A stretch of DNA of 64,000 nt from assembly GCA_035259205.1 (NCBI GenBank), contig DATFWO010000036.1, positions 11,018 through 75,017 on the forward strand, read 5' to 3'. Below the pieces are notes generated by a model. The model worked only from the letters and a program-made list of their open reading frames with translations. It was not told where the DNA came from and did not search any database. Numbering within the stretch: the stretch's first letter is position 1; the number at the start of each line of letters is the position of its first letter. The position numbers and the translations under genes were made by a program. This DNA is from Burkholderiales bacterium. GTDB lineage: Bacteria; Pseudomonadota; Gammaproteobacteria; Burkholderiales; SG8-41. Positions 1-64,000 of this stretch are shown piece by piece.

Positions 1-1253
1 AGACGCCCGAAGTCGAAGACTGGAACGCGAAGTTTCAGGGGACATACGTTTTTCAGTCCAAGGCCCCGTTCACCGCCGCCTATACGGGACCGCACAGCCT
101 TTCTCCGGAACACGAAAGAAGCTATTCGTACACCATAACGGCCTTTCTCGGCGTGCGCCCGTGGACCGGCGGAGAGCTGTATTTCGACCCCGAGGTGGCG
201 TTGGGCGTACCGCTCTCCAACCTGACCGGTCTGGGCGGCTTCACCAACGGCGAAATCGCGCGCACCTCGGGGCGCAATCCCAAGCTTTACCGGGCGCGGC
301 TGTTCCTGCGCCAGACCTGGGGCTTCGGCGGCGGGACGGAAGCGGTCGAGTCCGACGCCAATCAGCTTGCCGGCACCGTCGACAAGCGCCGGCTGGTGCT
401 GACCGCCGGCAATCTTTCGGTCACCGACATCTTCGACGACAACGCGTACAACCACGATCCCCGCACGCAGTTCCTGAACTGGTCGCTGATGAACCACGGC
501 GCCTACGATTTCGCCGCCGACGCGCGCGGCTACACCTGGGGGTTCGCACTGGAGTATTTTTACGACGACTGGGCGATACGGGCGGGCCGGTTCATTCAAC
601 CGCGAGAGCCGAATCAGCTGCGCCTCGACCCGGCGATCTTCCGGCACTACGGCGACCAGCTCGAGCTGGAACACGACCATGTGCTGGGCGGGCAGCAGGG
701 CAAGATCCGGCTGCTCGCATTTCGTAACCGAGCGAAAATGTCCCGCTACCAGGACGCCCTGGCTTTCGCCGCGCTGACCGGCGCCACGCCCGATATCAAC
801 GCCGTGAGATTCACCGAACAAATCAAGTACGGATTCGGCATCAACATCGAGCAGGCAGTGACTCCCGATGCCGGCGTATTTGCCCGCGCCAACTGGGCCG
901 ACGGCAAGACCGAAACCTATGCATACACCGAAGTGGATCGTTCCATATCGGGTGGCGTCCTGATCAAGGGAGACGCCTGGGGGCGCGGTCGCGACAGCCT
1001 CGGGATTGCCGTCGTACGGAACGAGCTCTCGAGCCCCCACCGGGACTATCTGGCCGCTGGAGGTCTGGGGTTCTTCATCGGGGACGGTCGCCTCAACTAC
1101 CGGTCCGAACGCATATTGGAGGCGTTCTACAGCCTGCAGATAGTGAAAGGGGCGTGGGTATCCGCCGACTACCAGCGGATCGCCAATCCGGCGTACAACG
1201 CGGACCGGGGGCCGGTTTCGGTGGCTACGCTACGCCTGCACGCCGAGTATTAA
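1..1253 (+). CDS. carbohydrate-selective porin, OprB family (5' end cut by window edge)
   Basis: Frame 3 is open from nt 3 (TPEVEDWNAKFQGTYVFQSKAPF...) into listed ORF 153..1253. Porin-like alternating pattern, YDFAADARGYTWG, and aromatic C-terminus ...LRLHAEY. Confidence 0.75.
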   Translation, partial: TPEVEDWNAKFQGTYVFQSKAPFTAAYTGPHSLSPEHERSYSYTITAFLGVRPWTGGELYFDPEVALGVPLSNLTGLGGFTNGEIARTSGRNPKLYRARLFLRQTWGFGGGTEAVESDANQLAGTVDKRRLVLTAGNLSVTDIFDDNAYNHDPRTQFLNWSLMNHGAYDFAADARGYTWGFALEYFYDDWAIRAGRFIQPREPNQLRLDPAIFRHYGDQLELEHDHVLGGQQGKIRLLAFRNRAKMSRYQDALAFAALTGATPDINAVRFTEQIKYGFGINIEQAVTPDAGVFARANWADGKTETYAYTEVDRSISGGVLIKGDAWGRGRDSLGIAVVRNELSSPHRDYLAAGGLGFFIGDGRLNYRSERILEAFYSLQIVKGAWVSADYQRIANPAYNADRGPVSVATLRLHAEY

Positions 1254-1262
1254 GGACACGGT

Positions 1263-1272
1263 CTAGGTTCTA
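1263..1272 (-). repeat. TAGAACC-TAG heptamer doublet (family J)
   Basis: CTAGGTTCTA. On the RidA strand it reads TAGAACC TAGACCG starting at the RidA stop codon. Confidence 0.6.
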
Positions 1273-1710
1273 CTGTTTCGGTCGCCGGAAGCGCTCCACC
1301 TCCATCATCGCTTCGCATTCGATTTCGACCAGCATTTCCGGCATCGCGAGCGTCTTCACGCCGATCAGCGTGCTCGTCGGCAACGGCTCCTTGAAGAACT
1401 TCCAGCGCTCGTCGATCGCGTCGAAATAGGCCTTCATGTCGGTGGTGTAGGTGACGGTGCGCGTGATGTCGGAGAAGCTCGCCCCGACCGACTCCAGCGC
1501 CACCTGGATCGCGATGCACACTTCGCGGATCTGCCCGCGCATGTCGCCCACGCACGCGACGTCGCCGCTCAGCGTGCGGGAAGTACGGCCTGCAAGGTAG
1601 ATCTGGACGTGGCTGCCGGTCTCCACCGCGATGACCGGGGTGTAGATGACCTTCCTGTTGCCTCCGACCTTGTAGGTTCCTTCAGGCGTGATGTAGTGGC
1701 GCTTCAACAT
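1270..1710 (-). CDS. RidA/YjgF/L-PSP family protein
   Basis: Start trimmed to ATG 1710 (MLKRHYITPEG...). RidA-like core ...IYLAGRTS...GDMRGQIREV...SFSDITRTVTYTTDM...PTSTLIGVKTLAMPEMLVEIE. Confidence 0.8.
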   Translation of the reverse strand: MLKRHYITPEGTYKVGGNRKVIYTPVIAVETGSHVQIYLAGRTSRTLSGDVACVGDMRGQIREVCIAIQVALESVGASFSDITRTVTYTTDMKAYFDAIDERWKFFKEPLPTSTLIGVKTLAMPEMLVEIECEAMMEVERFRRPKQ

Positions 1711-1794
1711 TTCCGGCTCCTGTCGTTCGCTGCGTTGTTGTCTGGAGCTTCGATTGTCGGCGGGCACTGGCGCAAGCGTCAAGCCGAACGACCG

Positions 1795-3054
1795 CTATCG
1801 AAAGAACGATCTCGATGCGATGCGCGCCTCGATGTCGGCCATGACCTTGTTGTAGGCCGGCGCGCCGATGCCACCGTAGCGCCTCTTGAACTCGGCTTCC
1901 TGCATGAACTCCGGCAGATCGGAGACATCGGGCATGAAATCGCGCTCCTTCGCACCCGCCGCCAGCATCGCCTGCAGCTTCCGCGGCTGCTGTACCGCGA
2001 GCACGCCGAAGCGCGTGCCGGCGCGGTCCGCCGCGATGTCGTTGAAGCTGAATCCGCTGCCGCCGCGCGAGTCGTCCACTTCCTTGTAGAGTCCGATCGC
2101 ATCCGCCAGCGGACTGCCGGCCTCGGCAGCGATCGCAGCCGAGACCAGGAAATGCTGCGGAGAATCGTCGCGCCCGTTGAGCGTGACAGTGCGCCGCCCC
2201 GGCCTGCGCCACGCCTTCGCTGCCGGAATGATCGCCGACAACCCGCGTCCGTTCGAGTAGAACGCCAGGGTAACGATGGCGGCGCGGTTCTCCCTGGCGG
2301 CATCATTGCCTGCGGAGCGCTGCCGAGCCAGCTCGAACATCGGCGGCAGGAGTTGCGACAGCGAGATCGATCGCGATGCTGCCGCCTGATCGACGACCGC
2401 GACCAGTCGATCGGAATACACTCTGAGGCGATCCTGGTCCGCTTGCGGCAACAGCACCGCTCGCACCCGCTCGGGGATATCGTCGCGCCACTCGTAGACC
2501 ACGTGTACGCCCGACTCCGAGAACTTCACGCTCTTCACCACATCGTTCGCGAGCTTGCCCTCGGCAGTAGTGTTGAGATGCGCTACCAGCGCGCCGAGCG
2601 CACGATCGGCGATGTAGCCGGGCACCTGCAGGCTGCCTATCCTCAGATGATCGAAGCCGGGAAGGCCCCCTGTCTCGCGGAGCGCCGCGTCGACGTTGAG
2701 CCACGGGCCGAATGGATTGTGCCGGATCTCAAGGCTCCCCTGTACCGTCGCAACGCCGGGGTGCATTACGACGCGCGTCGATGCCTGGCGAAACTGATTG
2801 GCGGCGTAGTTGAGCGCGAGATCCACGTCCTGCTGCGAGGCGACGATGGTGCGCAGCGTGCCCGCTCTTGCCTTGCGCGGGTCGTGCTTTTCGAGGATAC
2901 GCTTCGCCCGCTCGATGTCGTCCGGTGAAATCTGGGCCCTGCGCGCGACGAGCGGCGCGTTCTGGAAGCACATCCAGACTGCGATGACTGCGCCAATCGG
3001 AAGCGCGATCACGACGAGCAGCAGGATCTTGAGCAGAAGTCTAATGGTGGGCAC
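1795..3054 (-). CDS. hypothetical membrane-anchored protein
   Basis: 419-codon ORF with GTG start and an N-terminal TM helix (LLLKILLLVVIALPIGAVIAVW). No family recognised. The antisense ORFs here look like GC shadows. Confidence 0.55.
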   Translation of the reverse strand: MPTIRLLLKILLLVVIALPIGAVIAVWMCFQNAPLVARRAQISPDDIERAKRILEKHDPRKARAGTLRTIVASQQDVDLALNYAANQFRQASTRVVMHPGVATVQGSLEIRHNPFGPWLNVDAALRETGGLPGFDHLRIGSLQVPGYIADRALGALVAHLNTTAEGKLANDVVKSVKFSESGVHVVYEWRDDIPERVRAVLLPQADQDRLRVYSDRLVAVVDQAAASRSISLSQLLPPMFELARQRSAGNDAARENRAAIVTLAFYSNGRGLSAIIPAAKAWRRPGRRTVTLNGRDDSPQHFLVSAAIAAEAGSPLADAIGLYKEVDDSRGGSGFSFNDIAADRAGTRFGVLAVQQPRKLQAMLAAGAKERDFMPDVSDLPEFMQEAEFKRRYGGIGAPAYNKVMADIEARIASRSFFR

Positions 3055-3361
3055 CCGAGCGCGGGCCGGCGCACGAGGTGCATCTTACCGCGGGGATCGT
3101 AGCCGGGAAGCGCAGTTCCGGGCGCCACCTATTGGAACCGTCACATAAGCATCATCCAACATTGATCATGCAATTGGCGCCGTGCCTTTGCCCCGCTGGT
3201 CCAAGGCGAGCTCTCCGCATACAATGTCTACTTTGGCAGAGGCCCGGTCATCAGCACTGCGGCAAGCCTGCATTCTGAACTTCGCCGCGCCGATGGCGTC
3301 GTAAACTCCGAGCCCGCTGCACCGGCTACATCGACCGAAAACCACCGATGACGAGGCGGCC

Positions 3362-4225
3362 ATGCGACTGGAAGACGAACGACTGAGCAGCAACGTGGAA
3401 GACCGGCGCGGCTCCAGCTCCGGTATGGCGATAGGCGGGCGCGGCATGAGCGTGGGCGCGGTCGTGCTGGTGCTCGTTGCATCCTATTTCCTAGGGGTCG
3501 ATCCCAGCGTTTTCCTGGGAGGAGGCTCCCAAATGTCGCAGGCGCCCGTGGACTCCGGCCCCGCGCCGCAACCGCCGCAGAACGACGAGCTGGGGGTGTT
3601 CGTGTCACGAGTGCTGGCATCGACCGAGGACACGTGGGGCCAGGTTTTCAGCCAAGGCGGCAAGCAGTATTCGCCCCCCAAGCTCGTTCTGTTTACCGGC
3701 TCCTACCCGACGGCCTGCGGCATGGGCAATGCGGCGGCCGGACCGTTCTATTGTCCCGAGGACCGTAAGGTCTATATCGATCTGCGCTTTTATCAGTTGA
3801 TGCGCGACCGTTTTCACGCGTCCGGAGATTTCGCGCAGGCGTACGTGATTGCGCATGAAGTCGGCCATCACGTCCAGAACTTGCTGGGCGTGATGGACCA
3901 GACGCAGGCCCGGCGCAGCCGCGCGTCCAAAGAAGAGAGCAACGCGATCTCGGTGCGGGTGGAGCTGCAGGCCGATTGTCTTGCGGGCGTATGGGCGAAT
4001 CGCGCCAATCGCACCAAGCCCATCCTCGAGCCCGGCGATGTGGAGGAGGCCGTCACGGCGGCCACCGCCATCGGCGACGACACGCTCCAGAAGCAGGCGC
4101 AGGGGCATGCGGTGCCCGATTCCTTCACGCACGGCACCTCGGCGCAGCGCGTGCGCTGGCTGCGTCAAGGCCTGGAAACCGGCGACGTGAACTCGTGCGA
4201 CACCTTCAGAGCGCGACAACTCTAG
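3362..4225 (+). CDS. ypfJ: YpfJ-family neutral zinc metallopeptidase
   Basis: N-terminus MRLEDERLSSNVEDRRG, one TM segment, HExxH (AHEVGHHVQN), ELQADCLAGVWA. Confidence 0.85.
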   Translation: MRLEDERLSSNVEDRRGSSSGMAIGGRGMSVGAVVLVLVASYFLGVDPSVFLGGGSQMSQAPVDSGPAPQPPQNDELGVFVSRVLASTEDTWGQVFSQGGKQYSPPKLVLFTGSYPTACGMGNAAAGPFYCPEDRKVYIDLRFYQLMRDRFHASGDFAQAYVIAHEVGHHVQNLLGVMDQTQARRSRASKEESNAISVRVELQADCLAGVWANRANRTKPILEPGDVEEAVTAATAIGDDTLQKQAQGHAVPDSFTHGTSAQRVRWLRQGLETGDVNSCDTFRARQL

Positions 4226-4286
4226 GGCAGCCCTGAGTAGGACCGCTCCCGATCCCGCTCTCGGCGGAAAACCTTTCGGCACGTTG

Positions 4287-4907
4287 CTAGGTAAAATCCA
4301 GGCGCGCGTCGCGCAGCACTCCGAACAGCTGGATTGGCTCGCGACGCGGCATTTCGAGCGGCGGCAGCTTCTCGGCTTCGAGTGGGAAGCCCAAGCTCGC
4401 AAGCGCGTCCATGACCGATTTCGAGAGCACGTACTCACCGGCGCGGGCGCGGTGCAGCAGACGCTCGGCGATGCTCACGCTGTCGCCGATGATGACCGGC
4501 TGCCCCTGCATGATGCCGCCAGCGGAGCCGACCACCGCCTCACCGGCGTGCAATCCCATCGCCACCGCCGCGCGGATGCCGTAGCTGTGCTCCAGGGCCT
4601 CCTCGAAGCGGACGAACTCGCGCTGGATCTCCTGTGCCGCCGTCACCGCACGCTTTGCGCTGTCGTCCCCGGCAAAGGATGCCGCCATCGTATCGTTGAG
4701 CACGTTGCGCATACGGCCTTCCTGCCGGTCGACGGCGGCCCAAACCAGGGCAAAGAATTCGGAGACGCGCTCCAGCACCACTGAGGGTTCGAGTATCTCG
4801 GACGTGCGTGTGAATCCACGCGTCTCGGCGAACAGTATGACTACCCTCTTGCGCTCGGGCACAGCCAAGTCTGTTTTCGGCACGGCCACTTTAGAGCCCT
4901 CCAGCAT
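4287..4907 (-). CDS. adenylate/guanylate cyclase (class III) domain protein
   Basis: VVILFAETRGFTRTSE ... GLHAGEAVVGSAG ... GDSVSIAERL matches the class III cyclase catalytic core. Stand-alone 206 aa. Confidence 0.7.
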   Translation of the reverse strand: MLEGSKVAVPKTDLAVPERKRVVILFAETRGFTRTSEILEPSVVLERVSEFFALVWAAVDRQEGRMRNVLNDTMAASFAGDDSAKRAVTAAQEIQREFVRFEEALEHSYGIRAAVAMGLHAGEAVVGSAGGIMQGQPVIIGDSVSIAERLLHRARAGEYVLSKSVMDALASLGFPLEAEKLPPLEMPRREPIQLFGVLRDARLDFT

Positions 4908-5014
4908 TCTTGTTGTCGGTCCGCTGCCACGCCCACTTTCCTCCCGGGCGCACAGTCAGCAATGAATAGTATAGATCGGATGGGATCCTGTTTTCGTTAT
5001 CGAGACAGGTAATA

Positions 5015-6855
<1,841 letters not shown>

Positions 6856-6859
<4 letters not shown>

Positions 6860-7833
6860 GAGGGCATGCGCACCACGACCTTGCCGAGCTGGGCGTTGGT
6901 CTCGACGTAGGTCTTCGCTGCCGGCAGCTCGTCGAATGGAAACACCCGATCCACCAGGGGTGTAATGCGCCCCTCCGCGAAGCCGGGGAGCAGGTCGCGC
7001 ACGAAATTCCGCATCGCCTCCGCGCGCCCGGCAGCGGAGAACATCGCGTTGGATACCCCATAGATCTGGAGCCGCTTGGTGTGCACGGCTTGCAGGTCGA
7101 CCTCGGCCGTGAACTTGTCGTCGACGTAGCCGCAAATGGCCAACCGTCCCTGGTTGGCGAGCGAGCGCAGGCAATCGGGAAAGACGCTGGCTCCGATCAG
7201 ATTGGCCGCGAGATTGACCCCCTTGCCGCCCGTCGCCTCGAGCACCTTGTCCGCGAAGCCGCCGCCGTTCGTCTCGATGCCGACGTCGAGACCAACACTC
7301 TTCAGCTTCTGCAGCTTTTCGGCGGAACGTGAGGTTCCGATCACCCTGACTCCGATGTATTTGCCCGCCTGCACGCACATGACGCCGACTCCGGAGGCTG
7401 CGCCCGCGACGAGCAGCGTTTCCCCCGCCTTGAGCCTTCCATAGCTGCAGAGGATTTCGTAGGCGGTGACGGATACGATCGGCACCGCGGCTGCCTGCTC
7501 CCAGGTGAGCCGCTCCGGAACGAGCGCCGCCTGGTCCGCGGACATCGCCACGAACTCCGCAAACGAGCCGCGCGCGCGCCCGAGGACGCGCTCCCCGGGA
7601 CGGAACGCGGTGACGCCTTCACCGATCGCATGCACTTCCCCGGCGCAGTCGGCGCCCGCAGGGTGCGGCACGTCCGCGCTGTGCAGGCTGATACTCGCGA
7701 GGATTTCCCCGCGGTTGAGCGAGGCGGCGCGCACGCGCACCAGGATCTCGCCGCGCTTCGGTTGCGGCATCGGCGCCTGGCGCGACTCGAACACCGTTTT
7801 TCCGTTCACGGACTTGATGTAGCAGCACTTCAT
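6856..7833 (-). CDS. NADPH:quinone oxidoreductase / MDR zinc-type alcohol dehydrogenase family
   Basis: Start trimmed to ATG 7833 (MKCCYIKSVNGK...). GEILVRVRAASLNRGE and the nucleotide-binding stretch LVAGAASGVGVMCVQ. Confidence 0.85.
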
Positions 7834-7970
7834 ATCGGCGGATAAGGTTGTAAGTGATCGGTGTAGTTTCGCCAGGCGGCTATCGTAGACTGTAGCGCCA
7901 CCATCGGCAACGCGAATCCTGTGCCATCCGGTAAACTCGGATAAGCCCGAGCTATCCGCAGCCTGCTCAT

Positions 7971-9353
7971 ATGGGAAAAGACATGAATGCCTCGCGCGCC
8001 GGGATTTCTCCGGAAATGCGGAAACTGAGTGCCTGGATCGCAGGGGCCATCGGGAAGCCCCTGCCTCCGCAGATCCTGGAGCGCGCGAAAGTGCACCTCG
8101 TCGATACCTTCGCCGCAATGGTTTCCGGCTCGCGCCTGCTCCCGGGCAGGAAAGCCATAGCCTACGTGAAAGCACGCGGCGGCAATCCCGAGGCGAGCGT
8201 CATCGGCACCCGCATCCTCACTTCGATACCCAACGCGGTCCTCGCCAATGCCATGCTGGCGCACGCCGATGAGACCGACGACACCCATCCGCCTTCGCGC
8301 ACCCACCCGGGCTCCGGCGTAATCCCGGCAGCACTCGCCATCGCCGAGCGTGACAGGCTGCCGGGGCAAGCCGTGCTGCGTGCGATCGTGCTGGGGTACG
8401 ACGTCTGCGCACGCATGCTGCTCGCCATCGACGAGTTGCATTTCCGGCGCACCGGGCATCACCCGAGCGCATTCGGACGTGTTTTCGGCGCGGCAGCCGC
8501 TGCGGGCGCGCTGCTCGGGCTGAACGCACGAGAGACGCGCTATTTGCTGTCCTATGCCTCGCAACAGGCGGCGGGCCTGTCTACCGTGTATCGGGACGCC
8601 CAGCACATAGAGAAAGCTTCCCTGTCGGGCATGCCGGCCCACAATGGCGTCGTGGCCGCGCTCATGGTGGCCGATGGCTTTACCGGGGTCGATGACGTGT
8701 TCTCGGGCGAGCGCAGTTTCTTCTATTCGTTCGCTCCCGAGGCTGACCGCAAGCAATTGACGCGAGGACTGGGCAGCGAGTTCGAGATCTTGCGCTGTGG
8801 CATCAAGCGCTGGTCGGCCGGAGGGCCGATCCAGGGTCCGCTGCACGTGCTGCGCGACCTGATGCACCAACACGCGTTCAAGCCCGCCGACGTCGAAAAG
8901 CTCGTCGCGCGGATGCCCGAAAAGGACCTCCACAGCGTCAACAACCGCGATATGCCCGACATCTGCGTTCAGCACCTGCTTGCTGTGATGCTGCTGGACG
9001 GCACGGTAACCTTCAAGTCGGCGCACGACTATGGCCGCATGAACAATCCGAAGGTCCTGGCACTGCGTCGGCGCGTGCAGGCAGTGGGCGACCCGGCGTT
9101 GAACGATGCGCTGCGCCGCTGGCGTTGCGTGATGGAAATCACCCTGAAAGACGGGCGCACGCTGACTCACCGGACGATGGCCGCCAAAGGCACCTCGGAG
9201 GATCCGCTGACGCCCGAGGAAGAGGAGGAAAAGGCGCTCGACCTGATCGTGCCGGTGCTGGGCAGGCGCCGCGCGCAGGCGCTGATGGCGGCGCTGTGGA
9301 ATTTCGAGCGTATCAAGGACGTCCGCTCGCTGCGCAGGCTCATCACGATCTGA
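7971..9353 (+). CDS. MmgE/PrpD family protein
   Basis: 460 aa; HLVDTFAAMVSGS, AHADETDDTH, GHHPSA motifs of the MmgE/PrpD fold. Followed by a Bug gene. Confidence 0.85.
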   Translation: MGKDMNASRAGISPEMRKLSAWIAGAIGKPLPPQILERAKVHLVDTFAAMVSGSRLLPGRKAIAYVKARGGNPEASVIGTRILTSIPNAVLANAMLAHADETDDTHPPSRTHPGSGVIPAALAIAERDRLPGQAVLRAIVLGYDVCARMLLAIDELHFRRTGHHPSAFGRVFGAAAAAGALLGLNARETRYLLSYASQQAAGLSTVYRDAQHIEKASLSGMPAHNGVVAALMVADGFTGVDDVFSGERSFFYSFAPEADRKQLTRGLGSEFEILRCGIKRWSAGGPIQGPLHVLRDLMHQHAFKPADVEKLVARMPEKDLHSVNNRDMPDICVQHLLAVMLLDGTVTFKSAHDYGRMNNPKVLALRRRVQAVGDPALNDALRRWRCVMEITLKDGRTLTHRTMAAKGTSEDPLTPEEEEEKALDLIVPVLGRRRAQALMAALWNFERIKDVRSLRRLITI

Positions 9354-9390
9354 CAGGATTACGTTTCCGGATAGAGCCGCCGGAGTAGCG

Positions 9391-10359
9391 ATGCAAAAAC
9401 GACGCCTCATTGCATGGATGTTCGCCGCAGGGACGGTCATTCCCGGTACGGATGCGGTCGTCGCCCAGAACTATCCGAGCAAGCCCGTGCGCATCGTGAC
9501 GGCGGCCGCCGGTGGCAGTCCCGATTTCGTGTCGCGCATGATCGCGCAGGGCATCTCCGGTCCGCTGGGCCAGCAGGTGATCGTGGACAACCGATCGAGC
9601 GGCATCATACCGGCCGAGATCGTGGCGAGGGCGCCGCCCGACGGCTACACGTTGCTGGTTACGAGCAACGTCCTGTGGATCGTGACCTTGATGCAGAAAA
9701 CGCCCTACGATCCGGTGAAGGATTTTTCACCGATCTCGCTAACGAACCAGGCGCCTGCCGTGCTCGTCGTGCATCCTTCCGTGCCGGCGAAATCCGTGAG
9801 AGAGCTGATCGCGCTCGCCAGAAGCAGGCCGGGCGAGCTCAACTATTCCTCGTCCACGAATGGAACGGCATCCCATCTCGCCGGGGAGTTGTTCAAGACG
9901 ATGGCCGGCGTCGACATCGTGCGCATTGCCTACAAGGGCGCGGGGCTCGCGATCAACGACCTCATCAGCGGGCAGGTGCAGCTCACCTTCGTAACGGCGA
10001 CATCGGTCATGCCGCACGTCAAGTCGGGGCGGTTGCGTGCGCTGGCGGTCACGAGCGCCAGGCCATTCGCGCTGTTTCCCGAGTTACCTACCGTGGCGGA
10101 CTCGGGTATCCCGGGGTACGAGGCCACATCGGTGGGTTGCGTGCTGGCGCCTGCGAGAACCTCCGAAGCCATCATCCAGCGCCTGCATCAGGAGATCGTA
10201 CGATTCCTCAGCACGAACGAGACCAGGGAAAAGTTTTTCAGTTCCGGCTCGGAAGTCGTTGGCGGTACCCCTGAGCATCTTGCCGCCGCGATGAAATCCG
10301 AAATGGCCAGGATGGACAAAGTCATCAGGAACGCCGGCATACTGGAGGCCAAGGACTAG
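9391..10359 (+). CDS. Bug/TctC family tripartite tricarboxylate transporter substrate-binding protein
   Basis: Signal peptide, YPSKPVRIVTAAAGGSPD, VIVDNRSSG, PDGYTLLV, IAYKGAG. Confidence 0.9.
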   Translation: MQKRRLIAWMFAAGTVIPGTDAVVAQNYPSKPVRIVTAAAGGSPDFVSRMIAQGISGPLGQQVIVDNRSSGIIPAEIVARAPPDGYTLLVTSNVLWIVTLMQKTPYDPVKDFSPISLTNQAPAVLVVHPSVPAKSVRELIALARSRPGELNYSSSTNGTASHLAGELFKTMAGVDIVRIAYKGAGLAINDLISGQVQLTFVTATSVMPHVKSGRLRALAVTSARPFALFPELPTVADSGIPGYEATSVGCVLAPARTSEAIIQRLHQEIVRFLSTNETREKFFSSGSEVVGGTPEHLAAAMKSEMARMDKVIRNAGILEAKD

Positions 10360-10365
10360 GTTCTA
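10356..10365 (-). repeat. TAGAACC-TAG heptamer doublet (family J)
   Basis: CTAGGTTCTA contains the Bug 9391 stop (TAG 10357..10359). On the minus strand it reads GAGTGAC GTAGAAC CTAGTCC after the pseudogene stop. Confidence 0.6.
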
Positions 10366-10367
10366 CG

Positions 10368-10955
10368 TCACTCCGGCTTGATACCCGCCGCCTTGATGAT
10401 TCTGCCCCACCTCTCCGTTTCGGTCTTGATGAGCCTGGCGAACTCTTCCGGCGTGCTCGTCGTGAGCTCGGCGCCATCCGCCTCGATACGCCTGCGCGTA
10501 TCGGGGGTATTGAGGCCTTTCGTCAACGCGGAATTGAGCCGTATGGAACGTGGATCATCCTGACCTTGGTCAGCGACTGGAACAGCTCTCCGGCCAGATG
10601 GGCGGGGCCGCCAGAGCCCGAGGATGAATAATTCAGCTTGCCGGGCCGCGATCGACACAGCGCGATGAATTCCGGCACCGTGCGCGCCGGAACGGCGGGA
10701 TGCAGGACCAGCACATACGAGGTGTATCCGACCAGGGTGATGGGGACGAAATCGCGCTGGACGTCGTACGGCAGCGACGTGTAGACAGCCGGGGCCGTGA
10801 TCATGACGGTGCTGCCCGCCATCAGGAGCGTATGACCGTCCGGCGGGGAATGCGCGACGATCTCGGCGCCGATCCTGCCCGCAGCGCCGCCTCGATTGTC
10901 GACGATCGCCTGCTGCTTGAACGCCTCCGTCAACTTCTGCGCGATGAGACGATAT
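10368..10955 (-). pseudogene. decayed Bug/TctC paralogue (5'-truncated, frameshifted, internally deleted)
   Basis: Fragments ..IAQKLTEAFKQQAIVDNRGGAAG..PDGHTLLM..HVPY (frame of ORF 10523..10933) and ..STPEEFARLIKTETERWGRIIKAAGIKPE (ORF 10368..). There is an in-frame TGA upstream and no signal peptide. About 100 central residues are missing. Confidence 0.7.
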
Positions 10956-10994
10956 CAGGGGGAACGTCCTGGCTAGAGGCCGGAGCGGCTCCAT

Positions 10995-12926
10995 TCACCT
11001 GGCGAGGCCTATCACCGCAGGTAGAAAGCTCACGCGCCTGATCTCGCCGAGACGGTTGCCAGCGAGCTCGCCTTCGACGATTTCGTAGCCCATCAATGCG
11101 AATACCCGGCTGCCGGCAAAGATGGGTCGTGAGTTGCCATACCAATCGACGCACGAGGCACGGCAGCCGTCGTTCGTGCTCGCATCGGAGCGCGATTCGA
11201 GCGCGCCGAGCTCGCTCAAACGCAGCGACCGGTTGCGCAGGAACAGCACCGCCGCGGATTCGTGCCGCAGTTGCCGCGCAGCAGCGCGGTTGCCGCCGAT
11301 GATGGGCAGCCCGACGTAGCCGGCGCTGTCGCTCTCGGGTTTATAGTAGAAACCGTGGCTGCGCGTCTCGCCCTGCGCCGCATCCCGGCGCGTGTACCGG
11401 TCTTCCGCCGCAGGCACGCCCGCAAGCCGGACGCTGGTGAAGTGGAGGTCCTGGCCGTCGCTGCCGACCGCTACCGCGTCGGCGCCTAATGCTTCGATGC
11501 GATCCACGCCGTGTGCAAGCGGCACTTCATGCGCCCTGGCGTCGCCCGCGTAGCGCACCGCGTAGAGCTGCGAATAAAGCGTGCGCTGCGCCCGGTTCCA
11601 CCCGGCACCCGCGCCGTAGAGCAGATAATCTCCAACGTAGCGGTTCTGCACGGCGTAGCCTTTCGGCCCCGGCAATGCCTTGTAGCTCGCTACCGGAGCG
11701 CTCGACTTGCCGTCGCCAAATATCGCAACTGGCACCCGCAACAGCGCGAAATCGCCTGAATTGATCTCCGCAGCCCACATGCCGTCTCCCCTGCCGTTGG
11801 ACCGGATGAGCACGTTGAGATGGCCGTCGTCTCCTTCCAGAAAAGAAAACTGATCGATCGGACTGCCCGCGACCTTGAGCGCGGTCGGCGCGCTGCCGTC
11901 GAGGGGTATGCGGAATACCGCTGAAGCCGGAGTGGTCGCCGACTGCGCACGCCGGCCCTGGGTCGTCCACACGTACACCGATCCGCCCGAGACGTAGAAC
12001 ACCCGGCCCGGCGCCCCGAGGACGGCGGTGCTTGCGCAATCGACCTCGGCGCGCGCGAGATCGCACACGGTGACCGTGTGCAGCGCGACGCCCTGGTACG
12101 GATCGAGCTCGTCCTCGGTCCGGTAGATCCGCGTCGCAGGCGCAATGCGCTTGAAGTCGGCGGCCGTGCCTCCAGCGCGCCACCGGCGCATCGCGGGAAA
12201 CGACGACCACGGCTCGCCGCCCCGCGGGTTGAGCTGCAGCGGCGTGTAGAACACGAGCTTGCTCCCGATCAGCCGGCTCGCGTAGTTGCGCGAAGAGTAG
12301 TAGTCGTTCGATCGCAGGTGATAGGTCGCGCGGTAACTCAGCCTCCCTGTAGGCGAGATCTCGAACAGCCCCACCTCTGTGCCACCGCGCGCGTAGCTGT
12401 AGCCGATCACCGCGATGGTGTTGTCCGAGATCAGCATCTCGTCGTACCAGGCGCCGCCGGGATCGATGCCGCTGCCATAGGCATCCGCGACCGAAACGGG
12501 TTTGAGATCCCCTTCGCGGATGCTCACGGTGAAGAGCCGGCCGCGCCGCAGAATGACGAGGTAGTCGCCGTGCCGCTTGACGATGCCGCCCTCGTCGACC
12601 CCGGCGTGCTGGACGTTGGTTATGGAGTCCGCGACAGAACCTGCCTGCTCGGCCATCTTGGCTGCCGGCTCGGCCTTCGAGAGGGCGCTCATGCCCGGTG
12701 GCGGCGGACTTGCCGGCGCCTGCCTGAGGCGTTCCGTGTCGACCCGGAGCCGGTACTCCTCGGCCCAGCGCTCGAACAGGTCCGAAATCTCCTGGTCGCT
12801 CGCAAACGCCTGCAGTGTCTTGCGCGGCGCGGCGTGCGCAAGCTGCGCGCCGGCAAAGGTAAGGACGGCAAGAGCGAATACAAGCACGATCCGCAAGCTC
12901 CTGTTGGTCATGGCAAAGCTCCTCAT
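10995..12926 (-). CDS. secreted beta-propeller domain protein
   Basis: Signal peptide (LRIVLVFALAVLTFAGAQLAHA). TNVQHAGVDEGGIVKRHGDYLVIL resembles the bacterial Beta_propel family motif. The start may instead be ATG 12911. Confidence 0.7.
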   Translation of the reverse strand: MRSFAMTNRSLRIVLVFALAVLTFAGAQLAHAAPRKTLQAFASDQEISDLFERWAEEYRLRVDTERLRQAPASPPPPGMSALSKAEPAAKMAEQAGSVADSITNVQHAGVDEGGIVKRHGDYLVILRRGRLFTVSIREGDLKPVSVADAYGSGIDPGGAWYDEMLISDNTIAVIGYSYARGGTEVGLFEISPTGRLSYRATYHLRSNDYYSSRNYASRLIGSKLVFYTPLQLNPRGGEPWSSFPAMRRWRAGGTAADFKRIAPATRIYRTEDELDPYQGVALHTVTVCDLARAEVDCASTAVLGAPGRVFYVSGGSVYVWTTQGRRAQSATTPASAVFRIPLDGSAPTALKVAGSPIDQFSFLEGDDGHLNVLIRSNGRGDGMWAAEINSGDFALLRVPVAIFGDGKSSAPVASYKALPGPKGYAVQNRYVGDYLLYGAGAGWNRAQRTLYSQLYAVRYAGDARAHEVPLAHGVDRIEALGADAVAVGSDGQDLHFTSVRLAGVPAAEDRYTRRDAAQGETRSHGFYYKPESDSAGYVGLPIIGGNRAAARQLRHESAAVLFLRNRSLRLSELGALESRSDASTNDGCRASCVDWYGNSRPIFAGSRVFALMGYEIVEGELAGNRLGEIRRVSFLPAVIGLAR

Positions 12927-13019
12927 TGTTATCGACAGAGCCGAGGCGGCCGGCCCATCCGCCGCTCACGCTCGATGCCTATTAACGATGGGCGAGCCAG
13001 GATGGGGTTAGGTGCGGGA

Positions 13020-13054
13020 AGGATGAAGGAGGAGGGATGAGGGATGAGGGATCA
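13020..13054 (+). repeat. heptamer array, family A (GGGATGA-like), 5 units
   Basis: AGGATGA AGGAGGA GGGATGA GGGATGA GGGATCA, in the divergent spacer upstream of the locus-1 selenoprotein candidate. Confidence 0.85.
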
Positions 13055-13085
13055 CGAGAAATGGTAGAGTGGACCGAAAGCTGGT

Positions 13086-13095
13086 TAGAACCTAG
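13086..13095 (+). repeat. TAGAACC-TAG heptamer doublet (family J)
   Basis: TAGAACCTAG immediately followed by the GGAG of the locus-1 ribosome-binding site. Confidence 0.6.
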
Positions 13096-13105
13096 GAGCA
13101 GATAG

Positions 13106-14713
13106 ATGGCCGACAGCATCCTGGCATACGATCCGGTGGCACCGGCGCACGGCGAGGTGCGGCATTCACGCCGCGCGCTCGACGGGCTCGCCGGAAAAGT
13201 CGTCGGATTCATCGACAACGCCAAGCCCAATTTCAACTACCTCGCGGACGATCTGGCGGAGCTCTTGATCGGGAAGTACGGTGTCGCAGGCGTGGTCCGG
13301 CACCGTAAGCGCGGCCAGGTGCCGGCCGGTGACGCGGTGATCCGCGAGCTCGCCGAGCAGTGCGACGCGGTCATCACCGGATCGGGTGACTGAGGGTCCT
13401 GCACGTCGTGGAGTATCCACGACAGCGTAGAGGCGGCGAAGCACGAGCTTGCCGCGGTGACCGTCTGCTCGACCGCGTTCACCCAGCTCGGCCACGCGCA
13501 GGCGAAAAGCCTGGGCTATCCCGACCTGCCGATCGCAGTCATTCCGCATCCCTTCGGCAACCGCATGCGCGATGAAGTGCGGCGTCTCGCCGCAGAGTGC
13601 GTCGACAATATTGCTCAGTTGATCTGCGGTGCGGGGGGATCAACCTCGCAGCCGGTCGTGCGCGCCCCCGCCGCAGCCCGCGCCGCGCTGGTCGAGATTC
13701 CCGGCGATCTCGACGAGCTCAACCGGTTCGTCCACGAGCGGCGCTGGGGTGACGGGCTGCCGGTCGTGCCTCCCACGCAGGAACGCGTGGCGCGCATGCT
13801 CTCCGCAACCTGCCGGGCGCCCAACGAGATCATCGCGAGCATCGCGCCGGCGTTTGGCGCGGCAACCGTGGAGCGCATCGCGATCAATGCGGTAATGGCG
13901 GGCTGCCATCCGGAATATCTGCCGGTCCTCATCGCCGCCGCGGAAGCGGTGGCCGAGCCGAGGTTCAACCTGGGGAGCATACAAACGACGACTAATCCGG
14001 TGACAGTATGGCTCATCGTCAACGGACCGATTGCGGCAAAGCTCGGCATCAACAGCGGCACCAATTGCCTGGGCCCAGGCAACTGGGCCAATGCGACCTT
14101 GGGGCGCGCGATGCGTCTCGTCCTCCAGAATGTCGGCGGCGCGCTGCCGGGCGACATCGATCGCGCCACCCAGGGGCAGCCCGGCAAGTACACGTTCTGC
14201 TGCGCCGAGAACGAGGAAGCGAGCCCCTGGGAGCCGCTGCATGTGGAGCGCGGCTTCGCACCCGCCTGCAGCACGGTAACCGCCGCGGGCGTGTCCGGCA
14301 CTTTGAACATGAATACGCACGCAAAGGATGCGGGCGACCTGCTGCGGGTGATCGCCGATACGATGACCTACCCGGCCGGCAGCGACTTCACCTTCGGTGG
14401 CGCGCCGTGGCTCGTGCTGTCGCCCGAACACGCGCAAGTACTGGCGCGGGGCGGCCTGAGCAAGTCCGAGGTCAAGCGCCACCTGTGGGAGCAGGCGCGG
14501 CTGCTGGGTAGCCGCCTCTCGGCAAAGGATTTCGCGCGGGTGCAAACCGGCCGCCGTGCCGATCTGGGCGAAATCGGACCGGACACCTTCATCACGATTT
14601 CAGCCGGTCCCGACGACATCAACCTCATCGTCGCGGGCGGCGCCGGCACGCATTCGGTGTATCTGCCGGTCTCGGGACACGTGCGGCCCGTCACGCGGGA
14701 AATTGCGCCATAG
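13106..14713 (+). CDS. candidate selenoprotein: UGSC-type domain fused to a ~350-aa domain of unknown function (in-frame TGA 13391..13393 read as Sec)
   Basis: ORFs 13106..13393 and 13457..14713 share one frame, and TGA 13391 is the only stop across 536 codons. AGGAG lies 7 nt before ATG 13106. There is no ATG between the TGA and GTG 13457. Paralogue of 33536..34072 plus 34137..35171. Confidence 0.7.
13405..13423 (+). promoter_or_regulatory. SECIS-like hairpin 11 nt downstream of TGA 13391
   Basis: GTCGTGGA-GTA-TCCACGAC: perfect 8-bp stem, loop starting GU, 11-nt spacer after UGA. Same geometry as the paralogous site 33758..33776. Confidence 0.6.
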
Positions 14714-14857
14714 CGTCAGCCGACTGAACTTTGGTGCAGGTTCGGCTCGGGCATTTATTCCCTACAATTCCGGTACGCCATGCAATTTGGGTAAAGTACC
14801 CGCGGCGTGCGGCGCCGGGTGGATCGCCGCCGTTCCCGGGAACGTCACAAGAAGGTC

Positions 14858-15424
14858 ATGAATATGAAACCGGCAAAGTTCGTCGTCTTCTGTTTCCTGG
14901 CAGTCGGCACGTTGGCCGCCCAGGACGTAATGGCGCAGTTCGGCAGCGGCCCCCCGGAGGGCGGCATGCCGGGAGGCGGTATCCGCGGTCAACGGATGCA
15001 GCGCGGAGAACCGCCCAGGACTCAGCGCCCGGCCACGGAGGAGGATATGGAGAACATGATCGACTATCGGCTCTCGCTGCTCCAGGAAGACCTCAAGCTC
15101 TCGGCCGATCAGGAAGGCGTGTGGCGTTCCTATTCGGACAAGGTGCACTTCCTCCTTTCCGACATAACCAGGGAGCGGCGCCGGCTGCAGTCGGGCATGT
15201 CCATGAATGCCCTCCAGCAGGTCGATCATGCCGTCGACGTGGCGCGCAATCGCCTGACGGCGTGGGAGGACGTCGCCGTTGCCGCGAAGACGCTGTACCA
15301 GCAGCTCACGCCACCGCAGCGAGCCATGGTCGACGCCCGGTTTTCGAGCATCTTCACGCCGATCACGGACGGCGGCGCCGTCAATCCCTACGAACGGGCG
15401 GGAGTGCAGCGAATCACCCCGTAG
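14858..15424 (+). CDS. periplasmic Spy/CpxP-like (LTXXQ) protein
   Basis: Start trimmed to ATG 14858. Signal peptide MNMKPAKFVVFCFLAVGTLAAQ; LKLSADQEGVW and LTPPQRAMVDARF motifs. Confidence 0.55.
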   Translation: MNMKPAKFVVFCFLAVGTLAAQDVMAQFGSGPPEGGMPGGGIRGQRMQRGEPPRTQRPATEEDMENMIDYRLSLLQEDLKLSADQEGVWRSYSDKVHFLLSDITRERRRLQSGMSMNALQQVDHAVDVARNRLTAWEDVAVAAKTLYQQLTPPQRAMVDARFSSIFTPITDGGAVNPYERAGVQRITP

Positions 15425-15514
15425 CCTCCTCAATCTTGACTGTGGCAGCGGCAAGGTGGAAGCTCTTGCGGCCCGACTGTGACCCGCACTCTGCCAATCG
15501 AAGGAGCCACTGCC

Positions 15515-16402
15515 ATGGAACGAAAGAAAGCGAGCGATTTTCCCCCGGAGGTTCTCAAGCTGTTCGACGGTTACGTTCACGGCGCGATTAGCCGCCGCGA
15601 GTTCCTGGACCGCGCGGCAAAATTCGCGGTGGGCGGTTTCACCGCCGCAGCCATGCTGGAAAGCCTCAAGCCCAACTTCGCGTGGGCACAGCAGGTTGCC
15701 AAGGACGATTCCCGTATCCGGGTCGAGTACCAGACCTACCCGTCGCCCCAGGGCTCGGGAAACATGCGCGGCTACCTGGCGCGGCCTGCAAAATCCGGCG
15801 GCAAATTGCCCGGCATCGTGGTCATCCACGAGAATCGCGGTCTCAATCCGTATATCGAGGACGTCGCGCGGCGCCTCGCGGCGGCGAACTTCGTCGCCTT
15901 CGCGCCTGACGCCCTCACGCCCGTCGGCGGCTACCCGGGCGACGAAGACAAGGCGCGAGACCTGTTCGCCAAGCAGGACGCCGCAAAGAGGACCGAGGAT
16001 CTGGTCACCGGCGCCGAGTTTCTGAAATCGCGCCCGGAAGTGGGCAAGGTCGGCGCCGTGGGTTTCTGCTTCGGCGGCGGTATCGTCAACGTGTTCGCGG
16101 CGCGCATGCCGGACCTGGCAGCGGGGGTGCCCTTCTATGGGCGACAAGTCAGCGCCGAGGAAACCGCAAGGATCAAGGCGCCGCTCCTGATCCATTACGC
16201 CGAGAACGACGAAGGCATCAACAAGGGCTGGCCGGCCTATGAAGCCGCGCTCAAGGCGAACAAGGTCAGGTACGAGATGCACACGTATCCCGGCACCCAG
16301 CACGGCTTCCACAACGACACGACGCCCCGCTACGACGAAGCTGCCGCCAAGCTGGCGTGGCAGCGGACGGTCGATTTCTTCAACAAATACGTGCGTGCCT
16401 GA
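15515..16402 (+). CDS. dienelactone hydrolase family protein (Tat-type signal)
   Basis: Start at ATG 15515 (MERKKASDF...). ISRREFLDRAAKFAVGG, GIVVIHENRGLNPYIEDVARRLA, GAVGFCFGG, GTQHGFHND. Confidence 0.85.
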   Translation: MERKKASDFPPEVLKLFDGYVHGAISRREFLDRAAKFAVGGFTAAAMLESLKPNFAWAQQVAKDDSRIRVEYQTYPSPQGSGNMRGYLARPAKSGGKLPGIVVIHENRGLNPYIEDVARRLAAANFVAFAPDALTPVGGYPGDEDKARDLFAKQDAAKRTEDLVTGAEFLKSRPEVGKVGAVGFCFGGGIVNVFAARMPDLAAGVPFYGRQVSAEETARIKAPLLIHYAENDEGINKGWPAYEAALKANKVRYEMHTYPGTQHGFHNDTTPRYDEAAAKLAWQRTVDFFNKYVRA

Positions 16403-16407
16403 AAGGC

Positions 16408-16431
16408 GAGTGACGAGTGACGGGTGACGGG
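16408..16431 (+). repeat. heptamer array, family B (GAGTGAC/GGGTGAC), 3.4 units
   Basis: GAGTGAC GAGTGAC GGGTGAC GGG, 5 nt after the stop codon 16400..16402. Confidence 0.85.
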
Positions 16432-16536
16432 CATCCGATGAGCAGCGAGAACCGTCGCATCGGGTCCAGTTCCGCACCTGAACCCACCCTCACCAGGCAG
16501 GTCAAATGGATATCCAACTGACCGGAGGATATCCCC

Positions 16537-16929
16537 ATGCTCAATCACGATCTGCAACGAGACGAGGGAATACTGGTGTTACGACCCGAAGGCCCGCTCG
16601 AGGCGACCGATTTCGATACGCTGGCCGCGCACGTCGACGCTTACCTCGAGCAGAACGGAACGCTGCACGGCGTGCTGATCGAGGCGAAGGCGTTTCCGGG
16701 CTGGAAGAACTTTGCCGCGCTGCTCGCCCATCTGAAGTTCGTCAAGCGCCATCATCGGAAGATCGAGAAGGTCGCGGTCGTCGCAGACGACGGTTTTGCG
16801 ACCGTCATGCCGCAGATTGCCAGCCATTTCATACACGCGGAACTGCGGCACTTCGATCATGGACACGAAAGCGCCGCATGGGAGTGGCTGAAGGAAAGCA
16901 CCCGCCGGAAAACCCGCACTGCGGCATAG
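16537..16929 (+). CDS. STAS/SpoIIAA-like (DUF3478-type) domain protein
   Basis: 130 aa; ...EGILVLRPEGPLEATDFDTLAAHVDAYL...HGVLIEAKAFPGW...KIEKVAVVAD pattern. Confidence 0.6.
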   Translation: MLNHDLQRDEGILVLRPEGPLEATDFDTLAAHVDAYLEQNGTLHGVLIEAKAFPGWKNFAALLAHLKFVKRHHRKIEKVAVVADDGFATVMPQIASHFIHAELRHFDHGHESAAWEWLKESTRRKTRTAA

Positions 16930-16942
16930 TCGGCCTCGGGCC

Positions 16943-17005
16943 AGAGACTGGAGACTCGGGACCTGGTCCCCAATCCTTGGTCTCAGTCGCCGGTCCCTGG
17001 TCTCT
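16943..17005. repeat. heptamer array, family C (GAGACTN/GGGACCN), 9 units, self-complementary
   Basis: AGAGACT GGAGACT CGGGACC TGGTCCC CAATCCT TGGTCTC AGTCGCC GGTCCCT GGTCTCT. The left and right halves are reverse complements. Fills the gap between convergent genes. Confidence 0.85.
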
Positions 17006-17013
17006 CGTGCTGG

Positions 17014-18453
17014 CTAGATGACGAAGCGGTCGACGAACTGGTTCACCGGCGTAGATTCGAGACGTGCCTGATCCAGGAAAAGATCGAGGATCGCGGCCTG
17101 CTGCCTGGGCGGAAAGCGGCCGGCGAGGTGTTTTCTGAATTTCGCTTCCAGCAGCGGGATGGCTTCGGCGCGGCGGCGCGGGTGCCCGACCGGATATTCG
17201 ACCTCGACTCTGGATGGGCCCGAGCCGTCTCGAAATCGCAATTCGATCGCGTTCGCGCTCGAGCGCTTCTCGGGATCGACGAATTCGCGCGAGTAACGGG
17301 GCTCCTCGACCACGGTCATCTTCTCGCGCAGCCGGTCGATCCGCGGATCGGCGGCAAACTCGTCCTCGAAATCCGACGCCTCGAGCTTGCCGTGGAGGAG
17401 CCCGACGGCGACGACGTACTGGGCGCAGTGGTCGCGGTCCGCCGGATTGTTGAGCGGGCCGTGCTTGTCCATGATCCTCATCAGCTCCTTCTGGCTGTGG
17501 ATCGTGATGGTCTCGATCTCGTCGAGGCGGTCCTTGACTAGTGGATGCAGCCTGAATGCGCACTCCACTGCACTCTGCCCGTGCATGCCCGCGGCAACGA
17601 GCTTGAACTTCACGTTCTCGATCACGTAGCTGCCGTAGGGGCGCTGGAACCGCAGCGGCTGGCCCCGCAGCACGGCGTCGTGGAATCCGTAGGTCTTCAT
17701 TGTCAGCGCCGACGGATAGCCCATCTCGCCCTTGAGCGCCATCAGCGCGAGCCATACGCCGCGGCTCGTGGCGTCTCCCCCCGCCCAGCTCTTGCGCCAG
17801 CCGGTGTTGTTCCCCTGGCGAAAGAGCGTAAGGTGTCCGCCATCGGTCCAGGCGTTGGAAATGGCGTTGACGATCTCTTCGCGGCTGCCGCCGAGCATGC
17901 CGGTCACGACAGCAGTGGACGCGATCCTTACGCCCGTGGTGGTGTCGAAGCCCAGGCGGGTGAGGTCGTTTTCCATCGACAGGATGCCCTGGATCTCGTA
18001 GGCCTTGATCATCGCGGTAAGGACTTCGCGCATGACGAGCGGGGAATCGCCTTCGCTCATGCGCTTGCGGCTCAAGTAGTCGGCCGTGGCAAGCAGGCCG
18101 CCGATATTGTCCGAGGGGTGGCCGCCCTGGGCCGCCGTAAAGCCGTCGCTGAAGTCGAGCCAGCGGATCATCGTGCTGATGTTGAACGCCGCGCTCACGG
18201 GATCGAGCTCGTAGCGAGTGCCGGGCACTTTGACGCCGTTTGGATAGAAAGTCCCCGGCAGTATGGGCCCCAGCAGCTTCGTGCACTCGGGAAAACGCAA
18301 AGCCTCCATGGCGCAGCCGAGCGAATCGAGCAGGCAGTAGCGGGCCATGCGGTAGGCCTCCGTGCTCGCGATCGGATAGTCGTGCACGTAGTCGGCCATC
18401 TCCGTGAGCGCCCGATCGGGCGCCGGACGGACGTTGGAGTCGCGAGCGGACAT
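17014..18453 (-). CDS. prpD: 2-methylcitrate dehydratase PrpD
   Basis: Start at ATG 18453 (MSARDSN...), 479 aa. Near-colinear with the PrpD sequence as I recall it: GHPSDN, MIKAYEIQG, RKSWAGGDATSRGV, GEMGYPSALT, RFQRPYGSYVIENV, GPLNNPADRDHCAQY, ...TPVNQFVDRFVI. Confidence 0.9.
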   Translation of the reverse strand: MSARDSNVRPAPDRALTEMADYVHDYPIASTEAYRMARYCLLDSLGCAMEALRFPECTKLLGPILPGTFYPNGVKVPGTRYELDPVSAAFNISTMIRWLDFSDGFTAAQGGHPSDNIGGLLATADYLSRKRMSEGDSPLVMREVLTAMIKAYEIQGILSMENDLTRLGFDTTTGVRIASTAVVTGMLGGSREEIVNAISNAWTDGGHLTLFRQGNNTGWRKSWAGGDATSRGVWLALMALKGEMGYPSALTMKTYGFHDAVLRGQPLRFQRPYGSYVIENVKFKLVAAGMHGQSAVECAFRLHPLVKDRLDEIETITIHSQKELMRIMDKHGPLNNPADRDHCAQYVVAVGLLHGKLEASDFEDEFAADPRIDRLREKMTVVEEPRYSREFVDPEKRSSANAIELRFRDGSGPSRVEVEYPVGHPRRRAEAIPLLEAKFRKHLAGRFPPRQQAAILDLFLDQARLESTPVNQFVDRFVI

Positions 18454-18612
18454 TGCCTGCTCCTTGAACGTAGGTTGCGGAAGTTTCTCACACCCGCTTG
18501 ACCTCGCGAAAATCGGCTGACTACCATGCACCGAGGGCGGCGGCGGACGTTCCTCCCGGTCCGCGATTGCCGGTTGCCGGACCGTACCATTTTTCCAGGA
18601 TGTCGGGACGTG

Positions 18613-19569
18613 ATGCGACGATTTGCGGTGTCCATGGTCGCGGCCGGGATGCTCGGTCCCGGCTGGGGCGCCGCGCCGGCGCTGTCCTATCCGACCAAAC
18701 CTATTCGCATCGTTACCGCGGAAGCGGGCGCCGCCGGTGATTTCGCAACGCGCGTGCTCGCTCAGGCTTTGTCAGGCACGCTGGGTCAGAACGTCATCGT
18801 CGACAACCGCCCGAGCGGGGCCATCCCCTGCGACGTCGTGGCCAAGGCACCCCCCGACGGCTACACGTTGCTGCACTTCACCAACAGCACCTGGACACTG
18901 CCGCTCATGCAGCGCGCGCCCTACGATCCGGTCAGGGACTTCGCGCCGATCTCGCTGACCGTAAAATCGTTGAGCGTACTGGTGGTGCATCCGTCGCTGC
19001 CGATCAAGTCCGTGCCCGAGCTCATCGCCTACGCCAAAGCGAGACCCGGGGCGCTCAACTACGGCTCCGGCGGCACCGGCGGCGCGGGACATCTGTCGGC
19101 GGAGCTGTTCAAGTCCATGGCCGAAGTGGACATCGTGCGCGTACATTACAAGGGTGGTGGCCCGGCTCTGAACGCGCTGCTCGGCAATCAGGTGCAGCTG
19201 GGGTTCCTATCGGCGCCGTCCGTGATGCCGCATGTGAAATCGGGCAGGTTGAGAGCGCTGGCGGTCAGTGGTCCGCAGCCCTCTTCCCTGTTTCCGGACG
19301 TGCCAACGGTGGCGGCGTCGGGTATTCCCGGCTACGAAGTCGAGCAGCTGATGGGCGTGTTTGCGCCGGCCAAAATACCCGCAAGCCTCGTCGCTCTGCT
19401 GAATCGGGAAATCGTGCAGGTACTGGGCAGAGCCGACGTGAAGGAACGCTACCACAACGCCAGCATGGAAGTCGTCGGCAGCTCGCCCGCGGAGCTTGCC
19501 TTGGCCATGAAGGCCGATATGGCGCGGATGGGCAAGCTCATCAAGGTCGCAGGCATTCGCGCTGATTAG
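18613..19569 (+). CDS. Bug/TctC family substrate-binding protein
   Basis: Start trimmed to ATG 18613 (MRRFAVSMVAAG...). [42 protein letters not shown]. Confidence 0.9.
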   Translation: MRRFAVSMVAAGMLGPGWGAAPALSYPTKPIRIVTAEAGAAGDFATRVLAQALSGTLGQNVIVDNRPSGAIPCDVVAKAPPDGYTLLHFTNSTWTLPLMQRAPYDPVRDFAPISLTVKSLSVLVVHPSLPIKSVPELIAYAKARPGALNYGSGGTGGAGHLSAELFKSMAEVDIVRVHYKGGGPALNALLGNQVQLGFLSAPSVMPHVKSGRLRALAVSGPQPSSLFPDVPTVAASGIPGYEVEQLMGVFAPAKIPASLVALLNREIVQVLGRADVKERYHNASMEVVGSSPAELALAMKADMARMGKLIKVAGIRAD

Positions 19570-19571
19570 GC

Positions 19572-19581
19572 TAGAACCTAT
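19572..19581 (+). repeat. TAGAACC-TAT heptamer doublet (family J)
   Basis: TAGAACCTAT, 2 nt after Bug stop 19567..19569. Confidence 0.55.
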
Positions 19582-19672
19582 CTCAATAGTTCTTTCGACA
19601 TGAGCTTCCAAGTCGATGGAAAAGTTACACTTAGCCTATTTATTTCGACACCCCGGACCGGAGTGAGACATC

Positions 19673-19972
19673 GTGGATTTCGGCAAGCTGGTTGAGCAGC
19701 TCACGAAGGATTGGGAGTGGCTTTCCTTCCTCGCGCGATATTGCGCGGGGAAAAACATCGGCAAGGCTTTCTGCCAGGACGTCAAATGGTGGGCGCTCGG
19801 GGCGGCGGCGCTCGTCATCTTGATCGCTATCTGGTGGATTGGGCGCAAGCTCGCAAAGGCTTATGAGAACTGGAACCACCGCAGGCTCATGGCCAAAATC
19901 GCCGACGACGAGACCATGAAGAATCACGTGTGGTCGGGCCACGACGTTCACACAAGACCGAAGACAAAATAG
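19673..19972 (+). CDS. small hypothetical membrane protein
   Basis: GTG start with GGAG 9 nt upstream. One TM helix (WWALGAAALVILIAIWWIG). Lies in a locally lower-GC spacer. No family recognised. Confidence 0.45.
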   Translation: MDFGKLVEQLTKDWEWLSFLARYCAGKNIGKAFCQDVKWWALGAAALVILIAIWWIGRKLAKAYENWNHRRLMAKIADDETMKNHVWSGHDVHTRPKTK

Positions 19973-20044
19973 GCTGTGAATCGGCTCTAATCCCATTTTG
20001 TGGGAGCCGATGCTTGGCCGGTTGGCACGTGCCTCTCTTCGGCG

Positions 20045-21004
20045 TTACTCAATTCCCGCTTCCTTGATCAGCTTCCCCCACTTGGTGGCCGCGGACTTGA
20101 TGTAGTCGCTGAACTGCTCCGCAGTCAGGTTTCCGGGCTCCAGCGCCTGGGACGCAAAGTTCTTCCTGATATCGGGGCGGGCGAGCGCTTTCCCGATCTC
20201 GCCGTTCAGGCGCGTCACGATCTCGCGCGGCGTCGCCGCCGGCGCGATCAGGCCGAAAAACCCCACGACCTCGAAGCCGGGCAGCCCCGCTTCCGCCACC
20301 GTGGGCACGCCGGGCACGACGGGAATTCGTTGCAAGCCGGTCACGGCGAGCGCCCGCATCTTGCCGGTTTGCACGAAAGTGTTGCATGCCGTCACGTTGC
20401 AGAAACTGATCGGCATGTGCCCGGCGATGACGTCGATGATCGCCGGTGCTTCTCCCTTATACGGCACATGCACGATATTGATCTTGGCCATGTTCTTGAG
20501 CAGCTCGCCCCCCAGGTGCAGCGTCGTGCCGATACCGCCGGAGGCGTAGTTCAACTCGCCCGGCCGCGCGCGCGCGAGTGCGATGAGCTCCTTTACCGAG
20601 CGGACCGGCAGGGCAGGATTGACGGCCAGAATCAACGGGCTCGTCGCGGTCAGCGAGACCGCCGCGAAGTCTTTCACGAGATCGGGATAGGTCTTCTTCT
20701 CGATCATCGCCGAAGTCATCAGCGTCTGCGTCGTCATCATGAGCACGTGGCCGTCAGGGGGACTCTTCGCGACGAGGTCGCCGGCGATCTGGCTGCTTGC
20801 GCCCGGCCGGTTCTCCACGACCACCGATTGCCCGAGGCTTTCTGTCAGCGGCTGCGCTAGGTTGCGCGCGATGATGTCAGTCGCTCCGCCCGGGGAAAAG
20901 CCGACGACCATCCGTACCGGCCTCACAGGATATTTGGCCTGCGCGAACGCGGCGCCCGTGGCCGTGGCCAGCGCAAGGCCGGCTATCCAATGCGCGAGCT
21001 TCAT
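20045..21004 (-). CDS. Bug/TctC family substrate-binding protein
   Basis: Start trimmed to ATG 21004 (MKLAHWIAGLALA...). YPVRPVRMVVGFSPGGATD, VVVENRPGA, HVPYKGEA. Confidence 0.9.
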   Translation of the reverse strand: MKLAHWIAGLALATATGAAFAQAKYPVRPVRMVVGFSPGGATDIIARNLAQPLTESLGQSVVVENRPGASSQIAGDLVAKSPPDGHVLMMTTQTLMTSAMIEKKTYPDLVKDFAAVSLTATSPLILAVNPALPVRSVKELIALARARPGELNYASGGIGTTLHLGGELLKNMAKINIVHVPYKGEAPAIIDVIAGHMPISFCNVTACNTFVQTGKMRALAVTGLQRIPVVPGVPTVAEAGLPGFEVVGFFGLIAPAATPREIVTRLNGEIGKALARPDIRKNFASQALEPGNLTAEQFSDYIKSAATKWGKLIKEAGIE

Positions 21005-21203
21005 TCTATTGTCCCCCCTTGGGACAATCGATGACAGGCCAACGTATCGTGTCGGGCGACGGCGGTCGTCCTGCATTCCGTTCGTGCCAGTGCGATGTGA
21101 CCCCATCATAGGCCCGCCACCCCACGCTCGCAATGTGGATGCCGGCCATAACGGCTTGGCCCAAGCGTAGAATCCGGGCTTCTTATATCTGCGTGTCCTT
21201 GAC

Positions 21204-22208
21204 GTGCTGGTTGACCCGGCTGAATTCCGGATTGCGCGGCATCCGTTCCAGAATTTCCGCTTCTATTGCGCCGCAGCGGTAATCCTGGCCGGAAGTGCGT
21301 CGCCGGTAGCCGGCGCGGCGGGGCAATCCTATCCGGAGAGGCCGGTACGGATCTTCGTGGGCCTCGCAGCAGGCGGCGGCACCGACAGTGTCGCCCGTAT
21401 CATGGCGCAAAAGCTTTCCGACGTATTCGGGCAGTCGTTCGTGGTGGACAACCGTCCCGGCGCCGGCGGCAACGTAGCGGGCGAGTTGACCGCGCGCGCG
21501 GCACCGGATGGCTACACGCTCATAGCAGTCACGCCGACGCATATCATCAATCCCAGCATCTACCGTGACGTGCGCTACGACGCCATCAAGGATTTCGCGC
21601 CGATTGGTCTCATTGCCTACGCTCAGTACTATCTGTCCGCGGCTAACGCGGTGCCCGCGGCGACACTGAAGGACCTCATTGCCCTCGCGAAAACCCAGCG
21701 TCTTATGTACGGCTCGCCCGGCATCGGAGGCACGAATCACCTCGCGGGCGAGCTCTTCAAGAGCATGGCGGGCATCGAGATGGTCCACGTGCCTTACAAG
21801 GGCGGTGCCCCCACGTTGAATGCGCTCATTTCGGGCGAGGTGCACGTTTCGTTTACCAGTGGGGTCGTTCTTCCTCACGCCAAGGCAGGACGACTCAAGA
21901 CGCTCGCCGTGACCGGGGGCAAGCGCACTCCACTGGCACCGGATATTCCGACGGTCGCCGAAGCCGGCCTCCCGGGCTACGAAGTAACGGGGTGGTACGG
22001 ACTTGCCGCGCCGGCCAGAACGCCCAAGGCGATCCTCGAGCATCTCAACGTCACCATGAACCGCGTGCTGCCCGAGTTGCAGGACCGCTACGCTAGTCTC
22101 GCGATGGATCTGGCCGGCGGCACGGCATCCCAGTTCGGCTCGCTCCTCACGAGCGAGCGGGAAAAATGGGCGCGGGTCGTGAGACTGTCGGGCGTCAAGC
22201 CCGAATGA
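21204..22208 (+). CDS. Bug/TctC family substrate-binding protein
   Basis: GTG start (no in-frame ATG in the leader). [45 protein letters not shown]. Confidence 0.85.
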   Translation: MLVDPAEFRIARHPFQNFRFYCAAAVILAGSASPVAGAAGQSYPERPVRIFVGLAAGGGTDSVARIMAQKLSDVFGQSFVVDNRPGAGGNVAGELTARAAPDGYTLIAVTPTHIINPSIYRDVRYDAIKDFAPIGLIAYAQYYLSAANAVPAATLKDLIALAKTQRLMYGSPGIGGTNHLAGELFKSMAGIEMVHVPYKGGAPTLNALISGEVHVSFTSGVVLPHAKAGRLKTLAVTGGKRTPLAPDIPTVAEAGLPGYEVTGWYGLAAPARTPKAILEHLNVTMNRVLPELQDRYASLAMDLAGGTASQFGSLLTSEREKWARVVRLSGVKPE

Positions 22209-22265
22209 TCCGAGTCCGCGGCCACGCTCACTTTTTTTGCGAGGATGTGTCGAATTTAGTATCGA

Positions 22266-23846
22266 TCAGGCAGCGATCGTGCGCCACGTGGCAGCTAGCC
22301 GCTCGGCGCCGCGCAGCGACAGCGCGTAAATGGTATAGGTCGGGTTGGCGGCGCCGCCCGTCGGGAAGATGCCCGGCCCGGCGACGTAGAGATTCGGTAT
22401 CTCGTGGGTCTGCCCGAAGCTGTTGACCACTGAATTGCCGGCGTTCGTCCCCATAATGGTGCCACCCATCAAGTGGACAGTCGGGATATTGCCGCGGCCG
22501 GACCAGGATTCTTTCGCGCCCGCCGCCTTGGCGACCCGCAGTCCCTCCTCGAAATTGGCGTTCCACACACCCTCGACGTCCTTGTCGTAGCTGTGGGTGA
22601 TCCGCGCGCGCGGCATGCCGAACTCGTCCTTGTCGGTCGTCAGCTCGACCCGGTTCTCGACGTTGGGCAATTCCTCGCCGAAAGCGTTGATGCGGGTCAG
22701 GCCGCGCACCGCGCGCTTCATGAACGCCCACAGCTCCGGGCCGAACAAGTCGAGCCGCGCGTTGGCTATGCCGCCCAAGGCGCTTGGCTTCAGCGCGGAG
22801 CCGCAGACGATGAACGTGCTGCCGAACGCGTCCTTGTGGCTGGTTTTGCCGTAGCGGTCATACGACATGTACTGCGCGCCGGTGGTGCCCATGTGGCTTT
22901 CGACGTTCTCGTCGAAGATCGCCCACGTGCCCGACGCGAAATGCGTCATCATGTATTTGCCCACGAGGCCGCTCGAATTCGCGAGCCCCTTCGGGTGCTT
23001 GCCATTGGCCGAGTTAAGCATGATGCGCGGGTTCTGCGCCGCCCACGCCGCGAGCACCACGACGTTTGCCGGCTGGAATCGCTTCTCGCCGTTCCGGTCG
23101 TGATACTCGACACCACTGACGCGGTTGCCGGCGGCGTTGGCCAGCACGCGCGTGACCGTGCTCCACGGTCGCACCTCGGCGCCGGCCTTCCTCGCATCGC
23201 CCAGATAGGTAACAAGAGGATTGGAGAGCGCCCCCGTTGGACAGCCGACGTGGCACCAGCCGTCGTAAATGCATGCCGGCCGCCCTTTGTAGTCGGTCGA
23301 ATTCATGCCGACTGCCGCCGGGACCATGCGAATGCCGACCGCCTCGAAGCCCTTCAGCCAGATGTCGCCGTTACGAAAGGTCTTCATCGGCGGCATCGGA
23401 TACGGCGCGCCCGCCGGCCGCCAGATCTCCTCGGCCTTCGCATCACCCGATACCCCGACGTCGCGCGCGACTTTGTCGTAGTACGGCGCCAGGTCCTGGT
23501 AGGAGATTGGCCAGTCCAGCGCGCGGCCATGCTCGCTCTTGACCTTGAAATCGTTCGGCAGCAGGCGCGGGAAATTTGCGAAGTAATGCAGCGCGGCGCC
23601 GCCGACTCCCCAGCCGGACTGATTGCCATAGGCGACGGGATGCCGGCCCTCGAGAATGAATGGGCCGCCGGCGTGCTTGAGGCGCCGCCCCCAGGCATCC
23701 GAGCTGATGAGATCTCCGGATTTCCAGTCCGGACCCTGTTCCAGAATGATCACCTTCTTCCCGGCTTTCGCCAGCACCGCGGCATAGACCGAGCCCGACG
23801 CGCCCGCGCCGACGATGACCGCATCCACTTTCTCGGTCCTGGCCAT
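22266..23846 (-). CDS. GMC family FAD oxidoreductase (large subunit, pair 2)
   Basis: N-terminal DAVIVGAGASGSVYAAVLAKAGKKVIILEQG Rossmann motif, 526 aa. Starts 1 nt after the upstream small-subunit stop. Confidence 0.85.
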   Translation of the reverse strand: MARTEKVDAVIVGAGASGSVYAAVLAKAGKKVIILEQGPDWKSGDLISSDAWGRRLKHAGGPFILEGRHPVAYGNQSGWGVGGAALHYFANFPRLLPNDFKVKSEHGRALDWPISYQDLAPYYDKVARDVGVSGDAKAEEIWRPAGAPYPMPPMKTFRNGDIWLKGFEAVGIRMVPAAVGMNSTDYKGRPACIYDGWCHVGCPTGALSNPLVTYLGDARKAGAEVRPWSTVTRVLANAAGNRVSGVEYHDRNGEKRFQPANVVVLAAWAAQNPRIMLNSANGKHPKGLANSSGLVGKYMMTHFASGTWAIFDENVESHMGTTGAQYMSYDRYGKTSHKDAFGSTFIVCGSALKPSALGGIANARLDLFGPELWAFMKRAVRGLTRINAFGEELPNVENRVELTTDKDEFGMPRARITHSYDKDVEGVWNANFEEGLRVAKAAGAKESWSGRGNIPTVHLMGGTIMGTNAGNSVVNSFGQTHEIPNLYVAGPGIFPTGGAANPTYTIYALSLRGAERLAATWRTIAA

Positions 23847-23847
23847 C

Positions 23848-24408
23848 TCACCATCTCCTCTCGGGTGCGATGTGCGCCATGTAGGGGATGCCGAGAGCCT
23901 CGTACCCTTCCATGGTGCCGAAGACCACGTCGACGGCGTCGCTGCGCGTCACGAAATACGCGAACGGGGCCGGAGGTCCCTGCCACCCTTCGAGCTTGTT
24001 CACGCGCATCTGGTCGACGAACTCGCGCTGCTCGGTCGCGCTGAGCCGTGCGAAGAAGCGCCCGTGGCGCGCTTCGCTCGACTGGTCGATCGCGGCGATC
24101 ACGGCCCGGTAGAAATTCACATAGGGCGGCTTGACGTTGAGGGTGCGCGCCTCGAGCAGCGCCTCCTCCGGCGGCACGGAGAGCTGGTGATCGATGAAGT
24201 GTGAAATTCCCGCCGCGCGCGCGCCGGGAACGAGCGTCTCTCCCAGTGCTTCTATCGTCTCGGCTTCGCCCGCCTTGAGCAGGCGAAACGGCACACCCTG
24301 CGCTCGGGCTTCCCGGGCGGTGAGGAGGACCTGCGCGCCACCGACGGTAAACGCGAGTGCACCGAGCGCCGCGCCCCGCATGAAGTCTCGTCGTTTGATA
24401 CCGTCCAT
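23848..24408 (-). CDS. gluconate 2-dehydrogenase subunit 3-like small subunit (Tat signal), pair 2
   Basis: Start at ATG 24408: MDGIKRRDFMRGAALGALAF (twin-arginine), 186 aa, immediately upstream of the GMC gene. Confidence 0.75.
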   Translation of the reverse strand: MDGIKRRDFMRGAALGALAFTVGGAQVLLTAREARAQGVPFRLLKAGEAETIEALGETLVPGARAAGISHFIDHQLSVPPEEALLEARTLNVKPPYVNFYRAVIAAIDQSSEARHGRFFARLSATEQREFVDQMRVNKLEGWQGPPAPFAYFVTRSDAVDVVFGTMEGYEALGIPYMAHIAPERRW

Positions 24409-24458
24409 GTCGATCCTCCCCGAGGGATGGTTTTTGCTTCCTCCTTCCGCCCTCCTCT

Positions 24459-26219
24459 TCAAACGAGCGCGCCCGGCTGCTTGAGGTAGCGATTCTTGAT
24501 CGCGTCGAGCGCCCAATAGGTCAGCGCGCCGACGGTATTGGTCGGGTTGTATCCCGCGTTCTGCGGAAACGCGTTGGCCCCGATCACGAAAACGTTGGAT
24601 ACGTCCCAGCTCTGCAGATACTTGTTGACGGCGCTCGTGCCAGGATCGAGGCCCATGGCGGCACCGCCGGTGTTGTGAGTGCTTTGGTACGGCACGATCG
24701 TGTAGTGGCCGGCGCGCGGCTCCGCGTGCACGTGCTGGGCGCCGGTCGCCTTGGCGATCTGCTCCATCTTGCCCGCGATGAAGGCCGAAGCCCGATGCTC
24801 GTTCTCGCGCCAGTCGAACGTCATCCGCAGCAGCGGCAGGCCCCACGCGTCGCGATAGGTGGGATCGAGGTCCAGATAGTTGGTGCGGTAGCTGTTGCAG
24901 CCGGTCTCGTTCTGGATGGTGAAGGAGCGGTTCCAGTACTGGGCGACCGCCTTTTTCCAGGCTGGTCCCCAGCGAGGCGTGCCGTGGGGCACGGGCCGGC
25001 TTTCGATGGGGTTCGATCCGCCAGTGCCGACGACCGTGCGGCCGCCGCCCACGAAGCCCAGCCCCGAGTGATCGTAGTTGTCCCCATTGAAGTCGTCGAT
25101 CGCGATGCCCATCCCGCCGGCGCCCATGAACTGGTTGAATATCCTGTCCTCGAAATTGAGGGCGACGTGGGTCACGACCTGATAAGCGTAGTTGCGGCCG
25201 ACGATGCCGCGGTTCGCGACGGGATCGTATGGCTCTCCGATACCCGAGAGCATCATCAGGCGCACGTTGCCGAACACGTAGCCCATGAGGAGCACCAGGT
25301 CCGCCGGCTGCTCGAGCTCGCGCCCCTGCGCATCCACGTAGGTCACGCCGGTTGCGCGCTTGCGCGTCGAGTCGAGGTTCACCTTCATGACCCGCGCGTG
25401 CGTGCGCAACTCGAAATTCTTGTCGCCCATCAGCACCGGCAGCACCGCGCTCTGCACGTTGCCCTTCGCGCCGACCTCGCACGCGTACGAGCTGCAGAAC
25501 CCGCAGTGCACGCACGCATTGATCGTGGCCCCATAGATGTTCTTGTAGGCGCGCGTCGCGGTCGCCGAGGGCACCGGGAACGTGTGGTAGCCCAGCGAAT
25601 TCGCCGCTTCCTGATAGACGTGCCCGGCGTGTGAAACCGGATGCGGGGGATTCGGATACTCGCGCGAGCGGGGGCCCTCGAAGGGGTTGCCGCCCGGCTG
25701 AATCTTGCCCTTGAGGTTGCCCGCCTTGCCGCTGATGCCGTAGCAGTACTCGAACCGGTCGTAATAGGGCTCCAGGTCGCCGTAGGTGACGCCCCAGTCC
25801 CGGCTCGTGCAGTCCGTGGCGAATGCCTCCTTGCCGTAGCGCGCCTCGGAGCGGCTGCGCATCTCGAAATCCCACGGCAGAAAGCGCCACGTCGCCCCGC
25901 CCCAGTGCACGGCCGCCCCGCCCACGCCCTCCCCGGGCTTGAACGAGCCCAGCTGGCGCATCGGCAGCGCCGTCTCGTTCGGCCGGTTGCGAAACGTCAG
26001 CGTTTCGCGCGACAGATCCTGCATCAACGCGTTGCGCCGGCCATACTTGAGCCCGTCGTGCGCATGCGGCATCGCGGCGCTCGCGGTATCCCGGTACTCG
26101 CCGCGCTCGAGCGCCACGACCTTGACCCCGGCATCGCACAGCTCCTTCGCCGCGATCGTGCCCGTCAGTCCAGCGCCGACGATCACGACGTCGGTCGGCT
26201 TGAGTCTGGTGATGGCCAT
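24459..26219 (-). CDS. GMC family FAD oxidoreductase (large subunit, pair 1)
   Basis: DVVIVGAGLTGTIAAKELCDAGVKVVALERG, 586 aa. Paralogue of 22266..23846. Confidence 0.85.
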   Translation of the reverse strand: MAITRLKPTDVVIVGAGLTGTIAAKELCDAGVKVVALERGEYRDTASAAMPHAHDGLKYGRRNALMQDLSRETLTFRNRPNETALPMRQLGSFKPGEGVGGAAVHWGGATWRFLPWDFEMRSRSEARYGKEAFATDCTSRDWGVTYGDLEPYYDRFEYCYGISGKAGNLKGKIQPGGNPFEGPRSREYPNPPHPVSHAGHVYQEAANSLGYHTFPVPSATATRAYKNIYGATINACVHCGFCSSYACEVGAKGNVQSAVLPVLMGDKNFELRTHARVMKVNLDSTRKRATGVTYVDAQGRELEQPADLVLLMGYVFGNVRLMMLSGIGEPYDPVANRGIVGRNYAYQVVTHVALNFEDRIFNQFMGAGGMGIAIDDFNGDNYDHSGLGFVGGGRTVVGTGGSNPIESRPVPHGTPRWGPAWKKAVAQYWNRSFTIQNETGCNSYRTNYLDLDPTYRDAWGLPLLRMTFDWRENEHRASAFIAGKMEQIAKATGAQHVHAEPRAGHYTIVPYQSTHNTGGAAMGLDPGTSAVNKYLQSWDVSNVFVIGANAFPQNAGYNPTNTVGALTYWALDAIKNRYLKQPGALV

Positions 26220-26222
26220 GGC

Positions 26223-27017
26223 TCAATCCTTTGCGCTCAATTTCACGTGTATCGGATGACCGTGCTCGTCGAGCTCGGCGACCCGGTTCTCGACATCGAG
26301 GATGGAGACGGGCTCGACGCGGTACGGGGTGTTGTGGCGGGCGATATAGCCCGTGTACACCGCTGCGACGCCGGGAAATCCCACCAGCTTCCAGCCCACT
26401 TTGTCGCGATTGCCCCCGTACATGGGATCCGCGAAGAAGCTTTCGATCGTATTGGAGTGCAGCATGGCGAAGAACGAGCGCGAGGGGACGCCGGGAAGCT
26501 CCACCTTTCCCGCTTCCAGGGCGTGCAGCACCTCGTCCTGTTCGGCTCCGGCGAGCTTGTCGAAAGTCATGCCGTAGCGCTGACTGCAGTACGCATTCGT
26601 GTCACGTATGCCGGCGCGGTAGACCTCCTGCGGCGTATGGGGCAGCTGGTAACCCTGCTGCGGCATTGCCTCGGGCCAGGGTCCCTGGCGATACTGCCGG
26701 CCCATGGTTCCCCAGGAGCTGGCGAGCTGCCCGTCGATGAAGTAGGCGGCGCCGGCTTCCTTCGCGCCCGGCCCCAGTTCGTCGGCGGGTATGAGGCGCG
26801 CGGCCGCCGCTTCGATGAAGTCGAATTCCGCCTGCGAGAGGAAGTGCCGGGTCTGGCCTACCGTCTGCGCCGGGCGGGCAACTCCTGGAGACTGGGCAAC
26901 GTGGTGAGTGTGCTGCGCGGCGACTTCGTTCGCGCCCAGCGCGGCAGGCACTCCGGCCGCTCCCAGCGCCGTCATCTTCTTGAGAAAGCCCCTGCGTCCG
27001 GGTGGATCGTGGTCCAT
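26223..27017 (-). CDS. gluconate 2-dehydrogenase subunit 3-like small subunit (Tat signal), pair 1
   Basis: Start at ATG 27017: MDHDPPGRRGFLKKMTALGAAG. ...FFADPMYGGNRDKVGWKLVGFPG is typical of this family. Confidence 0.75.
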   Translation of the reverse strand: MDHDPPGRRGFLKKMTALGAAGVPAALGANEVAAQHTHHVAQSPGVARPAQTVGQTRHFLSQAEFDFIEAAAARLIPADELGPGAKEAGAAYFIDGQLASSWGTMGRQYRQGPWPEAMPQQGYQLPHTPQEVYRAGIRDTNAYCSQRYGMTFDKLAGAEQDEVLHALEAGKVELPGVPSRSFFAMLHSNTIESFFADPMYGGNRDKVGWKLVGFPGVAAVYTGYIARHNTPYRVEPVSILDVENRVAELDEHGHPIHVKLSAKD

Positions 27018-27348
27018 GCCGACCTCCTTGCAGAAATAACGACTTGCGGCCGGTAGTAGGCCGCGCGCACCTTTCAATTCGTCTCCAGGGAGGCAGCGCT
27101 GCCGCAGTCGACCTGCAACAGCTTTCTCAACTTTGTTATCCGCTCATCATAGGCCCGCGATAGTGGCGCTGCAATGCGGGACCACGATGGATCAAGCGCG
27201 CCATCTCGCGGTTAAGAATCTGGTGGCTGCGGGGTTGCCATCGGGCGAGGAAAGACGCATCCTGATGAAAAAAAGCAGGTCATCCGAGGAATGCAGTCAG
27301 CGGGTGATACCACCTCCCGCTGACCGGTCACGTCAGAGAGGGGATCCT

Positions 27349-28818
27349 ATGTACCGGATGACAAGTCGGTCTCTTTTGCTGCTCGCTGCGTGCCTCCTAG
27401 TGGCGCCCGGGAGCCACTCCCAGGTACAAAGCCCGGGCGCTCGGGCGACTGGCACAACAGTTTACGAAGGGGCACGGCTCATCACGGGCGACGGCAGCCC
27501 GGTCATCGAGAATTCCGCATTTGTGGTCGAGAACGATCTTTTCACCCGTGTCGGCCGGCGGGGCGAGGTGCAGGTTCCAGCCGGCGCCGCGCGCGTCGAT
27601 CTCACGGGCAAGACCGTAATGCCGACGATGGTCGATCTTCACGGCCACATCGGGTACCAGGATGTCGCCGCGGGCACCATGTCGAAAGAGATGTTCACCC
27701 GCGACAATCTCATCGACCACCTGCAGCGTCTCGCGTATCACGGGGTCGGCGCCATCGTCGGTGTCGGCGATCTGGTAAGCCGCGCGGATGGACGCGGCGG
27801 CCGGACTCCCTGGGGCGACGTGCCGTTGCGAGTGCGGGAGGAAGTCGTTCCGGATGCGGCGTTGTTTCGCACGACCGGCGCGGGTATGGCGTGGCCGGGC
27901 GCCGGGGCCCAAGGTCATCCGTCGCGCGTGGACATCATGTACCCCGTCACCACCGCCGAGGAAGCCAGGGCGGCGGTTCGAGACTACGTGGTCATGAAAC
28001 CCGAGTTCATCAAGATCTGGGTGGACGACAGGAACGGCAGAGTGAAGACGCTGACGCCGCCGCTCTATCGGGCGATTATCGACGAGGCGCACAAGCACAA
28101 TGTCCCTGTCGGCGTCCACAACGTCACCCTGGCGGACGCCAAGGAGCTGATGCGGGCGGGCGTCGAGGGCTGGCTGCACGTGCCGGTGCGCCAGGGCGAG
28201 GAGCCCGACGATGAGTTGATCACTATAGTCAGGGAGCGGATCGCCAGGAATTTCCGGCCCAACATCTGGATGACGCCGAACCTCAGGTCGGCGTGGATGA
28301 GCACTCAGGGCGGCGGCCGTCCGGCGTGGCTCGACGACGCGCTGTTGCGCGCAACTTACTCTCCGCAGCAAATCCAGGAGCATTGGGGCGGCGCGCTGGC
28401 GAAGATGACGCCGGAACAGGTTGCGCGCGCGCGCCGGAATTTCGAGCACGACGCACGCAATGCGATGAGGCTCAGGGCCGCGGGCATCCGGGTCGTCATG
28501 GGAACCGACACCGGGCAGACCCGCTTCTGGATCGGCTATTTCAACCACATGGAGCTGGAGAGTCTCGTGGCTATGGGGCTGACGCCGTCCGAGGCGATCG
28601 TCGCAGCGACCCGCGACGGGGCCGACATCATGCGGCTCAATACCGGGCTCGTCGCGCCGGGGAGAAGCGCCGACTTCATCGTCCTCGACGCGAATCCCCT
28701 CGAAAACATCTCCAACTCGCGCCGGATCAACAAAGTCTACCTGCGGGGCCAGGAGGTTCAGCGTGCAGCGCTCGCGGCCAAGTGGCAGGCGGGGTTTCGC
28801 GCGACATCGGGGCAATAG
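27349..28818 (+). CDS. secreted amidohydrolase family protein
   Basis: Start at ATG 27349 (MYRMTSRSLLLLAACLLVAPG; purine-rich stretch upstream). VMPTMVDLHGHIGYQ metal-binding motif, ...GTDTG..., ADFIVLDANPLENI. Confidence 0.8.
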   Translation: MYRMTSRSLLLLAACLLVAPGSHSQVQSPGARATGTTVYEGARLITGDGSPVIENSAFVVENDLFTRVGRRGEVQVPAGAARVDLTGKTVMPTMVDLHGHIGYQDVAAGTMSKEMFTRDNLIDHLQRLAYHGVGAIVGVGDLVSRADGRGGRTPWGDVPLRVREEVVPDAALFRTTGAGMAWPGAGAQGHPSRVDIMYPVTTAEEARAAVRDYVVMKPEFIKIWVDDRNGRVKTLTPPLYRAIIDEAHKHNVPVGVHNVTLADAKELMRAGVEGWLHVPVRQGEEPDDELITIVRERIARNFRPNIWMTPNLRSAWMSTQGGGRPAWLDDALLRATYSPQQIQEHWGGALAKMTPEQVARARRNFEHDARNAMRLRAAGIRVVMGTDTGQTRFWIGYFNHMELESLVAMGLTPSEAIVAATRDGADIMRLNTGLVAPGRSADFIVLDANPLENISNSRRINKVYLRGQEVQRAALAAKWQAGFRATSGQ

Positions 28819-28907
28819 CTCGCCTCGGGCGCCCGCACGATTGGACGCGGACCGGTAGCTTGCACGCGAAGGTAACCACTCATCACGACCAACAAGGAGG
28901 AGCCATC

Positions 28908-29903
28908 ATGCGCCATGTATATCGAATGATCGTCGGCCTTGCGGCGGCGACCGTCGTCGCGGCGATGCTCTCGCAGCACGCATACGCACAGGACAATCCG
29001 TATCGCATCGAAGAGGGCTGGGGAACGCTCCCCGACGGCAGGAAATGGGGCGGGACGATCGGAGTCGATATCGACCGCAACAGCAACATCTGGGTCTTCG
29101 AGCGCTGCGGCGCGTCCAACTGCGAAGGCTCGAGCCTGCCGCCCATCATCCAGCTCGATCCGTCGGGCAAGGTATTGAGGATGTTCGGCGCGGGAATGTT
29201 CAATCAGCCGCACGGCTTCCACGTCGACCGGGACGGCAACGTCTGGGCGAGCGATGCGACGGGTAAGGACGGCAAAGGCCACCAGGTCTTCAAATTCAGC
29301 CCGGAAGGCAAGGTGCTGATGACCCTGGGCAAGGCGGGCGTCGCCGGCGACGGGCCGGACACGTTCAACCGCCCCTGCGACGTCGTGACCGCGCCAAACG
29401 GCGACATCTTCGTCGCGGACGGGCACGGCGGGGATTCCAACGCGCGCATCGTCAAGTTCTCGAAGGACGGGAAGTTCATCAAGGCGTGGGGCAAGAAAGG
29501 CTCGGCGCCCGGAGAGTTCGACACGCCGCACGCGATTGCCATCGACTCCAAGGGCAGCATCTTCGTCGGCGACCGCGCCAACAACCGCATCCAGATCTTC
29601 GACCAGGACGGGAAATTTCTCCAAGAATGGAAGCAGTTCGGGCGCCCGAGTGGCCTCTTCATCGACCGCAACGACATCCTCTACGTGGCCGACCATCAGT
29701 CCGACGCAAAGAACAACCCGGGCGTGAGACCGGGCATACGCATCGGCAGCGTCAAGGACGGAAAAGTCATCGCGTTCGTCCCGGCTCTGGGCCCGGCGGA
29801 GAAGCCCACCAGCGCGACCGAAGGCATCGCGGCCGACGCCGCGGGCAACCTCTACGCGGGCGAGACCGGCACGAGGAATCTGAGGAAGTATGTGAAAAAA
29901 TGA
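28908..29903 (+). CDS. secreted NHL-repeat beta-propeller protein
   Basis: Start at ATG 28908 preceded by AAGGAGGAG. Signal peptide. Repeated ...FNRPCDVVTAPNGDIFVADGHG / FDTPHAIAIDSKGSIFVGDRANNRIQIF / ...PSGLFIDRNDILYVADH blades. Confidence 0.75.
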   Translation: MRHVYRMIVGLAAATVVAAMLSQHAYAQDNPYRIEEGWGTLPDGRKWGGTIGVDIDRNSNIWVFERCGASNCEGSSLPPIIQLDPSGKVLRMFGAGMFNQPHGFHVDRDGNVWASDATGKDGKGHQVFKFSPEGKVLMTLGKAGVAGDGPDTFNRPCDVVTAPNGDIFVADGHGGDSNARIVKFSKDGKFIKAWGKKGSAPGEFDTPHAIAIDSKGSIFVGDRANNRIQIFDQDGKFLQEWKQFGRPSGLFIDRNDILYVADHQSDAKNNPGVRPGIRIGSVKDGKVIAFVPALGPAEKPTSATEGIAADAAGNLYAGETGTRNLRKYVKK

Positions 29904-29945
29904 CGTTGCTGTCGCTGGTCGTCGAAGACCATGTTGAGCGCTTAC

Positions 29946-30386
29946 CTACTTGCTATGTGCAGGCACTCTAAAAACAGCAGAACCGCTTCCGTCTGGAGTC
30001 CGCGCGATGATCTCGTATCGACGGCCAACCTCCAGCGTTGCGGCAGGCACCTTTACGGCAAACCCCGGTGGTGATTCCCCATAGGGGATTTTTATTACGC
30101 TGACAGTCTTACCGCTTGCTGTGATTTGCCAAACGACTCGCGCACGCTGTCCTTCCTCGCGTGCTTCCGCATTGCGTTGCCCTTCTTCGAAGTGCTCTAG
30201 GACGAAAAGCTCAGAAATCGCCGTACCACCACTAGAAACAGTTGACTGCGAGCCAAGAACAAATAGCGGAACATTGCGACTCGTCAAGTCCACCGAAACG
30301 TCAAATGTCTCTTCGCACCCCGCTAGAATAAACAGGGCACCAAGACCGACGACCGCAACGAATTGCCTGGAAAGACCGAGAGTCAT
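29946..30386 (-). CDS. hypothetical lipoprotein
   Basis: Lipobox ...ALFILAGC. Sits in a visibly lower-GC islet (about 29.9-30.7 kb). No family recognised. Confidence 0.55.
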   Translation of the reverse strand: MTLGLSRQFVAVVGLGALFILAGCEETFDVSVDLTSRNVPLFVLGSQSTVSSGGTAISELFVLEHFEEGQRNAEAREEGQRARVVWQITASGKTVSVIKIPYGESPPGFAVKVPAATLEVGRRYEIIARTPDGSGSAVFRVPAHSK

Positions 30387-30671
30387 TCTTATTTGCCCGG
30401 GGAACCTTGTTGACCAGCCCCGCCACCGCGGCCGGTATATTTGCAGATGTCATTTGTGCACTGTATTGCCCAGACCGTAAGGATCCAAGATCGACTCAAA
30501 CTCTCTTCTCTCGCCAGCACCGGATGTTCCAGTTGCGCCCTTGGTGAAGTAATTTTGAACAATGAACGAAAAAAGGTCAGACTCGATTGAAAACCTGAAG
30601 GGTCAGACTCGAATGCCCTGGCAAGAACAAATAGGGTTGGTGTACTGAACCTCTTTTCAGTCAACAAGGAA

Positions 30672-30703
30672 TTTCATCCGCGTTCATCTGCGTTTATCTG
30701 CGG
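30672..30703 (-). repeat. decamer array, family G (CGCAGATRAA on minus strand), 3 units
   Basis: TTCATCCGCG TTCATCTGCG TTTATCTGCG, trailing the ArsR stop. About 29/33 nt identical to 49217..49249 in opposite orientation. Confidence 0.8.
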
Positions 30704-30712
30704 CCAATCCTG

Positions 30713-31411
30713 CTATTGTTGGCTACAAAAAAGCTTGCCGAAAGCCTCATTTCCCCTGGGCGTGATGGTGACCGCACGCGAGCGCCGCGTGCGCAGGATC
30801 CAGCCGCGAGCAACGTAAAGGTCGAGCAGTGCGGCGCCCAGGGCCCCGCCAAGGTGCGGGCGCCGCTGGGTCAGGTCGACGCACGCACGCGCCAACACGC
30901 GCCGCGTCCCGCGCGCCGCCGCGAGATCGACATCGAGCGCGGCGAGCTTTTTCTCGCCGAGCCGGGTCACGCAGTAGTCCCGTCTCTCGGCTATAAGCCA
31001 GCGCGCCTTCAGCATCCCCTCGCATATCTGCACCGCCGCCTCGCCCGCCAGATGATCGTAGCAGGTCCGCGCGCGCAGAAACTGGATGGACACCGACTTC
31101 GAAGGCAGCGGACCGCGCGGCGCCCGGGGCAGGATCGCCACGCTGAGCGAGGCGAGGCTTTCGATCGCATCCGCCACCTGGGCGCTCGCGATCCGGAAAT
31201 AGCGATGCCGCCCCTGGGCTTCCGAAGTGAGCAGGCCGCCGTCCACGAGCTTCCCGAGGTGCGCGCTCGCCGACTGCGCTGAGATATTGGCGGTATAGGC
31301 GAGCTCGCCTGCCGGGCGCATCGTGCCGTCGATCAGCGCTCTCAATATCCTGGCGCGCGCCGGATCTGCCAGTAGGTTGGCGATGCGCGGGATGTTCGGC
31401 TCGTCATCCAT
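30713..31411 (-). CDS. ArsR/SmtB-type helix-turn-helix transcriptional regulator
   Basis: LADPARARILRALIDGTMRPAGELAYTANISAQSASAHLGKLVDGGLL wHTH. Divergent from the MFS gene. Confidence 0.8.
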   Translation of the reverse strand: MDDEPNIPRIANLLADPARARILRALIDGTMRPAGELAYTANISAQSASAHLGKLVDGGLLTSEAQGRHRYFRIASAQVADAIESLASLSVAILPRAPRGPLPSKSVSIQFLRARTCYDHLAGEAAVQICEGMLKARWLIAERRDYCVTRLGEKKLAALDVDLAAARGTRRVLARACVDLTQRRPHLGGALGAALLDLYVARGWILRTRRSRAVTITPRGNEAFGKLFCSQQ

Positions 31412-31485
31412 ATTTCACCTTACCATGAAACGTGCAGGTTACACCGTGCGGATAATGGCTGTCCATATCCTTGCACGGGAGTGCG

Positions 31486-32712
31486 ATGCGCCCGTTCGTG
31501 ATGCTCGTCATGATCACCGCGTTGAGCCAGTTCCACCGCGCCTGCCTGGGCGTGGTCGCGCCGGAGCTGACGCGCGACCTCGCCATGTCGCCCGAGCAGC
31601 TGGGAAGAGCCAGCGGCGCTTTCTTTCTCGCGATCGCCCTGGCGCAGGTGCCGGTCGGCATGCTCTTCGACCGGATCGGGCCGCGCCGAACGGTTACCGC
31701 CTTGACCGCTGTCGCAGTTGCCGCCGCGCTGTGGCAGGCCGCCGCGGCGACCGGAAGCCAGCTGATCGCCGCGCGTTTTTTCCTGGGCCTGGGTTGCGCC
31801 GGGAGCATCATGGGCGCGGTCACGTTGTGCGCCCTGTGGTACTCGCGCGAACGCATGAGCACGATGCTGAGCCGGGTGCTCGCGCTCGGTCAGACCGGGA
31901 TCTTCCTCGCCGCCACGCCGCTTGCGTTGGCGAGTACGACCGTCGGGTGGCGCGGCGCATTTGCCGGCATGGCGGTGGTTACCGCGGCGGTGGGCGTGCT
32001 CTTCTATGCCTGGGTCGAGGACCGTCCCGCGCACCCCTCCTCCGCGGCTCAGCCGCCGGAGTCGCTCCGCGCCGTCGTGCAGGGCCTCGCTACGGTGTGG
32101 CGCACGGAAGGACTGTTCCCGGTGCTGGCGATTCACACCTTTGCCTATCCCGGCATGGCGATCGTGCTGGGACTGTGGGCCGGTCCCTACCTGGCCGACG
32201 TGCACGGCCTCGACGGCCCGGCGCGCGGTAACGTGCTCCTGGCGATGGCCGTCGCGCAGGTCACTGGTATTCTTGCGTACGGTCCGCTCGACCGTCTGTT
32301 CGACACTCGTAAATGGGTGATCGTCACAGGCGCCGTCGGAACCATAGCCTCGCTCGCCGCCCTCGCGATGATCCCCGGGCCTCCGCTCGGCGTGGCCGTC
32401 GCCCTGCTCGTGCTGTTCTGCGGCGTGACCGCCTATGCCGTCGTGATCATGTCGCACGGGCGCAGCCTGTTTCCGGATCGCCTGATGGGCCGGGGCATCA
32501 CGACCGTCAACATCGCGCAGGTCGTGGGCCTCACGGTCTTGTCGGCAGTCACCGGCGAGATCGTCGGCGCATTTCCAGCCGAGGGCGTAGCGCGGCCCGA
32601 GGCCGCGTACCGCCACGTCTTCGGCAGCATCGCACTGGCGCTCTCCGTCGGTCTCGCCGTCTATCTGTTCGCGAAAGACGCCAAGCCCAGCCGGTCGGCT
32701 GTTCGGCCTTGA
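31486..32712 (+). CDS. MFS transporter
   Basis: ATG 31486 with GGGAG 5 nt upstream. Multiple TM segments; GMLFDRIGPRR MFS signature. Confidence 0.8.
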   Translation: MRPFVMLVMITALSQFHRACLGVVAPELTRDLAMSPEQLGRASGAFFLAIALAQVPVGMLFDRIGPRRTVTALTAVAVAAALWQAAAATGSQLIAARFFLGLGCAGSIMGAVTLCALWYSRERMSTMLSRVLALGQTGIFLAATPLALASTTVGWRGAFAGMAVVTAAVGVLFYAWVEDRPAHPSSAAQPPESLRAVVQGLATVWRTEGLFPVLAIHTFAYPGMAIVLGLWAGPYLADVHGLDGPARGNVLLAMAVAQVTGILAYGPLDRLFDTRKWVIVTGAVGTIASLAALAMIPGPPLGVAVALLVLFCGVTAYAVVIMSHGRSLFPDRLMGRGITTVNIAQVVGLTVLSAVTGEIVGAFPAEGVARPEAAYRHVFGSIALALSVGLAVYLFAKDAKPSRSAVRP

Positions 32713-32775
32713 CGTTGGCTGTGAGGGAGCTGCCCTGATGTAGGATGAACTTCAAAACTCAATTAGAGATACCCC

Positions 32776-33453
32776 GTGGCTGAAATCAGGGTTATGGCAT
32801 CGGCAGCGTTCAAAGAGGCTTACCTCGAACTTGTTCCGCAGTTCGAGCGCGCCACCGGTCACAAGGTCATGACGATGTGGATACCGACCGTGGAGATGAT
32901 GAGCCGCCTGAAAGGCGGCGAGGCAGTCGACCTGGTCATCCTGCCCGCCGCCATGCTCGACGACCTCATCGGGCTCGGCCGCATCGTCGACCGGGCCGAT
33001 CTCGCCAGATCGGGCATCGGCGTCGCCGTGAAAGCGGGCGCGCCGCGACCGGACATCAGCTCGAGCGAGGCGCTCAAGCGGGCGGTGCTCGCGGCCCGGT
33101 CCATCGTGTACTCAACCGGCCCGAGCGGGATCTACCTCGTCGGGCTGTTTCAGCGCATGGGCATCGCCGATGCGATCAAGGGCAAGGTGAAGCAGGTGCA
33201 AGGCGAGCCGGCGGGCGCGTCGGTTGCGCGCGGTGAAGCGGAGCTGGGGTTTCAGCAAGTAAGCGAGCTGCTTCCCGTACCTGGAATAGACCTGATCGGC
33301 CCGCTGCCGCCAGAAGTACAGGAGATCACCGTCGTTTCCGCCGGGCTCCATGCGGACGCAAAAGAACCTGACGCGGCGAAGGCCCTGGTCAAGTTCTTCA
33401 GGGAGCCGGCCGCCGCTCCCGTCATCAGGAAGAAAGGACTGGAGCCGGCCTGA
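32776..33453 (+). CDS. ModA-like (PBP2) substrate-binding domain protein without signal peptide
   Basis: IRVMASAAFKEAYLELVPQFERATGHKV...DLVILPAAMLDDL... type-II binding-protein pattern. GTG start; ATG 32794 is an alternative. Confidence 0.6.
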   Translation: MAEIRVMASAAFKEAYLELVPQFERATGHKVMTMWIPTVEMMSRLKGGEAVDLVILPAAMLDDLIGLGRIVDRADLARSGIGVAVKAGAPRPDISSSEALKRAVLAARSIVYSTGPSGIYLVGLFQRMGIADAIKGKVKQVQGEPAGASVARGEAELGFQQVSELLPVPGIDLIGPLPPEVQEITVVSAGLHADAKEPDAAKALVKFFREPAAAPVIRKKGLEPA

Positions 33454-33457
33454 CTTA

Positions 33458-33502
33458 TGAGGGATGAGGGATGAGGGATGAGGGATGAGGGATGAGGGAT
33501 GA
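33458..33502 (+). repeat. heptamer array, family A (TGAGGGA), 6.4 perfect units
   Basis: TGAGGGA x6 then TGA, starting 4 nt after stop 33451..33453. Confidence 0.95.
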
Positions 33503-33510
33503 ACGGACAA

Positions 33511-33538
33511 CCCCTCACCCCTCAATCATTACTCATTA
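33511..33538 (-). repeat. heptamer array complementary to 33458..33502, overlapping the stop of the UGSC gene
   Basis: CCCCTCA CCCCTCA ATCATTA CTCATTA (plus strand). CCCCTCACCCCTCA pairs with TGAGGGATGAGGG at 12 of 13 positions. Confidence 0.8.
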
Positions 33539-34072
33539 CGCTTTCTGCCCTTCCAGCAACAGCTTCACCACCTCGGGCACGATCGCCTTCGCGCGCTGAT
33601 CGAGCTCCGCATCGCTCAGGTTCGCGATCGGATGAGGCATCTCGAGGAAACGAAACTCGGGAAGACCCCAGGTCTTGGCCATGGCGCGGCCCGTCGGCCG
33701 GAACGGCTGCGTGATGATGGACGCCGAGGGAATCCCGTGCTGTTCGAAAACGATACTGTCGAGCACACTGCCCGACGAGCACGACCCTCAGTCGCCTACC
33801 CCCGCGACGACGACGTCGCAGCTGGCTTTGTACTCGTCGATGATCTCGGTGTGCGGCGCGACGCCCGAGCTGTGCTTCTTGCGGATGATGTGCGCCTTCG
33901 CGCCGTGCTCTTTCTCGAGTATCGAGGCGATGCGCAGCAGCAGCTGGTCCGAGTTGTGCTTGGTGTTGTCCACCAGCCCGAGCCGCAGGCCGGAGAGCGA
34001 CTTCGGCCGCGGCGCGTACTTGATGGTGCGCGGCGTGGCCTCCGTCGTAGGATCGAAGATCTGTATAGGCAT
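33536..34072 (-). CDS. candidate UGSC-type selenoprotein (in-frame TGA 33788..33790 read as Sec), 178 codons
   Basis: ORFs 33788..34072 and 33536..33766 are one frame separated only by this TGA: ...DVVVAGVGD-U-GSCSSGSVLDS... The second half has no ATG or SD of its own. It aligns along its full length with 13106..~13640. Confidence 0.75.
33758..33776 (-). promoter_or_regulatory. SECIS-like hairpin 11 nt downstream of TGA 33790..33788
   Basis: Minus strand GTCGGGCA-GTG-TGCTCGAC: 8-bp stem (one G-U), loop starting GU, 11-nt spacer. Compensatory changes relative to 13405..13423. Confidence 0.6.
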
Positions 34073-34093
34073 GTTGCGCTCCTTTCTGGTTGC

Positions 34094-34132
34094 TTCATCA
34101 CTTCTTCACTGCTTCACCCTTTGCCGCTTCAC
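34094..34132 (-). repeat. octamer array, family E (GTGAAGNN on minus strand)
   Basis: TCAC at 34098/34106/34114/34129. Minus strand ...GGTGAAGCAGTGAAGAAGTGATGAAG. Fills the spacer between the partner-gene stop (34137) and the UGSC start (34072). Confidence 0.8.
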
Positions 34133-34136
34133 TTTT

Positions 34137-35171
34137 TCAATGATTCTTGATTTCCTTGGTGACGCTTTGCGACCCCTTCTTGCTGCCCCAGCCGGGTATG
34201 AACGCGGACTGCGAGCCGGCATTGCCGCCCGCCGCGATCACCAGCAGATCTTCCGGGCGCTCGACGATAGGAGACATCTCACGCTCGTCTCCGGGCTTCA
34301 CGTCCCCCTTCATCATGTTGAAGCGCTTGAACTCCGCCATGCTGGACCGGGCGTTCTCGAATACGTATTTCTGGACCTGCTCGCGGCTCCACCCGGCCTT
34401 CTTGAAGGTCACCTGGTGCTCGCCGCCGAAGACCATCGCGTACTGCGGCTGGCGCGTCGCGCCGGCGGAGATCTTCATGTGCGCGCACGCCGTGGTCAGT
34501 ATGCCTTCGGGAGACGCGCTCAGGCCGTTGTTGTACTGGTGCGGCGCCAGCGCCGCGAAAATCGTGACCGCGTTCTGGTCGCGGCGGAAGCCGCGGGTCG
34601 TATGAAAAGGCGGCCACGGGCTGTCGACTTCGTTCTCGGCGATGCAGTACGTGTATTTCCCGCCGTGGCCGAGGTTGCTGCGGTCGAGCTCGCCCGGCAG
34701 CGTGCCGATCGCGTTGCGCATGGTGAGCCGCACCGCGCGCCCGATCGTCGCGTTCGCGCGCCATCCGGGAGAGAACAGGTTGTGCCCGCTGTTGATGTCG
34801 AGCTCGCGCGCGATCGGCCCGTTTACCAGCATGAATACGGCCGAGCCGCCCGTGCTGGTCGCCGGGCCGTGGTAGCCGTAGAGCGGATCTCCCAGTGCCT
34901 CGACCGCCGCCATGACGATCGGCATGTACTCGGCCTTGCACCCGGCCATCACCGCGTTGATCGCCACTTTCTCCGCGGTCACCGAGAGCTGGCGGTTCTC
35001 GATGAAAGCGACCTGGAGCTGAGGCTCCACCCCAGCCGCCGCCAGCATGCCGACGACGCGCTCCTCGGTCGCGGGCACGACGGGAAAACCGTCGGTCCAG
35101 CCGTTCGTGTAGCAGAGTTCCATTGCGCCGGCCAGGTCGGCCGCGGTATGGCGTCGCGACGTAAGTTCCAT
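34137..35171 (-). CDS. UGSC-associated protein of unknown function (paralogue of residues ~190-535 of 13106..14713)
   Basis: Start at ATG 35171 (MELTSRRHT...) with GGGAG 8 nt upstream. Motifs shared with locus 1: GW(T/G)DG(F/L)PVVP(A/P)T, INAVMAGC, NATIGRA/NATLGRA, GKYT(Y/F)C, IAAGG/VAGG. Confidence 0.7.
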   Translation of the reverse strand: MELTSRRHTAADLAGAMELCYTNGWTDGFPVVPATEERVVGMLAAAGVEPQLQVAFIENRQLSVTAEKVAINAVMAGCKAEYMPIVMAAVEALGDPLYGYHGPATSTGGSAVFMLVNGPIARELDINSGHNLFSPGWRANATIGRAVRLTMRNAIGTLPGELDRSNLGHGGKYTYCIAENEVDSPWPPFHTTRGFRRDQNAVTIFAALAPHQYNNGLSASPEGILTTACAHMKISAGATRQPQYAMVFGGEHQVTFKKAGWSREQVQKYVFENARSSMAEFKRFNMMKGDVKPGDEREMSPIVERPEDLLVIAAGGNAGSQSAFIPGWGSKKGSQSVTKEIKNH

Positions 35172-35400
35172 GCTTTGCTCCCGTGGGTAAGTGTTGCGTG
35201 CTGCCGCAGGAATGAGGTTACTCCCCAAGTCCAACCTGTGTCGAGAATCGTCCGCCGTCCGCATTGCGGAAATTCGGTGCTGCGCCGCAGGGCCCCGACA
35301 CGCGTCGGTGGACTCCAGTCGCGCGGCTGGAAGAAAATGCGGCTTCCGCCGGCAACTCGACGCCCGTAGAGATCGAGCACCCCCCGAGGATGGAGGACGG

Positions 35401-36366
35401 ATGCGTATGTGGCATGCGATAGTTGCGGCCGTCGCTCTGGCCGGTCTGGCCGCTCCCCTTTGCGCGCAGAATCAACCGGGTCGCTCGATCCGGCTGGTCG
35501 TCCCGCAAGCGCCCGGGGGCACCAACGACACCCTGGGCCGCATCGTCGCCGACAGGCTCGCGGAGCGCCTCGGCCAGCAGGTCGTGGTCGATAACCGCGC
35601 CGGGGGAAACAGCCAGATCGGCTCTACCATCGTCGCGCGGGCCGTGCCCGACGGACGCACCTTGCTCATTACGGGTGCAGGGCACGCCATCAATCCGGCT
35701 CTCCAGAGCTCGTTGCCGTACGAAACCGAGCGCGATTTCGCTCCCGTGGGTCTCGTCGGCGGCGGTCCCTACTGGCTGGTCGTGCATCCCTCCGTCCCCG
35801 CAAAGACGGCGAGGGAGTTCGTGGCCTGGGTGAGGTCGCGGCCCGGCCAGGTGAATTGCGCTTCGGCGGGCGTCGGCAATCCCACGCATCTCGCGGCCGA
35901 GCTCTTCAACATGGCCACCGGCACCGACATGCGGCACATTCCGTACAAAGGCGGTGCCGCGGTACTGCCCGACCTGATCGGCGGCCGCGTATCGGCGTTT
36001 TTCTCGTCGATCACCACCGCCCAGGCGCACGTTCAGGCGGGAAGGCTCAAGTCCATCGCGGTGACCACTGCCAGGCGCTCGCCGTTCATTCCCGATGTTC
36101 CGACCCTCGGCGAGTCCGGCATCACCGGCGCCGAGGTGGACGGCTGGTACGGAATCCTGACGACGGGCAATACCCCGCGCGCGACGGTGACCCGCCTCAG
36201 CACCGGGCTGCGGCAGGTGCTGTCCGATTCGGCCACGCGCGAGGCGATAGAGAGACAGGGAATTACCCCTGCGCTTAACACCGCCGAAGAGTTCGCGGCG
36301 CTCATCCACAACGACATCGCCAAGTGGAAAAAGGTCGTGAGCGCGGCGGGCATCAAGCCCGAGTGA
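35401..36366 (+). CDS. Bug/TctC family substrate-binding protein
   Basis: Start at ATG 35401 (MRMWHAIVAAVALAGLAAPLCAQ). IRLVVPQAPGGTND, VVDNRAGG, HIPYKGGA. Confidence 0.9.
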   Translation: MRMWHAIVAAVALAGLAAPLCAQNQPGRSIRLVVPQAPGGTNDTLGRIVADRLAERLGQQVVVDNRAGGNSQIGSTIVARAVPDGRTLLITGAGHAINPALQSSLPYETERDFAPVGLVGGGPYWLVVHPSVPAKTAREFVAWVRSRPGQVNCASAGVGNPTHLAAELFNMATGTDMRHIPYKGGAAVLPDLIGGRVSAFFSSITTAQAHVQAGRLKSIAVTTARRSPFIPDVPTLGESGITGAEVDGWYGILTTGNTPRATVTRLSTGLRQVLSDSATREAIERQGITPALNTAEEFAALIHNDIAKWKKVVSAAGIKPE

Positions 36367-36398
36367 CTTCCATCAGTCACGTTTTATCAGTCACGTGT
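36361..36398 (+). repeat. GAGTGAC unit plus 14-nt direct repeat (ATCAGTCACGT x2)
   Basis: ATCAGTCACGT at 36372..36382 and 36386..36396. The array begins inside stop codon 36364..36366. Confidence 0.75.
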
Positions 36399-36416
36399 TA
36401 GCACAGGAGACGATCG

Positions 36417-37040
36417 ATGAGCACAGGCAAGGAAGCACGTTTCGTGGTCGCGCCGGAGCGCATGCCGGAAATCCCGGCTGCAAAGATGACCGAAGCGCAG
36501 AAGCAGGCAGTCGCCGAAATCAGCGCCGGCCCGCGCGGCGAGGTGAAAGGACCGTTCGTCGCGTTTCTGCGCAGCCCGGAGCTGATGCGCCGCGTGCAGA
36601 AGGTCGGCGAGTACCTCCGCTTCATGTGCCCGATCGACAAGCGCCTGGGCGAGTTCGCGGCGATCATAGGGGCCCGCGCGTGGTCGCAGCAGTTCGAGTG
36701 GTGGGCGCACTACCGGCAGGCGGTAGCGGCGGGCTTGAAGCGCGAGATCGCCGACGCCGTGGCCGAAGGCCGGCGTCCGGCAGGCATGGCAGAAGATGAA
36801 GAGATCCTCTACGACTTTCTGACCGAGCTCATCAATACCAAGGGCGTGAGCGACACGACGTACGCGCGCGCGGTCGCCAAGTTCGGCGAGCAGGGTGTGA
36901 TCGACCTCACCAGCGTCGTCGGTTATTACACATTGCTCGCGATGGTGATGAACGTCGCGCGCACGGCGGTGCCGGAAGGCCCGTCTCTTCCGCTGCCGGC
37001 ACTGCCACTCAGGGCGACTCCCCTGGTGACTAGAGACTAG
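36417..37040 (+). CDS. carboxymuconolactone decarboxylase (AhpD-like) family protein
   Basis: ...GPFVAFLRSPELMRRVQKVGEYLRF...EFAAIIGARAWSQQFEWWAHYRQA... pattern. The last codons run into a heptamer array. Confidence 0.7.
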   Translation: MSTGKEARFVVAPERMPEIPAAKMTEAQKQAVAEISAGPRGEVKGPFVAFLRSPELMRRVQKVGEYLRFMCPIDKRLGEFAAIIGARAWSQQFEWWAHYRQAVAAGLKREIADAVAEGRRPAGMAEDEEILYDFLTELINTKGVSDTTYARAVAKFGEQGVIDLTSVVGYYTLLAMVMNVARTAVPEGPSLPLPALPLRATPLVTRD

Positions 37041-37069
37041 GGACTTGAGACTAGGGATAAGGGCTGGAG
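37028..37069 (+). repeat. heptamer array, family C, 6 units (left arm flanking the four-helix-bundle gene)
   Basis: GACTAGA GACTAGG GACTTGA GACTAGG GATAAGG GCTGGAG. Overlaps stop 37038..37040. Confidence 0.9.
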
Positions 37070-37117
37070 ATTGACCTGCTTGTACACCTTAATGTCCCTA
37101 GCATCGTTAATGCCTGC

Positions 37118-37489
37118 ATGGGGAATTGGACACATCGAGACCTTGTGGCGTGGCGCGAAGCAATGAAGCTCGCTGAAATGGTGTATCGGGACACCGAGAG
37201 TTTTCCAAAGATGGAACGCCATGGCCTTGCGGCGCAGCTGAGACGTGCCGCGGTGTCAATCCCATCGAACATTGCCGAGGGTTCGGGAAGGAACTCGTCC
37301 AGAGAACTCTTTCAGTTTCTCGGCTTTACCTGCGGTTCTCTTGCAGAGCTCGAGACTCAACTTGAGCTTGCAACAAGGCTGGGATACCTCGAGGCAAGCA
37401 ATCAAGTTGCGAATCAAGCAAACTTCGTTGGAAAGCTCGTCAATGGCTTGCGCAAGTCAATTAAGAAGCGAAGCAACCCCGGTCTCTAG
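37118..37489 (+). CDS. four-helix-bundle protein (23S rRNA-IVS protein / Avd-like family)
   Basis: 123 aa; ...LVAWREAMKLAEMVYRDTESFPKMERHGLAAQLRRAAVSIPSNIAEGSGRNSSRELFQFL..GSLAELETQLELA is the family signature as I recall it. Confidence 0.85.
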   Translation: MGNWTHRDLVAWREAMKLAEMVYRDTESFPKMERHGLAAQLRRAAVSIPSNIAEGSGRNSSRELFQFLGFTCGSLAELETQLELATRLGYLEASNQVANQANFVGKLVNGLRKSIKKRSNPGL

Positions 37490-37508
37490 TCCCTAGTCTC
37501 CAGTCTCT
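37481..37508 (-). repeat. heptamer array, family C inverted, 4 units (right arm flanking the four-helix-bundle gene)
   Basis: GGTCTCT AGTCCCT AGTCTCC AGTCTCT. Its reverse complement matches 37033..37052 at 18 of 21 positions (13 contiguous). Overlaps stop 37487..37489. Confidence 0.9.
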
Positions 37509-37516
37509 CATTCGCG

Positions 37517-38476
37517 TCAGTCGACGCGAATCCCGGCCGCCGCGGCGACTTTCTTCCAGCGCGCGAGCTCGGATTTGAGATACGCGGTGAATGCTTCAGG
37601 AGTGCTGCCGACGACCTCCGAGGCGTGCAGCTCGAATTTCTGCCTGACGTCCGGCAGGTGGACGATACGCACCGTTTCTTCGTACAGCCTGCGCACGATC
37701 TCCCGCGGCGTCCCCGCCGGCACGAGCACGCCTATCCATCCGGCGAATTCGTACCCGGGAATCCCGGATTCGGCGATGGTCGGCGTATCGGGCAGCGCCG
37801 GCGAGCGCTTCATCGTCGTCACCGCGAGGAGCCTCAGCTTGCCGTCCTTCACCAGCGGGAGCATGGATTCGGGCGTGCCGTACACATACTGGAGGCGGCC
37901 GCCGAGCAGATCGGGCATCGCCTGGGGAAGTCCCTTGTACTGCACGTGGACCACGCGTATGCCGGCCGTGAGGCGGAACAGCTCCCCCGCCAGATGGCTA
38001 GCCGAGCCGTTGCCCCCGGTGCCGTAATTCAACTGGCCGGGACGCGCCTTCGCGAGCGCCACCAGCTCCTGCACCGACTTCGCCGGTACCGAGGGATTGC
38101 TCGTCAGCACCAGCGCCTGCGAGACGACCTGGGTTACCGGGACGAAATCGCGCAAGGTTGCGACCGACAGCTTCTGGTACACGGCCTCGCGCAGCACCAG
38201 CGAGGAAGTCGTCACCATGACCGTATAGCCGTCCGGGATGGCCCGGGCCGCGATTTCCGCGCCTATCATCCCGGTGCGGTTGTCCACGACGACCTGCTGG
38301 CCCCACGAATCGGTGAGCTTCTGTCCGATGGCCCGCGCAACGGTATCGCCCCCGCCGCCGGGCACGGTCGGAACGATGATGCGTATCGGCCGGCCGGGAT
38401 ACTGCTGAGCGGGACACCAGCCCGGCGTCGCGGCAAGCACAAAAACGATCCCGTACGCAGCCCGTCTCGTATTCAT
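37517..38476 (-). CDS. Bug/TctC family substrate-binding protein
   Basis: YPGRPIRIIVPTVPGGGGD, VVDNRTG, PDGYTVMV, HVQYKGLP. An 8-bp hairpin TTCGCGTC/GACGCGAA (37511..37530) spans the stop. Confidence 0.9.
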   Translation of the reverse strand: MNTRRAAYGIVFVLAATPGWCPAQQYPGRPIRIIVPTVPGGGGDTVARAIGQKLTDSWGQQVVVDNRTGMIGAEIAARAIPDGYTVMVTTSSLVLREAVYQKLSVATLRDFVPVTQVVSQALVLTSNPSVPAKSVQELVALAKARPGQLNYGTGGNGSASHLAGELFRLTAGIRVVHVQYKGLPQAMPDLLGGRLQYVYGTPESMLPLVKDGKLRLLAVTTMKRSPALPDTPTIAESGIPGYEFAGWIGVLVPAGTPREIVRRLYEETVRIVHLPDVRQKFELHASEVVGSTPEAFTAYLKSELARWKKVAAAAGIRVD

Positions 38477-38575
38477 CTCACTCGGCGCGCTGATGTCGGG
38501 AGAGCAAGAAAAGCCTCAACGCTGTTCGCCTTCCTTCGCGGATTCGCATCCTTCGTGTAAAGCTTTGGCGTTAAC

Positions 38576-38602
38576 AAAAAAGGCCGCGCATCATGCGCGG
38601 CC
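38576..38602 (-). terminator. rho-independent terminator of Bug gene 38619
   Basis: Minus strand GGCCGCGCA-TGA-TGCGCGGCC followed by TTTTTTGTT. It lies just beyond the heptamer array that overlaps the stop codon. Confidence 0.7.
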
Positions 38603-38603
38603 C

Positions 38604-38624
38604 GTCACCCGTCACTCGTCACTC
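38604..38624 (-). repeat. heptamer array, family B, 3 units overlapping the stop codon
   Basis: GTCACCC GTCACTC GTCACTC (plus strand), which reads GAGTGAC GAGTGAC GGGTGAC on the gene strand. Stop 38619..38621 lies inside a unit. Confidence 0.85.
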
Positions 38625-39587
38625 GACCTTGATACCCGAATCGGCCACGACCTTCCTGAACTTCGCGATCTCGCTCTTGATGACGGCTGCGAACTGCTCC
38701 GGCGTGTTGCCGATGGTAACGAAGCCGAGCGAGCTGAAGCGCCCCTTGACGTCGGGAGCCTCGAGCGCGGCGACCGCCTCGCGGTTCACGGCACGCACCA
38801 CTTTGTCCGGCGTGCCGCGGGGCGCGAACAGGCCGTGCCAGATCTGGAAGTCATAGCCCTGCATGCCCTGTTCGGCGATGGTCGGCACGTTGGGGAGCAC
38901 CGGCGAGCGCTGCGCGCTGGTGATACCGTAGGCCTTGAGCTTACCCGCGTCGATGTGCTGCTTGCTGGCGAGCGGCGTAAGGACCGATACGTCCACCTCT
39001 CCCGACAGGATCGCGATCTCCGTGGGCGAGCTTCCCTTGTAGCGCACGTTGTTCATCTTGAGCTGCGTCTGCGCCCACAGCGCATCGCCTGCAAGCTCGC
39101 CGGTTGCTCCTGCCACCCCGACGTTGAACTTGCCGGGCTGCCTCTTCGCGGCGTTGACGAAGTCCGTGAGCGAATTCCCGGGCACTTTGGGATTCGCCAC
39201 GACGACCATGCCGCTCGTCACCAGTTGCGTGATCGGAACGAAGTCGCGCACGGGATCGTACGGCAGGTTGCGGTAGAGGCTCGGATTGATCGCGTGCGTG
39301 CCGCTGTTGCCCACGGCCAGCGTGTAGCCGTCCGGGGCTGCCTTGGCCGCGATGTCCGTTCCCGCGACCCCGTTCGAGCTGCCCCGATTGTCCGCTACCA
39401 TGGCCTGCTTGAGCCCTTCGGTAAGCCGCGGCAGGATCAGCCGCACCGCCGTATCGGACGGACCGCCCGGCGGGACCGGAACGATGATGCGGATCGGCCG
39501 ATTTCCGCTCAAACCTTGAGCGGAAATGTATGAAGGAAACAATGCAGCACAAAGCAGGGCTGCGACGATTTTCAACAGCGCTCTCAT
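38619..39587 (-). CDS. Bug/TctC family substrate-binding protein
   Basis: Start trimmed to ATG 39587 (MRALLKIVAALL...); the upstream MRDDPFGR is just the translation of a heptamer array. IRIIVPVPPGGPSD, PDGYTLAV, VRYKGSS. Confidence 0.9.
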   Translation of the reverse strand: MRALLKIVAALLCAALFPSYISAQGLSGNRPIRIIVPVPPGGPSDTAVRLILPRLTEGLKQAMVADNRGSSNGVAGTDIAAKAAPDGYTLAVGNSGTHAINPSLYRNLPYDPVRDFVPITQLVTSGMVVVANPKVPGNSLTDFVNAAKRQPGKFNVGVAGATGELAGDALWAQTQLKMNNVRYKGSSPTEIAILSGEVDVSVLTPLASKQHIDAGKLKAYGITSAQRSPVLPNVPTIAEQGMQGYDFQIWHGLFAPRGTPDKVVRAVNREAVAALEAPDVKGRFSSLGFVTIGNTPEQFAAVIKSEIAKFRKVVADSGIKVE

Positions 39588-39600
39588 CCGTCCGAACGGG

Positions 39601-39631
39601 TCATCCCTCATCCTTCATCCCTCATCCTTCC
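39601..39631 (-). repeat. heptamer array, family A, 4.4 units
   Basis: TCATCCC TCATCCT TCATCCC TCATCCT TCC, between the ABC stop (39641) and the Bug start (39587). Confidence 0.9.
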
Positions 39632-39640
39632 AGATTGCGG

Positions 39641-41428
39641 CTATGCGGCAAACTGCAGCCTGGCGAGATGGGCGTAAAGCCCGTCCGCGTTGAGCAACTC
39701 CTGGTGGTTGCCGACGGCATGGATGCGTCCGCGATCCAGGACGATGATGCGGTCGGCGTTGCGCACGGTCGCCAGGCGGTGCGCGATCACGATCGTCGTG
39801 CGCCCGCGCGCGAGCCGCTCCAGGGCCTGGGCAATCTGGCGCTCTCTCTCCGCGTCGAGCGAGCTCGTCGCCTCGTCGAGCAACAGGACGGGGCGGTCCG
39901 CGAGCAGCGCCCGCGCGATCGAGATGCGCTGGCGCTGTCCGCCGGAGAGCTTGACGCCACGCTCGCCGAGATCGGTATCGAACCCATGCGGCAGGCGCTC
40001 GATGAATTCCAGGGCGTGCGCCGCCGCGCACGCGTCCCGCACCATGCTGTCCGAGGCATCCGGGCGGCCGAACCGCACGTTCTCCGTGATACTCCCGGCA
40101 AAGATCACGGGATCCTGCGGCACCAGCGCGATCGCACGGCGCAGGTCGTGCGGATCGCAATGCCGGAGGTCCGCGCCGTCCAGCAGGACTCTGCCGTGCG
40201 ACGGATCATAGAACCGCAGGATCAGCGCGAAGATCGTCGACTTGCCCGCTCCCGACGGGCCGACCAGCGCGATCCGCTCTCCGGGATCTATCGTGAAAGA
40301 GACGGGCCCGAGCGCGGTCACCTCCGGGCGCGCGGGATAGGCGAAGACGACCTCGTCGAACCGGATTGCCCCGGTCACGCGCGACGGCAGCCGTATCGGC
40401 GGCGCGGCGACCTCGAGCTCGGGTCGAATGTCGAGCAGCTCCATCAGGCGCTCGGTCGAGCCCGCCGCGCGCTGGATCTCGCCCCACACTTCCGAAACCG
40501 TGCCGGCCCCGCTCGCCACCACGGCGGCGTAGAACACGAAAGCCGAGAGCTGCCCGGCTGTGAGCCGACCCGCGAACACGTCGTGGCCGCCTATCCACAG
40601 GATCACGCCGACCGCGCAGAATCCGATCAGCATCACGGAGGAAATGAGCCACGCTTTCACGCGCACGCGATGCACACCCGCGGCACGCGCCGCATCGACC
40701 GCCGCGGAAAACTGCGCCCGGGTGCGCGTTTCGTGGCCATAAGCCTGGACGGTCCGGATTTCGTGCAGCGACTCGTCGACGAGCGACGACACGTCGGCCA
40801 CGCGGTCCTGGCTGACGCGCGAGAGGCGTCGCACGCGCCGCCCCATCACGAGGATCGGCACGACCGTCGCCGGTATGCCGAGCACGATGAGCGCGGCGAG
40901 CTTGGAGCTGGTCATGAACAGCAGCACCAGCGCGCCCAGCATCATCAGCGAATTGCGCAGGAACATCGAGAAACCGAACCCGATCACCTGCCGGATCTGC
41001 TCGGTGTCATTGGTGAGACGCGAGGCGACCTCGCCGGTGCGAGCGGAATCGAAGAACGCGGGCGACAGCGTGAGGACGTGGCCGAAGACCGCCGAGCGCA
41101 AATCCGCGACGATCCGCTCACCGACGCTCATCATCAGGTAGAAGCGCACCCAGGTCGCGCCCGCCAGCACGACGGACACCGCGACCACGGCCGCGAGTGC
41201 GGCGTTCAGGAGGCGGGGATCACCGCCGCCCAGTCCGGCATCCACCACGTGCCGCAGCCCTTGTCCCAGCGCGAGCACGCAGCCGGCCGCAACCATGAGT
41301 GCGGCGAGCGCGACGCCTATCCGACCGCGATAGGGCAGCAGGAAGCGGCCGAGGCGCGCAAGGTGGTGGATGTCGCCCTTTGCTGGCGACGCGAACGAGG
41401 AACCCATGGCCATGGCCCATCCTAACAT
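39641..41428 (-). CDS. ABC transporter, fused permease/ATP-binding protein (MsbA-like exporter type)
   Basis: Six-TM N-domain followed by Walker A GPSGAGKST, signature LSGGQRQRISIARA and Walker B LLLDEATSSLD. First ATG taken as 41428. Confidence 0.85.
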   Translation of the reverse strand: MLGWAMAMGSSFASPAKGDIHHLARLGRFLLPYRGRIGVALAALMVAAGCVLALGQGLRHVVDAGLGGGDPRLLNAALAAVVAVSVVLAGATWVRFYLMMSVGERIVADLRSAVFGHVLTLSPAFFDSARTGEVASRLTNDTEQIRQVIGFGFSMFLRNSLMMLGALVLLFMTSSKLAALIVLGIPATVVPILVMGRRVRRLSRVSQDRVADVSSLVDESLHEIRTVQAYGHETRTRAQFSAAVDAARAAGVHRVRVKAWLISSVMLIGFCAVGVILWIGGHDVFAGRLTAGQLSAFVFYAAVVASGAGTVSEVWGEIQRAAGSTERLMELLDIRPELEVAAPPIRLPSRVTGAIRFDEVVFAYPARPEVTALGPVSFTIDPGERIALVGPSGAGKSTIFALILRFYDPSHGRVLLDGADLRHCDPHDLRRAIALVPQDPVIFAGSITENVRFGRPDASDSMVRDACAAAHALEFIERLPHGFDTDLGERGVKLSGGQRQRISIARALLADRPVLLLDEATSSLDAERERQIAQALERLARGRTTIVIAHRLATVRNADRIIVLDRGRIHAVGNHQELLNADGLYAHLARLQFAA

Positions 41429-41532
41429 CAAAAAAACCTTTGCCTCCGCCAGCTTTTATTCCTGACAAATCAGTGCGATGACAGATCCACTCCGGCGTTC
41501 AGCCGTTCGCCCGTCACCCGCTGGCACGCAGA

Positions 41533-41561
41533 TTGATATTCGTCGGGTCCGGGCGTAGCAT
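41533..41561 (+). promoter_or_regulatory. candidate sigma70-type promoter for small ORF 41630
   Basis: TTGATA (41533..41538), 17-nt spacer, TAGCAT (41556..41561), about 70 nt upstream of the ATG. Confidence 0.4.
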
Positions 41562-41629
41562 GAATCTGCAACTCCAAGTACGGCAGCAAGGGAAACTGTC
41601 TACCTTCTGGACATGGAAAGGAGGTTGTA

Positions 41630-41785
41630 ATGTGCTACGAGTATGACTGGATGCAAAAACCACAAGCAGACGAGGCAACGCGCAGAATCAAGGAAAAGGC
41701 CGACGAACTGACAAAGCAGAACAACCCAGCGCCGCCCAAACCGGCGGAGTCGCCACGCACCAAGGAACAACCCGTTCCGGCCTGA
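41630..41785 (+). CDS. small hypothetical protein (51 aa), absent from the ORF track
   Basis: GGAAAGGAGG ends 6 nt before ATG 41630. MCYEYDWMQKPQADEATRRIKEKADELTKQNNPAPPKPAESPRTKEQPVPA. A terminator follows immediately. Confidence 0.5.
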   Translation: MCYEYDWMQKPQADEATRRIKEKADELTKQNNPAPPKPAESPRTKEQPVPA

Positions 41786-41787
41786 TC

Positions 41788-41816
41788 AAAAAAACCCCGC
41801 AGAAGCGGGGTTTTTG
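41788..41816. terminator. bidirectional rho-independent terminator
   Basis: AAAAAAA-CCCCGC-AGAA-GCGGGG-TTTTTG, between the small ORF (+) and Bug gene 41906 (-). Confidence 0.7.
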
Positions 41817-41876
41817 TTGACCTGCACGGTTCAGCTGCCGAATAACTTGAGCTCCGTTTTCAGATAACCGAGGTGC

Positions 41877-41911
41877 ATCACTCGTCACCCGTCACTCGTC
41901 ACCCGTCACTC
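41877..41911 (-). repeat. heptamer array, family B, 5 units overlapping the stop codon
   Basis: ATCACTC GTCACCC GTCACTC GTCACCC GTCACTC. Stop 41906..41908 lies inside the last unit. Confidence 0.9.
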
Positions 41912-42868
41912 GACCTTGATTCCCGACTGCTTGATCGCACGGCCCCATTTTTCGCGCTCGCTCTTGAGGTGAACCGCCAGCTCCCGCGGCGTGCTGCCGA
42001 TCGCGTCGGTGCCGTCGGTCGCGAGGCGCGATGCGATGTCAGGTTGATTCAGCGTCCTCACGATCTCGCGGTATAGCCGCTCGACGACAGCCTGCTGCAC
42101 GCCGCGCGGTGCCAGCATGGCATGCCACTGCGTTACTACGAAACCGGGGATGCCCGCTTCGATCATCGTCGGGATCTCGGGCGCGGACTTGGCTCGCACC
42201 GCGCTCGTCACGGCCAGGGCGCGCAGCCGCTGCGCTCGCATCAAGGGAAATCCGGATGCGAGTATGACCAGCGTCATTTGCACGCGGCCGGCCAGCATCT
42301 CCGGGTACGCGGCCCCCATGCCCTTGAACGGCACGTGGACCATGTCCGTGCCGGTCATCGTCCGCAGCAGCTCGGTCGCAAGGTGTATCAGCGAGCCGTT
42401 GCCGGTCGAAGCATAGTTGAGCTTGCCGGGATTGGCTTTTGTATAGGCGATCAGCTCGGCCACCGATTTCACCGGCAGCGCAGGGTTGACGAGCAGCACG
42501 TAGGGTCCCGCGGCGACCTGCGAAACCGGCGTAAGGTCGCGGAGAATGTCGTACGGCACCTTGACCAGCATGGAGTGCACCAGCGAAGTCGCGCTCATGA
42601 AAACCAGGGTGTAGCCGTCCGGCGCGGCATTCACCGTGAGCTCCACGGCGATCGAACCGCTGGCCCCCGGCCGGTTGTCCACGACGACGCTCTGGCCGAG
42701 GTACTCGCCGAGCCTGGGAGCGATCAACCGCGCGACGAAGTCGAGGCCACCTCCCGTCCCCGAAGCGACGAGTACCCTGATCGGCCGCGCCGGATAGTCT
42801 TGAGCCGGTAAGCCTGGACTCAAGACCGTCAACAGGAACGCCAACGAAAAGAGCGAGGCGCGCTTCAT
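41906..42868 (-). CDS. Bug/TctC family substrate-binding protein
   Basis: Start at ATG 42868 (MKRASLFSLAFLL...). [44 protein letters not shown]. Confidence 0.9.
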   Translation of the reverse strand: MKRASLFSLAFLLTVLSPGLPAQDYPARPIRVLVASGTGGGLDFVARLIAPRLGEYLGQSVVVDNRPGASGSIAVELTVNAAPDGYTLVFMSATSLVHSMLVKVPYDILRDLTPVSQVAAGPYVLLVNPALPVKSVAELIAYTKANPGKLNYASTGNGSLIHLATELLRTMTGTDMVHVPFKGMGAAYPEMLAGRVQMTLVILASGFPLMRAQRLRALAVTSAVRAKSAPEIPTMIEAGIPGFVVTQWHAMLAPRGVQQAVVERLYREIVRTLNQPDIASRLATDGTDAIGSTPRELAVHLKSEREKWGRAIKQSGIKVE

Positions 42869-42996
42869 CGATTCATTGGTCCTGCGATCGTGTTTCCGGC
42901 ACTCCTGAATTGTCGCCTGCCTGAATGCGGTGGACAACACCGCAACCATGGCCCTGCTCCGTGGTAGATTCGGCAGGCCCGATCGAGAGGGGTTCC

Positions 42997-43735
42997 ATGG
43001 ACCAAGCGCTCTGGGTTACGTGGTACGACCTTCCCGACTCCGATCGGGCGGCCTACCTCGCATGGGTTCACGGCGCATACATCCCGAAAGTCGTGGAACG
43101 ACCAGGTGTGCTGTGGGGCGCCCACTACGCATCCGAAGAGAACGTCGTGCCGTTGGGTGGCGGCAAGGGCCGCGTCAGCCATGTCAAACCCGATTCGATC
43201 CCGGGCGGGGACCGCTATATTTTGATCTTTGGCGCGGAGAACGCCGACGCCTTCGCCAGTCCGAGCCCGCGCCGGTTTCACGCGCAGCTGCCGGAAGGAG
43301 ATCAGGCGATGCTTGCGTTGAGAACCGGCGAGCGCGTCAACGTCATGCTCGAGGAAACACGCGTATACGGACCCGAGGCGAGACTGCCCGAATCCGACGG
43401 CGCGCCCGCCCCGTGCATACAGCTCGGCAGCTTCAATTCCGGCTCGTACGAAGACGAGGATGAGCTCGCTGCCTGGTACGCGCAATGGCGGCTGCCGTCA
43501 CTCAGAACCTTGCCAAGGGGTGGTGCGGGTCCGGAAGCTGGTTTCGATTTCCGGCTGGGCCAAGCACGCGTGTTGTTACGAATTTACCTCGGTGGAAGCC
43601 CGCAACGAGCACTTCATCTACTACGAGCGCGGCCACCCGGAGATGGAGGCCTGGTCGAAGCGGGCCGTGAAGAACCTCATCCACGCCCCCGGCTCGCCCA
43701 ATCTCGCGCGGCGCATCTGGCTTGCCGTTAAATAG
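42997..43735 (+). pseudogene. frameshifted hypothetical protein (two similar half-domains)
   Basis: Frame 1 (MDQALWVTWYDLPDSDRAAYLAWVHG...AAWYAQWRLPSLRTLP) continues sensibly only in frame 2 (GVVRVRKLVSISGWAKHACCYEF...RIWLAVK). There appears to be one extra base in CCAAGGGG at about 43515..43520. Confidence 0.55.
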
Positions 43736-43812
43736 CGTCTCAGATAGTGCGTCCCAGCTGATGCGTTTCAGATAAAGCGTCCCGATAGTGCGTCCCATAC
43801 ACGGCGTCCGCC
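43736..43812 (+). repeat. 13-14-nt periodic array, family H (GCGTCYCA...), 6 units
   Basis: GCGTC(T/C)C or GCGTTTC at 43736, 43749, 43763, 43777, 43790 and 43804. Starts directly after stop 43733..43735. Confidence 0.8.
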
Positions 43813-43850
43813 TCCAGAACCGCTGCAAGCACGCCCCATCCGGGACGTTG

Positions 43851-43895
43851 CACCTGAGACGATTTACCTGAGACGCTGTATCTGAGACGCTGTAT
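43851..43895 (-). repeat. 14-nt array, family H inverted (CTGAGACG), 3 units
   Basis: CCTGAGACG at 43853 and 43867, TCTGAGACG at 43881. It is the reverse complement of the GCGTCTCAG units. Ends 3 nt from the small lipoprotein stop (43899). Confidence 0.85.
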
Positions 43896-43898
43896 GGC

Positions 43899-44051
43899 TC
43901 ACGGGCATGCCTTCGAACCCGGGTTCGGGCACCAATCAGGGCTGTTCGAAACGCCGACCGATAGAATGCCGCACCCCGCAACGAGCAGACAAAGCGCAAG
44001 AGCGAGGCCAAGCCGGCCGCGCCCGATTCGTGCTCGCTGACGATCGTTCAT
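43899..44051 (-). CDS. small putative lipoprotein (50 aa), absent from the ORF track
   Basis: MNDRQRARIGRGRLGLALALCLLVAGCGILSV...DWCPNPGSKACP. Lipobox LVAGC; GAGGGG just upstream of the ATG; directly downstream of the MFS gene. Confidence 0.4.
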   Translation of the reverse strand: MNDRQRARIGRGRLGLALALCLLVAGCGILSVGVSNSPDWCPNPGSKACP

Positions 44052-44088
44052 GCCCCTCTAACCGTATCCGGCAGTGCTCGTCCCCGCA

Positions 44089-45384
44089 TTATCTCTCCCG
44101 CGCCCGCATGGAAAAAGCGAGTAAGGCGATGGTGACGGCGAGCAGCACGAGCGCGCTCAAAGCGAGCGACCAGTGTATGCCGATCAGGGCACCGACAACG
44201 CCGACCGTGATGCCGCTGAACGCGCGCAATCCGTTGTTGGAGAGATAGTAGAGCCCGATCAGCCGGCCCCGCAGCTGGGGCGGCGCCTCGAGCTGTATCA
44301 ATGCCTGGATCATCGCTCCATACGCCAGGAACAGAAAACCCGACACGAACATGAGCGCGACTGCGATCGGATAGCTCGTCGCGACGGCGAATCCGGCGAT
44401 GCTGATGCACCAGAGTATGACGAGCACGATCGCAGTGCGCGGACTGGGCTCGAGCAGGCCGCCCTTCGCCTCGAGCGACAAGCCTGCCGTGAGCGCTCCC
44501 GCGGCGTTGGCAGCCAGCAGGACGGCATAGGAAAAATCGGCTTTCTCGGTACCGAGGTCATGCGCATACTCCGGCATCTGAGCCTGAAACGCGTTGCCGA
44601 CCAGGAGCGAGGCCGCGCCCGCCAGAAGTATCATCGAAAAGATCGTGCGGTTTCCGGAAGCTTCGCGCAGCACGGCAAGCGTGTCCGCGAGCCCGGTCGC
44701 GCGCGCCGGCGCGCTCGATTGCCTCCTCGCGGCGCCATACGGCGCTTTCCACAGCCACAACACCAGCGGCAGGTAGATGAGAGCGTTTGCCAGCAGGCCC
44801 ATCGCGGGGCCGAGCAGTAGCATGAGGCCGCCGCCAACCGCCGGGCCCAGCAGTATTCCGAGCTGGCGGCTCGTGGCGTTGAGCCGCACCGCGCTCACGA
44901 TGTGCTCCCGGCCGACGATGTCGTGCAGCAGCAACTGGCTCGCCGGAGACCACAGCACCCCGGCCATTCCGTGCACGATCAGGAGGACCGCCGCGTGCCA
45001 CATCTGTATCGTGTCCGTGAGAAACAGCAGCGCCCACGCGATCGAGACCGCCATGAACAGGAATTGCGCGAGCTGAATGATGCGCCGGGAGTCGTAGCGA
45101 TCCGCCAGGGCACCGAAATAGACCGCGAACAGCAGGAACGGCAGCCAATGGCTCAGCACCGCGAATCCCGCCAGAGCCGGAGAGTGGAATTTCTCGAACA
45201 TGACCCAGTAGCTGATGACATGCTCGATGTTGTCGGCCATCATCGCGGCGGCCGAGGTCAGGAGGTAGCCGCGGAAGCCCGGATGGCGCAGCGCCGCGAA
45301 GGAGCGCAGCGGCGCCCCGGCCGGTTCGGCGCGCGAGGCCGCGCCCTCCTTCTCGCCGCCTGAGGGTAAGCGGGCTTTGTTCAC
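44089..45384 (-). CDS. MFS transporter
   Basis: 431 aa with about 12 TM segments; GALADRYDSRR MFS loop motif. GTG start overlaps the upstream remnant's stop (GTGA). Confidence 0.8.
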   Translation of the reverse strand: MNKARLPSGGEKEGAASRAEPAGAPLRSFAALRHPGFRGYLLTSAAAMMADNIEHVISYWVMFEKFHSPALAGFAVLSHWLPFLLFAVYFGALADRYDSRRIIQLAQFLFMAVSIAWALLFLTDTIQMWHAAVLLIVHGMAGVLWSPASQLLLHDIVGREHIVSAVRLNATSRQLGILLGPAVGGGLMLLLGPAMGLLANALIYLPLVLWLWKAPYGAARRQSSAPARATGLADTLAVLREASGNRTIFSMILLAGAASLLVGNAFQAQMPEYAHDLGTEKADFSYAVLLAANAAGALTAGLSLEAKGGLLEPSPRTAIVLVILWCISIAGFAVATSYPIAVALMFVSGFLFLAYGAMIQALIQLEAPPQLRGRLIGLYYLSNNGLRAFSGITVGVVGALIGIHWSLALSALVLLAVTIALLAFSMRARER

Positions 45385-45741
45385 GCGAAGAGTCTATCGT
45401 CGCCCGCCGGCGCGATGAGCTCCGGACCATCATTTTTCGCGCTGTTGACGCGCAAGCCGACCGGATATGCCCTCATCTCCTCCGCCGGATAGGGCTTGAG
45501 CAGTTGTCCGAGCGCGGCCGTGTCTGAATTCCTGGGATCGAGCCAGGCGTCGTAGCCGATCGCGTGGAGTATTACCGTCATGCGGTCGTAGAGGTTGCGC
45601 ACAAGCTCGTTTGCTTCAGTCGTGATGATCGTAAAGTTTTCGATCGGCGCAGCGCCGCCCTTGCCCGGCCAGAATTCGGAACTCGATCCGCTCCCGGTTC
45701 TTGCGGGAGACCGGTCCGTAGGTGGCGTAGCGGCCGCACAT
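45381..45741 (-). pseudogene. decayed SOS-response-associated peptidase (SRAP/YedK) gene
   Basis: N-terminal MCGRYATYG (ATG 45741). After a frame change, ...EFWPGKGGAAPIENFTIITTEANELVRNLYDRMTVIL..YDAWLDP...MRAYPVGLRVNSAKNDGPELI. About 100 central residues are missing and the HxRMP His reads Y. Confidence 0.65.
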
Positions 45742-45745
45742 GCCT

Positions 45746-45780
45746 GAGTGACGGGTGACGGGTGACGGGTGACGACCGAC
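45746..45780 (+). repeat. heptamer array, family B, 5 units
   Basis: GAGTGAC GGGTGAC GGGTGAC GGGTGAC GACCGAC. Confidence 0.9.
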
Positions 45781-45805
45781 GAAGGCGGTGCAGCGAAGAT
45801 GAACG

Positions 45806-45840
45806 TCCCTCATCCCTCATCCTTCATCCCTCTTCCCTAG
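45806..45840 (-). repeat. heptamer array, family A, about 4.5 units overlapping the TPP-enzyme stop
   Basis: TCCCTCATCCCTCATCCTTCATCCCTCTTCCCTAG. Stop 45837..45839. Confidence 0.9.
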
Positions 45841-47756
45841 ACTTTCCTCGTGCGTTCCTGGGCGATGCGGATCGGCGGCACCCAGGGATTCTCCGCCCAC
45901 GCAACGCCCGTTCGGGCCACCTGCGCATCGATGAGGTACGGCTTGCCGTCCATGGTCGCTTTGCGCGCCCGATTCAGCGCTTCCTTGAGCTGCGCCGGCG
46001 CCGCGACGACTTCTCCGTCGACCCCGAAACCTTTTGCGATGTACGCCATGTTCATGTCCGGATCGCCGAGATAGTCGTGCACGAATTGCCCGGTGTTGAC
46101 CATGCGCCCGCCTGCGACCTTTTCGACGACTCGGCTGTGCGGGCCGGAATAGGCATGATTGTTGTAGACCACGATAATCACGGGAAGGTGCAAGCGCGCC
46201 ATGTTCCACAGCGCCGTGGGGCCGAAGACGAACGATCCGTCGCCGACGAGACAGATCACCTGCCGGTTCGGGCGGGCGAGCTTCACGCCCGCCGCCGTGC
46301 CGACGCCCGACCCCAGGTGGGCGCCGTAGTAGAAGAAGAGCTCGCGTCCACCCAGGGGATTGAACCCGAAGCTGTGCAAACCGATCGACCCCGCTTCGTG
46401 GACGACGATCGCGTCCTTGTCGGCGAACTGCGCGATCTCGTAGGTAACCCGGTCGGCGAGCATCGGATTGCGGTTCCAGTCGGGATTCTTTGCGACCAGC
46501 GCTCTCATGGATCTCGCCTGCTCGCTGAACCGCCGGACTTCCTGCGCCCGTTCCTCGACCTTCCTGCCGAGCGCCGCGCTCATGAGGCCCTCGACGGCCA
46601 TGGTGAGGTCGTCCAGGCCATACGCCACGTCGGCGACGAGCGGCACTTCAGTCGTGATCACGTTGCCCATGCTCCAGCTGTCGATGCGCAGGTCGATGAA
46701 CTTCGCGTTGCGGGACACGACCGGCGAAGCGCTGTTGTGCTGCAGCTTGTTGCCGACGTTGATGACGACGTCCGGCTCCTTGGGGAACGTGAGCGAGCCC
46801 AGAGTGCCCGCGCCCGGTGCGCCCACCCACAGGTGGTGGGCCTGGGGAAAATTGGCGTACATCTGACGCGGCTGGGTCACCGGCATGCCGAGCAGCTCAG
46901 CCAGTTTCACGGCCTTGCCCACCGCCTTGGTGTTGTAGAGCTCGTCGCCGACCAGCATGAGCGGCATCCGCGCCTCGACGAGCAGCTTCGCCGCCCGCTC
47001 CACCTCCGCCGGGTTGGGCCGCACGCGCATGCGCGGGTCGATCTTTTCCTGCACGATGACTTCGGTGCGTATTCTTTCGTCGTTGAAATCCGAATGCCAC
47101 GAAGCGTACGTAGGGCCGTAGGGCGGCGTCCACGCCGCCTTGAAGGCGCGGCGCAGCGTTTCCGGGATCATGTCCGCCCGGCGCGCGAGCCAGGCGTACT
47201 TGGTGAGCGGGGCGACTATCTGTTCCTGGTTGGCGACCTCCTCGAAACCGTCGCGTCCGGCGCGGCGGGTCTGGTCCGTGCGGTAGCTGTAGAACACCAA
47301 TGGCGTCTGTTCCTTGAAGGCGTTGAACATCTGCCCCATGGCGTTCACCAGGCCCACGACCGCCGCCTGCATCACGATGGTCGGCTCGCCGGAAGCTTTC
47401 ACGTAACCCGCGGCCATGGCGGCGCCCGGGCCTTCGTGCGGCGTCAGGATGTACTTGAGCTGGGGCCGGTCGACGAGCGCCTCATAGAACTGCGCATCTT
47501 CGCTCGCGGAATTTCCGAAGACGTACTTCACGCCGGATGCGATGAGCTGCTCGGCAAAACACGCTCCACCGGTGCCTTCGAATACCTTGACCCCCGCGAG
47601 CGCCGCGCCACCGGCTTCCTGAGCTTGCGCAAGCGGGACGAGCGACTGGAGTATGGATTCCGCCGCCGCGAGCGACACGCCGGCCGCGGTCAGCCCTTTC
47701 AGGAAATTGCGCCGCGAAATCGAGTGCGACAGGTATCGCGCGACCAGTTCTCTCAT
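45837..47756 (-). CDS. thiamine-pyrophosphate-dependent enzyme (acetolactate-synthase-like fold) with twin-arginine signal
   Basis: N-terminus ...SISRRNFLKGLTAAGVSLAAA. TPP-binding GDGSFVFGPTALWNMARLHLPVIIVVYNN; 639 aa. Confidence 0.85.
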   Translation of the reverse strand: MRELVARYLSHSISRRNFLKGLTAAGVSLAAAESILQSLVPLAQAQEAGGAALAGVKVFEGTGGACFAEQLIASGVKYVFGNSASEDAQFYEALVDRPQLKYILTPHEGPGAAMAAGYVKASGEPTIVMQAAVVGLVNAMGQMFNAFKEQTPLVFYSYRTDQTRRAGRDGFEEVANQEQIVAPLTKYAWLARRADMIPETLRRAFKAAWTPPYGPTYASWHSDFNDERIRTEVIVQEKIDPRMRVRPNPAEVERAAKLLVEARMPLMLVGDELYNTKAVGKAVKLAELLGMPVTQPRQMYANFPQAHHLWVGAPGAGTLGSLTFPKEPDVVINVGNKLQHNSASPVVSRNAKFIDLRIDSWSMGNVITTEVPLVADVAYGLDDLTMAVEGLMSAALGRKVEERAQEVRRFSEQARSMRALVAKNPDWNRNPMLADRVTYEIAQFADKDAIVVHEAGSIGLHSFGFNPLGGRELFFYYGAHLGSGVGTAAGVKLARPNRQVICLVGDGSFVFGPTALWNMARLHLPVIIVVYNNHAYSGPHSRVVEKVAGGRMVNTGQFVHDYLGDPDMNMAYIAKGFGVDGEVVAAPAQLKEALNRARKATMDGKPYLIDAQVARTGVAWAENPWVPPIRIAQERTRKV

Positions 47757-47788
47757 CGTTGTCTCCCATCAATCAATGCGCGGTCCAC

Positions 47789-48100
47789 TCATTTCGCAGC
47801 GCTTGCCGGTCGGCCGTACGCCGTGGCGAGGTAACCGGCCATCGTGTTGATCTCATCTTCGCTCCAGAGCGCACCGCGCCCTACCATGCGGTAAAGGACG
47901 GCCTCCCAGCCGCGTTTGTCCTGGCGGTGGTCGCGCCACATGCCGTCACCGTGACACTGGAAGCAGCGCCCAAGCAGCACGTCCCTCCCGGGGCCGTCGG
48001 GGAACCCGACAGGCTTGGCTTGCTGCGCCTGCACCGGACAAGAAGCCGGCGTCACCGCGGCGAGAAGAAGGAGTGCAACAGTCCCACGGCAGAACGACAT
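47789..48100 (-). CDS. monohaem c-type cytochrome
   Basis: Signal peptide and a single CFQCH haem-binding site, 103 aa, 32 nt upstream of the TPP enzyme gene. Confidence 0.75.
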   Translation of the reverse strand: MSFCRGTVALLLLAAVTPASCPVQAQQAKPVGFPDGPGRDVLLGRCFQCHGDGMWRDHRQDKRGWEAVLYRMVGRGALWSEDEINTMAGYLATAYGRPASAAK

Positions 48101-48167
48101 CTGTTCCTCCCGATCATTCTAATGCGTGAGTAGTGAACGGTGAGGCGCCAGGCAGAAACCTTGCACC

Positions 48168-48200
48168 GATCACTTGTCACTTATCTTTTAGTACGCTCAC
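48168..48200 (-). repeat. degenerate family B heptamers trailing Bug gene 48197
   Basis: ATCACTT GTCACTT ATCTTTT AGTACGC TCACTCC. Weak. Confidence 0.45.
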
Positions 48201-49174
48201 TCCGGCTGAATGCCGGCCAGCCGCACTGCCTCGCCAAACTTCTTCACGGCTTCGGCAAATAACGGCTTGAATTCCGCAGAAGGCGTGCCGAGCGGACGCA
48301 AGGCGAGCTTCACGAAGCGCTCCTGCACCTGCGGCAGCGCGAGGACTTTGTGCAGCTCGCCTTCGAGCCGCACCAGGACGGCGGGCGGCGTCCTGGCAGG
48401 CGCAAAAACGGCGTGCCAGCTTACCTCCATCCCCGTGGGGAAGCCGCCGGCTTCCGCCATCGTTGGAACCTCCGGCAGGAAAGGAGCCCGCGTCTCGTGG
48501 TCGTAGGCCAGGGGCCGCAGCTTGCCGGCCTTGATCTGGGGCAGGCCGAGCGTCGTCGTGACGAACATGACCTGAATCTCCCCGGCCATGAGCGCCGCGA
48601 TGGCGAGACCGGCGCCCTTGTAGGGCACGTGCACCATGTGCGTGCCTGCGCGCGAATTGAAAAACGCGCTCACGAGATGGGTCGTATTGCCCACGCCGGC
48701 CGACCCGTAAGAGACGCGGCTGTCGGGCTTGCGGGCAATGGCGATCAGCTCCTTCACCGAGTGCGCGGGAAACGACGGGTTGACCGCCAGGATGTGGCCG
48801 TCGGAGGCGCAGATCTCGTAGAGCGGTACGAAATCCCTGAGGACGTCGAACGGCAGCTTCCGGTAGATGCTCGGATTGACGGCGAAAGACGACGATGTAT
48901 GCAGCAACGTGTAGCCGTCGGGCGCCGACTTCGCCACGAGATCGGCGCCGATGATGCCGTTCGCTCCCGGTCGGTTATCTACCACGAAATTCTGGCCGGT
49001 CTGGAGCGTAAGCTGCTGCGCGACGATGCGTGCGGTCGTGTCCGGGCCGCCCGCGCCGAAGCCGACCACGATGCGCACCGGCCGGCTCGGGTAGCTCTGG
49101 CTCCAGCACGGACTCGCCACAACACCGAGTACCGCAGCCAAAAATATCAGGGCCGGCGCTTTTCTCTGCATCAC
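48197..49174 (-). CDS. Bug/TctC family substrate-binding protein
   Basis: [44 protein letters not shown]. Confidence 0.9.
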
Positions 49175-49217
49175 ACGGGAAATATAGCAGAAAGGCTGCT
49201 TAAAAAAACGAATGAGA

Positions 49218-49249
49218 GCCGCAGAGAAACGCAGATGAACGCGGATGGC
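49218..49249 (+). repeat. decamer array, family G, 3 units (distal arm of hairpin)
   Basis: GCCGCAGAGA AACGCAGATG AACGCGGATG GC. Confidence 0.8.
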
Positions 49250-49290
49250 AATCTCTCATGAAAACAAGAGTGCGGCGCGCCAAGGCAGAA

Positions 49291-49324
49291 GCGATCTGCG
49301 TTTATCCGCGTGTATCTTCGGCTC
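49291..49324 (-). repeat. decamer array, family G inverted, 3 units, trailing Bug gene 49326
   Basis: GCGATCTGCG TTTATCCGCG TGTATCTTCG GCTC. Ends 1 nt before stop 49326..49328. Confidence 0.8.
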
Positions 49325-49325
49325 A

Positions 49326-50306
49326 TTACTCAGCTTTTGCTCCAGATCGGCGGATGATCTCTCCCCACTTGCTGGTTTCGGCGCGTACGAACTCGGTGAA
49401 TTGCTCGGGAGTCATCGGCCGCGTTTCGATCCCCATTGCGCTCATGCGATTGACGGCGTCCGGGCGCGCGAGCGCCCGCGTTGCGATCTCGCTCAGCCGG
49501 TTGACGATGTCCCGGGAAGTGCCGGCACGCGCGCCCAGGCCGAGCCAGGGTGTCGCTTCGAAACCGCCCAGGCCGGACTCGTCGAGGGTCGGAATCTCGG
49601 GCGCCGCGGCGATGCGTTTCCGTTCCGCGACCGCAATCGCGCGCAGGCGTCCGGTCCTGACGTGTGGCAGGCTGGTGCTGGTATTGACGAAGCTCATGGC
49701 CGCCTCTCCCGCGAGCACCGCGACGGTCGCCGCAGCGGCGGAGCTCTTGTACGGCACGTGCGTCGCCCCGACCCCCGCGCGCGCCTTCATGAGCTCCATC
49801 GCGAGATGTCCGGTCGAGCCGATGGCCTGCGACGCGTAATTTACTTTACCGCCGTGCGCGCGCATGAATGCCAGCAGCTCCTTGAAACTGTGCGCCGGCA
49901 GGGATGGATGGACGACCAGCAGGAGCGGTGAAATTCCCAGCAACGCGATCGGCGCGACGTCCGTGGCGGGATTGAACGGCATGGAGTCGTAGAGATTGAC
50001 GTTGATACTGAACGGTCCCGGCGCGGTGACGAACAGCATGTGGCCGTCCGCCGGCGCTTTCAGCACCAGATCGACGCCGAGGTTGCCGTTCGCGCCCAAC
50101 CGGTTTTCGACTATGAATGGCTGGCCCAACGCCTTGTTAAAGTCTTCGGCAATGATGCGGGCGAGCAGATCGATCGAGCCGCCAGGCGAGCTGGTGGCAA
50201 TGATGCGCACCACGCGGTTCGGCCAGTTCTGCTGCTGCGCAGCAGAACTCATCGAGAGCATAGCTGTCCCGACGAGGAGTAACAGCAAAATACGAGCATC
50301 TTTCAT
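49326..50306 (-). CDS. Bug/TctC family substrate-binding protein
   Basis: WPNRVVRIIATSSPGGSID, IVENRLGAN, HVPYKSSA, C-terminal ...SGAKAE. Confidence 0.9.
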   Translation of the reverse strand: MKDARILLLLLVGTAMLSMSSAAQQQNWPNRVVRIIATSSPGGSIDLLARIIAEDFNKALGQPFIVENRLGANGNLGVDLVLKAPADGHMLFVTAPGPFSINVNLYDSMPFNPATDVAPIALLGISPLLLVVHPSLPAHSFKELLAFMRAHGGKVNYASQAIGSTGHLAMELMKARAGVGATHVPYKSSAAAATVAVLAGEAAMSFVNTSTSLPHVRTGRLRAIAVAERKRIAAAPEIPTLDESGLGGFEATPWLGLGARAGTSRDIVNRLSEIATRALARPDAVNRMSAMGIETRPMTPEQFTEFVRAETSKWGEIIRRSGAKAE

Positions 50307-50386
50307 TGCCGCATCATAAACGCTGGACGGTCACGCCTCCTGATCTCCAATATATAATTTACCCGGCGTTTCTTGCCGGAGAAATT

Positions 50387-51289
50387 ATGACCATCTCGCG
50401 CATCGAATCGGTGGTGTACGGCGTTGAGGACGTGGCCGCGGGTATCCGCTATTTCGAAGACTGGGGGCTGCAGTGCCTGGAGCGCGGCGACCGCGGCGCC
50501 GACTTCGCCACACCCGCCGGGCAAGCCGTCCTGGTCAGGTCGTCGGGCGATGCAGCCCTGCCCGCCGCCCCCGAGGGCGGTTCCACGGTGCGCGAGGTCG
50601 TCTGGGGCGTCGACGGCGGAGACACGCTCGAACAGATCGGCGCGGAGCTCAGCCGCGATCGTGATGTCAAGCCCGGCGCCGACGGCGCGCTGCACGCGCG
50701 CGACGAATCGGGATTCGCGATCGGATTTCGCGGCGTCGCGCCCGCTCGGCAAGCGAGCAGCGCGGTCGCCGATGCTACGCGCATGAACAAGCCGTTCGAC
50801 CCGGAGCGGCGCGCGCGGCCGGCGAGGATAGGACACATCGTTTTCGCGGTGCGCAAAAAGGACTTCGAAAAAGCGTCGGCCTTCTACCTGGAGCGGCTGA
50901 AGTTCCGGCTGAGCGATCGCGTGCCCGGCCTCGGCGATTTCATGCGCTGCCCGGGCACGAACGATCACCACACTCTGTTTTTTCACACGCGAGCGGACCG
51001 CGCGGCGTTCGACCATCTGGCGTTCGAAGTGCACGGCATCGACGAGATCATCCTGGGCGGCAAGTTCATGAAGGGGCGCGGCTGGGTGGCCGACACCCCG
51101 GTTGGCAGGCACATACTGGGATCGAACCTGTTCTGGTATTTCAGGAATCCGTGCGGCGGAAGGACCGAGTACTTCGCCGACATGGATCTCATGGACGACG
51201 ACTGGAAGCCCCGCGTCTGGGATCAGCACCCCGGCTTCGCGATGTGGATGCTCGAGAAAGCCGACGCGCCGGAGTTTGCTCTCGGCTGA
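50387..51289 (+). CDS. VOC (glyoxalase/extradiol dioxygenase) family protein
   Basis: Start at ATG 50387 (MTISRIESVVYGVEDV...). Two VOC modules: IGHIVFAV...FYLERLKFRLSD and ...HHTLFF...FDHLAFEV. Confidence 0.7.
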   Translation: MTISRIESVVYGVEDVAAGIRYFEDWGLQCLERGDRGADFATPAGQAVLVRSSGDAALPAAPEGGSTVREVVWGVDGGDTLEQIGAELSRDRDVKPGADGALHARDESGFAIGFRGVAPARQASSAVADATRMNKPFDPERRARPARIGHIVFAVRKKDFEKASAFYLERLKFRLSDRVPGLGDFMRCPGTNDHHTLFFHTRADRAAFDHLAFEVHGIDEIILGGKFMKGRGWVADTPVGRHILGSNLFWYFRNPCGGRTEYFADMDLMDDDWKPRVWDQHPGFAMWMLEKADAPEFALG

Positions 51290-51311
51290 GCCAGGACTTG
51301 AGACTGGGGAC
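51290..51311 (+). repeat. heptamer array, family C, 3 units
   Basis: GCCAGGA CTTGAGA CTGGGGA, directly after stop 51287..51289. Confidence 0.6.
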
Positions 51312-51352
51312 CGCCGCTGGACGATTTACCTGGTGTCGACTCTCCGATAAAA

Positions 51353-51380
51353 AGCATCGACGCGATGGACGCCATGGAAC
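51353..51380 (+). repeat. 9-10-nt periodic array, family I (CGCNATGGA)
   Basis: ...GACGCGATGGACGCCATGGAAC. It is the inverted partner of 51456..51497. Confidence 0.6.
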
Positions 51381-51455
51381 ATCAAGAAGGTCGCAATGGA
51401 GGTACACAATTGGAATAGGGCCGCGAATCCGGGCTGGTCGGTCTCCTAAGGAGAA

Positions 51456-51497
51456 ACGCATCGCGTCCATAGCGATCCCATCGCGCCCATTGCGTTG
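51456..51497 (-). repeat. 9-11-nt periodic array, family I inverted, trailing the fahA stop
   Basis: GCATCGCGTCCATAGCGATCCCATCGCGCCCATTGCG. (C)CCAT recurs about every 10 nt. ATGGACGC is shared in inverted form with the left arm. Confidence 0.65.
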
Positions 51498-51502
51498 CTG
51501 CT

Positions 51503-52816
<1,314 letters not shown>

Positions 52817-52829
52817 AGTTACTCTCGAC

Positions 52830-52906
52830 CTTGGGATTTGGAGTTTCGAATTTTGGTATTTGAGATTTGCAATTTGGGATTTGTGATTTGGGATTTGTGA
52901 TTTGGG
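52830..52906 (-). repeat. AT-rich heptamer array, family D (ATTTGNG; CNCAAAT on gene strand), 11 units
   Basis: CTTGGGA TTTGGAG TTTCGAA TTTTGGT ATTTGAG ATTTGCA ATTTGGG ATTTGTG ATTTGGG ATTTGTG ATTTGGG. Ends 14 nt upstream of the fahA ATG. Confidence 0.95.
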
Positions 52907-52939
52907 AAAGTGAACCGGCACCGCGGGACGCCGATTCAA

Positions 52940-52963
52940 TCATCCCTCATCCTTCATCCCTAG
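52940..52963 (-). repeat. heptamer array, family A, 3.4 units overlapping stop 52960..52962
   Basis: TCATCCC TCATCCT TCATCCC TAG. Confidence 0.85.
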
Positions 52964-53880
52964 ATGGATGGCGGCTCCTCTCTCACCGCCTGCTCCGCGT
53001 AGCGCATGTCCACGCAGTCCTCGTAAGCAAATTTCCGGTGGAGGAGCCCGCTCGCGAGAGCCGCATCGCGCAACCATTCGAGGCCCTCGCGTTGCAGCAG
53101 CGGTCGCGCGTTCCAGAGACCTATCGCCTTGTAGCTTTCGAAGCAGTAAGTCAGGATCGCAGCGGAAAGGTCAGGAAAGAAGCTGCCAACCGCTCGCGCC
53201 AGATCGGCGGCGCTGTGCGCCGCGATCCATTTTTGGGTACGGTACATCGCTCGGCACATCCTGAGGAGCACCTCCGGATGGCGGTCGGCGTAAGCCCGCG
53301 TGGTATTGAGTGTCGTGTAGGAGACCAGCCCGCGCCGCGCCGCGACGTACCAGACGTGCGCCGCCCCTTCCCGGACCGCCAGGGCGGCGCAGGGATGGAA
53401 GGCCTGGACGATGTCGATTTCGCCGGAGCGCAGCGCTGCGACGTTGTCCGGCATCGAGCGCCCGGGTGCCGCATGAACTCGCGCAGGATCGATGCCGGCG
53501 AGCCTCAAGTCTTGTTGCAGGCACATCCACGGGGTAGGGACCTCGGTTACCGCGGCCACTTTTTCCCCGAGCAAATCCTCGAGGCGGAAGCCCGGTCGCG
53601 GCGCGCGGCCCAGCAGGAAAAACGGATCGCGGCCCACCGCCTCGCAAAAGGCGAGCGCCGCGGCCTGCGGATTCGTCTCCAGCGCGATCATCAGCCGCAA
53701 CGGCCCGCCCCACGACACGTCGCCGTCGCCGGCGATCAGCGATGCCGCCGTGTGCGCCGCATCCGCGGACATCTTGAGGCTGACCTGCAGCCCCTCCGAC
53801 TCGTACGCGCCGAGCGCGATCGGCGCGTAGAACGGCGCATAGAAGACCGCGCGGAAGTTTTCAACCAGCGTGATACGCAT
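52960..53880 (-). CDS. NMT1/THI5-like (NitT/TauT-type) substrate-binding protein
   Basis: MRITLVENFRAVFYAPFYAPIALGAYESEGL... binding-protein pattern. An alternative GTG 53934 would add MAVWTFFLLHPSALILAC (see findings). Confidence 0.6.
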   Translation of the reverse strand: MRITLVENFRAVFYAPFYAPIALGAYESEGLQVSLKMSADAAHTAASLIAGDGDVSWGGPLRLMIALETNPQAAALAFCEAVGRDPFFLLGRAPRPGFRLEDLLGEKVAAVTEVPTPWMCLQQDLRLAGIDPARVHAAPGRSMPDNVAALRSGEIDIVQAFHPCAALAVREGAAHVWYVAARRGLVSYTTLNTTRAYADRHPEVLLRMCRAMYRTQKWIAAHSAADLARAVGSFFPDLSAAILTYCFESYKAIGLWNARPLLQREGLEWLRDAALASGLLHRKFAYEDCVDMRYAEQAVREEPPSI

Positions 53881-53885
53881 ACAAG

Positions 53886-53920
53886 CAAGGATCAAGGCAG
53901 AAGGATGAAGGAGGAAGAAA
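53886..53920 (+). repeat. heptamer array, family F (NAAGGNN), 5 units
   Basis: CAAGGAT CAAGGCA GAAGGAT GAAGGAG GAAGAAA, between the DinB stop and ATG 53880. Confidence 0.8.
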
Positions 53921-53949
53921 GTCCAAACCGCCACAGCTCTACACGAAGT

Positions 53950-54483
53950 CTACTTCCGCCTTCCCCCGTCCTCCTTCCGGCTTGAGTGTTCCTCCCTGAG
54001 GAACACGGGAAGGTCCGTCGTCGGCGGCCGGGCGGGTACCTGATAGAACAGGTCTGCAACGAAGCCGCGGTGATACGACGTGTGATTGACGACGTGCAGG
54101 AGGATTTCGCCACGCGTCATCACCCCCTGGTTACCCCCGATGAGCGTGAAAGTCACCTTCTCGTCGAGCACCGCATCGGACAGCGCGTCGCTCCAGGCCG
54201 TGTACCAGGAGTCGATTTCCTGCTGCACGCGCCACAATTCCGGCAGCGGCGGATGGTCCGGCGTGTTGCGCGCCGCATAGCCATGCTCGCGCCCCTCGAG
54301 ATGAGCCTGCCAGATCCGGTCGATGACATAGTTGTGATTCAGGGTGTGCACCATGTTCTTGAACAGGCTCTGCCGCTGCTTTTCCGCTTCGCCCACAGGC
54401 AGCTCCCTGACGGCGTCGAAAATCAGCTTGTTTGCCCAGGCGTTGTAGCGGGTCAGCATGCGCGCGCTAGCGGTGGTGATCAT
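53950..54483 (-). CDS. DinB family protein
   Basis: ...YNAWANKLIFDAV...HTLNHNYVIDRIW...LHVVNHTSYHRG: DinB four-helix pattern with His residues. Confidence 0.8.
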   Translation of the reverse strand: MITTASARMLTRYNAWANKLIFDAVRELPVGEAEKQRQSLFKNMVHTLNHNYVIDRIWQAHLEGREHGYAARNTPDHPPLPELWRVQQEIDSWYTAWSDALSDAVLDEKVTFTLIGGNQGVMTRGEILLHVVNHTSYHRGFVADLFYQVPARPPTTDLPVFLREEHSSRKEDGGRRK

Positions 54484-54624
54484 GGAATCGCAGCCCTGTG
54501 GAATATGGGAAATTTGACGTGCCTGTTTTCATCGGCAGGCGGATTTGAATTCTAGCAGCCTGTCGGAATCCGACGGACTGACAGGCCGCGATGCCGCCCC
54601 CAGCGACGATCGAGGCGGTAGACT

Positions 54625-54987
54625 TTACGCAGGCCAGACCCGGACAGCCAGCACGATCCCAAATACCAGCAGCACTACCGAGATCGCGACCAGAACGCGC
54701 ACCCGCACGCGCAGGATACCGACCGCGTCCACGAGGCGGCTGTTTTGCTCGGCCAGCTCCCTGATGAGCTCGGAGGATGCCGACAGCTCCGTTTTCAGCT
54801 CGGCGACCTGAGCTTCGAGTTGCGTCAGCCGGTCCTCCATGCCTAACGGCTCATCGGCAGTGTCGCCCTGTCGCGGCCTGCTCCGGAGGCCGATCCACAG
54901 TTTTTTAGCCCCTTGGGCGACGACCGGCGCTGCCGCGATCAGATCGACCCAGGGTATCGCTCTGAATACCGTCACCCAGCCCGCCAT
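54625..54987 (-). CDS. hypothetical membrane protein with coiled-coil segment
   Basis: Start at ATG 54987 (MAGWVTVFRAIPW...). LTQLEAQVAELKTELSASSELIRELAEQNSRL followed by a C-terminal TM segment. The rest of the listed ORF is shadow. Confidence 0.4.
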   Translation of the reverse strand: MAGWVTVFRAIPWVDLIAAAPVVAQGAKKLWIGLRSRPRQGDTADEPLGMEDRLTQLEAQVAELKTELSASSELIRELAEQNSRLVDAVGILRVRVRVLVAISVVLLVFGIVLAVRVWPA

Positions 54988-55041
54988 GTGCTCGCCTTTC
55001 GTTCGATAGAGGCGCGATCGATGAAGATTTGACCGCGGCGA

Positions 55042-55839
55042 ATGAAGTATATTGCACTCATGACGCAGACCATGCCGGCGATATTCTTCGGGCACGGCTC
55101 GCCCGTGAATGCCCTTGCCCGCAACCGCTACACCGAAGGCTGGGCCGCGGTCGGCACTGACATTCCACGCCCGCGTGCGATCGTCTCCGTTTCCGCTCAC
55201 TGGTACCGCCCCGGAGTTGCGGTTACCGCGATGCCGAATCCACCGACTATCCACGACTTCGGCGGCTTCCCGCGCGAATTGCATGAATTTCAGTATCCGG
55301 CGCCGGGCGATCCGGTTCTCGCCCGCCGCGTCCAGGTGCTGCTCGCGCCACTGCCGGTCGAACTGGACGACGAGTGGGGCCTCGACCACGGTACGTGGTC
55401 GGTGTTGTGTCACGTCTTCCCGAGTGCCGACATCCCGGTGATACAGCTTTCGATGGATGAAACGCAGCCTCCCACATTTCACTTCGAGCTTGGGCGGAAG
55501 CTCGCGCCGCTGCGCGACGAAGGCATCTTGGTCATCGGCGCGGGGAACATCGTCCACAATCTACGAGCGTGGACGCGAGGCAGCCCCTCGATGGAGCCAT
55601 ACGACTGGGCAGTCCGCTTCGAGCGCAAGGCCCGCGACTTGATGCTGGCCGGCGACGTCGCGCCGTTGATCCGCTACGAGACGCTGGGCCGGGACGCCCT
55701 GCTCTCTGCGCCGACGCCGGACCACTATCTGCCGCTGCTCTATGTTCTCGCCTTGAGGAGAGTCGACGAAAAGATTGCGTTTCCAATCGAAGGTTTCGAC
55801 GGCGGCTCGGTGTCAATGCTGACCGTGCGCGTCGGGTGA
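55042..55839 (+). CDS. ygiD: 4,5-DOPA dioxygenase extradiol (YgiD family)
   Basis: MPAIFFGHGSPVNA, VSAHWY, IHDFGGFP..L..FQYPAPG, WGLDHGTW, PDHYLPLLYV. The true start may be ATG 55060 or 55069. Confidence 0.85.
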   Translation: MKYIALMTQTMPAIFFGHGSPVNALARNRYTEGWAAVGTDIPRPRAIVSVSAHWYRPGVAVTAMPNPPTIHDFGGFPRELHEFQYPAPGDPVLARRVQVLLAPLPVELDDEWGLDHGTWSVLCHVFPSADIPVIQLSMDETQPPTFHFELGRKLAPLRDEGILVIGAGNIVHNLRAWTRGSPSMEPYDWAVRFERKARDLMLAGDVAPLIRYETLGRDALLSAPTPDHYLPLLYVLALRRVDEKIAFPIEGFDGGSVSMLTVRVG

Positions 55840-55896
55840 GTCGCGAGACGCGCCTGTCACGAGTCGCGAGTCACCAGTCACGAGTCGCCGGTCACT
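55838..55896 (-). repeat. heptamer array, B-like (NNNGTGAC/GCGAC on minus strand), about 8 units
   Basis: GAGTCGC GAGACGC GCCTGTC ACGAGTC GCGAGTC ACCAGTC ACGAGTC GCCGGTC. Spans exactly from the ygiD stop (55837..55839) to the receptor stop (55892..55894). Confidence 0.85.
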
Positions 55897-58432
55897 GATT
55901 CCGGGTCGGCGCGTCGAACTGGTAGCGCAAGCCGATCCAGAACGTGCGCGGCGCGCCCGGCGCAAAAAACGTCGCGTGCTGGATAGGGAATTCGCTCCCG
56001 ATAGGCGCCAGCGGCCGCGCAACGAATGCCCCGTTGCCGGTAAACGCAGTCGGCCCGAGCAGTGCGGCGGTGTAATACTTGCGGTCCAGCAGGTTGTTGA
56101 TCTGGCCGAAAACCTGCAGCTGCGGATCGAACTGGTAGCGCGCTCCCATGTTCAGCACACCGTAGCCGCCGGACTTGCCCGGCCCCAGGTAGGCGACGCC
56201 GTCCGGCTGGTGCGCGTTGTTTTCGTTGCCGCGCGCGTAGGAGCTGCTCACCGCCACCAGATTGAGGCTCACCGAGAACGCGGCGCTCGCCTGATAGTCC
56301 GCGTACGCCTTGAACAGGTGGTGCGGTATCAGCGGAATACGATCGCCCGGCTGTATGCGTATGTTGCCATCCAGGCCCGGGGCGCCTGCGGCGGCGGTGT
56401 CGTTGGAACTGTTGCTCGATCCGGTAAGCGATTCGAACGACTGGTAGGTGGCGTTGAGGTAGGTATAGTTCGCGCCCAGGCTGACCGCGCCCGCCTTGCC
56501 GGTCAGCCCGCTTTCGAAGCCTTCGCGCCGTGTCTTGTCGAAATTCTTGAAGAAGCCGAACTGCGTCCGATTCGGCGCCGCGACGAACAGGATGTCATCT
56601 TGATTCTCGGCGCGGAAGACGCCGGCGTTCCAGCGCACCCCGGAGGGCAGCAGCCCGTGCAGCCCGGCCTCCCACGTCTTGGCTACCACCTGCTTGAGCG
56701 GTGGATCTCCGGCCATCGAATTGGGCAGGCGGCAGGGATTGTTGGGATCCGCGCAGCCGAGCTCGATCGCGGTAGGTGCCCGGCTCCCCTCGCTGTAGCC
56801 TATATAGGCGTTGACGCTCTTGCCGGGAGCGAAGGTGAGGCCGGCGGCGGGGTTGAACCGGTGATACACCTGATTGGTATCGAGGGAACCCGGTCCGCCG
56901 CCGGGATTGATCTGGTCGGTGTTTCTGACGGTAGTGCGGTTGTACCTGCCGGACAGCGTCAGATGCCAGATCTCGCGCACCGACAAGGTGTCGGTCGCGT
57001 ACGCGCTCCAGGTGCGGGTGCGGCCGTCGAGGTCGACTCGCGTATCGAATGGCACACCGTCGACGGTGCCGCCGGTGGCGCCGTCGGCGAAGGCGTTCAG
57101 ACCCGTAACGCTTCGATCCGGATTGAGAAAGCCGAGCTGCGTGGATTGACTGAAGCGAACCTGGCTCGCGTCGTACGCGGCCCCGGCGGTGAATTGATTG
57201 CGCTGTCCCGCCAGCGCTCCGAGCAACGTGAACTGGCCGGACAGCCCATAGTTGTCCTGCGCCGTGTGACTGCGGCTCAGCAGCCCGTTGCATTTTTCCG
57301 CCGGCTCATCGTTGAGCAGCACGTTGGCGATGCATCGCCAGAACGGGAACGGCGTGTTCGCGGCGCTTTCGCCGGCGACGGGAAACCCGGTAAAGCCTGC
57401 GGCCGCGAGCGCGGCCCGCTCCGCGGCATTGGGCTGATAGACCGCCTGGTCGAGCGAGTTGTCGTTGACGTCTCCGTTCAACGTTCTCGTCGTGATCCGG
57501 CGGTAATAGGCGTTGCCCGAGAGCGTCAAACGGTCGTCGATGCTGTGGTGCGCCGCGAGATTGACCAAGGTCGACTTGTTTTCCGTGATGTCCGGCCTGG
57601 TATAGACGCTGGCGTAGTCCCGGTCGAGGAAACGCTGCTCCTGGAGACCGTTCCCGTGGAGTGTGTTGTCGGCGTGGGCGAGCGTCAGCTTGAGGTCCGT
57701 AGCCGCGTTGCGCCAGCCGAGCTTGCCGAAAATCTGGCCGATGCGGGAAGGAGAATCGTCGCGCCAGCCGTCCTCCCTGAACAGATTGCCCGTCACATAC
57801 CAATCGAGGCTCTGGTCGAAACCGCCGTACTCGAATTCCGCGGCGCGCCGCGCGTGATTGCCAACGTATCCCTGCAAAGCCGCGCCCGGATAGTTGCGGC
57901 CGTCCTTGGTCTCGATCGAGAGCGCCCCCCCGAGCGTGTTGAGACCGAACAGCGGGTTGGAGCCCGGCATGAGATTGATCGTGGCGATCGCGGCCCTGGG
58001 TATCAGGTCCCAGCTCACGACGTCGCCGAACGGCTGGTTCAGCCGCACGCCGTCGAGATAGATCGACAAGCCCTGCGGCGTGCCCAGCAGCGGGGACGCG
58101 GTGTAGCCGCGATAGCTCACGTCCGCCTGGAATGGATTGCCCTGCATTTCGTTCACGTGGACGCTGCCGAAATAGCGGTTCATGAAATCCGGCGGGTCGA
58201 GGGCATTGCTGCGCTGGATCTCGGCCCCTGTTGCCGATTGCACCGGCGCGGGGATCTGGTCTCGCGTAAGGCCGACGCCCGGCAGCGGAGTCGTGCCGAT
58301 GACTTCTACGGGTGGCAACTGCTGCAGAGCCGGCTGGCTTTCTGCGGCATGGATCGTCGTGCCTGGTACTGCGGCCACCATGGCCGCCACCCGCACCAGA
58401 CGCCGGATCACGCTGCGATCTGCTTCCGTCAT
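55892..58432 (-). CDS. TonB-dependent receptor
   Basis: Start at ATG 58432 ([21 protein letters not shown]...). Plug motifs ([21 protein letters not shown]), a long beta-barrel, and C-terminal ...FWIGLRYQF. Confidence 0.9.
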
Positions 58433-58539
58433 TCCCGGAAAAAGTATTGCATTCCGCGGCGTGCTTTGGCACCTTATTGCTTCCCGATGAAGGCCGGGAA
58501 TTTTTCCCGGGAGCGTCGCCGGTCTCGCAGGAAACTCGT

Positions 58540-59517
58540 ATGGATACCGCCGTGGACGGACGTGAATTCGGTGCGGCGTCGCGCCGCGACCTGATCGCCG
58601 TGGCTGTGGGGACTGTCGTTTTTTTTGCGGCCAGCGTGAGGCTCGAGCTGAGCGAGGCAGTGCTGTCGTGGACCCGGCCCTGGGAGCGCTACCAGCTCGA
58701 TGAGCTTCCCGGTGTCCTGTTGTTCCTGGCCGCGGCCCTGGCATGGTTCGCGTGGCGGCGCATGAACGAGGCGCGCGGCGCGCTGCGCCAGCGCATGGCG
58801 GCCCAGCTGCGGCTTGCGGAGGCGCTCGCCGAGAACCGGCGCCTGTCGCTTTCGCACGTGCGGGCGCAGGAGGAGGAGCGGAAGGAGCTCGCCCGCGAGC
58901 TGCACGACGAGCTCGGGCAGCATCTGAACGCGATCAAGGTCAACGCAGTGTCCATACGCTCCCGCACCGAAGGCAAGCTTGCGGACCTGCACCATGCGGC
59001 GCTCGCTATCATCGACGTCGTGGACCACGTGCACGGCACCCTCCGCGGCATGCTGCGCAGGTTGCGCCCCGTCGGGCTCGACGAGCTCGGGCTGGCGGCT
59101 GCGCTCGAGCATCTGGTGCATGCCTGGCAGGCGCGCAATCCGGACGTGCGTGCGAAGTTGAACATAGCCTGCGATGTCGACGCGCTGCGCGAAAATGAAA
59201 ACATCGCCATTTACCGTCTCGTGCAGGAAGGCCTCAACAACGTGACGAGGCATGCCCGGGCAGGGTCCGTTACCATATCTCTGGCCGGGATGGGAACCAG
59301 CGAAAGCGGCGCGGACGGCCCAGGCCACGTCACACTGATCATTTCCGACGACGGCGTCGGGGCGCGCGGCGGAGCAGCGGCCGACGGACTGGGCCTGATC
59401 GGCATGCGCGAGCGCGTCGAAGCGCTGCACGGCCGCCTGACGATTGGATCCGGGCCCGCTGAGGGATTTCGGATCGAGGCAACCATCCCGCGCTCGGTCG
59501 CGGAGAGCCGGACATGA
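58540..59517 (+). CDS. sensor histidine kinase (HisKA_3 / NarX-LiaS type)
   Basis: Start at ATG 58540. Two TM segments, H-box [17 protein letters not shown]-box [12 protein letters not shown]-box DDGVG...[10 protein letters not shown]. Confidence 0.85.
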
Positions 59518-60179
59518 GCACCTCAGCGGAGTGCATTACGGTTTTGCTCGTGGACGATCACAGCGTCGTGCGGGAGGGCTACCGGCGGCTCCTTGAACGC
59601 AGCACCGACATTCGCGTGCTTGGCGAAGCGGGAAACGCCGCCGATGCCTACAGCGAGTTCTGTCGCCTGCAGCCGGACGTCGTGGTCATGGACATTTCCC
59701 TGCCGGACACGAGCGGAATCGAAGCCATGCGGCACATGCTCGCGCGTGAAGAGCGGGCGAAAACGCTCATGTTCAGCATGCACGAGGAGCCGATTTTCGC
59801 CTCCCGGGCATTCCAGGCAGGAGCGTGCGGCTACGTCACCAAGGCCAGCGCCCCGGATGTGCTGGTCGAGGCGGTGCGGGCTGTCGCGCAGGGCAAGCGC
59901 TACCTGAGCCAGGATATCGCTCAGGCCGTTGCGCTGCAGAGCTTGGGCCGCGGCGAGAAGGGACTCGACGCACTGTCCCATCGCGAGTTCGAGGTCATGC
60001 GCTTGCTGGTGGCCGGCCATACCGTTGCCGGCGTCGCGGAAAAGCTCCAGTTGAGCTATAAGACGGTGGCGAACCACCAGTCGGCTATCCGGCAGAAGCT
60101 CGGCGCCGAAACGCACGCCCAGCTCGTGCGTATCGCCGAGCGCAGCGGCCTCGCGAAGAACGGTGAAGTACTGAAGTAG
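59514..60179 (+). CDS. NarL/FixJ (LuxR-type) response regulator
   Basis: ATGA overlap with the kinase stop. VLLVDDHSVVREG...VVVMDISLPDTSG receiver domain. C-terminal HTH LSHREFEVMRLLVAGHTVAGVAEKLQLSYKTVANH. Confidence 0.9.
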   Translation: MSTSAECITVLLVDDHSVVREGYRRLLERSTDIRVLGEAGNAADAYSEFCRLQPDVVVMDISLPDTSGIEAMRHMLAREERAKTLMFSMHEEPIFASRAFQAGACGYVTKASAPDVLVEAVRAVAQGKRYLSQDIAQAVALQSLGRGEKGLDALSHREFEVMRLLVAGHTVAGVAEKLQLSYKTVANHQSAIRQKLGAETHAQLVRIAERSGLAKNGEVLK

Positions 60180-60190
60180 TAGAGTACATT

Positions 60191-61135
60191 GTGCCAATGC
60201 GAAACGATTACGAAATCACTCCGCGCTGGGAATTTGTTTGCAGTGTCAGTCGACTGTGGACAGTGCATGTTTTGGTCGATGATGGAAGCCTTCGACACGC
60301 CTTCGGTCCGTTCCACGGCCTTGATGTCGCGATAAGGCACGCGATAACCGAGGGATTCAACCGCCACACCGACAACTGGAGGGTCACAGTTGACGGCCGT
60401 ACGGCGCACGAGCACTCGGGCTGCGCGCGGGTAAATCGTCCGCTGAGCCAGGCTGCCGCATCGGCGCGCTTGGTTCGGCCACCGTCCCTGCCGGATCCAA
60501 AGCCGTTGGCAAATGAGATTCCACTTCAGCAGAAGGCGTCGCGGTCATTCACGCTTGGTCCTCATGCACAACAAACGGCCTCGGCCGAAGCGTTGCCAGT
60601 AGCTCCAGTACGGTCCAAGCCGCCGCGTCCGGTCCAAGGTTCCGCTCGGATCCCGCTTACGGCGATCGTCGCTGGATTCGCCATCGGAGCGGGGGCAGGC
60701 TATTACTCGATATACGGCTACCAGGGGCGAGACGCGTGGCCGAGCGCTTCGAGCCCCGGGGAGTTGGCCCCAGCGACAATTTACGGCACGGGCTCAAAGC
60801 CGGTTCCCGCAGTCGCAGCCACACCTGTCGATCCATCGGTTTCTCCACCTTCATCTGAACGCGCAACCCCGGCTCACAAACCCATCCCGCCGCTACGCTC
60901 TCCGGCACCGACCCAGAACGCCAGGGCGGCACAGGCTGTGCCCAAAGCTCGCCAGGCACCGGTCAAGTCCGCGTCAATCGCCTCGGTTGCGGAGATGCAC
61001 CGCGAGTTGGACGTTTGCCGCCAGCAGAGCTTCTTTCCGCGCGTCGTGTGCTCGGAAAAAGTGCGGTGGAAGTACTGTGCGCCCAATCGCTGGAACACCA
61101 TTCCCGAATGCGCCGCCGACGTCTCTCCACTTTGA
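60191..61135 (+). CDS. hypothetical membrane protein, Pro/Ala-rich with C-terminal 4-Cys motif
   Basis: GTG start 11 nt after the regulator stop. Central TM (IPLTAIVAGFAIGAGAGYY), a P/A/S-rich linker, and C-terminal CRQQSFFPRVVCSEKVRWKYCAPNRWNTIPEC. Confidence 0.5.
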   Translation: MPMRNDYEITPRWEFVCSVSRLWTVHVLVDDGSLRHAFGPFHGLDVAIRHAITEGFNRHTDNWRVTVDGRTAHEHSGCARVNRPLSQAAASARLVRPPSLPDPKPLANEIPLQQKASRSFTLGPHAQQTASAEALPVAPVRSKPPRPVQGSARIPLTAIVAGFAIGAGAGYYSIYGYQGRDAWPSASSPGELAPATIYGTGSKPVPAVAATPVDPSVSPPSSERATPAHKPIPPLRSPAPTQNARAAQAVPKARQAPVKSASIASVAEMHRELDVCRQQSFFPRVVCSEKVRWKYCAPNRWNTIPECAADVSPL

Positions 61136-61299
61136 GTAGCGGTTGAGTTTAGACCGACCGTTTCTTTCGTAAGGCGGCGATATTCGCTTGGTCTGGGCGC
61201 GCACCATTTATCGAACGAACGACAGGTTTTGGCCCGAACCTTGCCTACCGAGTGATCGGCTCAGTTCGACCCCAAAGCGGACTCAGAGGAATCGAGCTC

Positions 61300-62190
61300 T
61301 CACGCCGCCTGCTCGAGGGTCGAGCCGGTATCCAATGTCGTCGCACGCCGCAAATCGCGCGGTTGCGACTCATCGTGTGGCCGACCGCGATGCATGGTGC
61401 AGCGATTGTCCCAGATGACCACATCGCCGACCCGCCAGCGATGGCTGTAGACGAACTGGTTCTGCGTCGCGTGCGCCGTCAGATCCCACAGCAGCAGACG
61501 CCCGTCGGCCACCGGCCAGCCCAGGATGTGCGATGCATGCGCAGAGAGGTAGAGCGTTTTGCGCCGCGAGCCGGGATGCAGCCGCACCAGACGCTGCGGC
61601 GACGGTGGGTATTTCTCGCGTTCGCCAGGTGGGAATTCGGTGAACCCGATCTGGCCGCGCGACCAGAATATGTCGTGCTCCGCAACCAGCCCGTCGATTT
61701 CCGCCTTCAGCGTCTCCGGCAGCGCATCATAGGCGGCACGCATGTCGGCGAATTCGGTCTCCCCGCCACCCAGCACCGATGCCGGAGGCACCGCGACAGC
61801 GTGCAGCATGCCAAGCACGACCGGCACCGGCATGTACGACGCATCGGTGTGCCACAGGCGATTGCCCAGGCTGTCCAGCCGACGCCTGTCGTCGCGGGCA
61901 CGGATGCGGTTCTCCTCGTCCAGGTTCGAGATGTCACCGATCTGCGGCAGCTCCAGACGGCGCCTGCCGCCCTGGAGCGCCGCGCGGCCGATTTCCAGCG
62001 GGCCAAATTTAGCAGCGAAATCGCGCAATTGCGTATCGGTCAGGCGCTGATCGTGAAACACCAAGACCGCGTAGCGGTCGATGGCATCCCAGATCGTACG
62101 CACACTGCCGGCATCCGTCGGCTGGCTGAGATCGATACCGTCAACCTCGGCGGCAAACGATGGACGTAACGCTCGCAACTCGACTCCCAT
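61300..62190 (-). CDS. TauD/TfdA family Fe(II)/2-oxoglutarate dioxygenase
   Basis: Start at ATG 62190 preceded by AAGGAGGG. WHTDASY (HxD), ...GDVVIWDNRCTMHRG. Confidence 0.85.
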   Translation of the reverse strand: MGVELRALRPSFAAEVDGIDLSQPTDAGSVRTIWDAIDRYAVLVFHDQRLTDTQLRDFAAKFGPLEIGRAALQGGRRRLELPQIGDISNLDEENRIRARDDRRRLDSLGNRLWHTDASYMPVPVVLGMLHAVAVPPASVLGGGETEFADMRAAYDALPETLKAEIDGLVAEHDIFWSRGQIGFTEFPPGEREKYPPSPQRLVRLHPGSRRKTLYLSAHASHILGWPVADGRLLLWDLTAHATQNQFVYSHRWRVGDVVIWDNRCTMHRGRPHDESQPRDLRRATTLDTGSTLEQAA

Positions 62191-62419
62191 CGTGATCCCT
62201 CCTTGGCTCAGATCATTCCCACCTGCGGCATTTGTCGCGTCCATGATCCGCCAGGGATGGCGGTGCTGCAACCCTAGCGGCAAGGGGCTGCCGCACTGCC
62301 AGTGAGATACGGCGTGGCACAGGCAGTGGCTCTTGGCCGGTTTGAGCCGATTGCCCGCCGGCCGAAACTTACCAAGGAGCGGACATTGCCGTTCAGATCA
62401 AGTTGCGACATACACATAC

Positions 62420-62446
62420 CTCTTCACTGCTTCACCTCTTCACTGC
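62420..62446 (-). repeat. octamer array, family E, overlapping the stop of Bug gene 62440
   Basis: CTCTTCACTGC at 62420 and 62436; TTCAC every 8 nt. The minus strand contains GGTGAAGCAGTGAAGA, identical to a 16-mer in 34094..34132. Confidence 0.85.
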
Positions 62447-63405
62447 ACAGTGATCTTCATCTCCCGTACCACCCTCTTCCATTTCTCGACGTCGCGCCGG
62501 ATGATGCGCTGAAATTCTTCCGGCGGGCCGCCCGCGGGGTCCAGCCCCTCAGCCGCCAGCCGCCCTCGCATCTCCTCCGTCCGGAGCACGTTCGCGGCCT
62601 CCTTGTTCAGACGCGCGATGATTTCGCGGGCGAGTCCTTTGGGTCCCCACATGCCGTACCAGTGATCGGCCTCGTAGCCCGGCACCGTCTCGCCGATGGC
62701 CGGCACGTCCGGCATCGATGCGAAACGTCTGGCAGTGGTCACGCCGAGCGCGCGCAGCCGCCCCGCCTTCACGTGCGGGATGGTCGCCGGACCGCCGATG
62801 GCGGTGAGCTGCACTTCTGCCCCGATCACGGCATTCAACGCCGGGCTGCCGCCTTTGTAGGGAACGTGGACGAGATCGATCTTCGTCTCCAGCTTGAGCA
62901 GCTCCAGCGCCAGGTGCGTGAGACTGCCGTTGCCGACCGAACCGTAGTTGAGCTTCCCGGGGCTGGACCGCGCGTGCGCGATGAACTCCCTGATGTTCTT
63001 GACCGGCATCGAGGGGTGCACGACGAGCACGAGCCCGGTCTCTCCGAAAAGCACGATCGGCTGAACGTCGCTCACCGGATCGTACGGCAGCTTCTGGATC
63101 GCGGCCGTGGCGCTGTAGTTGCTGTTGACGACGATCAAGGTATAGCCGTCGGGATTCGCGCGCACGACGGTTTCCATCCCGATCGTGCCGCCCGCGCCCG
63201 GGCGGTTGTCGACCACGAAAGACTGCCCCAGGGACTCCGACAGGCGCGTCGCGACGACGCGGGCCAGGATGTCGGTGCCGCCGCCCGGCGTGAACGGCAC
63301 GATGAGCCGTACCGGCCGGGCCGGATAACCCTGCGCGTCCGCTTGCGGCGCAGGCACCAGGAAAAGAGCGGGAACCATCCACGATATAGCGCTATTCATC
63401 GTCAC
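62440..63405 (-). CDS. Bug/TctC family substrate-binding protein
   Basis: [45 protein letters not shown]. Confidence 0.9.
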   Translation of the reverse strand: MTMNSAISWMVPALFLVPAPQADAQGYPARPVRLIVPFTPGGGTDILARVVATRLSESLGQSFVVDNRPGAGGTIGMETVVRANPDGYTLIVVNSNYSATAAIQKLPYDPVSDVQPIVLFGETGLVLVVHPSMPVKNIREFIAHARSSPGKLNYGSVGNGSLTHLALELLKLETKIDLVHVPYKGGSPALNAVIGAEVQLTAIGGPATIPHVKAGRLRALGVTTARRFASMPDVPAIGETVPGYEADHWYGMWGPKGLAREIIARLNKEAANVLRTEEMRGRLAAEGLDPAGGPPEEFQRIIRRDVEKWKRVVREMKITVQ

Positions 63406-63554
63406 CCCGGGAAACCATGCGGCTCACGGCCATGTGCCTCACCGGAGCCGCACATAGTTTAAGCGTACTCTGGCGCGAACCCGGCATGAACTGGCCTTGC
63501 CGTGCGCGGTCCTAGGATTTTCCGCTCCTGCTTACCGCTTTATCGGAGGCTGAC

Positions 63555-64000
63555 ATGGCAGACAAACTCAGGATCCTCGGCATTGCCGGCAGCTTGCGCA
63601 AGGCCTCTTACAACCGGGCGGCGTTGCGGGCGGCACACCGGCTGGCGCCCGATAACGTCAGCGTCGAAATTTTCGAGATCGACGGCATCCCGGGATTCAA
63701 TCAGGACGACGAGAAGAATCCGCCCGCGAAGGTAGCGGAGCTGAAATCACGGATACGCGCAGCGGACGCCATCCTCTTCGTCACTCCCGAGTACAACTAC
63801 TCGATACCGGGCGTGCTCAAGAACGCAATCGACTGGGCATCGCGTCCCTACGGCGACAATGCCTGGAACGGAAAGGCGGTGGCGATCATGGGCGCCTCCG
63901 TCGGCGCGCTCGGGACCGCCCGCGCGCAATATCACCTGCGGCAGACTTTCGTGTTCCTCAACATGGACGCCGTGATTCAGCCGGAAGTCATGATAGGCAA
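63555..64000 (+). CDS. NADPH-dependent FMN reductase family protein (3' end cut by window edge)
   Basis: GGAGG 5 nt before ATG 63555. MADKLRILGIAGSLRKASYNRAAL...ADAILFVTPEYNYSIPGVLKNAIDWASRP. Absent from the ORF track because there is no stop inside the window. Confidence 0.8.
   Translation, partial: MADKLRILGIAGSLRKASYNRAALRAAHRLAPDNVSVEIFEIDGIPGFNQDDEKNPPAKVAELKSRIRAADAILFVTPEYNYSIPGVLKNAIDWASRPYGDNAWNGKAVAIMGASVGALGTARAQYHLRQTFVFLNMDAVIQPEVMIG

Follow-up and report, generated by a model that had tools for sequence, protein, structure and literature searches.

Tandem arrays of 7-nt units trailing stop codons are known from Xanthomonas campestris and X. axonopodis, where GGGAATC/(GGGANTN)n arrays are 89–93% intergenic, their mean distance to the ORF on the 5′ side being 28 nt (Rehm et al. 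2015, PLoS One, PMC4692102). Some of them overlap stop codons, 70–75 convergent inverted pairs occur, and arrays 3′ of an ORF have the G-strand on its coding strand, those 5′ of an ORF on its non-coding strand; RNA-seq found no regulatory role of the arrays (PMC4692102). The initial annotation of the DNA studied here, which knew of no such description in a GC-rich proteobacterium, was mistaken on this point. Stop-trailing heptamer arrays, their strand rule and their convergent pairs are thus already known since 2015.

The REP/BIME and REPIN elements of enterobacteria and pseudomonads are short, abundant and extragenic, lying right past stop codons and inside operons. They are transcribed, frequently form inverted doublets that fold as hairpins, and can stabilise the upstream mRNA; the imperfectly palindromic REP unit bears a conserved GTAG head and is mobilised by RAYT transposases. 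Heterocystous cyanobacteria reportedly carry short tandemly repeated repetitive (STRR) heptamers, said to have been described by Mazel and colleagues in 1990. Intervening sequences (IVS) with an S23p/PF05635 ORF interrupt the 23S rRNA of Leptospira, Coxiella and Xanthomonas (Warrier et al. 2016, PMC4990558). In Coxiella, two to three tandem GACAGAT heptamers, varying between strains, lie in the stem region ahead of the S23p ORF, and RNase III makes its 5′ cut at the first of them (PMC4990558). Direct TAACTGA repeats have been described from marine Beggiatoaceae, cyanobacteria and Bacteroidetes (MacGregor 2015, PMC4679880).

The window, by which we mean the whole 64-kb stretch of DNA analysed, comes from a genome of 64% GC with an expanded set of TctC/Bug receptor genes, and its best relatives are uncultured Burkholderiales MAGs, in keeping with the GC-rich, proteobacterial host that had been surmised. 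The host belongs to an uncultured, soil Burkholderiales-like lineage. A TRF run on the window returned 18 period-7 and 13 period-14 rows, compared with 2.3 (maximum 6) and 0.48 (maximum 3) in 100 dinucleotide shuffles; 14 of the 18 and 11 of the 13 rows are intergenic, while called intergenic DNA makes up 13.5% of the window. The proposed pervasive intergenic arrays are thus real. Reading all intergenic regions yielded 29 curated tandem arrays of 15–77 nt, all within 13017–62446, with none in 1–13000 or 17100–30600. They fall into about ten unit families, mostly with 7-nt units but also with units of 8, 10 and 14 nt; GAGTGACGGGTGAC is one of the window units. Unit families A to H of the initial annotation stand, whereas TAGAACC, its family J, is not repeated in tandem; a GRG core recurring every 7 nt is common to families A–D. 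The arrays are not artefacts of assembly, as two independent assemblies (JGI 3300010046 and SRR5215813; loci L201 and L202) carry the arrays at 37023–37070 and 37482–37510 base for base identically.

The G- or purine-rich strand lies in gene sense, overlapping a stop codon or at most 15 nt from it, in 21 of the 29 window arrays, against 6.5 ± 1.8 (maximum 14) in 5000 random placements within the same intergenic intervals; 21 of 61 genes therefore carry a trailing array. This bears out the claim that arrays begin at or in stop codons with a fixed orientation, and all 17 stops originally named as examples belong to plausible genes, with an array overlapping or 0–15 nt away. Relatives with independent gene calls showed 18 sense and 3 antisense arrays.

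On the minus strand, several arrays include a stop codon or start within it: GRGTGAC ×3.3 at 38603–38625 (stop 38619, TctC gene), GAGTGAC/GGGTGAC ×5 with perfect 14-nt periodicity at 41878–41912 (stop 41906, TctC gene), GGGATGA ×4.7 at 45806–45838 (starting inside the TAG stop, 45837, of a TPP-enzyme gene), GGGATGA ×3 at 52940–52961 (starting inside stop 52960) and the 8-nt unit CAGTGAAG ×3 at 62422–62446 (stop 62440, TctC gene). Other minus-strand arrays begin shortly past the stop, namely CGCAGATRAA ×3 (10-nt unit) at 30673–30702, 10 nt past stop 30713 of an HTH regulator gene; about five 8-nt units of GTGAAGNN at 34093–34132, 4 nt past stop 34137 in the spacer ahead of a UGSC selenoprotein gene; GGGATGA/AGGATGA ×4, again with perfect 14-nt periodicity, at 39601–39630, 10 nt past stop 39641 of an ABC transporter gene; and a weak AAGTGAY ×2 at 48173–48187, 9 nt past stop 48197 of a TctC gene. 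On the plus strand, the single, unstructured GRGTGAC ×3.3 array at 16406–16431 lies 3 nt past the stop (16400–16402) of a dienelactone-hydrolase gene, the 14-nt unit ATCAGTCACGTKTT ×2.1 at 36372–36400, ambiguous in orientation (G ~ C), lies 5 nt past stop 36364 of a TctC gene, and about three GRGACTN units at 51294–51313 lie 4 nt past stop 51287. A GAGTCRC/GTGACTS array without assigned strand (55838–55895) occupies all of the 52 nt that separate the convergent stops 55837 and 55892. The only array not beside a stop, about five GGGATGA/AAGGATG units at 13017–13052 (plus), sits between divergent gene starts.

The G-strand closes all three reading frames in 16 of the 29 arrays, and the C-strand is free of stops in 24. 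Since the G-rich arm carries TGA or TAG in a unit whose length is not a multiple of three, all three frames are closed, and an element can thus abut or supply a stop codon without lengthening the protein.

Features beyond the initial annotation include four 5′-type arrays, many hairpin arms and one PF05635-enclosing pair. In the 5′-type arrays (45746, 49212, 52831 and 53887), the G-rich strand is antisense and lies just 5′ of a start codon. GTGACGG ×4 at 45746–45776 (plus) lies 3 nt 5′ of the start of a frameshifted, minus-strand SRAP gene, ATTTGGG/ATTTGAG ×11 at 52831–52907 (plus) precedes a minus-strand fumarylacetoacetase gene starting at about 52813, and an AAGGATG-type purine array at 53887–53919 (plus) lies 6 nt 5′ of start 53880 of a minus-strand gene. 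The fourth belongs to a CGCAGATRAA inverted pair, whose minus arm (49294–49318) trails stop 49326 and whose plus arm (49212–49247) precedes start 49174.

Seven inverted array pairs fold as long hairpins, with ΔG of −33 to −78 kcal/mol and z of −3.3 to −7.3. The pair just described (49212–49318) reaches ΔG −49 and z −3.3. The CAGCGTCTCAGATA pair, built of 14-nt units at 43734–43797 (plus) and 43844–43895 (minus), begins at stop 43731/43733 and folds with ΔG −78 and z −7.3 over 43734–43895. Between convergent stops 16927 and 17014, a GRGACTN array at 16944–16966 (plus) faces its complement at 16975–17006 (minus), giving ΔG −49 and z −5.5 over 16944–17006, and GGGATGA ×6.6 at 33457–33503 (plus), in phase with stop 33451, faces GAGGGGT ×2 at 33510–33526 (minus), which trails stop 33536, in a partial hairpin (33457–33526; ΔG −33, z −4.8). 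A GCGATGGAC-type inverted pair occupies 51346–51378 (plus) and 51461–51497 (minus), its minus arm 5 nt past stop 51503. The complementarity that had been claimed for convergent arrays holds at 16944/16975 and partly at 33457/33510, but is not general. For about 15 of the 29 window arrays, no partner arm was detected and folding is no better than in shuffles (z ~0), so that a hairpin or RNase III reading explains nothing directly for them; we assume that they are half-elements.

In the loop of the GAGACTA pair at 37023–37510 lies a gene for a PF05635 '23S rRNA intervening-sequence protein', a four-helix bundle (37118–37489, plus). The 5′ arm is a GRGACTA array at 37023–37070 (plus) that overlaps stop 37038, and the 3′ arm is the complementary array at 37482–37510 (minus), which also follows a convergent TctC gene (stop 37517). 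The product matches PF05635 with E 3.5e-31 and PDB 2GSC (XCC0516) with E 2.4e-30; its gene lacks a Shine-Dalgarno sequence and has a conserved leader, TGTAMACC-N~17-CGTT-N8-10-ATG. Short tandem arrays flank PF05635 genes at 21 of 21 loci examined in three phyla, at least 18 of them inverted; the metagenome loci were picked as close homologs (62–75% identity) and are phylogenetically non-independent. The loci included Burkholderiales-like contigs (L187 and L203–L213), a Gemmatirosa plasmid and 11 cyanobacterial plasmids. In the first 15 loci, arrays cover 34% of the DNA up to 200 nt from the PF05635 ORF and 3.5% elsewhere; flank inverted-complementarity scores are 38–101 at the nine Burkholderiales-like PF05635 loci, whereas 79 other genes have a median of 18. 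The units vary among loci (GGGTGTA, GAGTCAG, AAAAGCT, GGAGATA and others), so there is no conserved terminal repeat, unlike in a classical mobile element. About 64 kb here contain a single PF05635 gene, as do 603 kb of (GGGATGA)4 contigs, so that arrays bearing an ORF are far fewer than those without; the PF05635 genes may merely be cassettes lodging in pre-existing hairpins. At XCC0516, the Xanthomonas homolog, GGGAATC repeat #15 overlaps the annotated start (table S2 of Rehm et al. 2015, PMC4692102).

A metagenome scan found (GGGATGA)4-loop-(TCATCCC)4 hairpins in at least 120 contigs of 37–70% GC. Among the matches listed, 26 array pairs are convergent and 0 divergent, with a median loop of 26 nt. 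The layout of stop codon, hairpin and RBS can be read directly, as in TAA|(GGGATGA)4-18 nt-(TCATCCC)4|GAGG..ATG. One hairpin (L097) lies upstream of an ORF beginning MSRIGKK, which we take to be rplF-like, and thus apparently within an operon; others lie inside cas operons. A small number of identical units reappear at many loci unrelated to one another, and other genomes have them too (L001, L003, L206, L211 and L213). At the stop of the TPP-enzyme gene, the window carries GGGATGA and the L003 ortholog GTGACGA, and the stops of eight further orthologs inspected (L001 and seven others) have no array. At this orthologous stop the array site is re-used, while the unit is not.

Our preferred reading, held tentatively and short of an even chance, sees in the arrays the arms, or the half-arms that have survived, of IVS-like or REP-like intergenic stem-loops, probably RNase III substrates. 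The stems would be built of tandem 7-nt units, sometimes of 8, 10 or 14 nt, in the canonical order stop codon, G/purine-rich array, loop, complementary C-rich array and next RBS or convergent stop. Each element would be co-transcribed with the gene it trails, and its arms could pair in RNA into a near-perfect duplex of 20–35 bp, an architecture like that of the 23S rRNA IVS excised by RNase III; the 37023–37510 element has its PF05635/S23p ORF in the loop, as an rRNA IVS does. Paired elements would most likely be RNase III-processed and/or REP-like, 3′-end-protecting structures, which may persist as tolerated, possibly selfish, intergenic passengers that grow and turn over via replication slippage. 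Directly established are the existence of the arrays, the rule for where and on which strand they lie, their capacity to fold as hairpins, their occurrence in several taxa and their link with PF05635; we infer transcription through the arrays, RNase III cleavage, an effect on mRNA fate and the mode of spreading.

Slippage by itself might also leave neutral debris, with heptamers surviving where they are harmless; position and strand would then reflect purifying selection, not function, as a C-rich, unstructured sense array would load Rho and be polar while a stop-rich G-strand is harmless past a stop. Fast turnover, seen in the differing units at the TPP-gene sites, would follow, as would unstructured single arrays and the lack of a function found in Xanthomonas, and the perfect 14-nt higher-order periodicity of GAG/GGG alternation resembles recent duplication. 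A preference of the polymerase footprint for heptamers has been proposed in literature that is cited by Rehm et al. 2015 (PMC4692102). We nevertheless consider neutral debris unlikely, since slippage from arbitrary seeds should yield arbitrary units and no paired arms, whereas a few units recur at unrelated loci and the (GGGATGA)4 hairpins keep one layout across contigs of widely differing GC content, exclusively convergent among the matches listed. A parallel for periodic protein-binding sites is HutP, whose target is UAG-N4 repeated every 7 nt. The GRG core of families A–D, and the arrays that always adjoin PF05635 genes at the loci examined, could be sites for the PF05635 four-helix bundle as an Avd-like oligomer, or for another ring-shaped RNA-binder. 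In DGRs, Avd is a binder of both nucleic acid and the RT (PMC10053308), but S23p is apparently unexpressed in Coxiella (PMC4990558) and the units at PF05635 loci are too diverse for one sequence-specific binder, leaving this reading with a slender chance.

G-quadruplexes (G4), in DNA or RNA, that modulate transcription or translation at gene ends were proposed by Rehm et al. for the Xanthomonas and Nostoc arrays, and the Xanthomonas units form G4 in vitro (PMC4692102). GGGNNNN-type units are suited to this, (GGGATGA)4 having four G3 tracts, and of 149 scan arrays with three units or more, 98 have exactly four, a number that the query already demanded. Yet only 3 of the 29 window arrays, 33457–33503 among them, hold at least four G3 tracts. 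Families A, B and C show an alternation of GAG and GGG, and G3 tracts are missing altogether from families E, G and H; most window arrays cannot form a G4, and the duplex of paired arms would compete with one, so that we hold the proposal to be very improbable. A 7-nt, stop-containing unit places stops in all frames within 21 nt, and could thereby free ribosomes that have read through or shifted frame, off-frame stops being scarce in a GC-rich genome. The closure of three frames on the sense strand and almost never on the antisense, the gene's own stop within several arrays and a TGA or TAA immediately ahead of the first unit in a third (50 of 149) of the counted (GGGATGA)n arrays agree with such a backstop. 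We doubt it strongly, however, as Xanthomonas GGGAATC and the window/L003 units ATTTGGG, AACTGCA and GAGTGTC contain no stop, the 5′-type arrays face away from the gene, and three units would do where arrays reach 11 and have complementary partners. Termination or insulation, with paired arrays as intrinsic terminators lacking a U-tract and antisense or read-in C-rich arrays as Rho loading sites, is an improbable role as well. Canonical terminator-like sites in 33–53 kb number 12 against 14.7 in shuffles, so something else may end transcripts; U7 follows the 49175–49328 hairpin, and the fumarylacetoacetase mRNA would carry (CCCAAAT)n from the 52831 array, a rut-like 77 nt with 25 C and 2 G. 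But most hairpins have no U-tract, some apparently lie inside operons, and the 38603–38625 array is directly followed by its own canonical intrinsic terminator (38581–38603, minus; a 10-bp stem with 8 GC pairs and a T-run), which agrees with the early remark that the arrays are not simply intrinsic terminators.

Among known systems, REP/BIME and REPIN elements share with the window arrays their shortness, abundance and extragenic position past stops, as well as inverted hairpin doublets; the window unit is a non-palindromic tandem heptamer, and no RAYT was seen. STRR heptamers, a fair analogy in the initial annotation, likewise seem to be tandem and intergenic with several families per genome, and cyanobacterial plasmids have array-flanked PF05635 genes as the window does. 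They belong to another phylum with other unit sequences, and their description is not known to include a stop-codon and strand rule. The 23S IVS shares with 37023–37510 the inverted-repeat stem with a PF05635 ORF in the loop, but lies in helix 9, 25 or 45, whereas the window element sits between protein-coding genes; most window arrays have no ORF, and their RNase III cleavage is a prediction. TAACTGA is also a stop-containing, intergenic heptamer, tandem in sets of 2–6 and patchy across phyla, but mostly lies a few nt before start codons and is near-exclusively direct (one indirect repeat in 170 sets; PMC4679880). The Xanthomonas GGGAATC/(GGGANTN)n and Nostoc GGGGAYT arrays resemble those of the window in their tandem, GGG-starting 7-nt units, ~90% intergenic location, G-strand in sense at the stop or antisense just before the start, many convergent inverted pairs and turnover of length and sequence among close relatives. 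The GC-rich proteobacterial host is common to Xanthomonas and the window, and families C (GGGACTN) and D (GGGATTT) literally match the (GGGANTN) definition. In contrast to the one dominant unit of Xanthomonas, the window, from an uncultured Burkholderiales-like lineage, has ~ten families and additional 8-, 10- and 14-nt units; most of its units contain a stop codon, absent from GGGAATC, and GAG/GGG alternation leaves most of its arrays without four G3 tracts. What is new here is this diversity of families, with most arrays not G4-capable, the seven hairpin-forming pairs, the (GGGATGA)4 hairpins of the metagenome contigs and the association of arrays with PF05635.

The window has a GC content of 64%, and the short tandem-repeat arrays reported in it by the initial annotation are real and highly non-random. 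TRF returned 18 period-7 and 13 period-14 rows, compared with means of 2.3 (maximum 6) and 0.48 (maximum 3) across 100 dinucleotide-shuffled sequences. Our own gene calls leave 13.5% of the window uncovered, and this fraction holds 14 of the 18 period-7 and 11 of the 13 period-14 rows, and no member of the array families was found inside a window gene. Reading every intergenic region gave a catalogue of 29 arrays of 15-77 nt, spanning 13017-62446, with tandem arrays making up 1.5% of window bases; the intergenic regions read within 1-13000 and 17100-30600 were free of them. Read on the sense strand of the trailed gene, the units include the 7-nt GGGATGA, GRGTGAC, GRGACTN and GAGGGGT, the 10-nt CGCAGATRAA, one 14-mer (ATCAGTCACGTKTT), and the further units GTGAAGNN, CAGCGTCTCAGATA and GCGATGGAC-like, while an ATTTGGG unit lies upstream of a gene. 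Often the GAG and GGG forms of a unit alternate perfectly, resulting in a 14-nt period. A TAGAACC family listed initially proved not to be tandem. No gene could be called with confidence in three stretches of 560-810 nt (29904-30712, 54484-55041 and 60180-60937), whose sole array is the CGCAGATRAA array 30673-30702 at the end of the first.

The window encodes eight TctC/Bug receptors, ABC and MFS transporters, a TonB receptor and ring-cleavage enzymes. The tRNA/tmRNA scan of the window returned none, and Rfam at the gathering threshold gave no match across the whole window and no rRNA. About one third of the window genes have a trailing array, including seven of the eight TctC genes; as many unrelated genes have them too, no functional conclusion follows from the TctC association. 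Two UGSC-family (PF24696) genes, 33536-34072 (-) and 13106-14713 (+), have a TGA codon in frame at the precise position of the U-G-S-C motif (...GVGD*GSCSSGS... and ...GSGD*GSCTSWS...), with a hairpin within about 11 nt after each TGA (33776-33758 (-), and GTCGTGGA-GTA-TCCACGAC at ~13404-13426). ORF lists cut each gene in two, and both look like selenoproteins with SECIS-like elements. The gene for an SOS-response-associated peptidase (SRAP, PF02586) at 45381-45742 (-) is apparently frameshifted, as one frame matches over the C-terminal 54 residues only and another holds a short ORF that starts from the ATG at 45742; it is either a pseudogene or the product of a sequencing error.

The arrays lie after stops and outside ORFs, and their placement is strand-specific. 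In 21 of the 29, the stop codon is contained in the array or lies at most 15 nt upstream of it, with the G/purine-rich strand in gene sense. When position and strand were randomised inside these intergenic intervals, the count was 6.5 ± 1.8 (maximum 14 in 5000 trials), so both the 3'-end enrichment and the orientation bias claimed initially hold in the window. A mirror rule applies to four arrays (45746, 49212, 52831 and 53887), which sit just 5' of a start codon and have their G-rich strand in antisense. The array at 13017 is the one case between divergent starts, and one or two arrays are exceptions to the 3'-sense/5'-antisense rule. Gene calls by others were available for six related loci; there, among arrays whose closest gene boundary was a 3' end no more than 20 nt away, 18 were sense and 3 antisense. 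Furthermore, the G-rich strand contains stops in all three frames in 16 of the 29 window arrays, and the C-rich strand contains none in 24. The arrays 37023-37070 and 37482-37510 recur exactly in two independent assemblies, so that with the window they are identical in three, and the arrays are not assembly artefacts. For comparison, phase-variation (contingency) repeats sit inside an ORF or promoter and change copy number between cells or strains.

Seven inverted pairs of arrays were examined in the window, and six showed strong hairpins or arm-to-arm pairing. Hairpins form at 16927-17016 (dG -49, z -5.5), 33451-33538 (dG -33, z -4.8), 43733-43900 (dG -78, z -7.3) and 49175-49328 (dG -49, z -3.3), the last being the only pair with a U-run. 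The arms of pair 51346/51461 pair with each other, as do those of 37023/37482 over 430 nt. The array pair at 55838-55895 fills its whole convergent spacer and is no more stably folded than its shuffles. Single arrays likewise stay at shuffle level and form no hairpin.

The window TPP enzyme offers a view of array turnover. An exact-protein look-up found it not on record, and its closest relatives, from uncultured Burkholderiales/Betaproteobacteria MAGs, reach at most 85% amino-acid identity, which makes the host a GC-rich proteobacterium. Arrays occur in only 2 of 80 TPP-enzyme loci, the two closest (L001 and L003, 85% identity), which have GGGATGA, GAGTGAC/GAGTGTC and CGCAGATTAA in common with the window and also carry new units. 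Comparison of the orthologous TPP stops shows 4.7 copies of GGGATGA starting inside the TAG in the window, five copies of GTGACGA eleven nucleotides past the stop in L003, and no array in L001 and seven other inspected orthologs. The site is thus re-used, and the unit is not.

Among six related homolog contigs, tandem arrays make up 4-10% of bases in L203, L204, L206, L209 and L211, far above the window, and 2% in L213. Much longer arrays of 150-340 nt, built from 13-21-nt compound units around GTGACG, are found at L206 4777-4947, L209 3932-4122 and 4766-4918, L211 3844-4126 and L203 3449-3784. Because C-rich arrays lack stops, they are mis-called as genes: public annotations contain such calls at L203 3433-3801 and L211 3593-3976, probably also at L204 4375-4440, and one example is a 122-aa 'SPHHRITT' repeat ORF. 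An array inside a 691-aa double ABC_tran 'gene' of L204 may reflect a caller that fused two genes. Pfam searches of other array-flanked small ORFs (L203 1310-1654, L206 924-1277 and others) gave no significant match.

Searching metagenome contigs for exact (GGGATGA)4 matches yielded at least 120 contigs. Among the matches listed, GC ranges from 37 to 70%, inverted pairs are convergent in 26 cases versus divergent in 0, the loop measures 7-113 nt (median 26), and TGA or TAA directly precedes one third of the (GGGATGA)n arrays. The typical layout runs from a stop codon through (GGGATGA)~4, a loop and (TCATCCC)~4 to the RBS and start of the next gene. Many other heptamers occur likewise in inverted pairs on these contigs, and one hairpin lies immediately upstream of an ORF starting MSRIGKK.

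[quoted passage not shown] We examined 21 PF05635 loci, comprising the window and 20 others: seven close-homolog contigs (L203-L206, L209, L211 and L213), twelve plasmid loci (eleven cyanobacterial, one Gemmatirosa), and L187, which came from the (GGGATGA)4 scan. Short tandem arrays adjoin the PF05635 ORF in all 21 loci, across three phyla, and inverted arrays flank it on both sides in at least 18, usually with the purine-rich arm upstream. The flanking units vary by locus and include GGGTGTA, GGGAGTA, GGTGACA, GGAGGGC, GAGTCAG, GGAGATA, AGGGAAA, GTGACTC and 13-21-nt units. In 15 loci, arrays occupy 34% of the sequence up to 200 nt from the PF05635 ORF and 3.5% elsewhere in those loci. Moreover, the inverted-complementarity score of the flanks is 38-101 in eight of nine Burkholderiales-like loci, against a median of 18 (90th percentile 24) for 79 other genes. 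Counted by contig, one PF05635 gene falls in 603 kb of array-rich and none in 1026 kb of array-poor sequence, numbers too small for a co-occurrence statistic. Published data agree with the link: GGGAATC repeat #15 lies over the annotated start of XCC0516 (Rehm table S2, PMC4692102), and in the Coxiella 23S IVS the S23p ORF is preceded by 2-3 GACAGAT heptamers that vary among strains, the RNase III cut falling at the first (PMC4990558). The physical tie between array hairpins and PF05635/IVS genes across phyla is absent from the literature searched, in which no paper states a general rule.

Alignment of window 37041-37120 with the equivalent regions of L203-L213 revealed a conserved leader 5' of the PF05635 ORFs (TGTAMACC, ~17 nt, CGTT, 8-10 nt, ATG; no Shine-Dalgarno), compatible with an ECF-sigma-like promoter and a near-leaderless mRNA. 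As a search pattern the motif is too degenerate, giving 85 matches, mostly in coding DNA. Array-flanked PF05635 genes also sit within CRISPR-cas operons, twice as cas6|IVP|cas4 and once as cas10|IVP|cmr3, on plasmids of Anabaena sp. 90 (pANA02), Pseudanabaena (pPg_01) and Picosynechococcus PCC 7003. This looks like insertion into intergenic spacers, not a cas function, and may explain the report of 23S_rRNA_IVP as CRISPR-associated.

The arrays are best read as the arms of IVS-like or REP-like intergenic stem-loops. The purine-rich arm would close all reading frames and could therefore abut a stop codon, and in transcripts of either strand the two arms would pair over 20-35 bp, giving a duplex that RNase III could plausibly cut and that could protect 3' ends. 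The arms would be extended and refreshed by slippage, and PF05635 cassettes would travel with array hairpins or lodge in their loops. The preference for a G-first arm might arise because a C-rich leader, being unstructured, would load Rho until its partner arm has been transcribed. The main weakness of the stem-loop reading is that about half of the window arrays are single and unstructured.

Several alternatives compete with it. The arrays could reflect neutral slippage filtered by selection, act as a three-frame stop backstop, or serve as protein binding sites. They could also form G-quadruplexes, a reading that misfits most window arrays: because only 3 of 29 have at least four G3 tracts, quadruplex formation cannot be the common denominator and is ruled out as a general explanation. 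A role as transcription terminators or insulators meets the difficulty that the MSRIGKK ORF, which we take to be rplF-like, would put its upstream hairpin within an operon of ribosomal-protein genes, a location that speaks against strong termination. Canonical Rho-independent terminators are out, given a U-run only at 49175-49328 and single arrays without hairpins. As noted initially, the arrays are not simply terminators, since array 38603-38625 is followed by its own separate canonical terminator; other terminator-like sites in 33-53 kb are not above expectation.

Knowledge of heptameric tandem repeats dates back to 1990 for cyanobacteria and to 2015 for Xanthomonas, and that of rRNA intervening sequences with an S23p ORF to the early 1990s; to our knowledge, none of these elements has an established function or origin. 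We tentatively raise a broader proposal, unlikely as it stands, that array hairpins and the PF05635 (S23p/Avd-like four-helix-bundle) gene form one widespread, unrecognised IVS-like class, in which ORF-bearing copies would be autonomous or home specifically to array-hairpin loops, and the far commoner ORF-less hairpins and half-arrays would derive from them or serve as their targets. If true, a single class would cover the cyanobacterial STRRs, the Xanthomonas GGGAATC repeats, the window arrays and the rRNA IVSs. The window shows the phenomenon to be heavy in an uncultured soil Burkholderiales-like lineage, and as the tie holds in every locus examined, in three phyla, the old questions can be put to the test in organisms amenable to experiment, for example Xanthomonas campestris (XCC0516) and Nostoc PCC 7120.

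The initial interpretation was partly right, and its claim that such arrays lacked precedent in a GC-rich proteobacterium was wrong. In close agreement with the window, Rehm et al. (2015, PMC4692102) catalogued 186 and 183 arrays of GGGAATC/(GGGANTN)n in the genomes of two Xanthomonas species, 89-93% intergenic, at a mean of 28 nt from the 5' neighbouring ORF and in some cases overlapping stop codons. Their G-strand is the coding strand downstream of an ORF and the non-coding strand upstream, 70-75 arrays form convergent inverted pairs, and length and sequence differ between the two species; no function was found, and the authors favoured G-quadruplexes. Together with the TAACTGA heptamers of Beggiatoaceae (MacGregor 2015, PMC4679880), these precedents mean that this kind of array was already known, and our literature search found no paper on the literal GGGATGA array.

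Compared with these Rehm-type repeats (GGGNNNN/(GGGANTN)n, at least two units), window families A (GGGATGA), C (GGGACTN) and D (GGGATTT) fit, C and D matching (GGGANTN) literally; B (GRGTGAC) is near, and E, G and H fall outside. The window arrays share the strong bias to non-coding DNA, the strand rule (21 of 29 3'-sense within 15 nt, plus four 5'-antisense) and the convergent inverted pairs, of which there are seven. They differ in that the Rehm type has at least four intact G3 tracts, with four units preferred, as against 3 of 29 window arrays with at least four. Unlike REP/REPIN elements, which are imperfect palindromes with a conserved 5' GTAG and share their genome with a RAYT gene, the window units are non-palindromic heptamers, and the 44 window proteins scanned gave no transposase-like Pfam match. 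Whereas 23S rRNA IVSs lie in helix 9, 25 or 45, the window element sits between protein-coding genes, with no rRNA. Like them, it has a long stem, the arms 37023-37070 and 37482-37510 pairing in the MFE fold of 37020-37520, and in this one window element a PF05635 ORF occupies the loop.

Follow-up and report, generated by a model that had tools for sequence, protein, structure and literature searches.

This locus raises the question of why a gene of the family known from the intervening sequences (IVSs) of 23S rRNA should lie between two inverted arrays of tandem heptamers, in a stretch of DNA that holds no rRNA. The question touches on three facts that have so far been kept apart. Four-helix-bundle (4HB) "S23p" proteins are encoded by some of the commonest bacterial genes of unknown function. 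The 23S rRNA IVSs that carry 4HB genes have had, to our knowledge, no accepted origin since 1993. Finally, heptamer repeats are over-represented in bacterial intergenic DNA, and this excess is unexplained. The analysis reported here covers the window, meaning the whole 64-kb stretch of DNA that was analyzed, together with a survey of 4HB loci from many bacterial phyla.

An Intact 4HB Gene Between Inverted Heptamer Arrays

The window gene is an intact member of the PF05635/TIGR02436 4HB family. Its product scores 108 bits against PF05635 (23S_rRNA_IVP; cutoff 33.8), with residues 7-109 aligned to profile positions 1-105 of 106, and 110.3 bits against TIGR02436 (cutoff 24). Residues 5-118 match PDB 2GSC (Xcc0516) with an E value of 2.4e-30, and the RxxxSxxxNxxE motif of the family (PMC3936711) is present as the conserved core of the 123-aa protein, in the segment ...RRAAVSIPSNIAEG.... 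At E<=1e-5 the protein has 7970 homologues, the best of which are ~70-75% identical and come from Burkholderiales or Betaproteobacteria MAGs.

The features of the locus are collected in Table 1. The last four codons of the upstream gene and its TAG stop (37038-37040) lie inside the left array. In 79 relatives this protein ends in ...LPLRAxPL*, and the window copy continues via VTRD* into the array. The ten neighboring genes encode TctC receptors, an ABC transporter, an MFS transporter, a solute-binding protein (SBP), a MarR-type (HTH) regulator, and proteins without a Pfam match. The 4HB gene has a GC content of ~52%, compared with ~67% for the surrounding region.

Table 1. Features of the 4HB cassette locus and of a related element in the window
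Feature	Position	Strand	Description
Upstream host gene	36417..37040	+	207 aa; weak carboxymuconolactone-decarboxylase-like Pfam match
Left arm	37028..37069	+	Six GACTAGR-type heptamers (GACTAGA GACTAGG GACTTGA GACTAGG GATAAGG GCTGGAG), degenerating towards the 4HB gene; pairing core 37028-37056
Leader	37070..37117	+	Two motifs kept among related cassettes, TGTACACC (37081-37088) and TCGTTAAT (37104-37111); without a Shine-Dalgarno sequence
4HB gene	37118..37489	+	123 aa, intact; PF05635 / TIGR02436
Right arm	37477..37508	+	Reverse complement of left-arm heptamers (CCCCGGT CTCTAGT CCCTAGT CTCCAGT CTCTC); holds the 4HB stop codon (TAG, 37487-37489)
Small palindrome ATTCGCG-TCAGTCGA-CGCGAAT	37510..37531	unstranded	Read from sequence; directly outside the right arm, overlapping the stop of the convergent TctC gene
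Convergent downstream host gene, TctC-family solute receptor	37517..38476	-	Pfam PF03401, 202 bits
Related element: compact family-C inverted heptamer hairpin, no gene in loop	16936..17010	unstranded	Repeat and RNA-fold analysis

The two arms are strongly complementary. In a repeat search, 37028-37056 and 37477-37505 match as inverted repeats at 25 of 29 positions (86%) and stand 420 nt apart, and a second register pairs over 19 nt at 89% complementarity. TRF detects arrays with a period of 7 in both arms (37028-37054 and 37482-37508). Scored for inverted matches, the 4HB flanks reach 18 at best, whereas 100 equally spaced window pairs used as controls average 7.5 and never exceed 10. Folding positions 37015-37520 as RNA gives a minimum free energy of -195 kcal/mol (z -3.67), in a structure whose paired arms hold the complete ORF in a closed loop.

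Few conventional signals accompany this structure. A promoter scan called no sigma-70-like promoter near the cassette. There is no intrinsic terminator on the + strand, the one match on the - strand is at chance level (1 vs 0.8 expected from shuffles), and no T-run lies behind either arm. No Rfam family, rRNA, or tRNA was found anywhere in the 64-kb window. The two leader motifs were identified by an alignment of six cassettes from different genomic contexts, and the second of them ends 6 nt before the ATG.

A first-pass annotation, made from sequence alone, had placed the gene in the 4HB family, enclosed it in inverted arrays able to close a ~430-nt loop, seen a stop codon in each arm, and reported no convincing promoter or Shine-Dalgarno sequence and no nearby reverse transcriptase or rRNA. 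All of these claims held, the one on the promoter as regards sigma-70-like promoters. Its parallel with the cutting of rRNA IVS stems by RNase III remains an analogy, as cleavage has not been shown. Its link to Avd, the accessory protein of diversity-generating retroelements (DGRs), amounts to no more than a weak superfamily-level resemblance at 18-19 bits, far below the cutoffs.

That resemblance is the only support for reading the window gene as a DGR Avd accessory gene, a possibility that can be all but excluded. DGR Avd (bAvd) has a distantly related four-helix-bundle fold and is similar in size to the window protein, and the matches to PF22296 (18.1 bits; cutoff 40) and NF033474 (18.8; cutoff 80) are weak and sub-threshold. 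Against this, the specific 4HB models score ~110 bits. Furthermore, no reverse transcriptase was found among the ten neighboring genes scanned, and no template/variable repeat pair was found within +/-10 kb, where the direct repeats (27000-47000) are paralogue and array matches only. With Avd models below threshold and neither of the other DGR components found in the surroundings of the gene, this reading was rejected, and the window gene is not counted as a member.

The Hairpin Layout Across the 4HB Family

The hairpin cassette layout belongs to the PF05635 family as a whole and recurs in many phyla. The survey sample comprised 82 loci from >10 phyla, in which 77 4HB genes were scored against 698 other ORFs of >=100 aa from the same loci. 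Inverted-flank scores of >=15 were reached by 44% of the 4HB genes and by 1.9% of the other ORFs, and several of the high-scoring ORFs in the control are further 4HB paralogues. A looser 160-nt search recovered arms scoring >=12 in 61 of ~80 scorable loci. Depending on the threshold, about a quarter to a half of the 4HB genes have no detectable arms. When array pairs were scanned without bias, the loops of 350-900 nt between inverted pairs were found nearly all to hold a 4HB gene. Similarly, 4HB genes on annotated plasmids of the cyanobacteria Calothrix and Nostoc (for example AP018208.1 70848-71225) are enclosed by G-rich heptamers of just the kind known from published intergenic arrays.

Chance, or the presence of generic intergenic arrays, was rejected as a sole explanation on the basis of the gene-flank control.

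The flanks are mostly period-7 or period-8 arrays of typically ~4-6 units, with a unit sequence that varies by lineage and a copy number that varies between strains. Arm lengths fall mostly between 20 and 47 nt (61 loci), and arm duplex energies are ~-50 kcal/mol (59 loci). The upstream arms contain more stop triplets than expected (155 vs 106 +/- 6.7), and all three frames are stopped in the upstream arm at 22 of 61 loci, where 5 would be expected. The 4HB gene points in the same direction as its left neighbor in 67 of 77 cases, and when both neighbors lie on one strand the gene shares that strand in 48 cases and lies opposite in 3. The gaps to the neighbors have medians of 83 and 55 nt, and many cassettes sit between co-directional genes. 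These orientation statistics depend on crude longest-ORF gene calls.

A single universal heptamer motif was sought and rejected. The only signal is a partial GTGA-core enrichment, in which (A/C)GTGA-core heptamers are over-represented and 22 of 61 arms contain GTGA (12.5 expected).

This enrichment is one of the points that might be cited for the arrays being binding sites of a pentameric 4HB protein, used either for autoregulation or for building a nucleoprotein with about one heptamer per subunit. The protein would then also bind the remaining heptamer arrays of the genome. Xcc0516, the 2GSC homologue, is on record as a homopentamer of four-helix bundles (cited in PMC4990558), and the typical number of units per array is compatible with this proposal. 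Avd likewise forms a pentamer and binds nucleic acid, and taxa known for heptamer arrays (cyanobacteria, Xanthomonas, Bacteroidota) are rich in 4HB paralogues too. Counting against the proposal, the heptamers differ widely by lineage even though the core motif of the protein is conserved, and binding alone leaves the inverted orientation of the two arms unexplained. No result of this analysis bears on binding, and the proposal is considered very unlikely.

Maintenance, Inheritance, and Decay of the Cassette

Although the arms change in sequence and copy number, their complementarity has been kept over evolutionary time. This is evident in the orthologous rnhA-dnaQ spacer, where loci L165 and L181 have different heptamers and each arm pair is complementary (27/31 and 29/36). 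Arms mixed from different loci pair at background level (score 8). A series of decay stages can be arranged at the same site (L165, L178, L179), and in L179 the 4HB gene has decayed and arm pairing has been lost (score 7). The rnhA-dnaQ cassette has been inherited vertically over long periods, and no empty rnhA-dnaQ site was found, since all relatives examined keep the gene or a remnant of it. The closest homologues of the window gene (L174-L177; 69-75% identity) lie in unrelated contexts, and they carry the same GACTAGR heptamers in the same register together with the conserved leader.

At the window locus, the 4HB gene is lineage-specific, and the cassette is absent from 79 of 79 relatives of the upstream gene. 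None of these 79 is sufficiently syntenic to serve as an exact empty counterpart of the locus. Searches for identical copies of the 4HB and TctC proteins of the window returned no match, and in a collection of representative genomes, which lacks the source genome, the best hit reaches 57% identity.

Such observations bear on the possibility that the cassette is a DNA-level mobile element. The arrays would then be terminal inverted repeats, or single-stranded DNA hairpin ends, for a transposase or recombinase acting in trans, with the 4HB gene as cargo or an accessory factor and with empty hairpins as MITE-like derivatives. The notion that IVSs are mobile-element remnants is an old one (discussed in PMC4990558). 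In favor of a mobile element here are the absence of the cassette from all upstream-gene relatives, the recurrence of the same arms and leader in unrelated contexts, a GC content of the 4HB gene below that of its host in 78 of 82 loci, and an arm complementarity that is symmetrical and lacks an RNA wobble signature.

Several points argue against a mobile element. No target-site duplication is seen at the window boundaries, in that no direct repeats flank the cassette beyond 37028 or 37508 (judged by eye, with no exact empty site to fix the boundaries), and no transposase is present in or near the cassette. Inverted ends are present, but on the evidence at hand neither of these other marks of MITEs and IS elements has been seen. 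Furthermore, arm sequence is not kept between lineages and copy number varies by strain, which would be unusual for recognition ends; the window arms also consist of heptamers in tandem, whereas MITEs end in unique terminal repeats. Long vertical inheritance at rnhA-dnaQ is another objection, and the GC content of 4HB genes tracks that of their hosts (r = 0.89), which argues for long residence. Overall, a mobile element seems an unlikely explanation.

Empty Hairpins and the Order of Events

One correction to the first-pass annotation is that arrays of this repeat family (family C) are not confined to the 4HB gene. An empty family-C hairpin (Table 1) closely follows the stop of gene 16537..16929(+) and precedes a convergent gene. 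Its RNA fold is -48.6 kcal/mol (z -4.2) on the + strand and -34.7 kcal/mol (z -1.5) on the - strand. This element resembles MITEs or REP/BIME-type repeats, which are dispersed intergenic inverted repeats that form hairpins and are often found at gene 3' ends. The same annotation had named other 4HB copies without flanking inverted arrays as the observation that would refute it. The comparison came out in its favor across 82 loci and many phyla, not within this genome. The presence/absence comparison that it had also proposed gave the result described above, a lineage-specific gene without a defined empty site.

The empty hairpin raises the possibility that the hairpin came first. In this alternative, inverted arrays are the ordinary intergenic punctuation of the lineage, consisting of stop-codon-overlapping 3'-end arrays and of bidirectional hairpins between convergent genes, and the 4HB gene is a passenger that sits in, or targets, an existing loop. 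Such behavior would parallel landing in the loops of rRNA helices. Support for this view comes from the at least 13 heptamer arrays found at gene boundaries in the window, compared with a single 4HB gene, and from the empty hairpin between convergent genes, which is also the setting of the window cassette. Among the relatives of the upstream gene, three (L086, L087, L106) have empty inverted repeat arrays and a fourth (L100) has a plain hairpin directly after the same stop codon. In Xanthomonas, 70-75 inverted (convergent) GGGAATC array pairs have been described, with no enclosed genes mentioned in the sections that bear on them (PMC4692102).

Other evidence counts against a hairpin-first origin. 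In most phyla arrays are scarce away from 4HB genes, with a density of 0.13 per kb compared to 1.7 per kb at distances of up to 200 nt from a 4HB ORF. Arrays at the 3' ends of host genes cannot explain two inverted arms between co-directional genes, and the closest homologues share both arms and leader despite their different contexts. Empty hairpins could equally be footprints of gene loss, as L165, L178, and L179 suggest. Because an empty family-C hairpin exists in the window, the choice between hairpin-first and gene-first origins is not settled, and the hairpin-first view remains possible.

A Proposed IVS-Type Cassette Outside rRNA

The system that most closely parallels the window cassette is the 23S rRNA IVS with an S23p/4HB ORF, as found in Leptospira, Coxiella, Xanthomonas, and Brucella. 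Both have a gene of the same family (PF05635), the same topology (a long inverted-repeat stem around a ~400-nt loop that carries the ORF), and the same orientation as the host transcript. The Coxiella IVS provides a particular precedent, with variable-copy tandem GACAGAT heptamers beside its ORF, no good ribosome-binding site, and excision by RNase III (PMC4990558). The window cassette differs in lying outside rRNA, at the 3' end of a protein-coding gene and between convergent genes. Moreover, RNase III excision has been shown for IVSs, whereas it is only inferred for the window cassette.

The best explanation for the locus is an IVS-type 4HB cassette outside rRNA, probably transcribed by read-through and furnished with an RNA stem that is a probable processing site. 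This explanation is as likely to be wrong as right, and its transcription and processing steps are inferred. The cassette would consist of the 4HB gene and its short conserved leader, enclosed by two inverted tandem-heptamer arrays and lodged where a host gene ends. Its transcript would arise by read-through of the host transcription unit, and in this RNA the arms are predicted to form a stem of ~20-45 bp with the ORF in a closed loop of ~430 nt. By analogy with 23S rRNA IVSs, this stem might be cut by RNase III or might otherwise serve as a processing or insulating structure. Processing of the stem would part the cassette transcript from the host RNA and so spare the host gene or operon any harm from the insertion.

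Tandem heptamers have two properties that bear on this model. Given a period of 7, a stop triplet in the repeat unit recurs in all three reading frames. Any frame read in from the host gene therefore meets a stop within the arm, which is the case in the window. In addition, tandem arms pair in several registers, and the stem therefore tolerates slippage. Arms of the lengths and duplex energies recorded in the survey fit the size of double strand that RNase III acts on.

No transcript or cleavage data for this organism stand behind the explanation. Mismatches in the arms carry no RNA wobble signature (54 of G:U type and 66 of A:C type in the sense RNA), and the predicted sense and antisense duplex energies do not differ (-49.9 vs -50.8 kcal/mol; 26 vs 33 loci). 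Since neither mismatch types nor duplex energies show strand asymmetry, they offer no usable support for selection at the RNA level. None of the tests that were run separates RNA structure from DNA structure, and the processing of an RNA stem is likewise an inference. It is also possible that the leader motif 6 nt before the ATG is a promoter of the gene's own that yields a leaderless mRNA, in which case read-through would be less well supported.

Implications

What appears to be new here is the link between 4HB genes and inverted heptamer hairpins. No paper tying non-rRNA 4HB genes to such arrays was found in the full-text literature searched. Published intergenic heptamer arrays, including the cyanobacterial STRR-type, Xanthomonas GGGAATC, Nostoc GGGGAYT, and Beggiatoaceae TAACTGA repeats, likewise have a period of 7, lineage-specific units, and variable copy numbers (PMC4692102, PMC4679880). 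They have been treated as stand-alone elements, in the context of G-quadruplexes or translational regulation, and the passages that bear on them do not link inverted pairs to an enclosed 4HB gene.

If, as the survey suggests, most 4HB genes reside in heptamer-array hairpins that ride on host transcripts, then the three facts set out at the beginning would become one phenomenon, and the rRNA IVS would differ from the other cassettes only in the RNA that hosts it. A bolder reading is that the 4HB gene and its inverted arrays form one widespread, self-perpetuating hairpin-cassette system. The 4HB pentamer might recognize, stabilize, or help generate the heptamers, or it might steer the cassette into hairpin loops. 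The rRNA IVS would then be the special case in which an rRNA helix has been invaded, and the intergenic heptamer excess would largely be a footprint of live cassettes and of hairpins left empty after gene loss. This bolder reading is considered unlikely.

There are also consequences for genome annotation. Long arrays can be miscalled as genes, as at 10433-10801 of survey locus L003, and decayed cassettes such as L178 and L179 are left unannotated.

A separate observation concerns GxxExxY/PDDEXK_3 genes, whose flanks are mixed. Two of these loci (L186 and L187) have no arms, one (L185) has direct repeats, another (L188) has a weak pair, and L004 and L189 have inverted arms.

The cassette and its predicted fold

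The four-helix-bundle (4HB) gene of the window lies between two convergent genes and is enclosed by two inverted arrays of GACTAGR-type heptamers (family C), which together with the gene are here called the cassette (see the table). A repeat search pairs 37028-37056 with 37477-37505 as 29-nt inverted arms that are 86% complementary and 420 nt apart, and TRF identifies both arms as period-7 arrays. The best inverted match between the flanks of the gene scores 18, whereas 100 equally spaced control pairs from the window average 7.5 and never exceed 10. Profile searches assign the ORF to PF05635 (108 bits) and TIGR02436 (110 bits), and its product resembles Xcc0516 (2GSC), a crystallised Xanthomonas protein (E 2.4e-30). 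The GC content of the gene is about 52%, versus about 67% in the surrounding DNA. When 37015-37520 is folded as RNA, the predicted structure has the whole ORF closed off by the arms (MFE -195 kcal/mol, z -3.67).

Coordinates of the cassette, its neighbours and other heptamer arrays in the window
Feature	Position	Strand	Description
Upstream neighbour	36417..37040	+	207-aa CMD-like gene
Left arm	37028-37069		GACTAGA GACTAGG GACTTGA GACTAGG GATAAGG GCTGGAG
Leader motif TGTACACC	37081-37088
Leader motif TCGTTAnT	37104-37111
4HB gene	37118..37489	+	123-aa ORF between the arms
Right arm	37477-37508		CCCCGGT CTCTAGT CCCTAGT CTCCAGT CTCTC; reverse complement of left-arm heptamer unit
Palindrome	37510-37531		ATTCGCG TCAGTCGA CGCGAAT, directly outside right arm
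Downstream neighbour	37517..38476	-	TctC receptor gene
Compact hairpin	16936-17010		Second family C occurrence, no gene enclosed
Arrays in the window	13021-13056, 16405-16432, 33455-33505, 38600-38627, 39600-39630, 41878-41912, 45745-45838, 52831-52961, 53887-53917, 55838-55895
GGATGAG-type arrays	13025, 33455, 39600, 45804, 52939
GAGTGAC-type arrays	16405, 38600, 41878, 45745
ATTTGGG-type array	52872

The first-pass annotation had described the gene as bracketed by inverted heptamer arrays, each overlapping a stop codon, whose RNA could close the whole ORF into a loop. Sequence, repeat search and TRF confirm the arrays, the stops are the TAG codons of the upstream gene (37038-37040) and the 4HB gene (37487-37489), and the loop holds in the predicted fold. 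Its claim that there is no convincing promoter also held, as a promoter scan called no sigma-70-type promoter at the cassette. The only terminator-like match of a terminator scan is on the minus strand, at chance level. The two leader motifs, which the consensus promoter scan did not call, could represent a weak promoter giving a leaderless mRNA or, equally conceivably, an RNA motif.

Window scans gave no match to an Rfam family, rRNA or tRNA, and the ten neighbouring genes include no reverse transcriptase, in agreement with the earlier statement that neither rRNA nor reverse transcriptase is nearby. Participation of the gene in a diversity-generating retroelement (DGR) can be all but ruled out: models specific for the DGR accessory protein Avd score only 18-19 bits, far under their cutoffs, none of the ten neighbouring genes encodes a reverse transcriptase, and no repeat resembling a template/variable (TR/VR) pair was found within 10 kb on either side.

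The palindrome outside the right arm overlaps the stop of the convergent TctC gene and might be the 3' hairpin of that gene itself.

Association of inverted arrays with the gene family

The window 4HB protein has thousands of homologues, the nearest of which (69-75% identity) belong to Burkholderiales or Betaproteobacteria metagenome bins. Scanning one genome per species yielded 80 loci whose 4HB genes are 42-57% identical to that of the window, from Betaproteobacteria, Planctomycetota, Acidobacteriota, Bacteroidota, Clostridia, Nitrospirota, Omnitrophota, Desulfobacterota and others. Most of these loci carry reverse-complementary arrays of period 7 (sometimes 8) in the 120 nt either side of the gene, with units that include GGTTAGT, GGATTCA, CAGTGGG, GTGAAAC, GTGATGA and GTTTTCG.

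Family copies in the same genome without such arms had been named as evidence that would refute the first-pass reading. In a comparison widened to the loci of many phyla, 44% of 77 4HB genes reached an inverted-flank score of 15 or more, versus 1.9% of 698 other ORFs, the control comprising all remaining ORFs of these loci that are 100 aa or longer and do not overlap. Several high-scoring control ORFs are further 4HB paralogues (L050 4363-4719, L058 7135-7569, L063 4115-4492 and L071 1192-1560), and another is a PD-(D/E)XK_3 gene. A wider, 160-nt search found arms scoring at least 12, mostly 20-47 nt long, in 61 of about 80 scorable loci. In an unbiased scan for inverted array pairs, those with loops of 350-900 nt almost always had a 4HB gene inside. 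Annotated cyanobacterial plasmids have the same arm-gene-arm layout, with an "S23 ribosomal protein" gene within (GGGTGTA)n ... (CTACACC)n in Calothrix brevissima and a "four helix bundle protein" gene within (GGGAGTA)n ... (TCCCTAC)n in Nostoc edaphicum.

Certain loci of the comparison set have peculiarities of their own. On a Betaproteobacteria contig (L004, GCA_016192825.1, 1850-18100), GTGACTC/GAGTCAC heptamer arrays occupy almost every intergenic spacer, 18 per 19 kb and in both orientations; because this genome is so extremely array-rich, array flanking is uninformative there by itself. A publicly annotated 122-aa 'gene' in L003 (10433-10801) really consists of CATCACNG octamers repeated over about 350 nt. 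This array and the GTGATGAG arrays surrounding the 4HB gene of that locus are inverted partners. Heptamers with an (A/C)GTGA core recur across phyla (61 arms, L003-L084 and related loci): of the 61 upstream arms, 22 contain GTGA (12.5 expected) and 8 contain CGTGA (1.0 expected), and the reverse complements of these cores are almost absent from upstream arms.

Genes of the GxxExxY / PD-(D/E)XK_3 type form another small family scattered through operons, as in the fabD-fabG gap of L187. Inverted short-repeat arrays surround those at L004 13176-13547 (-) and L189 486-860, and weakly that at L188 480-869; L185 486-860 has direct repeats, each some 24 nt long, at its flanks, and no flanking repeats were found for the genes of L186 and L187. 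Since such genes are sometimes enclosed by inverted arrays, the hairpin 'vehicle' might carry more than one type of cargo.

Inheritance and decay of the cassette

The cassette is inherited as a unit. Its closest homologues have GACTAGR arms as well, namely L174 (4HB 75% identical to the window's), L175 and L176 (71%, directly upstream of a tRNA-Met gene) and L177 (69%, between CoA-transferase and amidohydrolase genes). They also share the leader with TGTACACC and TCGTTAnT, which recurs in L003, and TCGTTAnT always ends 6 nt ahead of the ATG (window, L174, L175, L177 and L003).

Heptamer copy number is polymorphic among samples with an identical 4HB protein, differing by one unit in L165-L173 and amounting to about 20 in L175 (380-540) versus about 9 in L176 (395-470), both encoding protein P0003. 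The upstream arms of the latter two differ by about 11 heptamers (GACTAGA/GACTGGA), which indicates strong VNTR-like instability.

The arms evolve in concert, as can be seen in the orthologous spacer of the order gloB-methyltransferase-rnhA-cassette-dnaQ. L165 has an intact 4HB gene and GTGAACN arms pairing at 27/31 positions, and the gene of L181 is likewise intact, shares 58% identity with that of L165 and lies between GTGAATG/GTGAGTG heptamers pairing at 29/36. Pairing the left arm of one such locus with the right arm of another scores 8, which is background; the sequence changes and complementarity is kept. L178 (1967-2501) retains the arms of L165 around a gene with an internal deletion of about 117 nt. 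Only a gene fragment with residues ~41-87 recognisable remains in L179 (2181-2501) and L180 (176-496), where arm pairing is at background (score 7). The spacers of L178, L179 and L180 thus hold unannotated 4HB pseudogenes that form a decay series.

The window locus in relatives of the upstream gene

Searching metagenomes with the upstream gene recovered 79 relatives (56-84% identity) plus the identical strain, and none of the 79 has a 4HB gene downstream of it. The proteins of the relatives end ...LPLRAxPL*, and the window copy is four codons longer (VTRD*), extending into the array; the left arm therefore starts exactly at the ancestral stop. At this position L086, L087 and L106 carry an empty inverted repeat array pair, and L100 and L101 a plain hairpin. 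Because downstream synteny is not conserved, no exact empty allele can be delimited among the relatives.

The main rival explanation is that inverted-array hairpins precede the gene, which then settles in their loops. This possibility has not been excluded, and it is favored by the empty hairpins, both in L086, L087 and L106 and at 16936-17010 in the window, directly after the stop of gene 16537..16929 and ahead of a convergent gene. However, empty hairpins are equally explicable as footprints of gene loss, given the rnhA-dnaQ decay series. For the hairpin at 16936-17010, the + strand RNA (-48.6 kcal/mol, z -4.2) is far more stable than the - strand RNA (-34.7 kcal/mol); 4HB-bearing hairpins lack such strand asymmetry.

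Orientation and an IVS-type interpretation

By crude ORF calls, 67 of 77 4HB genes run in the direction of the gene to their left; by the same calls, among loci whose two neighbours share a strand, 48 have the 4HB gene in sense and 3 in antisense, and the gaps to the neighbours have medians of 83 and 55 nt. In 49 of 57 loci it is the 5' arm that is rich in G, a property that is identical whichever strand is read. Stop triplets are enriched in upstream arms (155 versus 106 +/- 6.7 expected), with all three frames stopped in 22 of 61 loci versus 5 expected, and the downstream arm often contains the 4HB stop codon. The gene is lower in GC than host DNA in 78 of 82 loci (mean difference 7.4 points) and its GC follows that of the host (r = 0.89), which suggests long residence rather than recent transfer.

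Our best-supported reading, although the evidence leaves it finely balanced, is a cassette of the rRNA intervening sequence (IVS) type that lies outside rRNA. It rests on the gene family, stem-and-loop topology and orientation relative to the host transcript that the cassette shares with IVSs; like the cassette, the Coxiella IVS also has tandem heptamers beside its ORF and lacks a good ribosome-binding site (PMC4990558). The same interpretation, offered in the first-pass annotation, is thus supported, and the observation beneath it confirmed. Under the IVS-type reading, the cassette would be transcribed by read-through, and its arms would form a double-stranded RNA stem of ~20-45 bp that, by analogy with IVSs, would most plausibly be processed by RNase III, a step that would insulate the host RNA from the inserted sequence. 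With tandem arms, pairing would tolerate shifts of register and stops would not depend on the frame.

Two tests that looked for a signature specific to RNA came out neutral: arm mismatches are G:U-type in the sense RNA in 54 cases versus 66 of A:C-type, and predicted arm duplexes are equally stable in sense (-49.9 kcal/mol) and antisense (-50.8 kcal/mol). A transposon-like DNA element remains conceivable, yet it has little direct support and seems unlikely. The proposal that the arrays are binding sites of the pentameric 4HB protein is also still possible, but has similarly little direct support and seems very unlikely.

Relation to published work

The 4HB gene family itself is already known. 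Good descriptions exist both of IVSs that carry S23p ORFs and of how RNase III excises them (PMC4990558), and earlier work has recorded 4HB genes within rRNA insertions in CPR bacteria and scattered within cas operons (PMC3936711). Heptamer arrays are known in cyanobacteria, Xanthomonas, Beggiatoaceae and Bacteroidota (PMC4692102, PMC4679880), with 70-75 convergent inverted array pairs reported in Xanthomonas without mention of an enclosed gene (PMC4692102). No link between non-rRNA 4HB genes and flanking inverted heptamer arrays was found in the open-access papers and preprints searched, and earlier description elsewhere is not excluded. As far as that literature goes, what appears to be new is that the cassette layout occurs outside rRNA, that it is general and that it is co-oriented with host genes. 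The result joins three separate puzzles and is directly testable.

Other heptamer arrays in the window

Heptamer arrays are abundant at gene boundaries of the window, where at least 13 occur (GGATGAG, GAGTGAC and ATTTGGG families). About four arrays were compared with the genes beside them; each is G-rich when read in the sense of its gene and lies across or against that gene's start or stop codon. Arrays 16405 and 38600 have the same sequence, GAGTGACGAGTGACGGGTGACGGGC, when each is read along the gene that ends there. Segments 38588-38639 and 41875-41926 (52 nt, 85% identical) each take in the 3' end of a TctC paralogue together with its GAGTGAC-type array. Their similarity would reflect either duplication of the array along with the gene end or homogenisation of the two copies.

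What the first reader, a model, noticed from the sequence alone, without database searches (positions are those of the whole stretch)
52830..52906. Eleven contiguous AT-rich heptamers (CNCAAAT) immediately upstream of the fumarylacetoacetase start
A 77-nt array lies 14 nt upstream of the fahA ATG (52816), so it is inside the 5' UTR or promoter. On the gene strand it reads CCCAAAT CACAAAT CCCAAAT CACAAAT CCCAAAT TGCAAAT CTCAAAT ACCAAAA TTCGAAA CTCCAAA TCCCAAG. It is far more AT-rich than its surroundings. It becomes progressively degenerate toward the fahA start, while the distal units are a strict alternation of two variants; this is a gradient expected for a recently expanding array. Unlike the other arrays it precedes a gene. 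It could change promoter-to-start spacing by unit gain or loss (contingency-locus logic) or act as an iterated binding site. It also generates a spurious 41-codon N-terminal extension (PKSQIPNHKSQIANLKYQNSKLQIP) in the ORF track.
Basis: seen in the sequence. Interest (0 to 1): 0.55.

Follow-up and report, generated by a model that had tools for sequence, protein, structure and literature searches.

The report
Heptamer microsatellite before fahA start
The 77-base repeat in front of the fumarylacetoacetase gene is real, but it is one of about twenty similar 7-base repeat arrays at gene boundaries in this bacterium, a kind already described in other bacteria, and nothing indicates that it acts as a switch specific to this gene.

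Summary
Eleven heptamers (CCCAAAT/CACAAAT, decaying toward fahA) lie at 52830-52906 on the minus strand, 14 nt upstream of the fahA ATG, at GC 0.36 against 0.62 in the flanks. The array is not special to fahA. The window, from an uncultured Burkholderiales MAG, holds about 22 short-period arrays at gene boundaries. Period 7 is enriched over all other periods from 4 to 12, and at least seven other arrays also sit just upstream of start codons. Relatives have arrays at the same position with unrelated units. In the 89% FahA orthologue (L004), (CGTGACT)n and its inverse pair into a 32-bp stem; the 78% relative (L001) has a period-8 inverted pair. The target is best read as the C-rich, start-proximal arm of such a pair. 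Its partner, (GGGATGA)3 at the upstream stop codon, is now only 5/7 complementary. The class matches the intergenic heptamer repeats described in Xanthomonas and Nostoc, including the strand rule. The contingency-locus and binding-site readings are not supported. The tract is imperfect, it is identical in a second assembly, related arrays do not vary between 99.9% identical strains, and the unit is not conserved. Function remains inferred: an unstructured, G-poor intercistronic leader.

The parts
52830..52906 (-). Target array: 11 heptamers (CCCAAAT/CACAAAT and decayed units). This is the C-rich, G-poor arm next to the fahA start.
   Evidence: Sense strand A36 C25 T13 G3. It is the most G-poor 77-nt stretch in the 64 kb on either strand, and its mean pairing probability is 0.32 against 0.57 for the surroundings.
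52872..52906 (-). Perfect core of the array: 2.5 copies of the 14-mer CCCAAATCACAAAT, the part most likely to have expanded recently.
   Evidence: longest perfect period-14 run, 35 nt from the distal end.
52911..52938 (-). Central GC-rich hairpin UGAAUCGGC-(10 nt)-GCCGGUUCA between the two arrays, followed by CUUUCCC. It resembles a terminator but has only a weak U tract.
   Evidence: MFE and centroid fold. It does not pass the intrinsic-terminator scan. A central GC hairpin between two arms is also seen in L005.
52940..52960 (-). Partner array GGGATGA AGGATGA GGGATGA. It begins on the last base of the SBP stop codon (TAG, 52962-52960). It is the G-rich arm and carries stop codons.
   Evidence: It is 5/7 complementary to AAATCCC and pairs with the first target units only in short helices (z = -1.4). 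SBP genes in L023 and L021 end in ...GAGGGATGA and ...GAAGGATGA, which suggests the unit was seeded from the ancestral gene end.
52817..52829 (-). 13-nt spacer GTCGAGAGTAACT with a weak Shine-Dalgarno-like GAGAG before the fahA ATG.
   Evidence: Relatives have stronger AAGGA, AAGGAG or AGGAG motifs.
51503..52816 (-). fahA (fumarylacetoacetase), 437 aa.
   Evidence: Pfam FAA_hydrolase_N and FAA_hydrolase. P0001 is 100% identical and annotated as fumarylacetoacetase of a Burkholderiales MAG.
52960..53880 (-). Upstream co-directional gene: NMT1/NitT-TauT-type substrate-binding protein, 306 aa when started at ATG 53880.
   Evidence: Pfam NMT1_2 and NMT1. Homologues are 304-308 aa. The same gene precedes fahA in L004.
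53887..53917 (-). Sister array (sense CATCCTT-type, C-rich) 7 nt upstream of the SBP start. It creates a false 18-codon N-terminal extension from GTG 53934.

Best explanation
The array is a slippage-born heptamer microsatellite. It belongs to a lineage-wide class of short-period arrays that sit at gene boundaries in this uncultured Burkholderiales clade. The typical layout of the class is: stop codon, then a G/purine-rich arm whose units carry a stop codon, then often a central GC hairpin, then a C-rich arm, then the next gene's ribosome-binding site. The target is the C-rich, start-proximal arm at the SBP-fahA junction. In relatives the two arms at this junction are exact inverses and fold into a long stem. 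Here the arm has diverged from its partner (GGGATGA against AAATCCC, 5 of 7 complementary) and has grown on its own, most recently in a 14-nt register, so it no longer forms a long stem. If it is transcribed with the upstream gene, it is an unstructured, G-poor, C/A-rich stretch of about 77 nt directly ahead of a weak Shine-Dalgarno sequence. Any effect on fahA would then come from the physical properties of the leader: spacing, an open ribosome-landing region, or a possible Rho loading surface. It would not come from a sequence-specific regulator or from phase variation. Shown: the array itself, class membership, the strand rule, turnover of units at the orthologous locus, and weak pairing in this genome. 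Inferred: origin by slippage, co-transcription with the upstream gene, and every functional consequence.
For: Period 7 is specifically enriched: 6 strict arrays against 0 for every other period from 4 to 12. 22 of 27 TRF arrays lie at gene boundaries although only about 14% of the window is non-coding. About 16 are within 20 nt of a stop, 8 overlap one, and about 8 are within 55 nt upstream of a start. Unit families recur: GGGATGA at about 6 loci, GTGACGN at about 5, GAGACTN at about 3. The G-rich, stop-bearing strand is sense for the terminating gene in 11 of 12 one-sided cases. Orthologous locus L004 (FahA 89%, same SBP-fahA synteny) has TAA-(CGTGACT)x5.6 ... (GCCACCAGTCACGA)x2.4-RBS-ATG; it folds into a 32-bp stem with z = -4.5, and none of 200 shuffles folds as well. 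L001 (78%) has (GTGATGAA)x3.4 and its inverse, z = -6.2. The coding flanks of L004 align at 82% and 88%, but the intergenic DNA does not align at all. The window's own junction folds with z = -1.4 and leaves most of the array unpaired. The same class occurs in other relatives: L002, L005-9, L022 and L023. Published class: heptamer SSRs are over-represented in intergenic DNA of Xanthomonas (GGGAATC) and Nostoc (GGGGATT). They lie within 0-50 bp of ORFs, with the G-rich strand coding after stops and non-coding before starts. There are 70-75 inverted pairs per Xanthomonas genome, and length and sequence vary between sister species while position is kept (PMC4692102). The target, with GGGATTT on the non-coding strand 14 nt before the start, obeys that rule.
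Against: The unit CCCAAAT is unique in the 64 kb and is the most AT-rich and longest array there, so it is an outlier within the class. No canonical G4 motif exists at the target, unlike the Xanthomonas and Nostoc units. No transcript data exist, so it is unknown whether the array is in a 5' UTR, in an intercistronic region or in untranscribed DNA. No sigma-70-like promoter or intrinsic terminator passes the scans in 52600-53200. The descent of AAATCCC from TCATCCC is inferred from 5/7 similarity only. The class as a whole has no demonstrated function in any organism.
Confidence: 0.62

Rival explanations
1. Contingency (phase-variable) locus. Gain and loss of units by slippage changes promoter-to-start spacing or leader structure and switches fahA expression, as with the (ATCTTTC)n tract upstream of hmw1A in Haemophilus influenzae.
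For: It is a heptamer array directly upstream of a start codon, with a perfect 35-nt core. The precedent is real: hmw1A expression is inversely proportional to heptamer number, through a 5'-UTR hairpin cut by RNase III (PMC12721329). Units at this junction turn over completely between relatives.
Against: The longest perfect 7-nt-period run is 13 nt, and only 2.5 perfect 14-mers exist. In hmw at least 11 repeats are found in nature (section heading). From general knowledge, interruptions stabilise microsatellites. The only other assembly of the locus has the same 11 units. A sister array pair is invariant in five contigs at 99.90-99.97% identity with 0 gaps. fahA is a catabolic enzyme, not a surface or host-interaction gene. 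Arrays of the same class lie at 3' ends and between convergent genes, where switching makes no sense. Rehm et al. rejected phase variation for the class on the same grounds.
Confidence: 0.06
2. Iterated DNA-binding site. The AT-rich heptamers bind a regulator cooperatively, or nucleate an H-NS/MvaT-like nucleoid protein, and so control fahA transcription.
For: GC is 0.36 in a genome of GC 0.64, and there are 11 phased CAAAT motifs. From general knowledge, AT-rich islands in GC-rich genomes are preferred H-NS-type targets.
Against: The unit is absent from the rest of the 64 kb. Orthologues carry unrelated, GC-richer units (CGTGACT, GTGATGAA) or no array at all upstream of fahA, so no conserved operator exists. 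No promoter-like site is predicted nearby. No regulator gene is adjacent.
Confidence: 0.07
3. Still-active RNA hairpin. The CCCAAAU arm pairs with the (GGGAUGA)3 arm around the central GC hairpin, forming a processing site (RNase III) or a terminator/insulator between the SBP gene and fahA, as the perfect pairs in relatives probably do.
For: The MFE and centroid structures pair GGGAU/AUCCC, GAU/AUC and GGGA/UCCC around a 9-bp GC hairpin. The same layout with fully complementary arms occurs in L004, L001 and L005. The hmw 5'-UTR shows that a heptamer arm paired with a G-rich partner can be an RNase III substrate.
Against: z is only -1.4, and 19 of 200 shuffles fold as well. Only the first two to three of the 11 units take part; units 4-8 have pairing probabilities of 0.07-0.25. 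The helices are 3-5 bp long and separated by internal loops, which from general knowledge is well short of the roughly 20 bp of duplex RNase III prefers.
Confidence: 0.12
4. Rho-dependent attenuator. The untranslated, G-poor, C-rich, unstructured 77 nt after the SBP stop act as a rut site, making fahA transcription conditional on Rho activity or on ribosome loading.
For: C25/G3 on the sense strand, the lowest G count of any 77-nt window in the 64 kb, and low pairing probability. The length and composition fit the textbook description of rut sites (general knowledge, not tested).
Against: The array is A-rich (36 of 77) rather than strongly C-rich. Other windows have larger C minus G values, and these are also arrays, so this would be a property of the class, not of fahA. 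There are no transcript or termination data. Co-transcription with the SBP gene is unproven.
Confidence: 0.08
5. G-quadruplex or other non-B DNA on the non-coding strand (GGGATTT units), as proposed for the Xanthomonas and Nostoc heptamers.
For: The plus strand carries GGG tracts, and the unit GGGATTT resembles Nostoc GGGGATT.
Against: No canonical G3+N1-7 x4 motif is found at the target. GGG tracts alternate with GTG, giving 11-nt loops. The only array in the window with a canonical G4 motif is 33461-33498.
Confidence: 0.03

Closest known systems
Intergenic heptameric simple-sequence repeats of Xanthomonas (GGGAATC) and Nostoc/Anabaena (GGGGA[T/C]T; the cyanobacterial heptamers of Mazel et al. 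1990, known to me as STRR), as analysed by Rehm et al. 2015 (PMC4692102). That paper cites Mrazek et al. [quoted passage not shown]
   Same: Period 7 is specifically over-represented. About 90% of arrays are intergenic and lie within 0-50 bp of ORF ends or overlap stop codons. The G-rich strand is coding after a stop and non-coding before a start. Single arrays and inverted pairs coexist. Neighbouring genes are ordinary metabolic genes. Position is kept between relatives while length and sequence change. The host is a high-GC genome. The target unit GGGATTT is one or two bases away from GGGGATT and GGGAATC.
   Different: This genome uses several unit families (GGGATGA, GTGACGN, GAGACTN, CCCAAAT, plus 8-, 10- and 14-mers) rather than one dominant unit. 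The target cannot form a canonical G4. Most stop-proximal units here carry a stop codon, which GGGAATC does not. The taxon (uncultured Burkholderiales) was not covered by that work.
Haemophilus influenzae hmw1A/hmw2A (ATCTTTC)n 5'-UTR repeat (PMC12721329, PMC8262952)
   Same: A heptamer array lies between upstream sequence and the start codon. The repeat arm pairs with a G-rich partner in the leader. In relatives of this window the pair forms a long duplex that would suit RNase III.
   Different: The hmw tract is long and perfect, varies within populations and controls an adhesin. The fahA tract is imperfect, showed no length variation in the little data available, has a poorly complementary partner and precedes a catabolic enzyme.
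TAACTGA direct repeats of marine Beggiatoaceae, cyanobacteria and Bacteroidetes (MacGregor 2015, PMC4679880)
   Same: Heptamer direct repeats lie within a few nucleotides upstream of start codons of unrelated genes, and are proposed to act post-transcriptionally as unstructured protein-binding leaders (S1, Csp, CsrA candidates).
   Different: There a single conserved unit (TAACTGA) is used in two to six copies and indirect repeats are almost absent. Here the units differ from locus to locus and inverted pairs are common.
REP/BIME-type extragenic palindromes
   Same: Location just after stop codons and between co-directional or convergent genes. Potential to form stem-loops in mRNA. Abundance across the genome.
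   Different: REPs are single conserved imperfect palindromes, spread by RAYT transposases. Here the stems are built from tandem short units whose sequence is locus-specific and partly seeded from the local stop-codon context. No RAYT was looked for.

Membership tests
Intergenic heptameric SSR class (Rehm 2015; Mrazek 2007) | Tandem arrays of period 7 over-represented relative to neighbouring periods | tested here: met
   6 strict arrays at period 7 against 0 at each of periods 4-6 and 8-12. TRF lists about 20 period-7/14 arrays in 64 kb.
Intergenic heptameric SSR class (Rehm 2015; Mrazek 2007) | Predominantly intergenic, close to ORF ends, sometimes overlapping stop codons | tested here: met
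   22 of 27 arrays are at gene boundaries, and 79% of array bases are non-coding against about 14% of the window. 8 arrays overlap a stop. The target is 14 nt from the fahA ATG.
Intergenic heptameric SSR class (Rehm 2015; Mrazek 2007) | Strand rule: G-rich strand coding after a stop, non-coding within 0-50 bp before a start | tested here: met
   11 of 12 one-sided stop-proximal arrays follow it. [quoted passage not shown]
Intergenic heptameric SSR class (Rehm 2015; Mrazek 2007) | Occurs singly and as convergent (inverted) pairs | tested here: met
   Window pairs at 16936/16980, 33457/33510, 37028/37477 and 43734/43841. Pairs in L004, L001, L002 and L005.
Intergenic heptameric SSR class (Rehm 2015; Mrazek 2007) | Position kept between relatives while length and sequence vary | tested here: met
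   The SBP-fahA junction carries arrays in the window, L004 and L001, with unrelated units. The flanks of L004 align at 82-88%, but the intergenic DNA does not align.
Intergenic heptameric SSR class (Rehm 2015; Mrazek 2007) | G3-4 tract in every unit (GGGNATC type), giving G-quadruplex potential | tested here: not met
   There is no canonical G4 motif at 52830-52906, because GGG alternates with GTG and then decays. This feature defines the G4 subclass studied by Rehm et al., not heptamer SSRs in general.
Phase-variable contingency SSR (hmw1A type) | Long uninterrupted tract of identical units | tested here: not met
   The longest perfect period-7 run is 13 nt, with 2.5 perfect 14-mers, and units 6-11 carry 1-4 mismatches.
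Phase-variable contingency SSR (hmw1A type) | Unit number differs among strains or reads of one population | tested here: inconclusive
   Only one further assembly of the locus was found (L014). It has identical length and is essentially the same population. A sister array pair is invariant among five contigs at 99.9% identity. Read-level data are not available.
Phase-variable contingency SSR (hmw1A type) | Lies between the promoter and the start codon of the controlled gene | tested here: inconclusive
   It is upstream of the start codon, but no promoter is predicted in 52600-53200. The gene may be co-transcribed with the SBP gene 143 nt upstream.
Phase-variable contingency SSR (hmw1A type) | Controls a surface, virulence or restriction-modification gene under fluctuating selection | tested here: not met
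   The downstream gene is fumarylacetoacetase.
Rho utilisation (rut) site | About 70-80 nt of untranslated, C-rich, G-poor, weakly structured RNA | tested here: met
   C25/G3 in 77 nt, the lowest G count in the window, and mean pairing probability 0.32. This is composition only.
Rho utilisation (rut) site | Rho-dependent 3' ends downstream | not testable with these tools
   Needs Term-seq or bicyclomycin experiments.
REP/BIME or MITE mobile repeats | The same element sequence dispersed at many loci, with terminal inverted repeats or a palindrome | tested here: not met
   The unit is unique in the 64 kb on both strands. The target has no inverse partner except the 5/7 match to GGGATGA.
Known structured RNA families (Rfam 15) | A match at or above the gathering score | tested here: not met
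   0 matches in the whole window.

The most novel reading that the evidence does not exclude
The arrays would not be neutral microsatellites. They would be a maintained, lineage-specific system of gene-boundary RNA elements: two complementary arms of tandem 7-nt units built around terminator-like hairpins, with a fixed polarity (the arm bearing stop codons in all three frames is always 5'), seeded from the local stop-codon context and kept complementary by templated copying between the arms. The fahA array would then be an orphan C-rich arm that has been co-opted as a length-tunable, unstructured leader (Rho loading or ribosome standby site) setting fahA output relative to the upstream gene.
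Probability: 0.12. Interest if true: 0.6.

Novelty: new member of a known kind. Interest (0 to 1): 0.3.

Why it matters
For this locus, the result removes a tempting over-interpretation: the repeat is not a fahA-specific switch. It also corrects two gene models, because arrays create false N-terminal extensions of fahA and of the upstream SBP gene. More broadly, it adds an uncultured Burkholderiales clade to the few lineages known to be filled with heptamer arrays at gene boundaries, and the function of this class has remained open since the 1990 cyanobacterial report. Three regularities seen here could make that question testable. The stop-bearing arm is always 5'. The arms flank a central GC hairpin. 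The units are seeded from the native stop-codon context.

Tried and rejected
- **Exact-sequence look-ups:** the window's FahA and the 95% relative P0002 returned nothing, so the closest usable orthologue is at 89%.
- **Metagenome scan:** the single scan, anchored on the FahA N-terminus, gave ten loci. Only L014 was close, and it proved to be the same population: 100% identical apart from six mismatches in the last 30 nt of the contig. It therefore cannot test length variation.
- **SBP relatives:** the closest reach only 80% identity, and none is followed by fahA.
- **Promoter and terminator scans:** both found nothing in 52600-53200.
- **Rfam:** no match anywhere in the window.
- **G4:** the canonical regex found no motif at the target.
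- **Long hairpin with the GGGATGA arm:** rejected as the main reading, because z = -1.4.
- **Mobile-element reading:** rejected, because the unit is unique and stop-proximal units appear locally seeded.
- **CsrA-type GGA sponge for the GGGAUGA/AGGAUGA arrays:** considered, but it does not apply to the target, whose sense strand contains no GGA.
- **uORF 52662-52943:** starts in the GGGATGA array, runs through the target array and overlaps fahA out of frame. Judged spurious; not tested further.
- **Literature:** Mrazek et al. 2007 (PMC1895974) is not held and is cited only through Rehm et al. One search failed on a term-length limit. No paper on heptamer arrays in Burkholderiales was found.

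Full report
**Observation.** On the minus strand, 52906 to 52830 reads CCCAAAT CACAAAT CCCAAAT CACAAAT CCCAAAT TGCAAAT CTCAAAT ACCAAAA TTCGAAA CTCCAAA TCCCAAG. TRF gives 52831-52907, period 7, 10.9 copies, 74% matches. The first five units are a perfect alternation, that is, 2.5 copies of a 14-mer. Units 6-11 carry 1-4 mismatches, and the longest perfect 7-nt-period run is only 13 nt. GC is 0.36 against 0.62-0.63 in the flanks. The motif is far above chance: 6 matches against 0.8 expected, all inside the array. Thirteen bases (GTCGAGAGTAACT) separate the array from the ATG at 52816. That start agrees with the 437-aa NCBI protein of a Burkholderiales MAG (P0001, 100% identical) and with homologue lengths. 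The 478-aa ORF from TTG 52939 is therefore a spurious extension through the array. A separate JGI contig (L014) reproduces the locus with 11 units.

**The array is one of many.** A period scan finds six strict arrays at period 7 and none at any other period from 4 to 12. TRF lists about 27 short-period arrays. Of these, 22 lie at gene boundaries although only about 14% of the window is non-coding. About 16 lie within 20 nt of a stop codon, and eight overlap one. Units fall into recurring families: GGGATGA/TCATCCC at about six loci, GTGACGN at about five and GAGACTN at about three, plus 8-, 10- and 14-mers. Several arrays are inverted pairs: 16936/16980, 33457/33510, 37028/37477 and 43734/43841.

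That is incorrect:
- 45748-45781 ends 6 nt before the MCGRY start of an SRAP gene.
- 53887-53917 ends 7 nt before the SBP start at 53880, a start supported by homologues of 304-308 aa.
- 39601-39630 overlaps a start codon.
- 36372, 34093, 49220 and 13017 lie 17-54 nt upstream of starts.

**Orientation.** For arrays next to a stop codon, the strand that carries stop codons (the G/purine-rich one) is the sense strand of the terminating gene in 11 of 12 one-sided cases. Arrays next to a start show the C-rich strand in sense. In the inverted pairs I could read in the window and in relatives, the stop-bearing arm is the 5' arm in eight of eight informative cases. This is a hand count.

**Orthologous loci.** L004 has 89% FahA identity and the same SBP-fahA synteny. 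It carries TAA-TGAGG-(CGTGACT)x5.6, then 86 nt, then (GCCACCAGTCACGA)x2.4, then TGTGCAAGGATGACCA-ATG. The two arrays are inverses and fold into a 32-bp stem, with z = -4.5 and none of 200 shuffles as stable. L001 (78%) has (GTGATGAA)x3.4 and its inverse upstream of fahA, z = -6.2. L004's coding flanks align to the window at 82% and 88%, but the intergenic DNA does not align at all. More distant loci have no array before fahA: L002, L005-10, and L011-L020 other than L014. Some of them carry the class elsewhere. Relatives of the SBP gene show arrays that start on the stop codon itself. L022 has TAA(GGCGGAA)x4.9. In L023 and L021 the gene ends ...GAGGGATGA and ...GAAGGATGA. The window's (GGGATGA)3 array, which begins on the last base of the TAG at 52962-52960, was therefore probably seeded from the ancestral gene end.

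**What the target is.** The SBP-fahA junction in the window has the common layout: stop, then (GGGATGA)3, then a 9-bp GC hairpin (52911-52938), then (CCCAAAT)n, then a weak SD, then ATG. The target rotated (AAATCCC) matches the exact inverse of its partner (TCATCCC) at 5 of 7 positions. The predicted fold pairs only the first two to three units in 3-5 bp helices, with z = -1.4. Units 4-8 have pairing probabilities of 0.07-0.25. I therefore read the target as the C-rich arm of a former pair. It has lost complementarity and has grown alone, most recently in a 14-nt register.

**Likely mode of action.** Nothing shows a function. On the sense strand the array is A36 C25 T13 G3. It is the most G-poor 77-nt stretch on either strand of the 64 kb, and it is weakly structured. 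If fahA is co-transcribed with the two upstream co-directional genes, the array is an open intercistronic leader in front of a weak SD. No promoter or intrinsic terminator passes the scans in 52600-53200. Such a leader could favour ribosome landing or offer a loading surface for Rho. Both are inferences from general knowledge. Other top C-minus-G windows in the region are also arrays, so this is a property of the class rather than an adaptation of fahA.

**Rival readings.**
- **Contingency locus.** The precedent is hmw1A in H. influenzae, where a heptamer tract in the 5' UTR forms a hairpin with a G-rich partner that RNase III cuts (PMC12721329). Here the tract is imperfect, the gene is catabolic and the second assembly has the same length. 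A sister pair is invariant among five contigs at 99.90-99.97% identity without a single gap.
- **Iterated binding site.** The unit is unique in the window and is replaced by unrelated units in orthologues.
- **G-quadruplex.** There is no canonical motif at the target; only 33461-33498 qualifies.
- **Known RNA family.** Rfam gives no match.
- **Mobile element.** The unit is not dispersed, and stop-proximal units look locally seeded.

**Comparison with what is known.** Rehm et al. 2015 (PMC4692102) describe the same kind of thing in Xanthomonas (GGGAATC) and Nostoc (GGGGATT). Heptamers are specifically over-represented and 89-93% are intergenic. They lie within 0-50 bp of ORFs and can overlap stop codons. 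The G-rich strand is coding after stops and non-coding before starts. There are 70-75 inverted pairs per Xanthomonas genome. The neighbouring genes are metabolic. Position is kept between sister species while length and sequence vary, and the function is unknown. They cite Mrazek et al. [quoted passage not shown] 1990 for the cyanobacterial heptamers. MacGregor 2015 (PMC4679880) describes TAACTGA repeats just upstream of start codons. The target meets every class feature tested except G4 potential. The lineage differs in using many unit families rather than one dominant unit.

**Verdict.** The repeat is real and its description is accurate. It is an ordinary, if long and AT-rich, member of a known and still unexplained class. 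I rate it a new member of a known kind, with interest 0.3. The class-level regularities (polarity, arms around a central hairpin, seeding at stop codons) are the more interesting by-product.

Noticed in passing
window 37023-37508: Inverted heptamer arrays (GACTAGA-type at 37028-37057, its inverse at 37477-37508, 86% complementary) bracket a 420-bp low-GC (0.53) insert. The insert encodes a 123-aa 23S_rRNA_IVP (four-helix-bundle, Avd-like) protein at 37118-37489, Pfam E = 3.5e-31. The left array also supplies the in-frame TAG stop of the preceding gene (36417-37040). From general knowledge, the layout recalls rRNA intervening sequences, which are excised at a flanking stem.
   Followed up: partly
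window and loci L001, L004, L005, L023: Polarity rule. In inverted pairs the arm whose units contain a stop codon (TGA, TAA or TAG, hence stops in all three frames) is the 5' arm in 8 of 8 informative pairs. Stop-proximal single arrays carry stops in the sense of the terminating gene in 11 of 12 cases.
   Followed up: partly
window 38603-38625 and 41878-41912: Two TctC/Bug paralogues both end ...ATCAAGGTCGAGTGA, and the array (CGAGTGA/CGGGTGA)n continues directly from that stop codon. At 38570-38600 a canonical terminator follows (GGCCGCGCATGATGCGCGGCC plus a T run). The array seems to be seeded by the gene end or duplicated together with the gene.
   Followed up: no
window 39601-39630: The (AGGATGA/GGGATGA)n array between two co-directional genes contains the in-frame ATG (39611) of the downstream TctC gene as well as SD-like AGGA/GGGA motifs. 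Here an array supplies a start codon and ribosome-binding site.
   Followed up: no
window 53880-53934: The array 53887-53917 creates a false 18-codon N-terminal extension (MAVWTFFLLHPSALILAC, which looks like a signal peptide or lipobox) on the SBP ORF from GTG 53934. Homologues of 304-308 aa point to ATG 53880 as the real start.
   Followed up: yes
window 45381-45741: The SRAP (SOS-response-associated peptidase) gene is disrupted. An N-terminal fragment MCGRY... stops after 41 codons, and a separate 73-aa ORF matches SRAP profile positions 160-213. This is a pseudogene or an assembly error.
   Followed up: partly
window 43734-43891: Inverted pair of 14-mer arrays (AGCGTCTCAGATAA-type, 51-nt arms, 76% complementary, 56 nt apart) immediately after a stop codon.
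   Followed up: no
window 30673-30702, 49220-49247, 49294-49316; L001 6532-6675: Period-10 arrays of a shared family (CGCAGATGAA in the window, CACAGATAAA in L001) also occur as near-inverse pairs next to gene ends. Unit families are therefore shared between genomes whose FahA proteins are 78% identical.
   Followed up: no
L022 10920-10953: A perfect (GGCGGAA)x4.9 array (100% matches) overlaps the TAA stop of the SBP orthologue, 20 nt before the next gene. This is the cleanest example of an array growing out of a stop codon.
   Followed up: no
window 52662-52943 (minus strand): A 93-codon ORF starts at an ATG inside the GGGATGA array, runs through the target array and overlaps the fahA start out of frame. 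It is probably spurious.
   Followed up: no
window 33457-33524: (ATGAGGG)x6.6 starts 3 nt after a stop codon, with a short inverse (ACCCCTC)x2 8 nt downstream. It is the only array in the window with a canonical G-quadruplex motif (33461-33498).
   Followed up: partly
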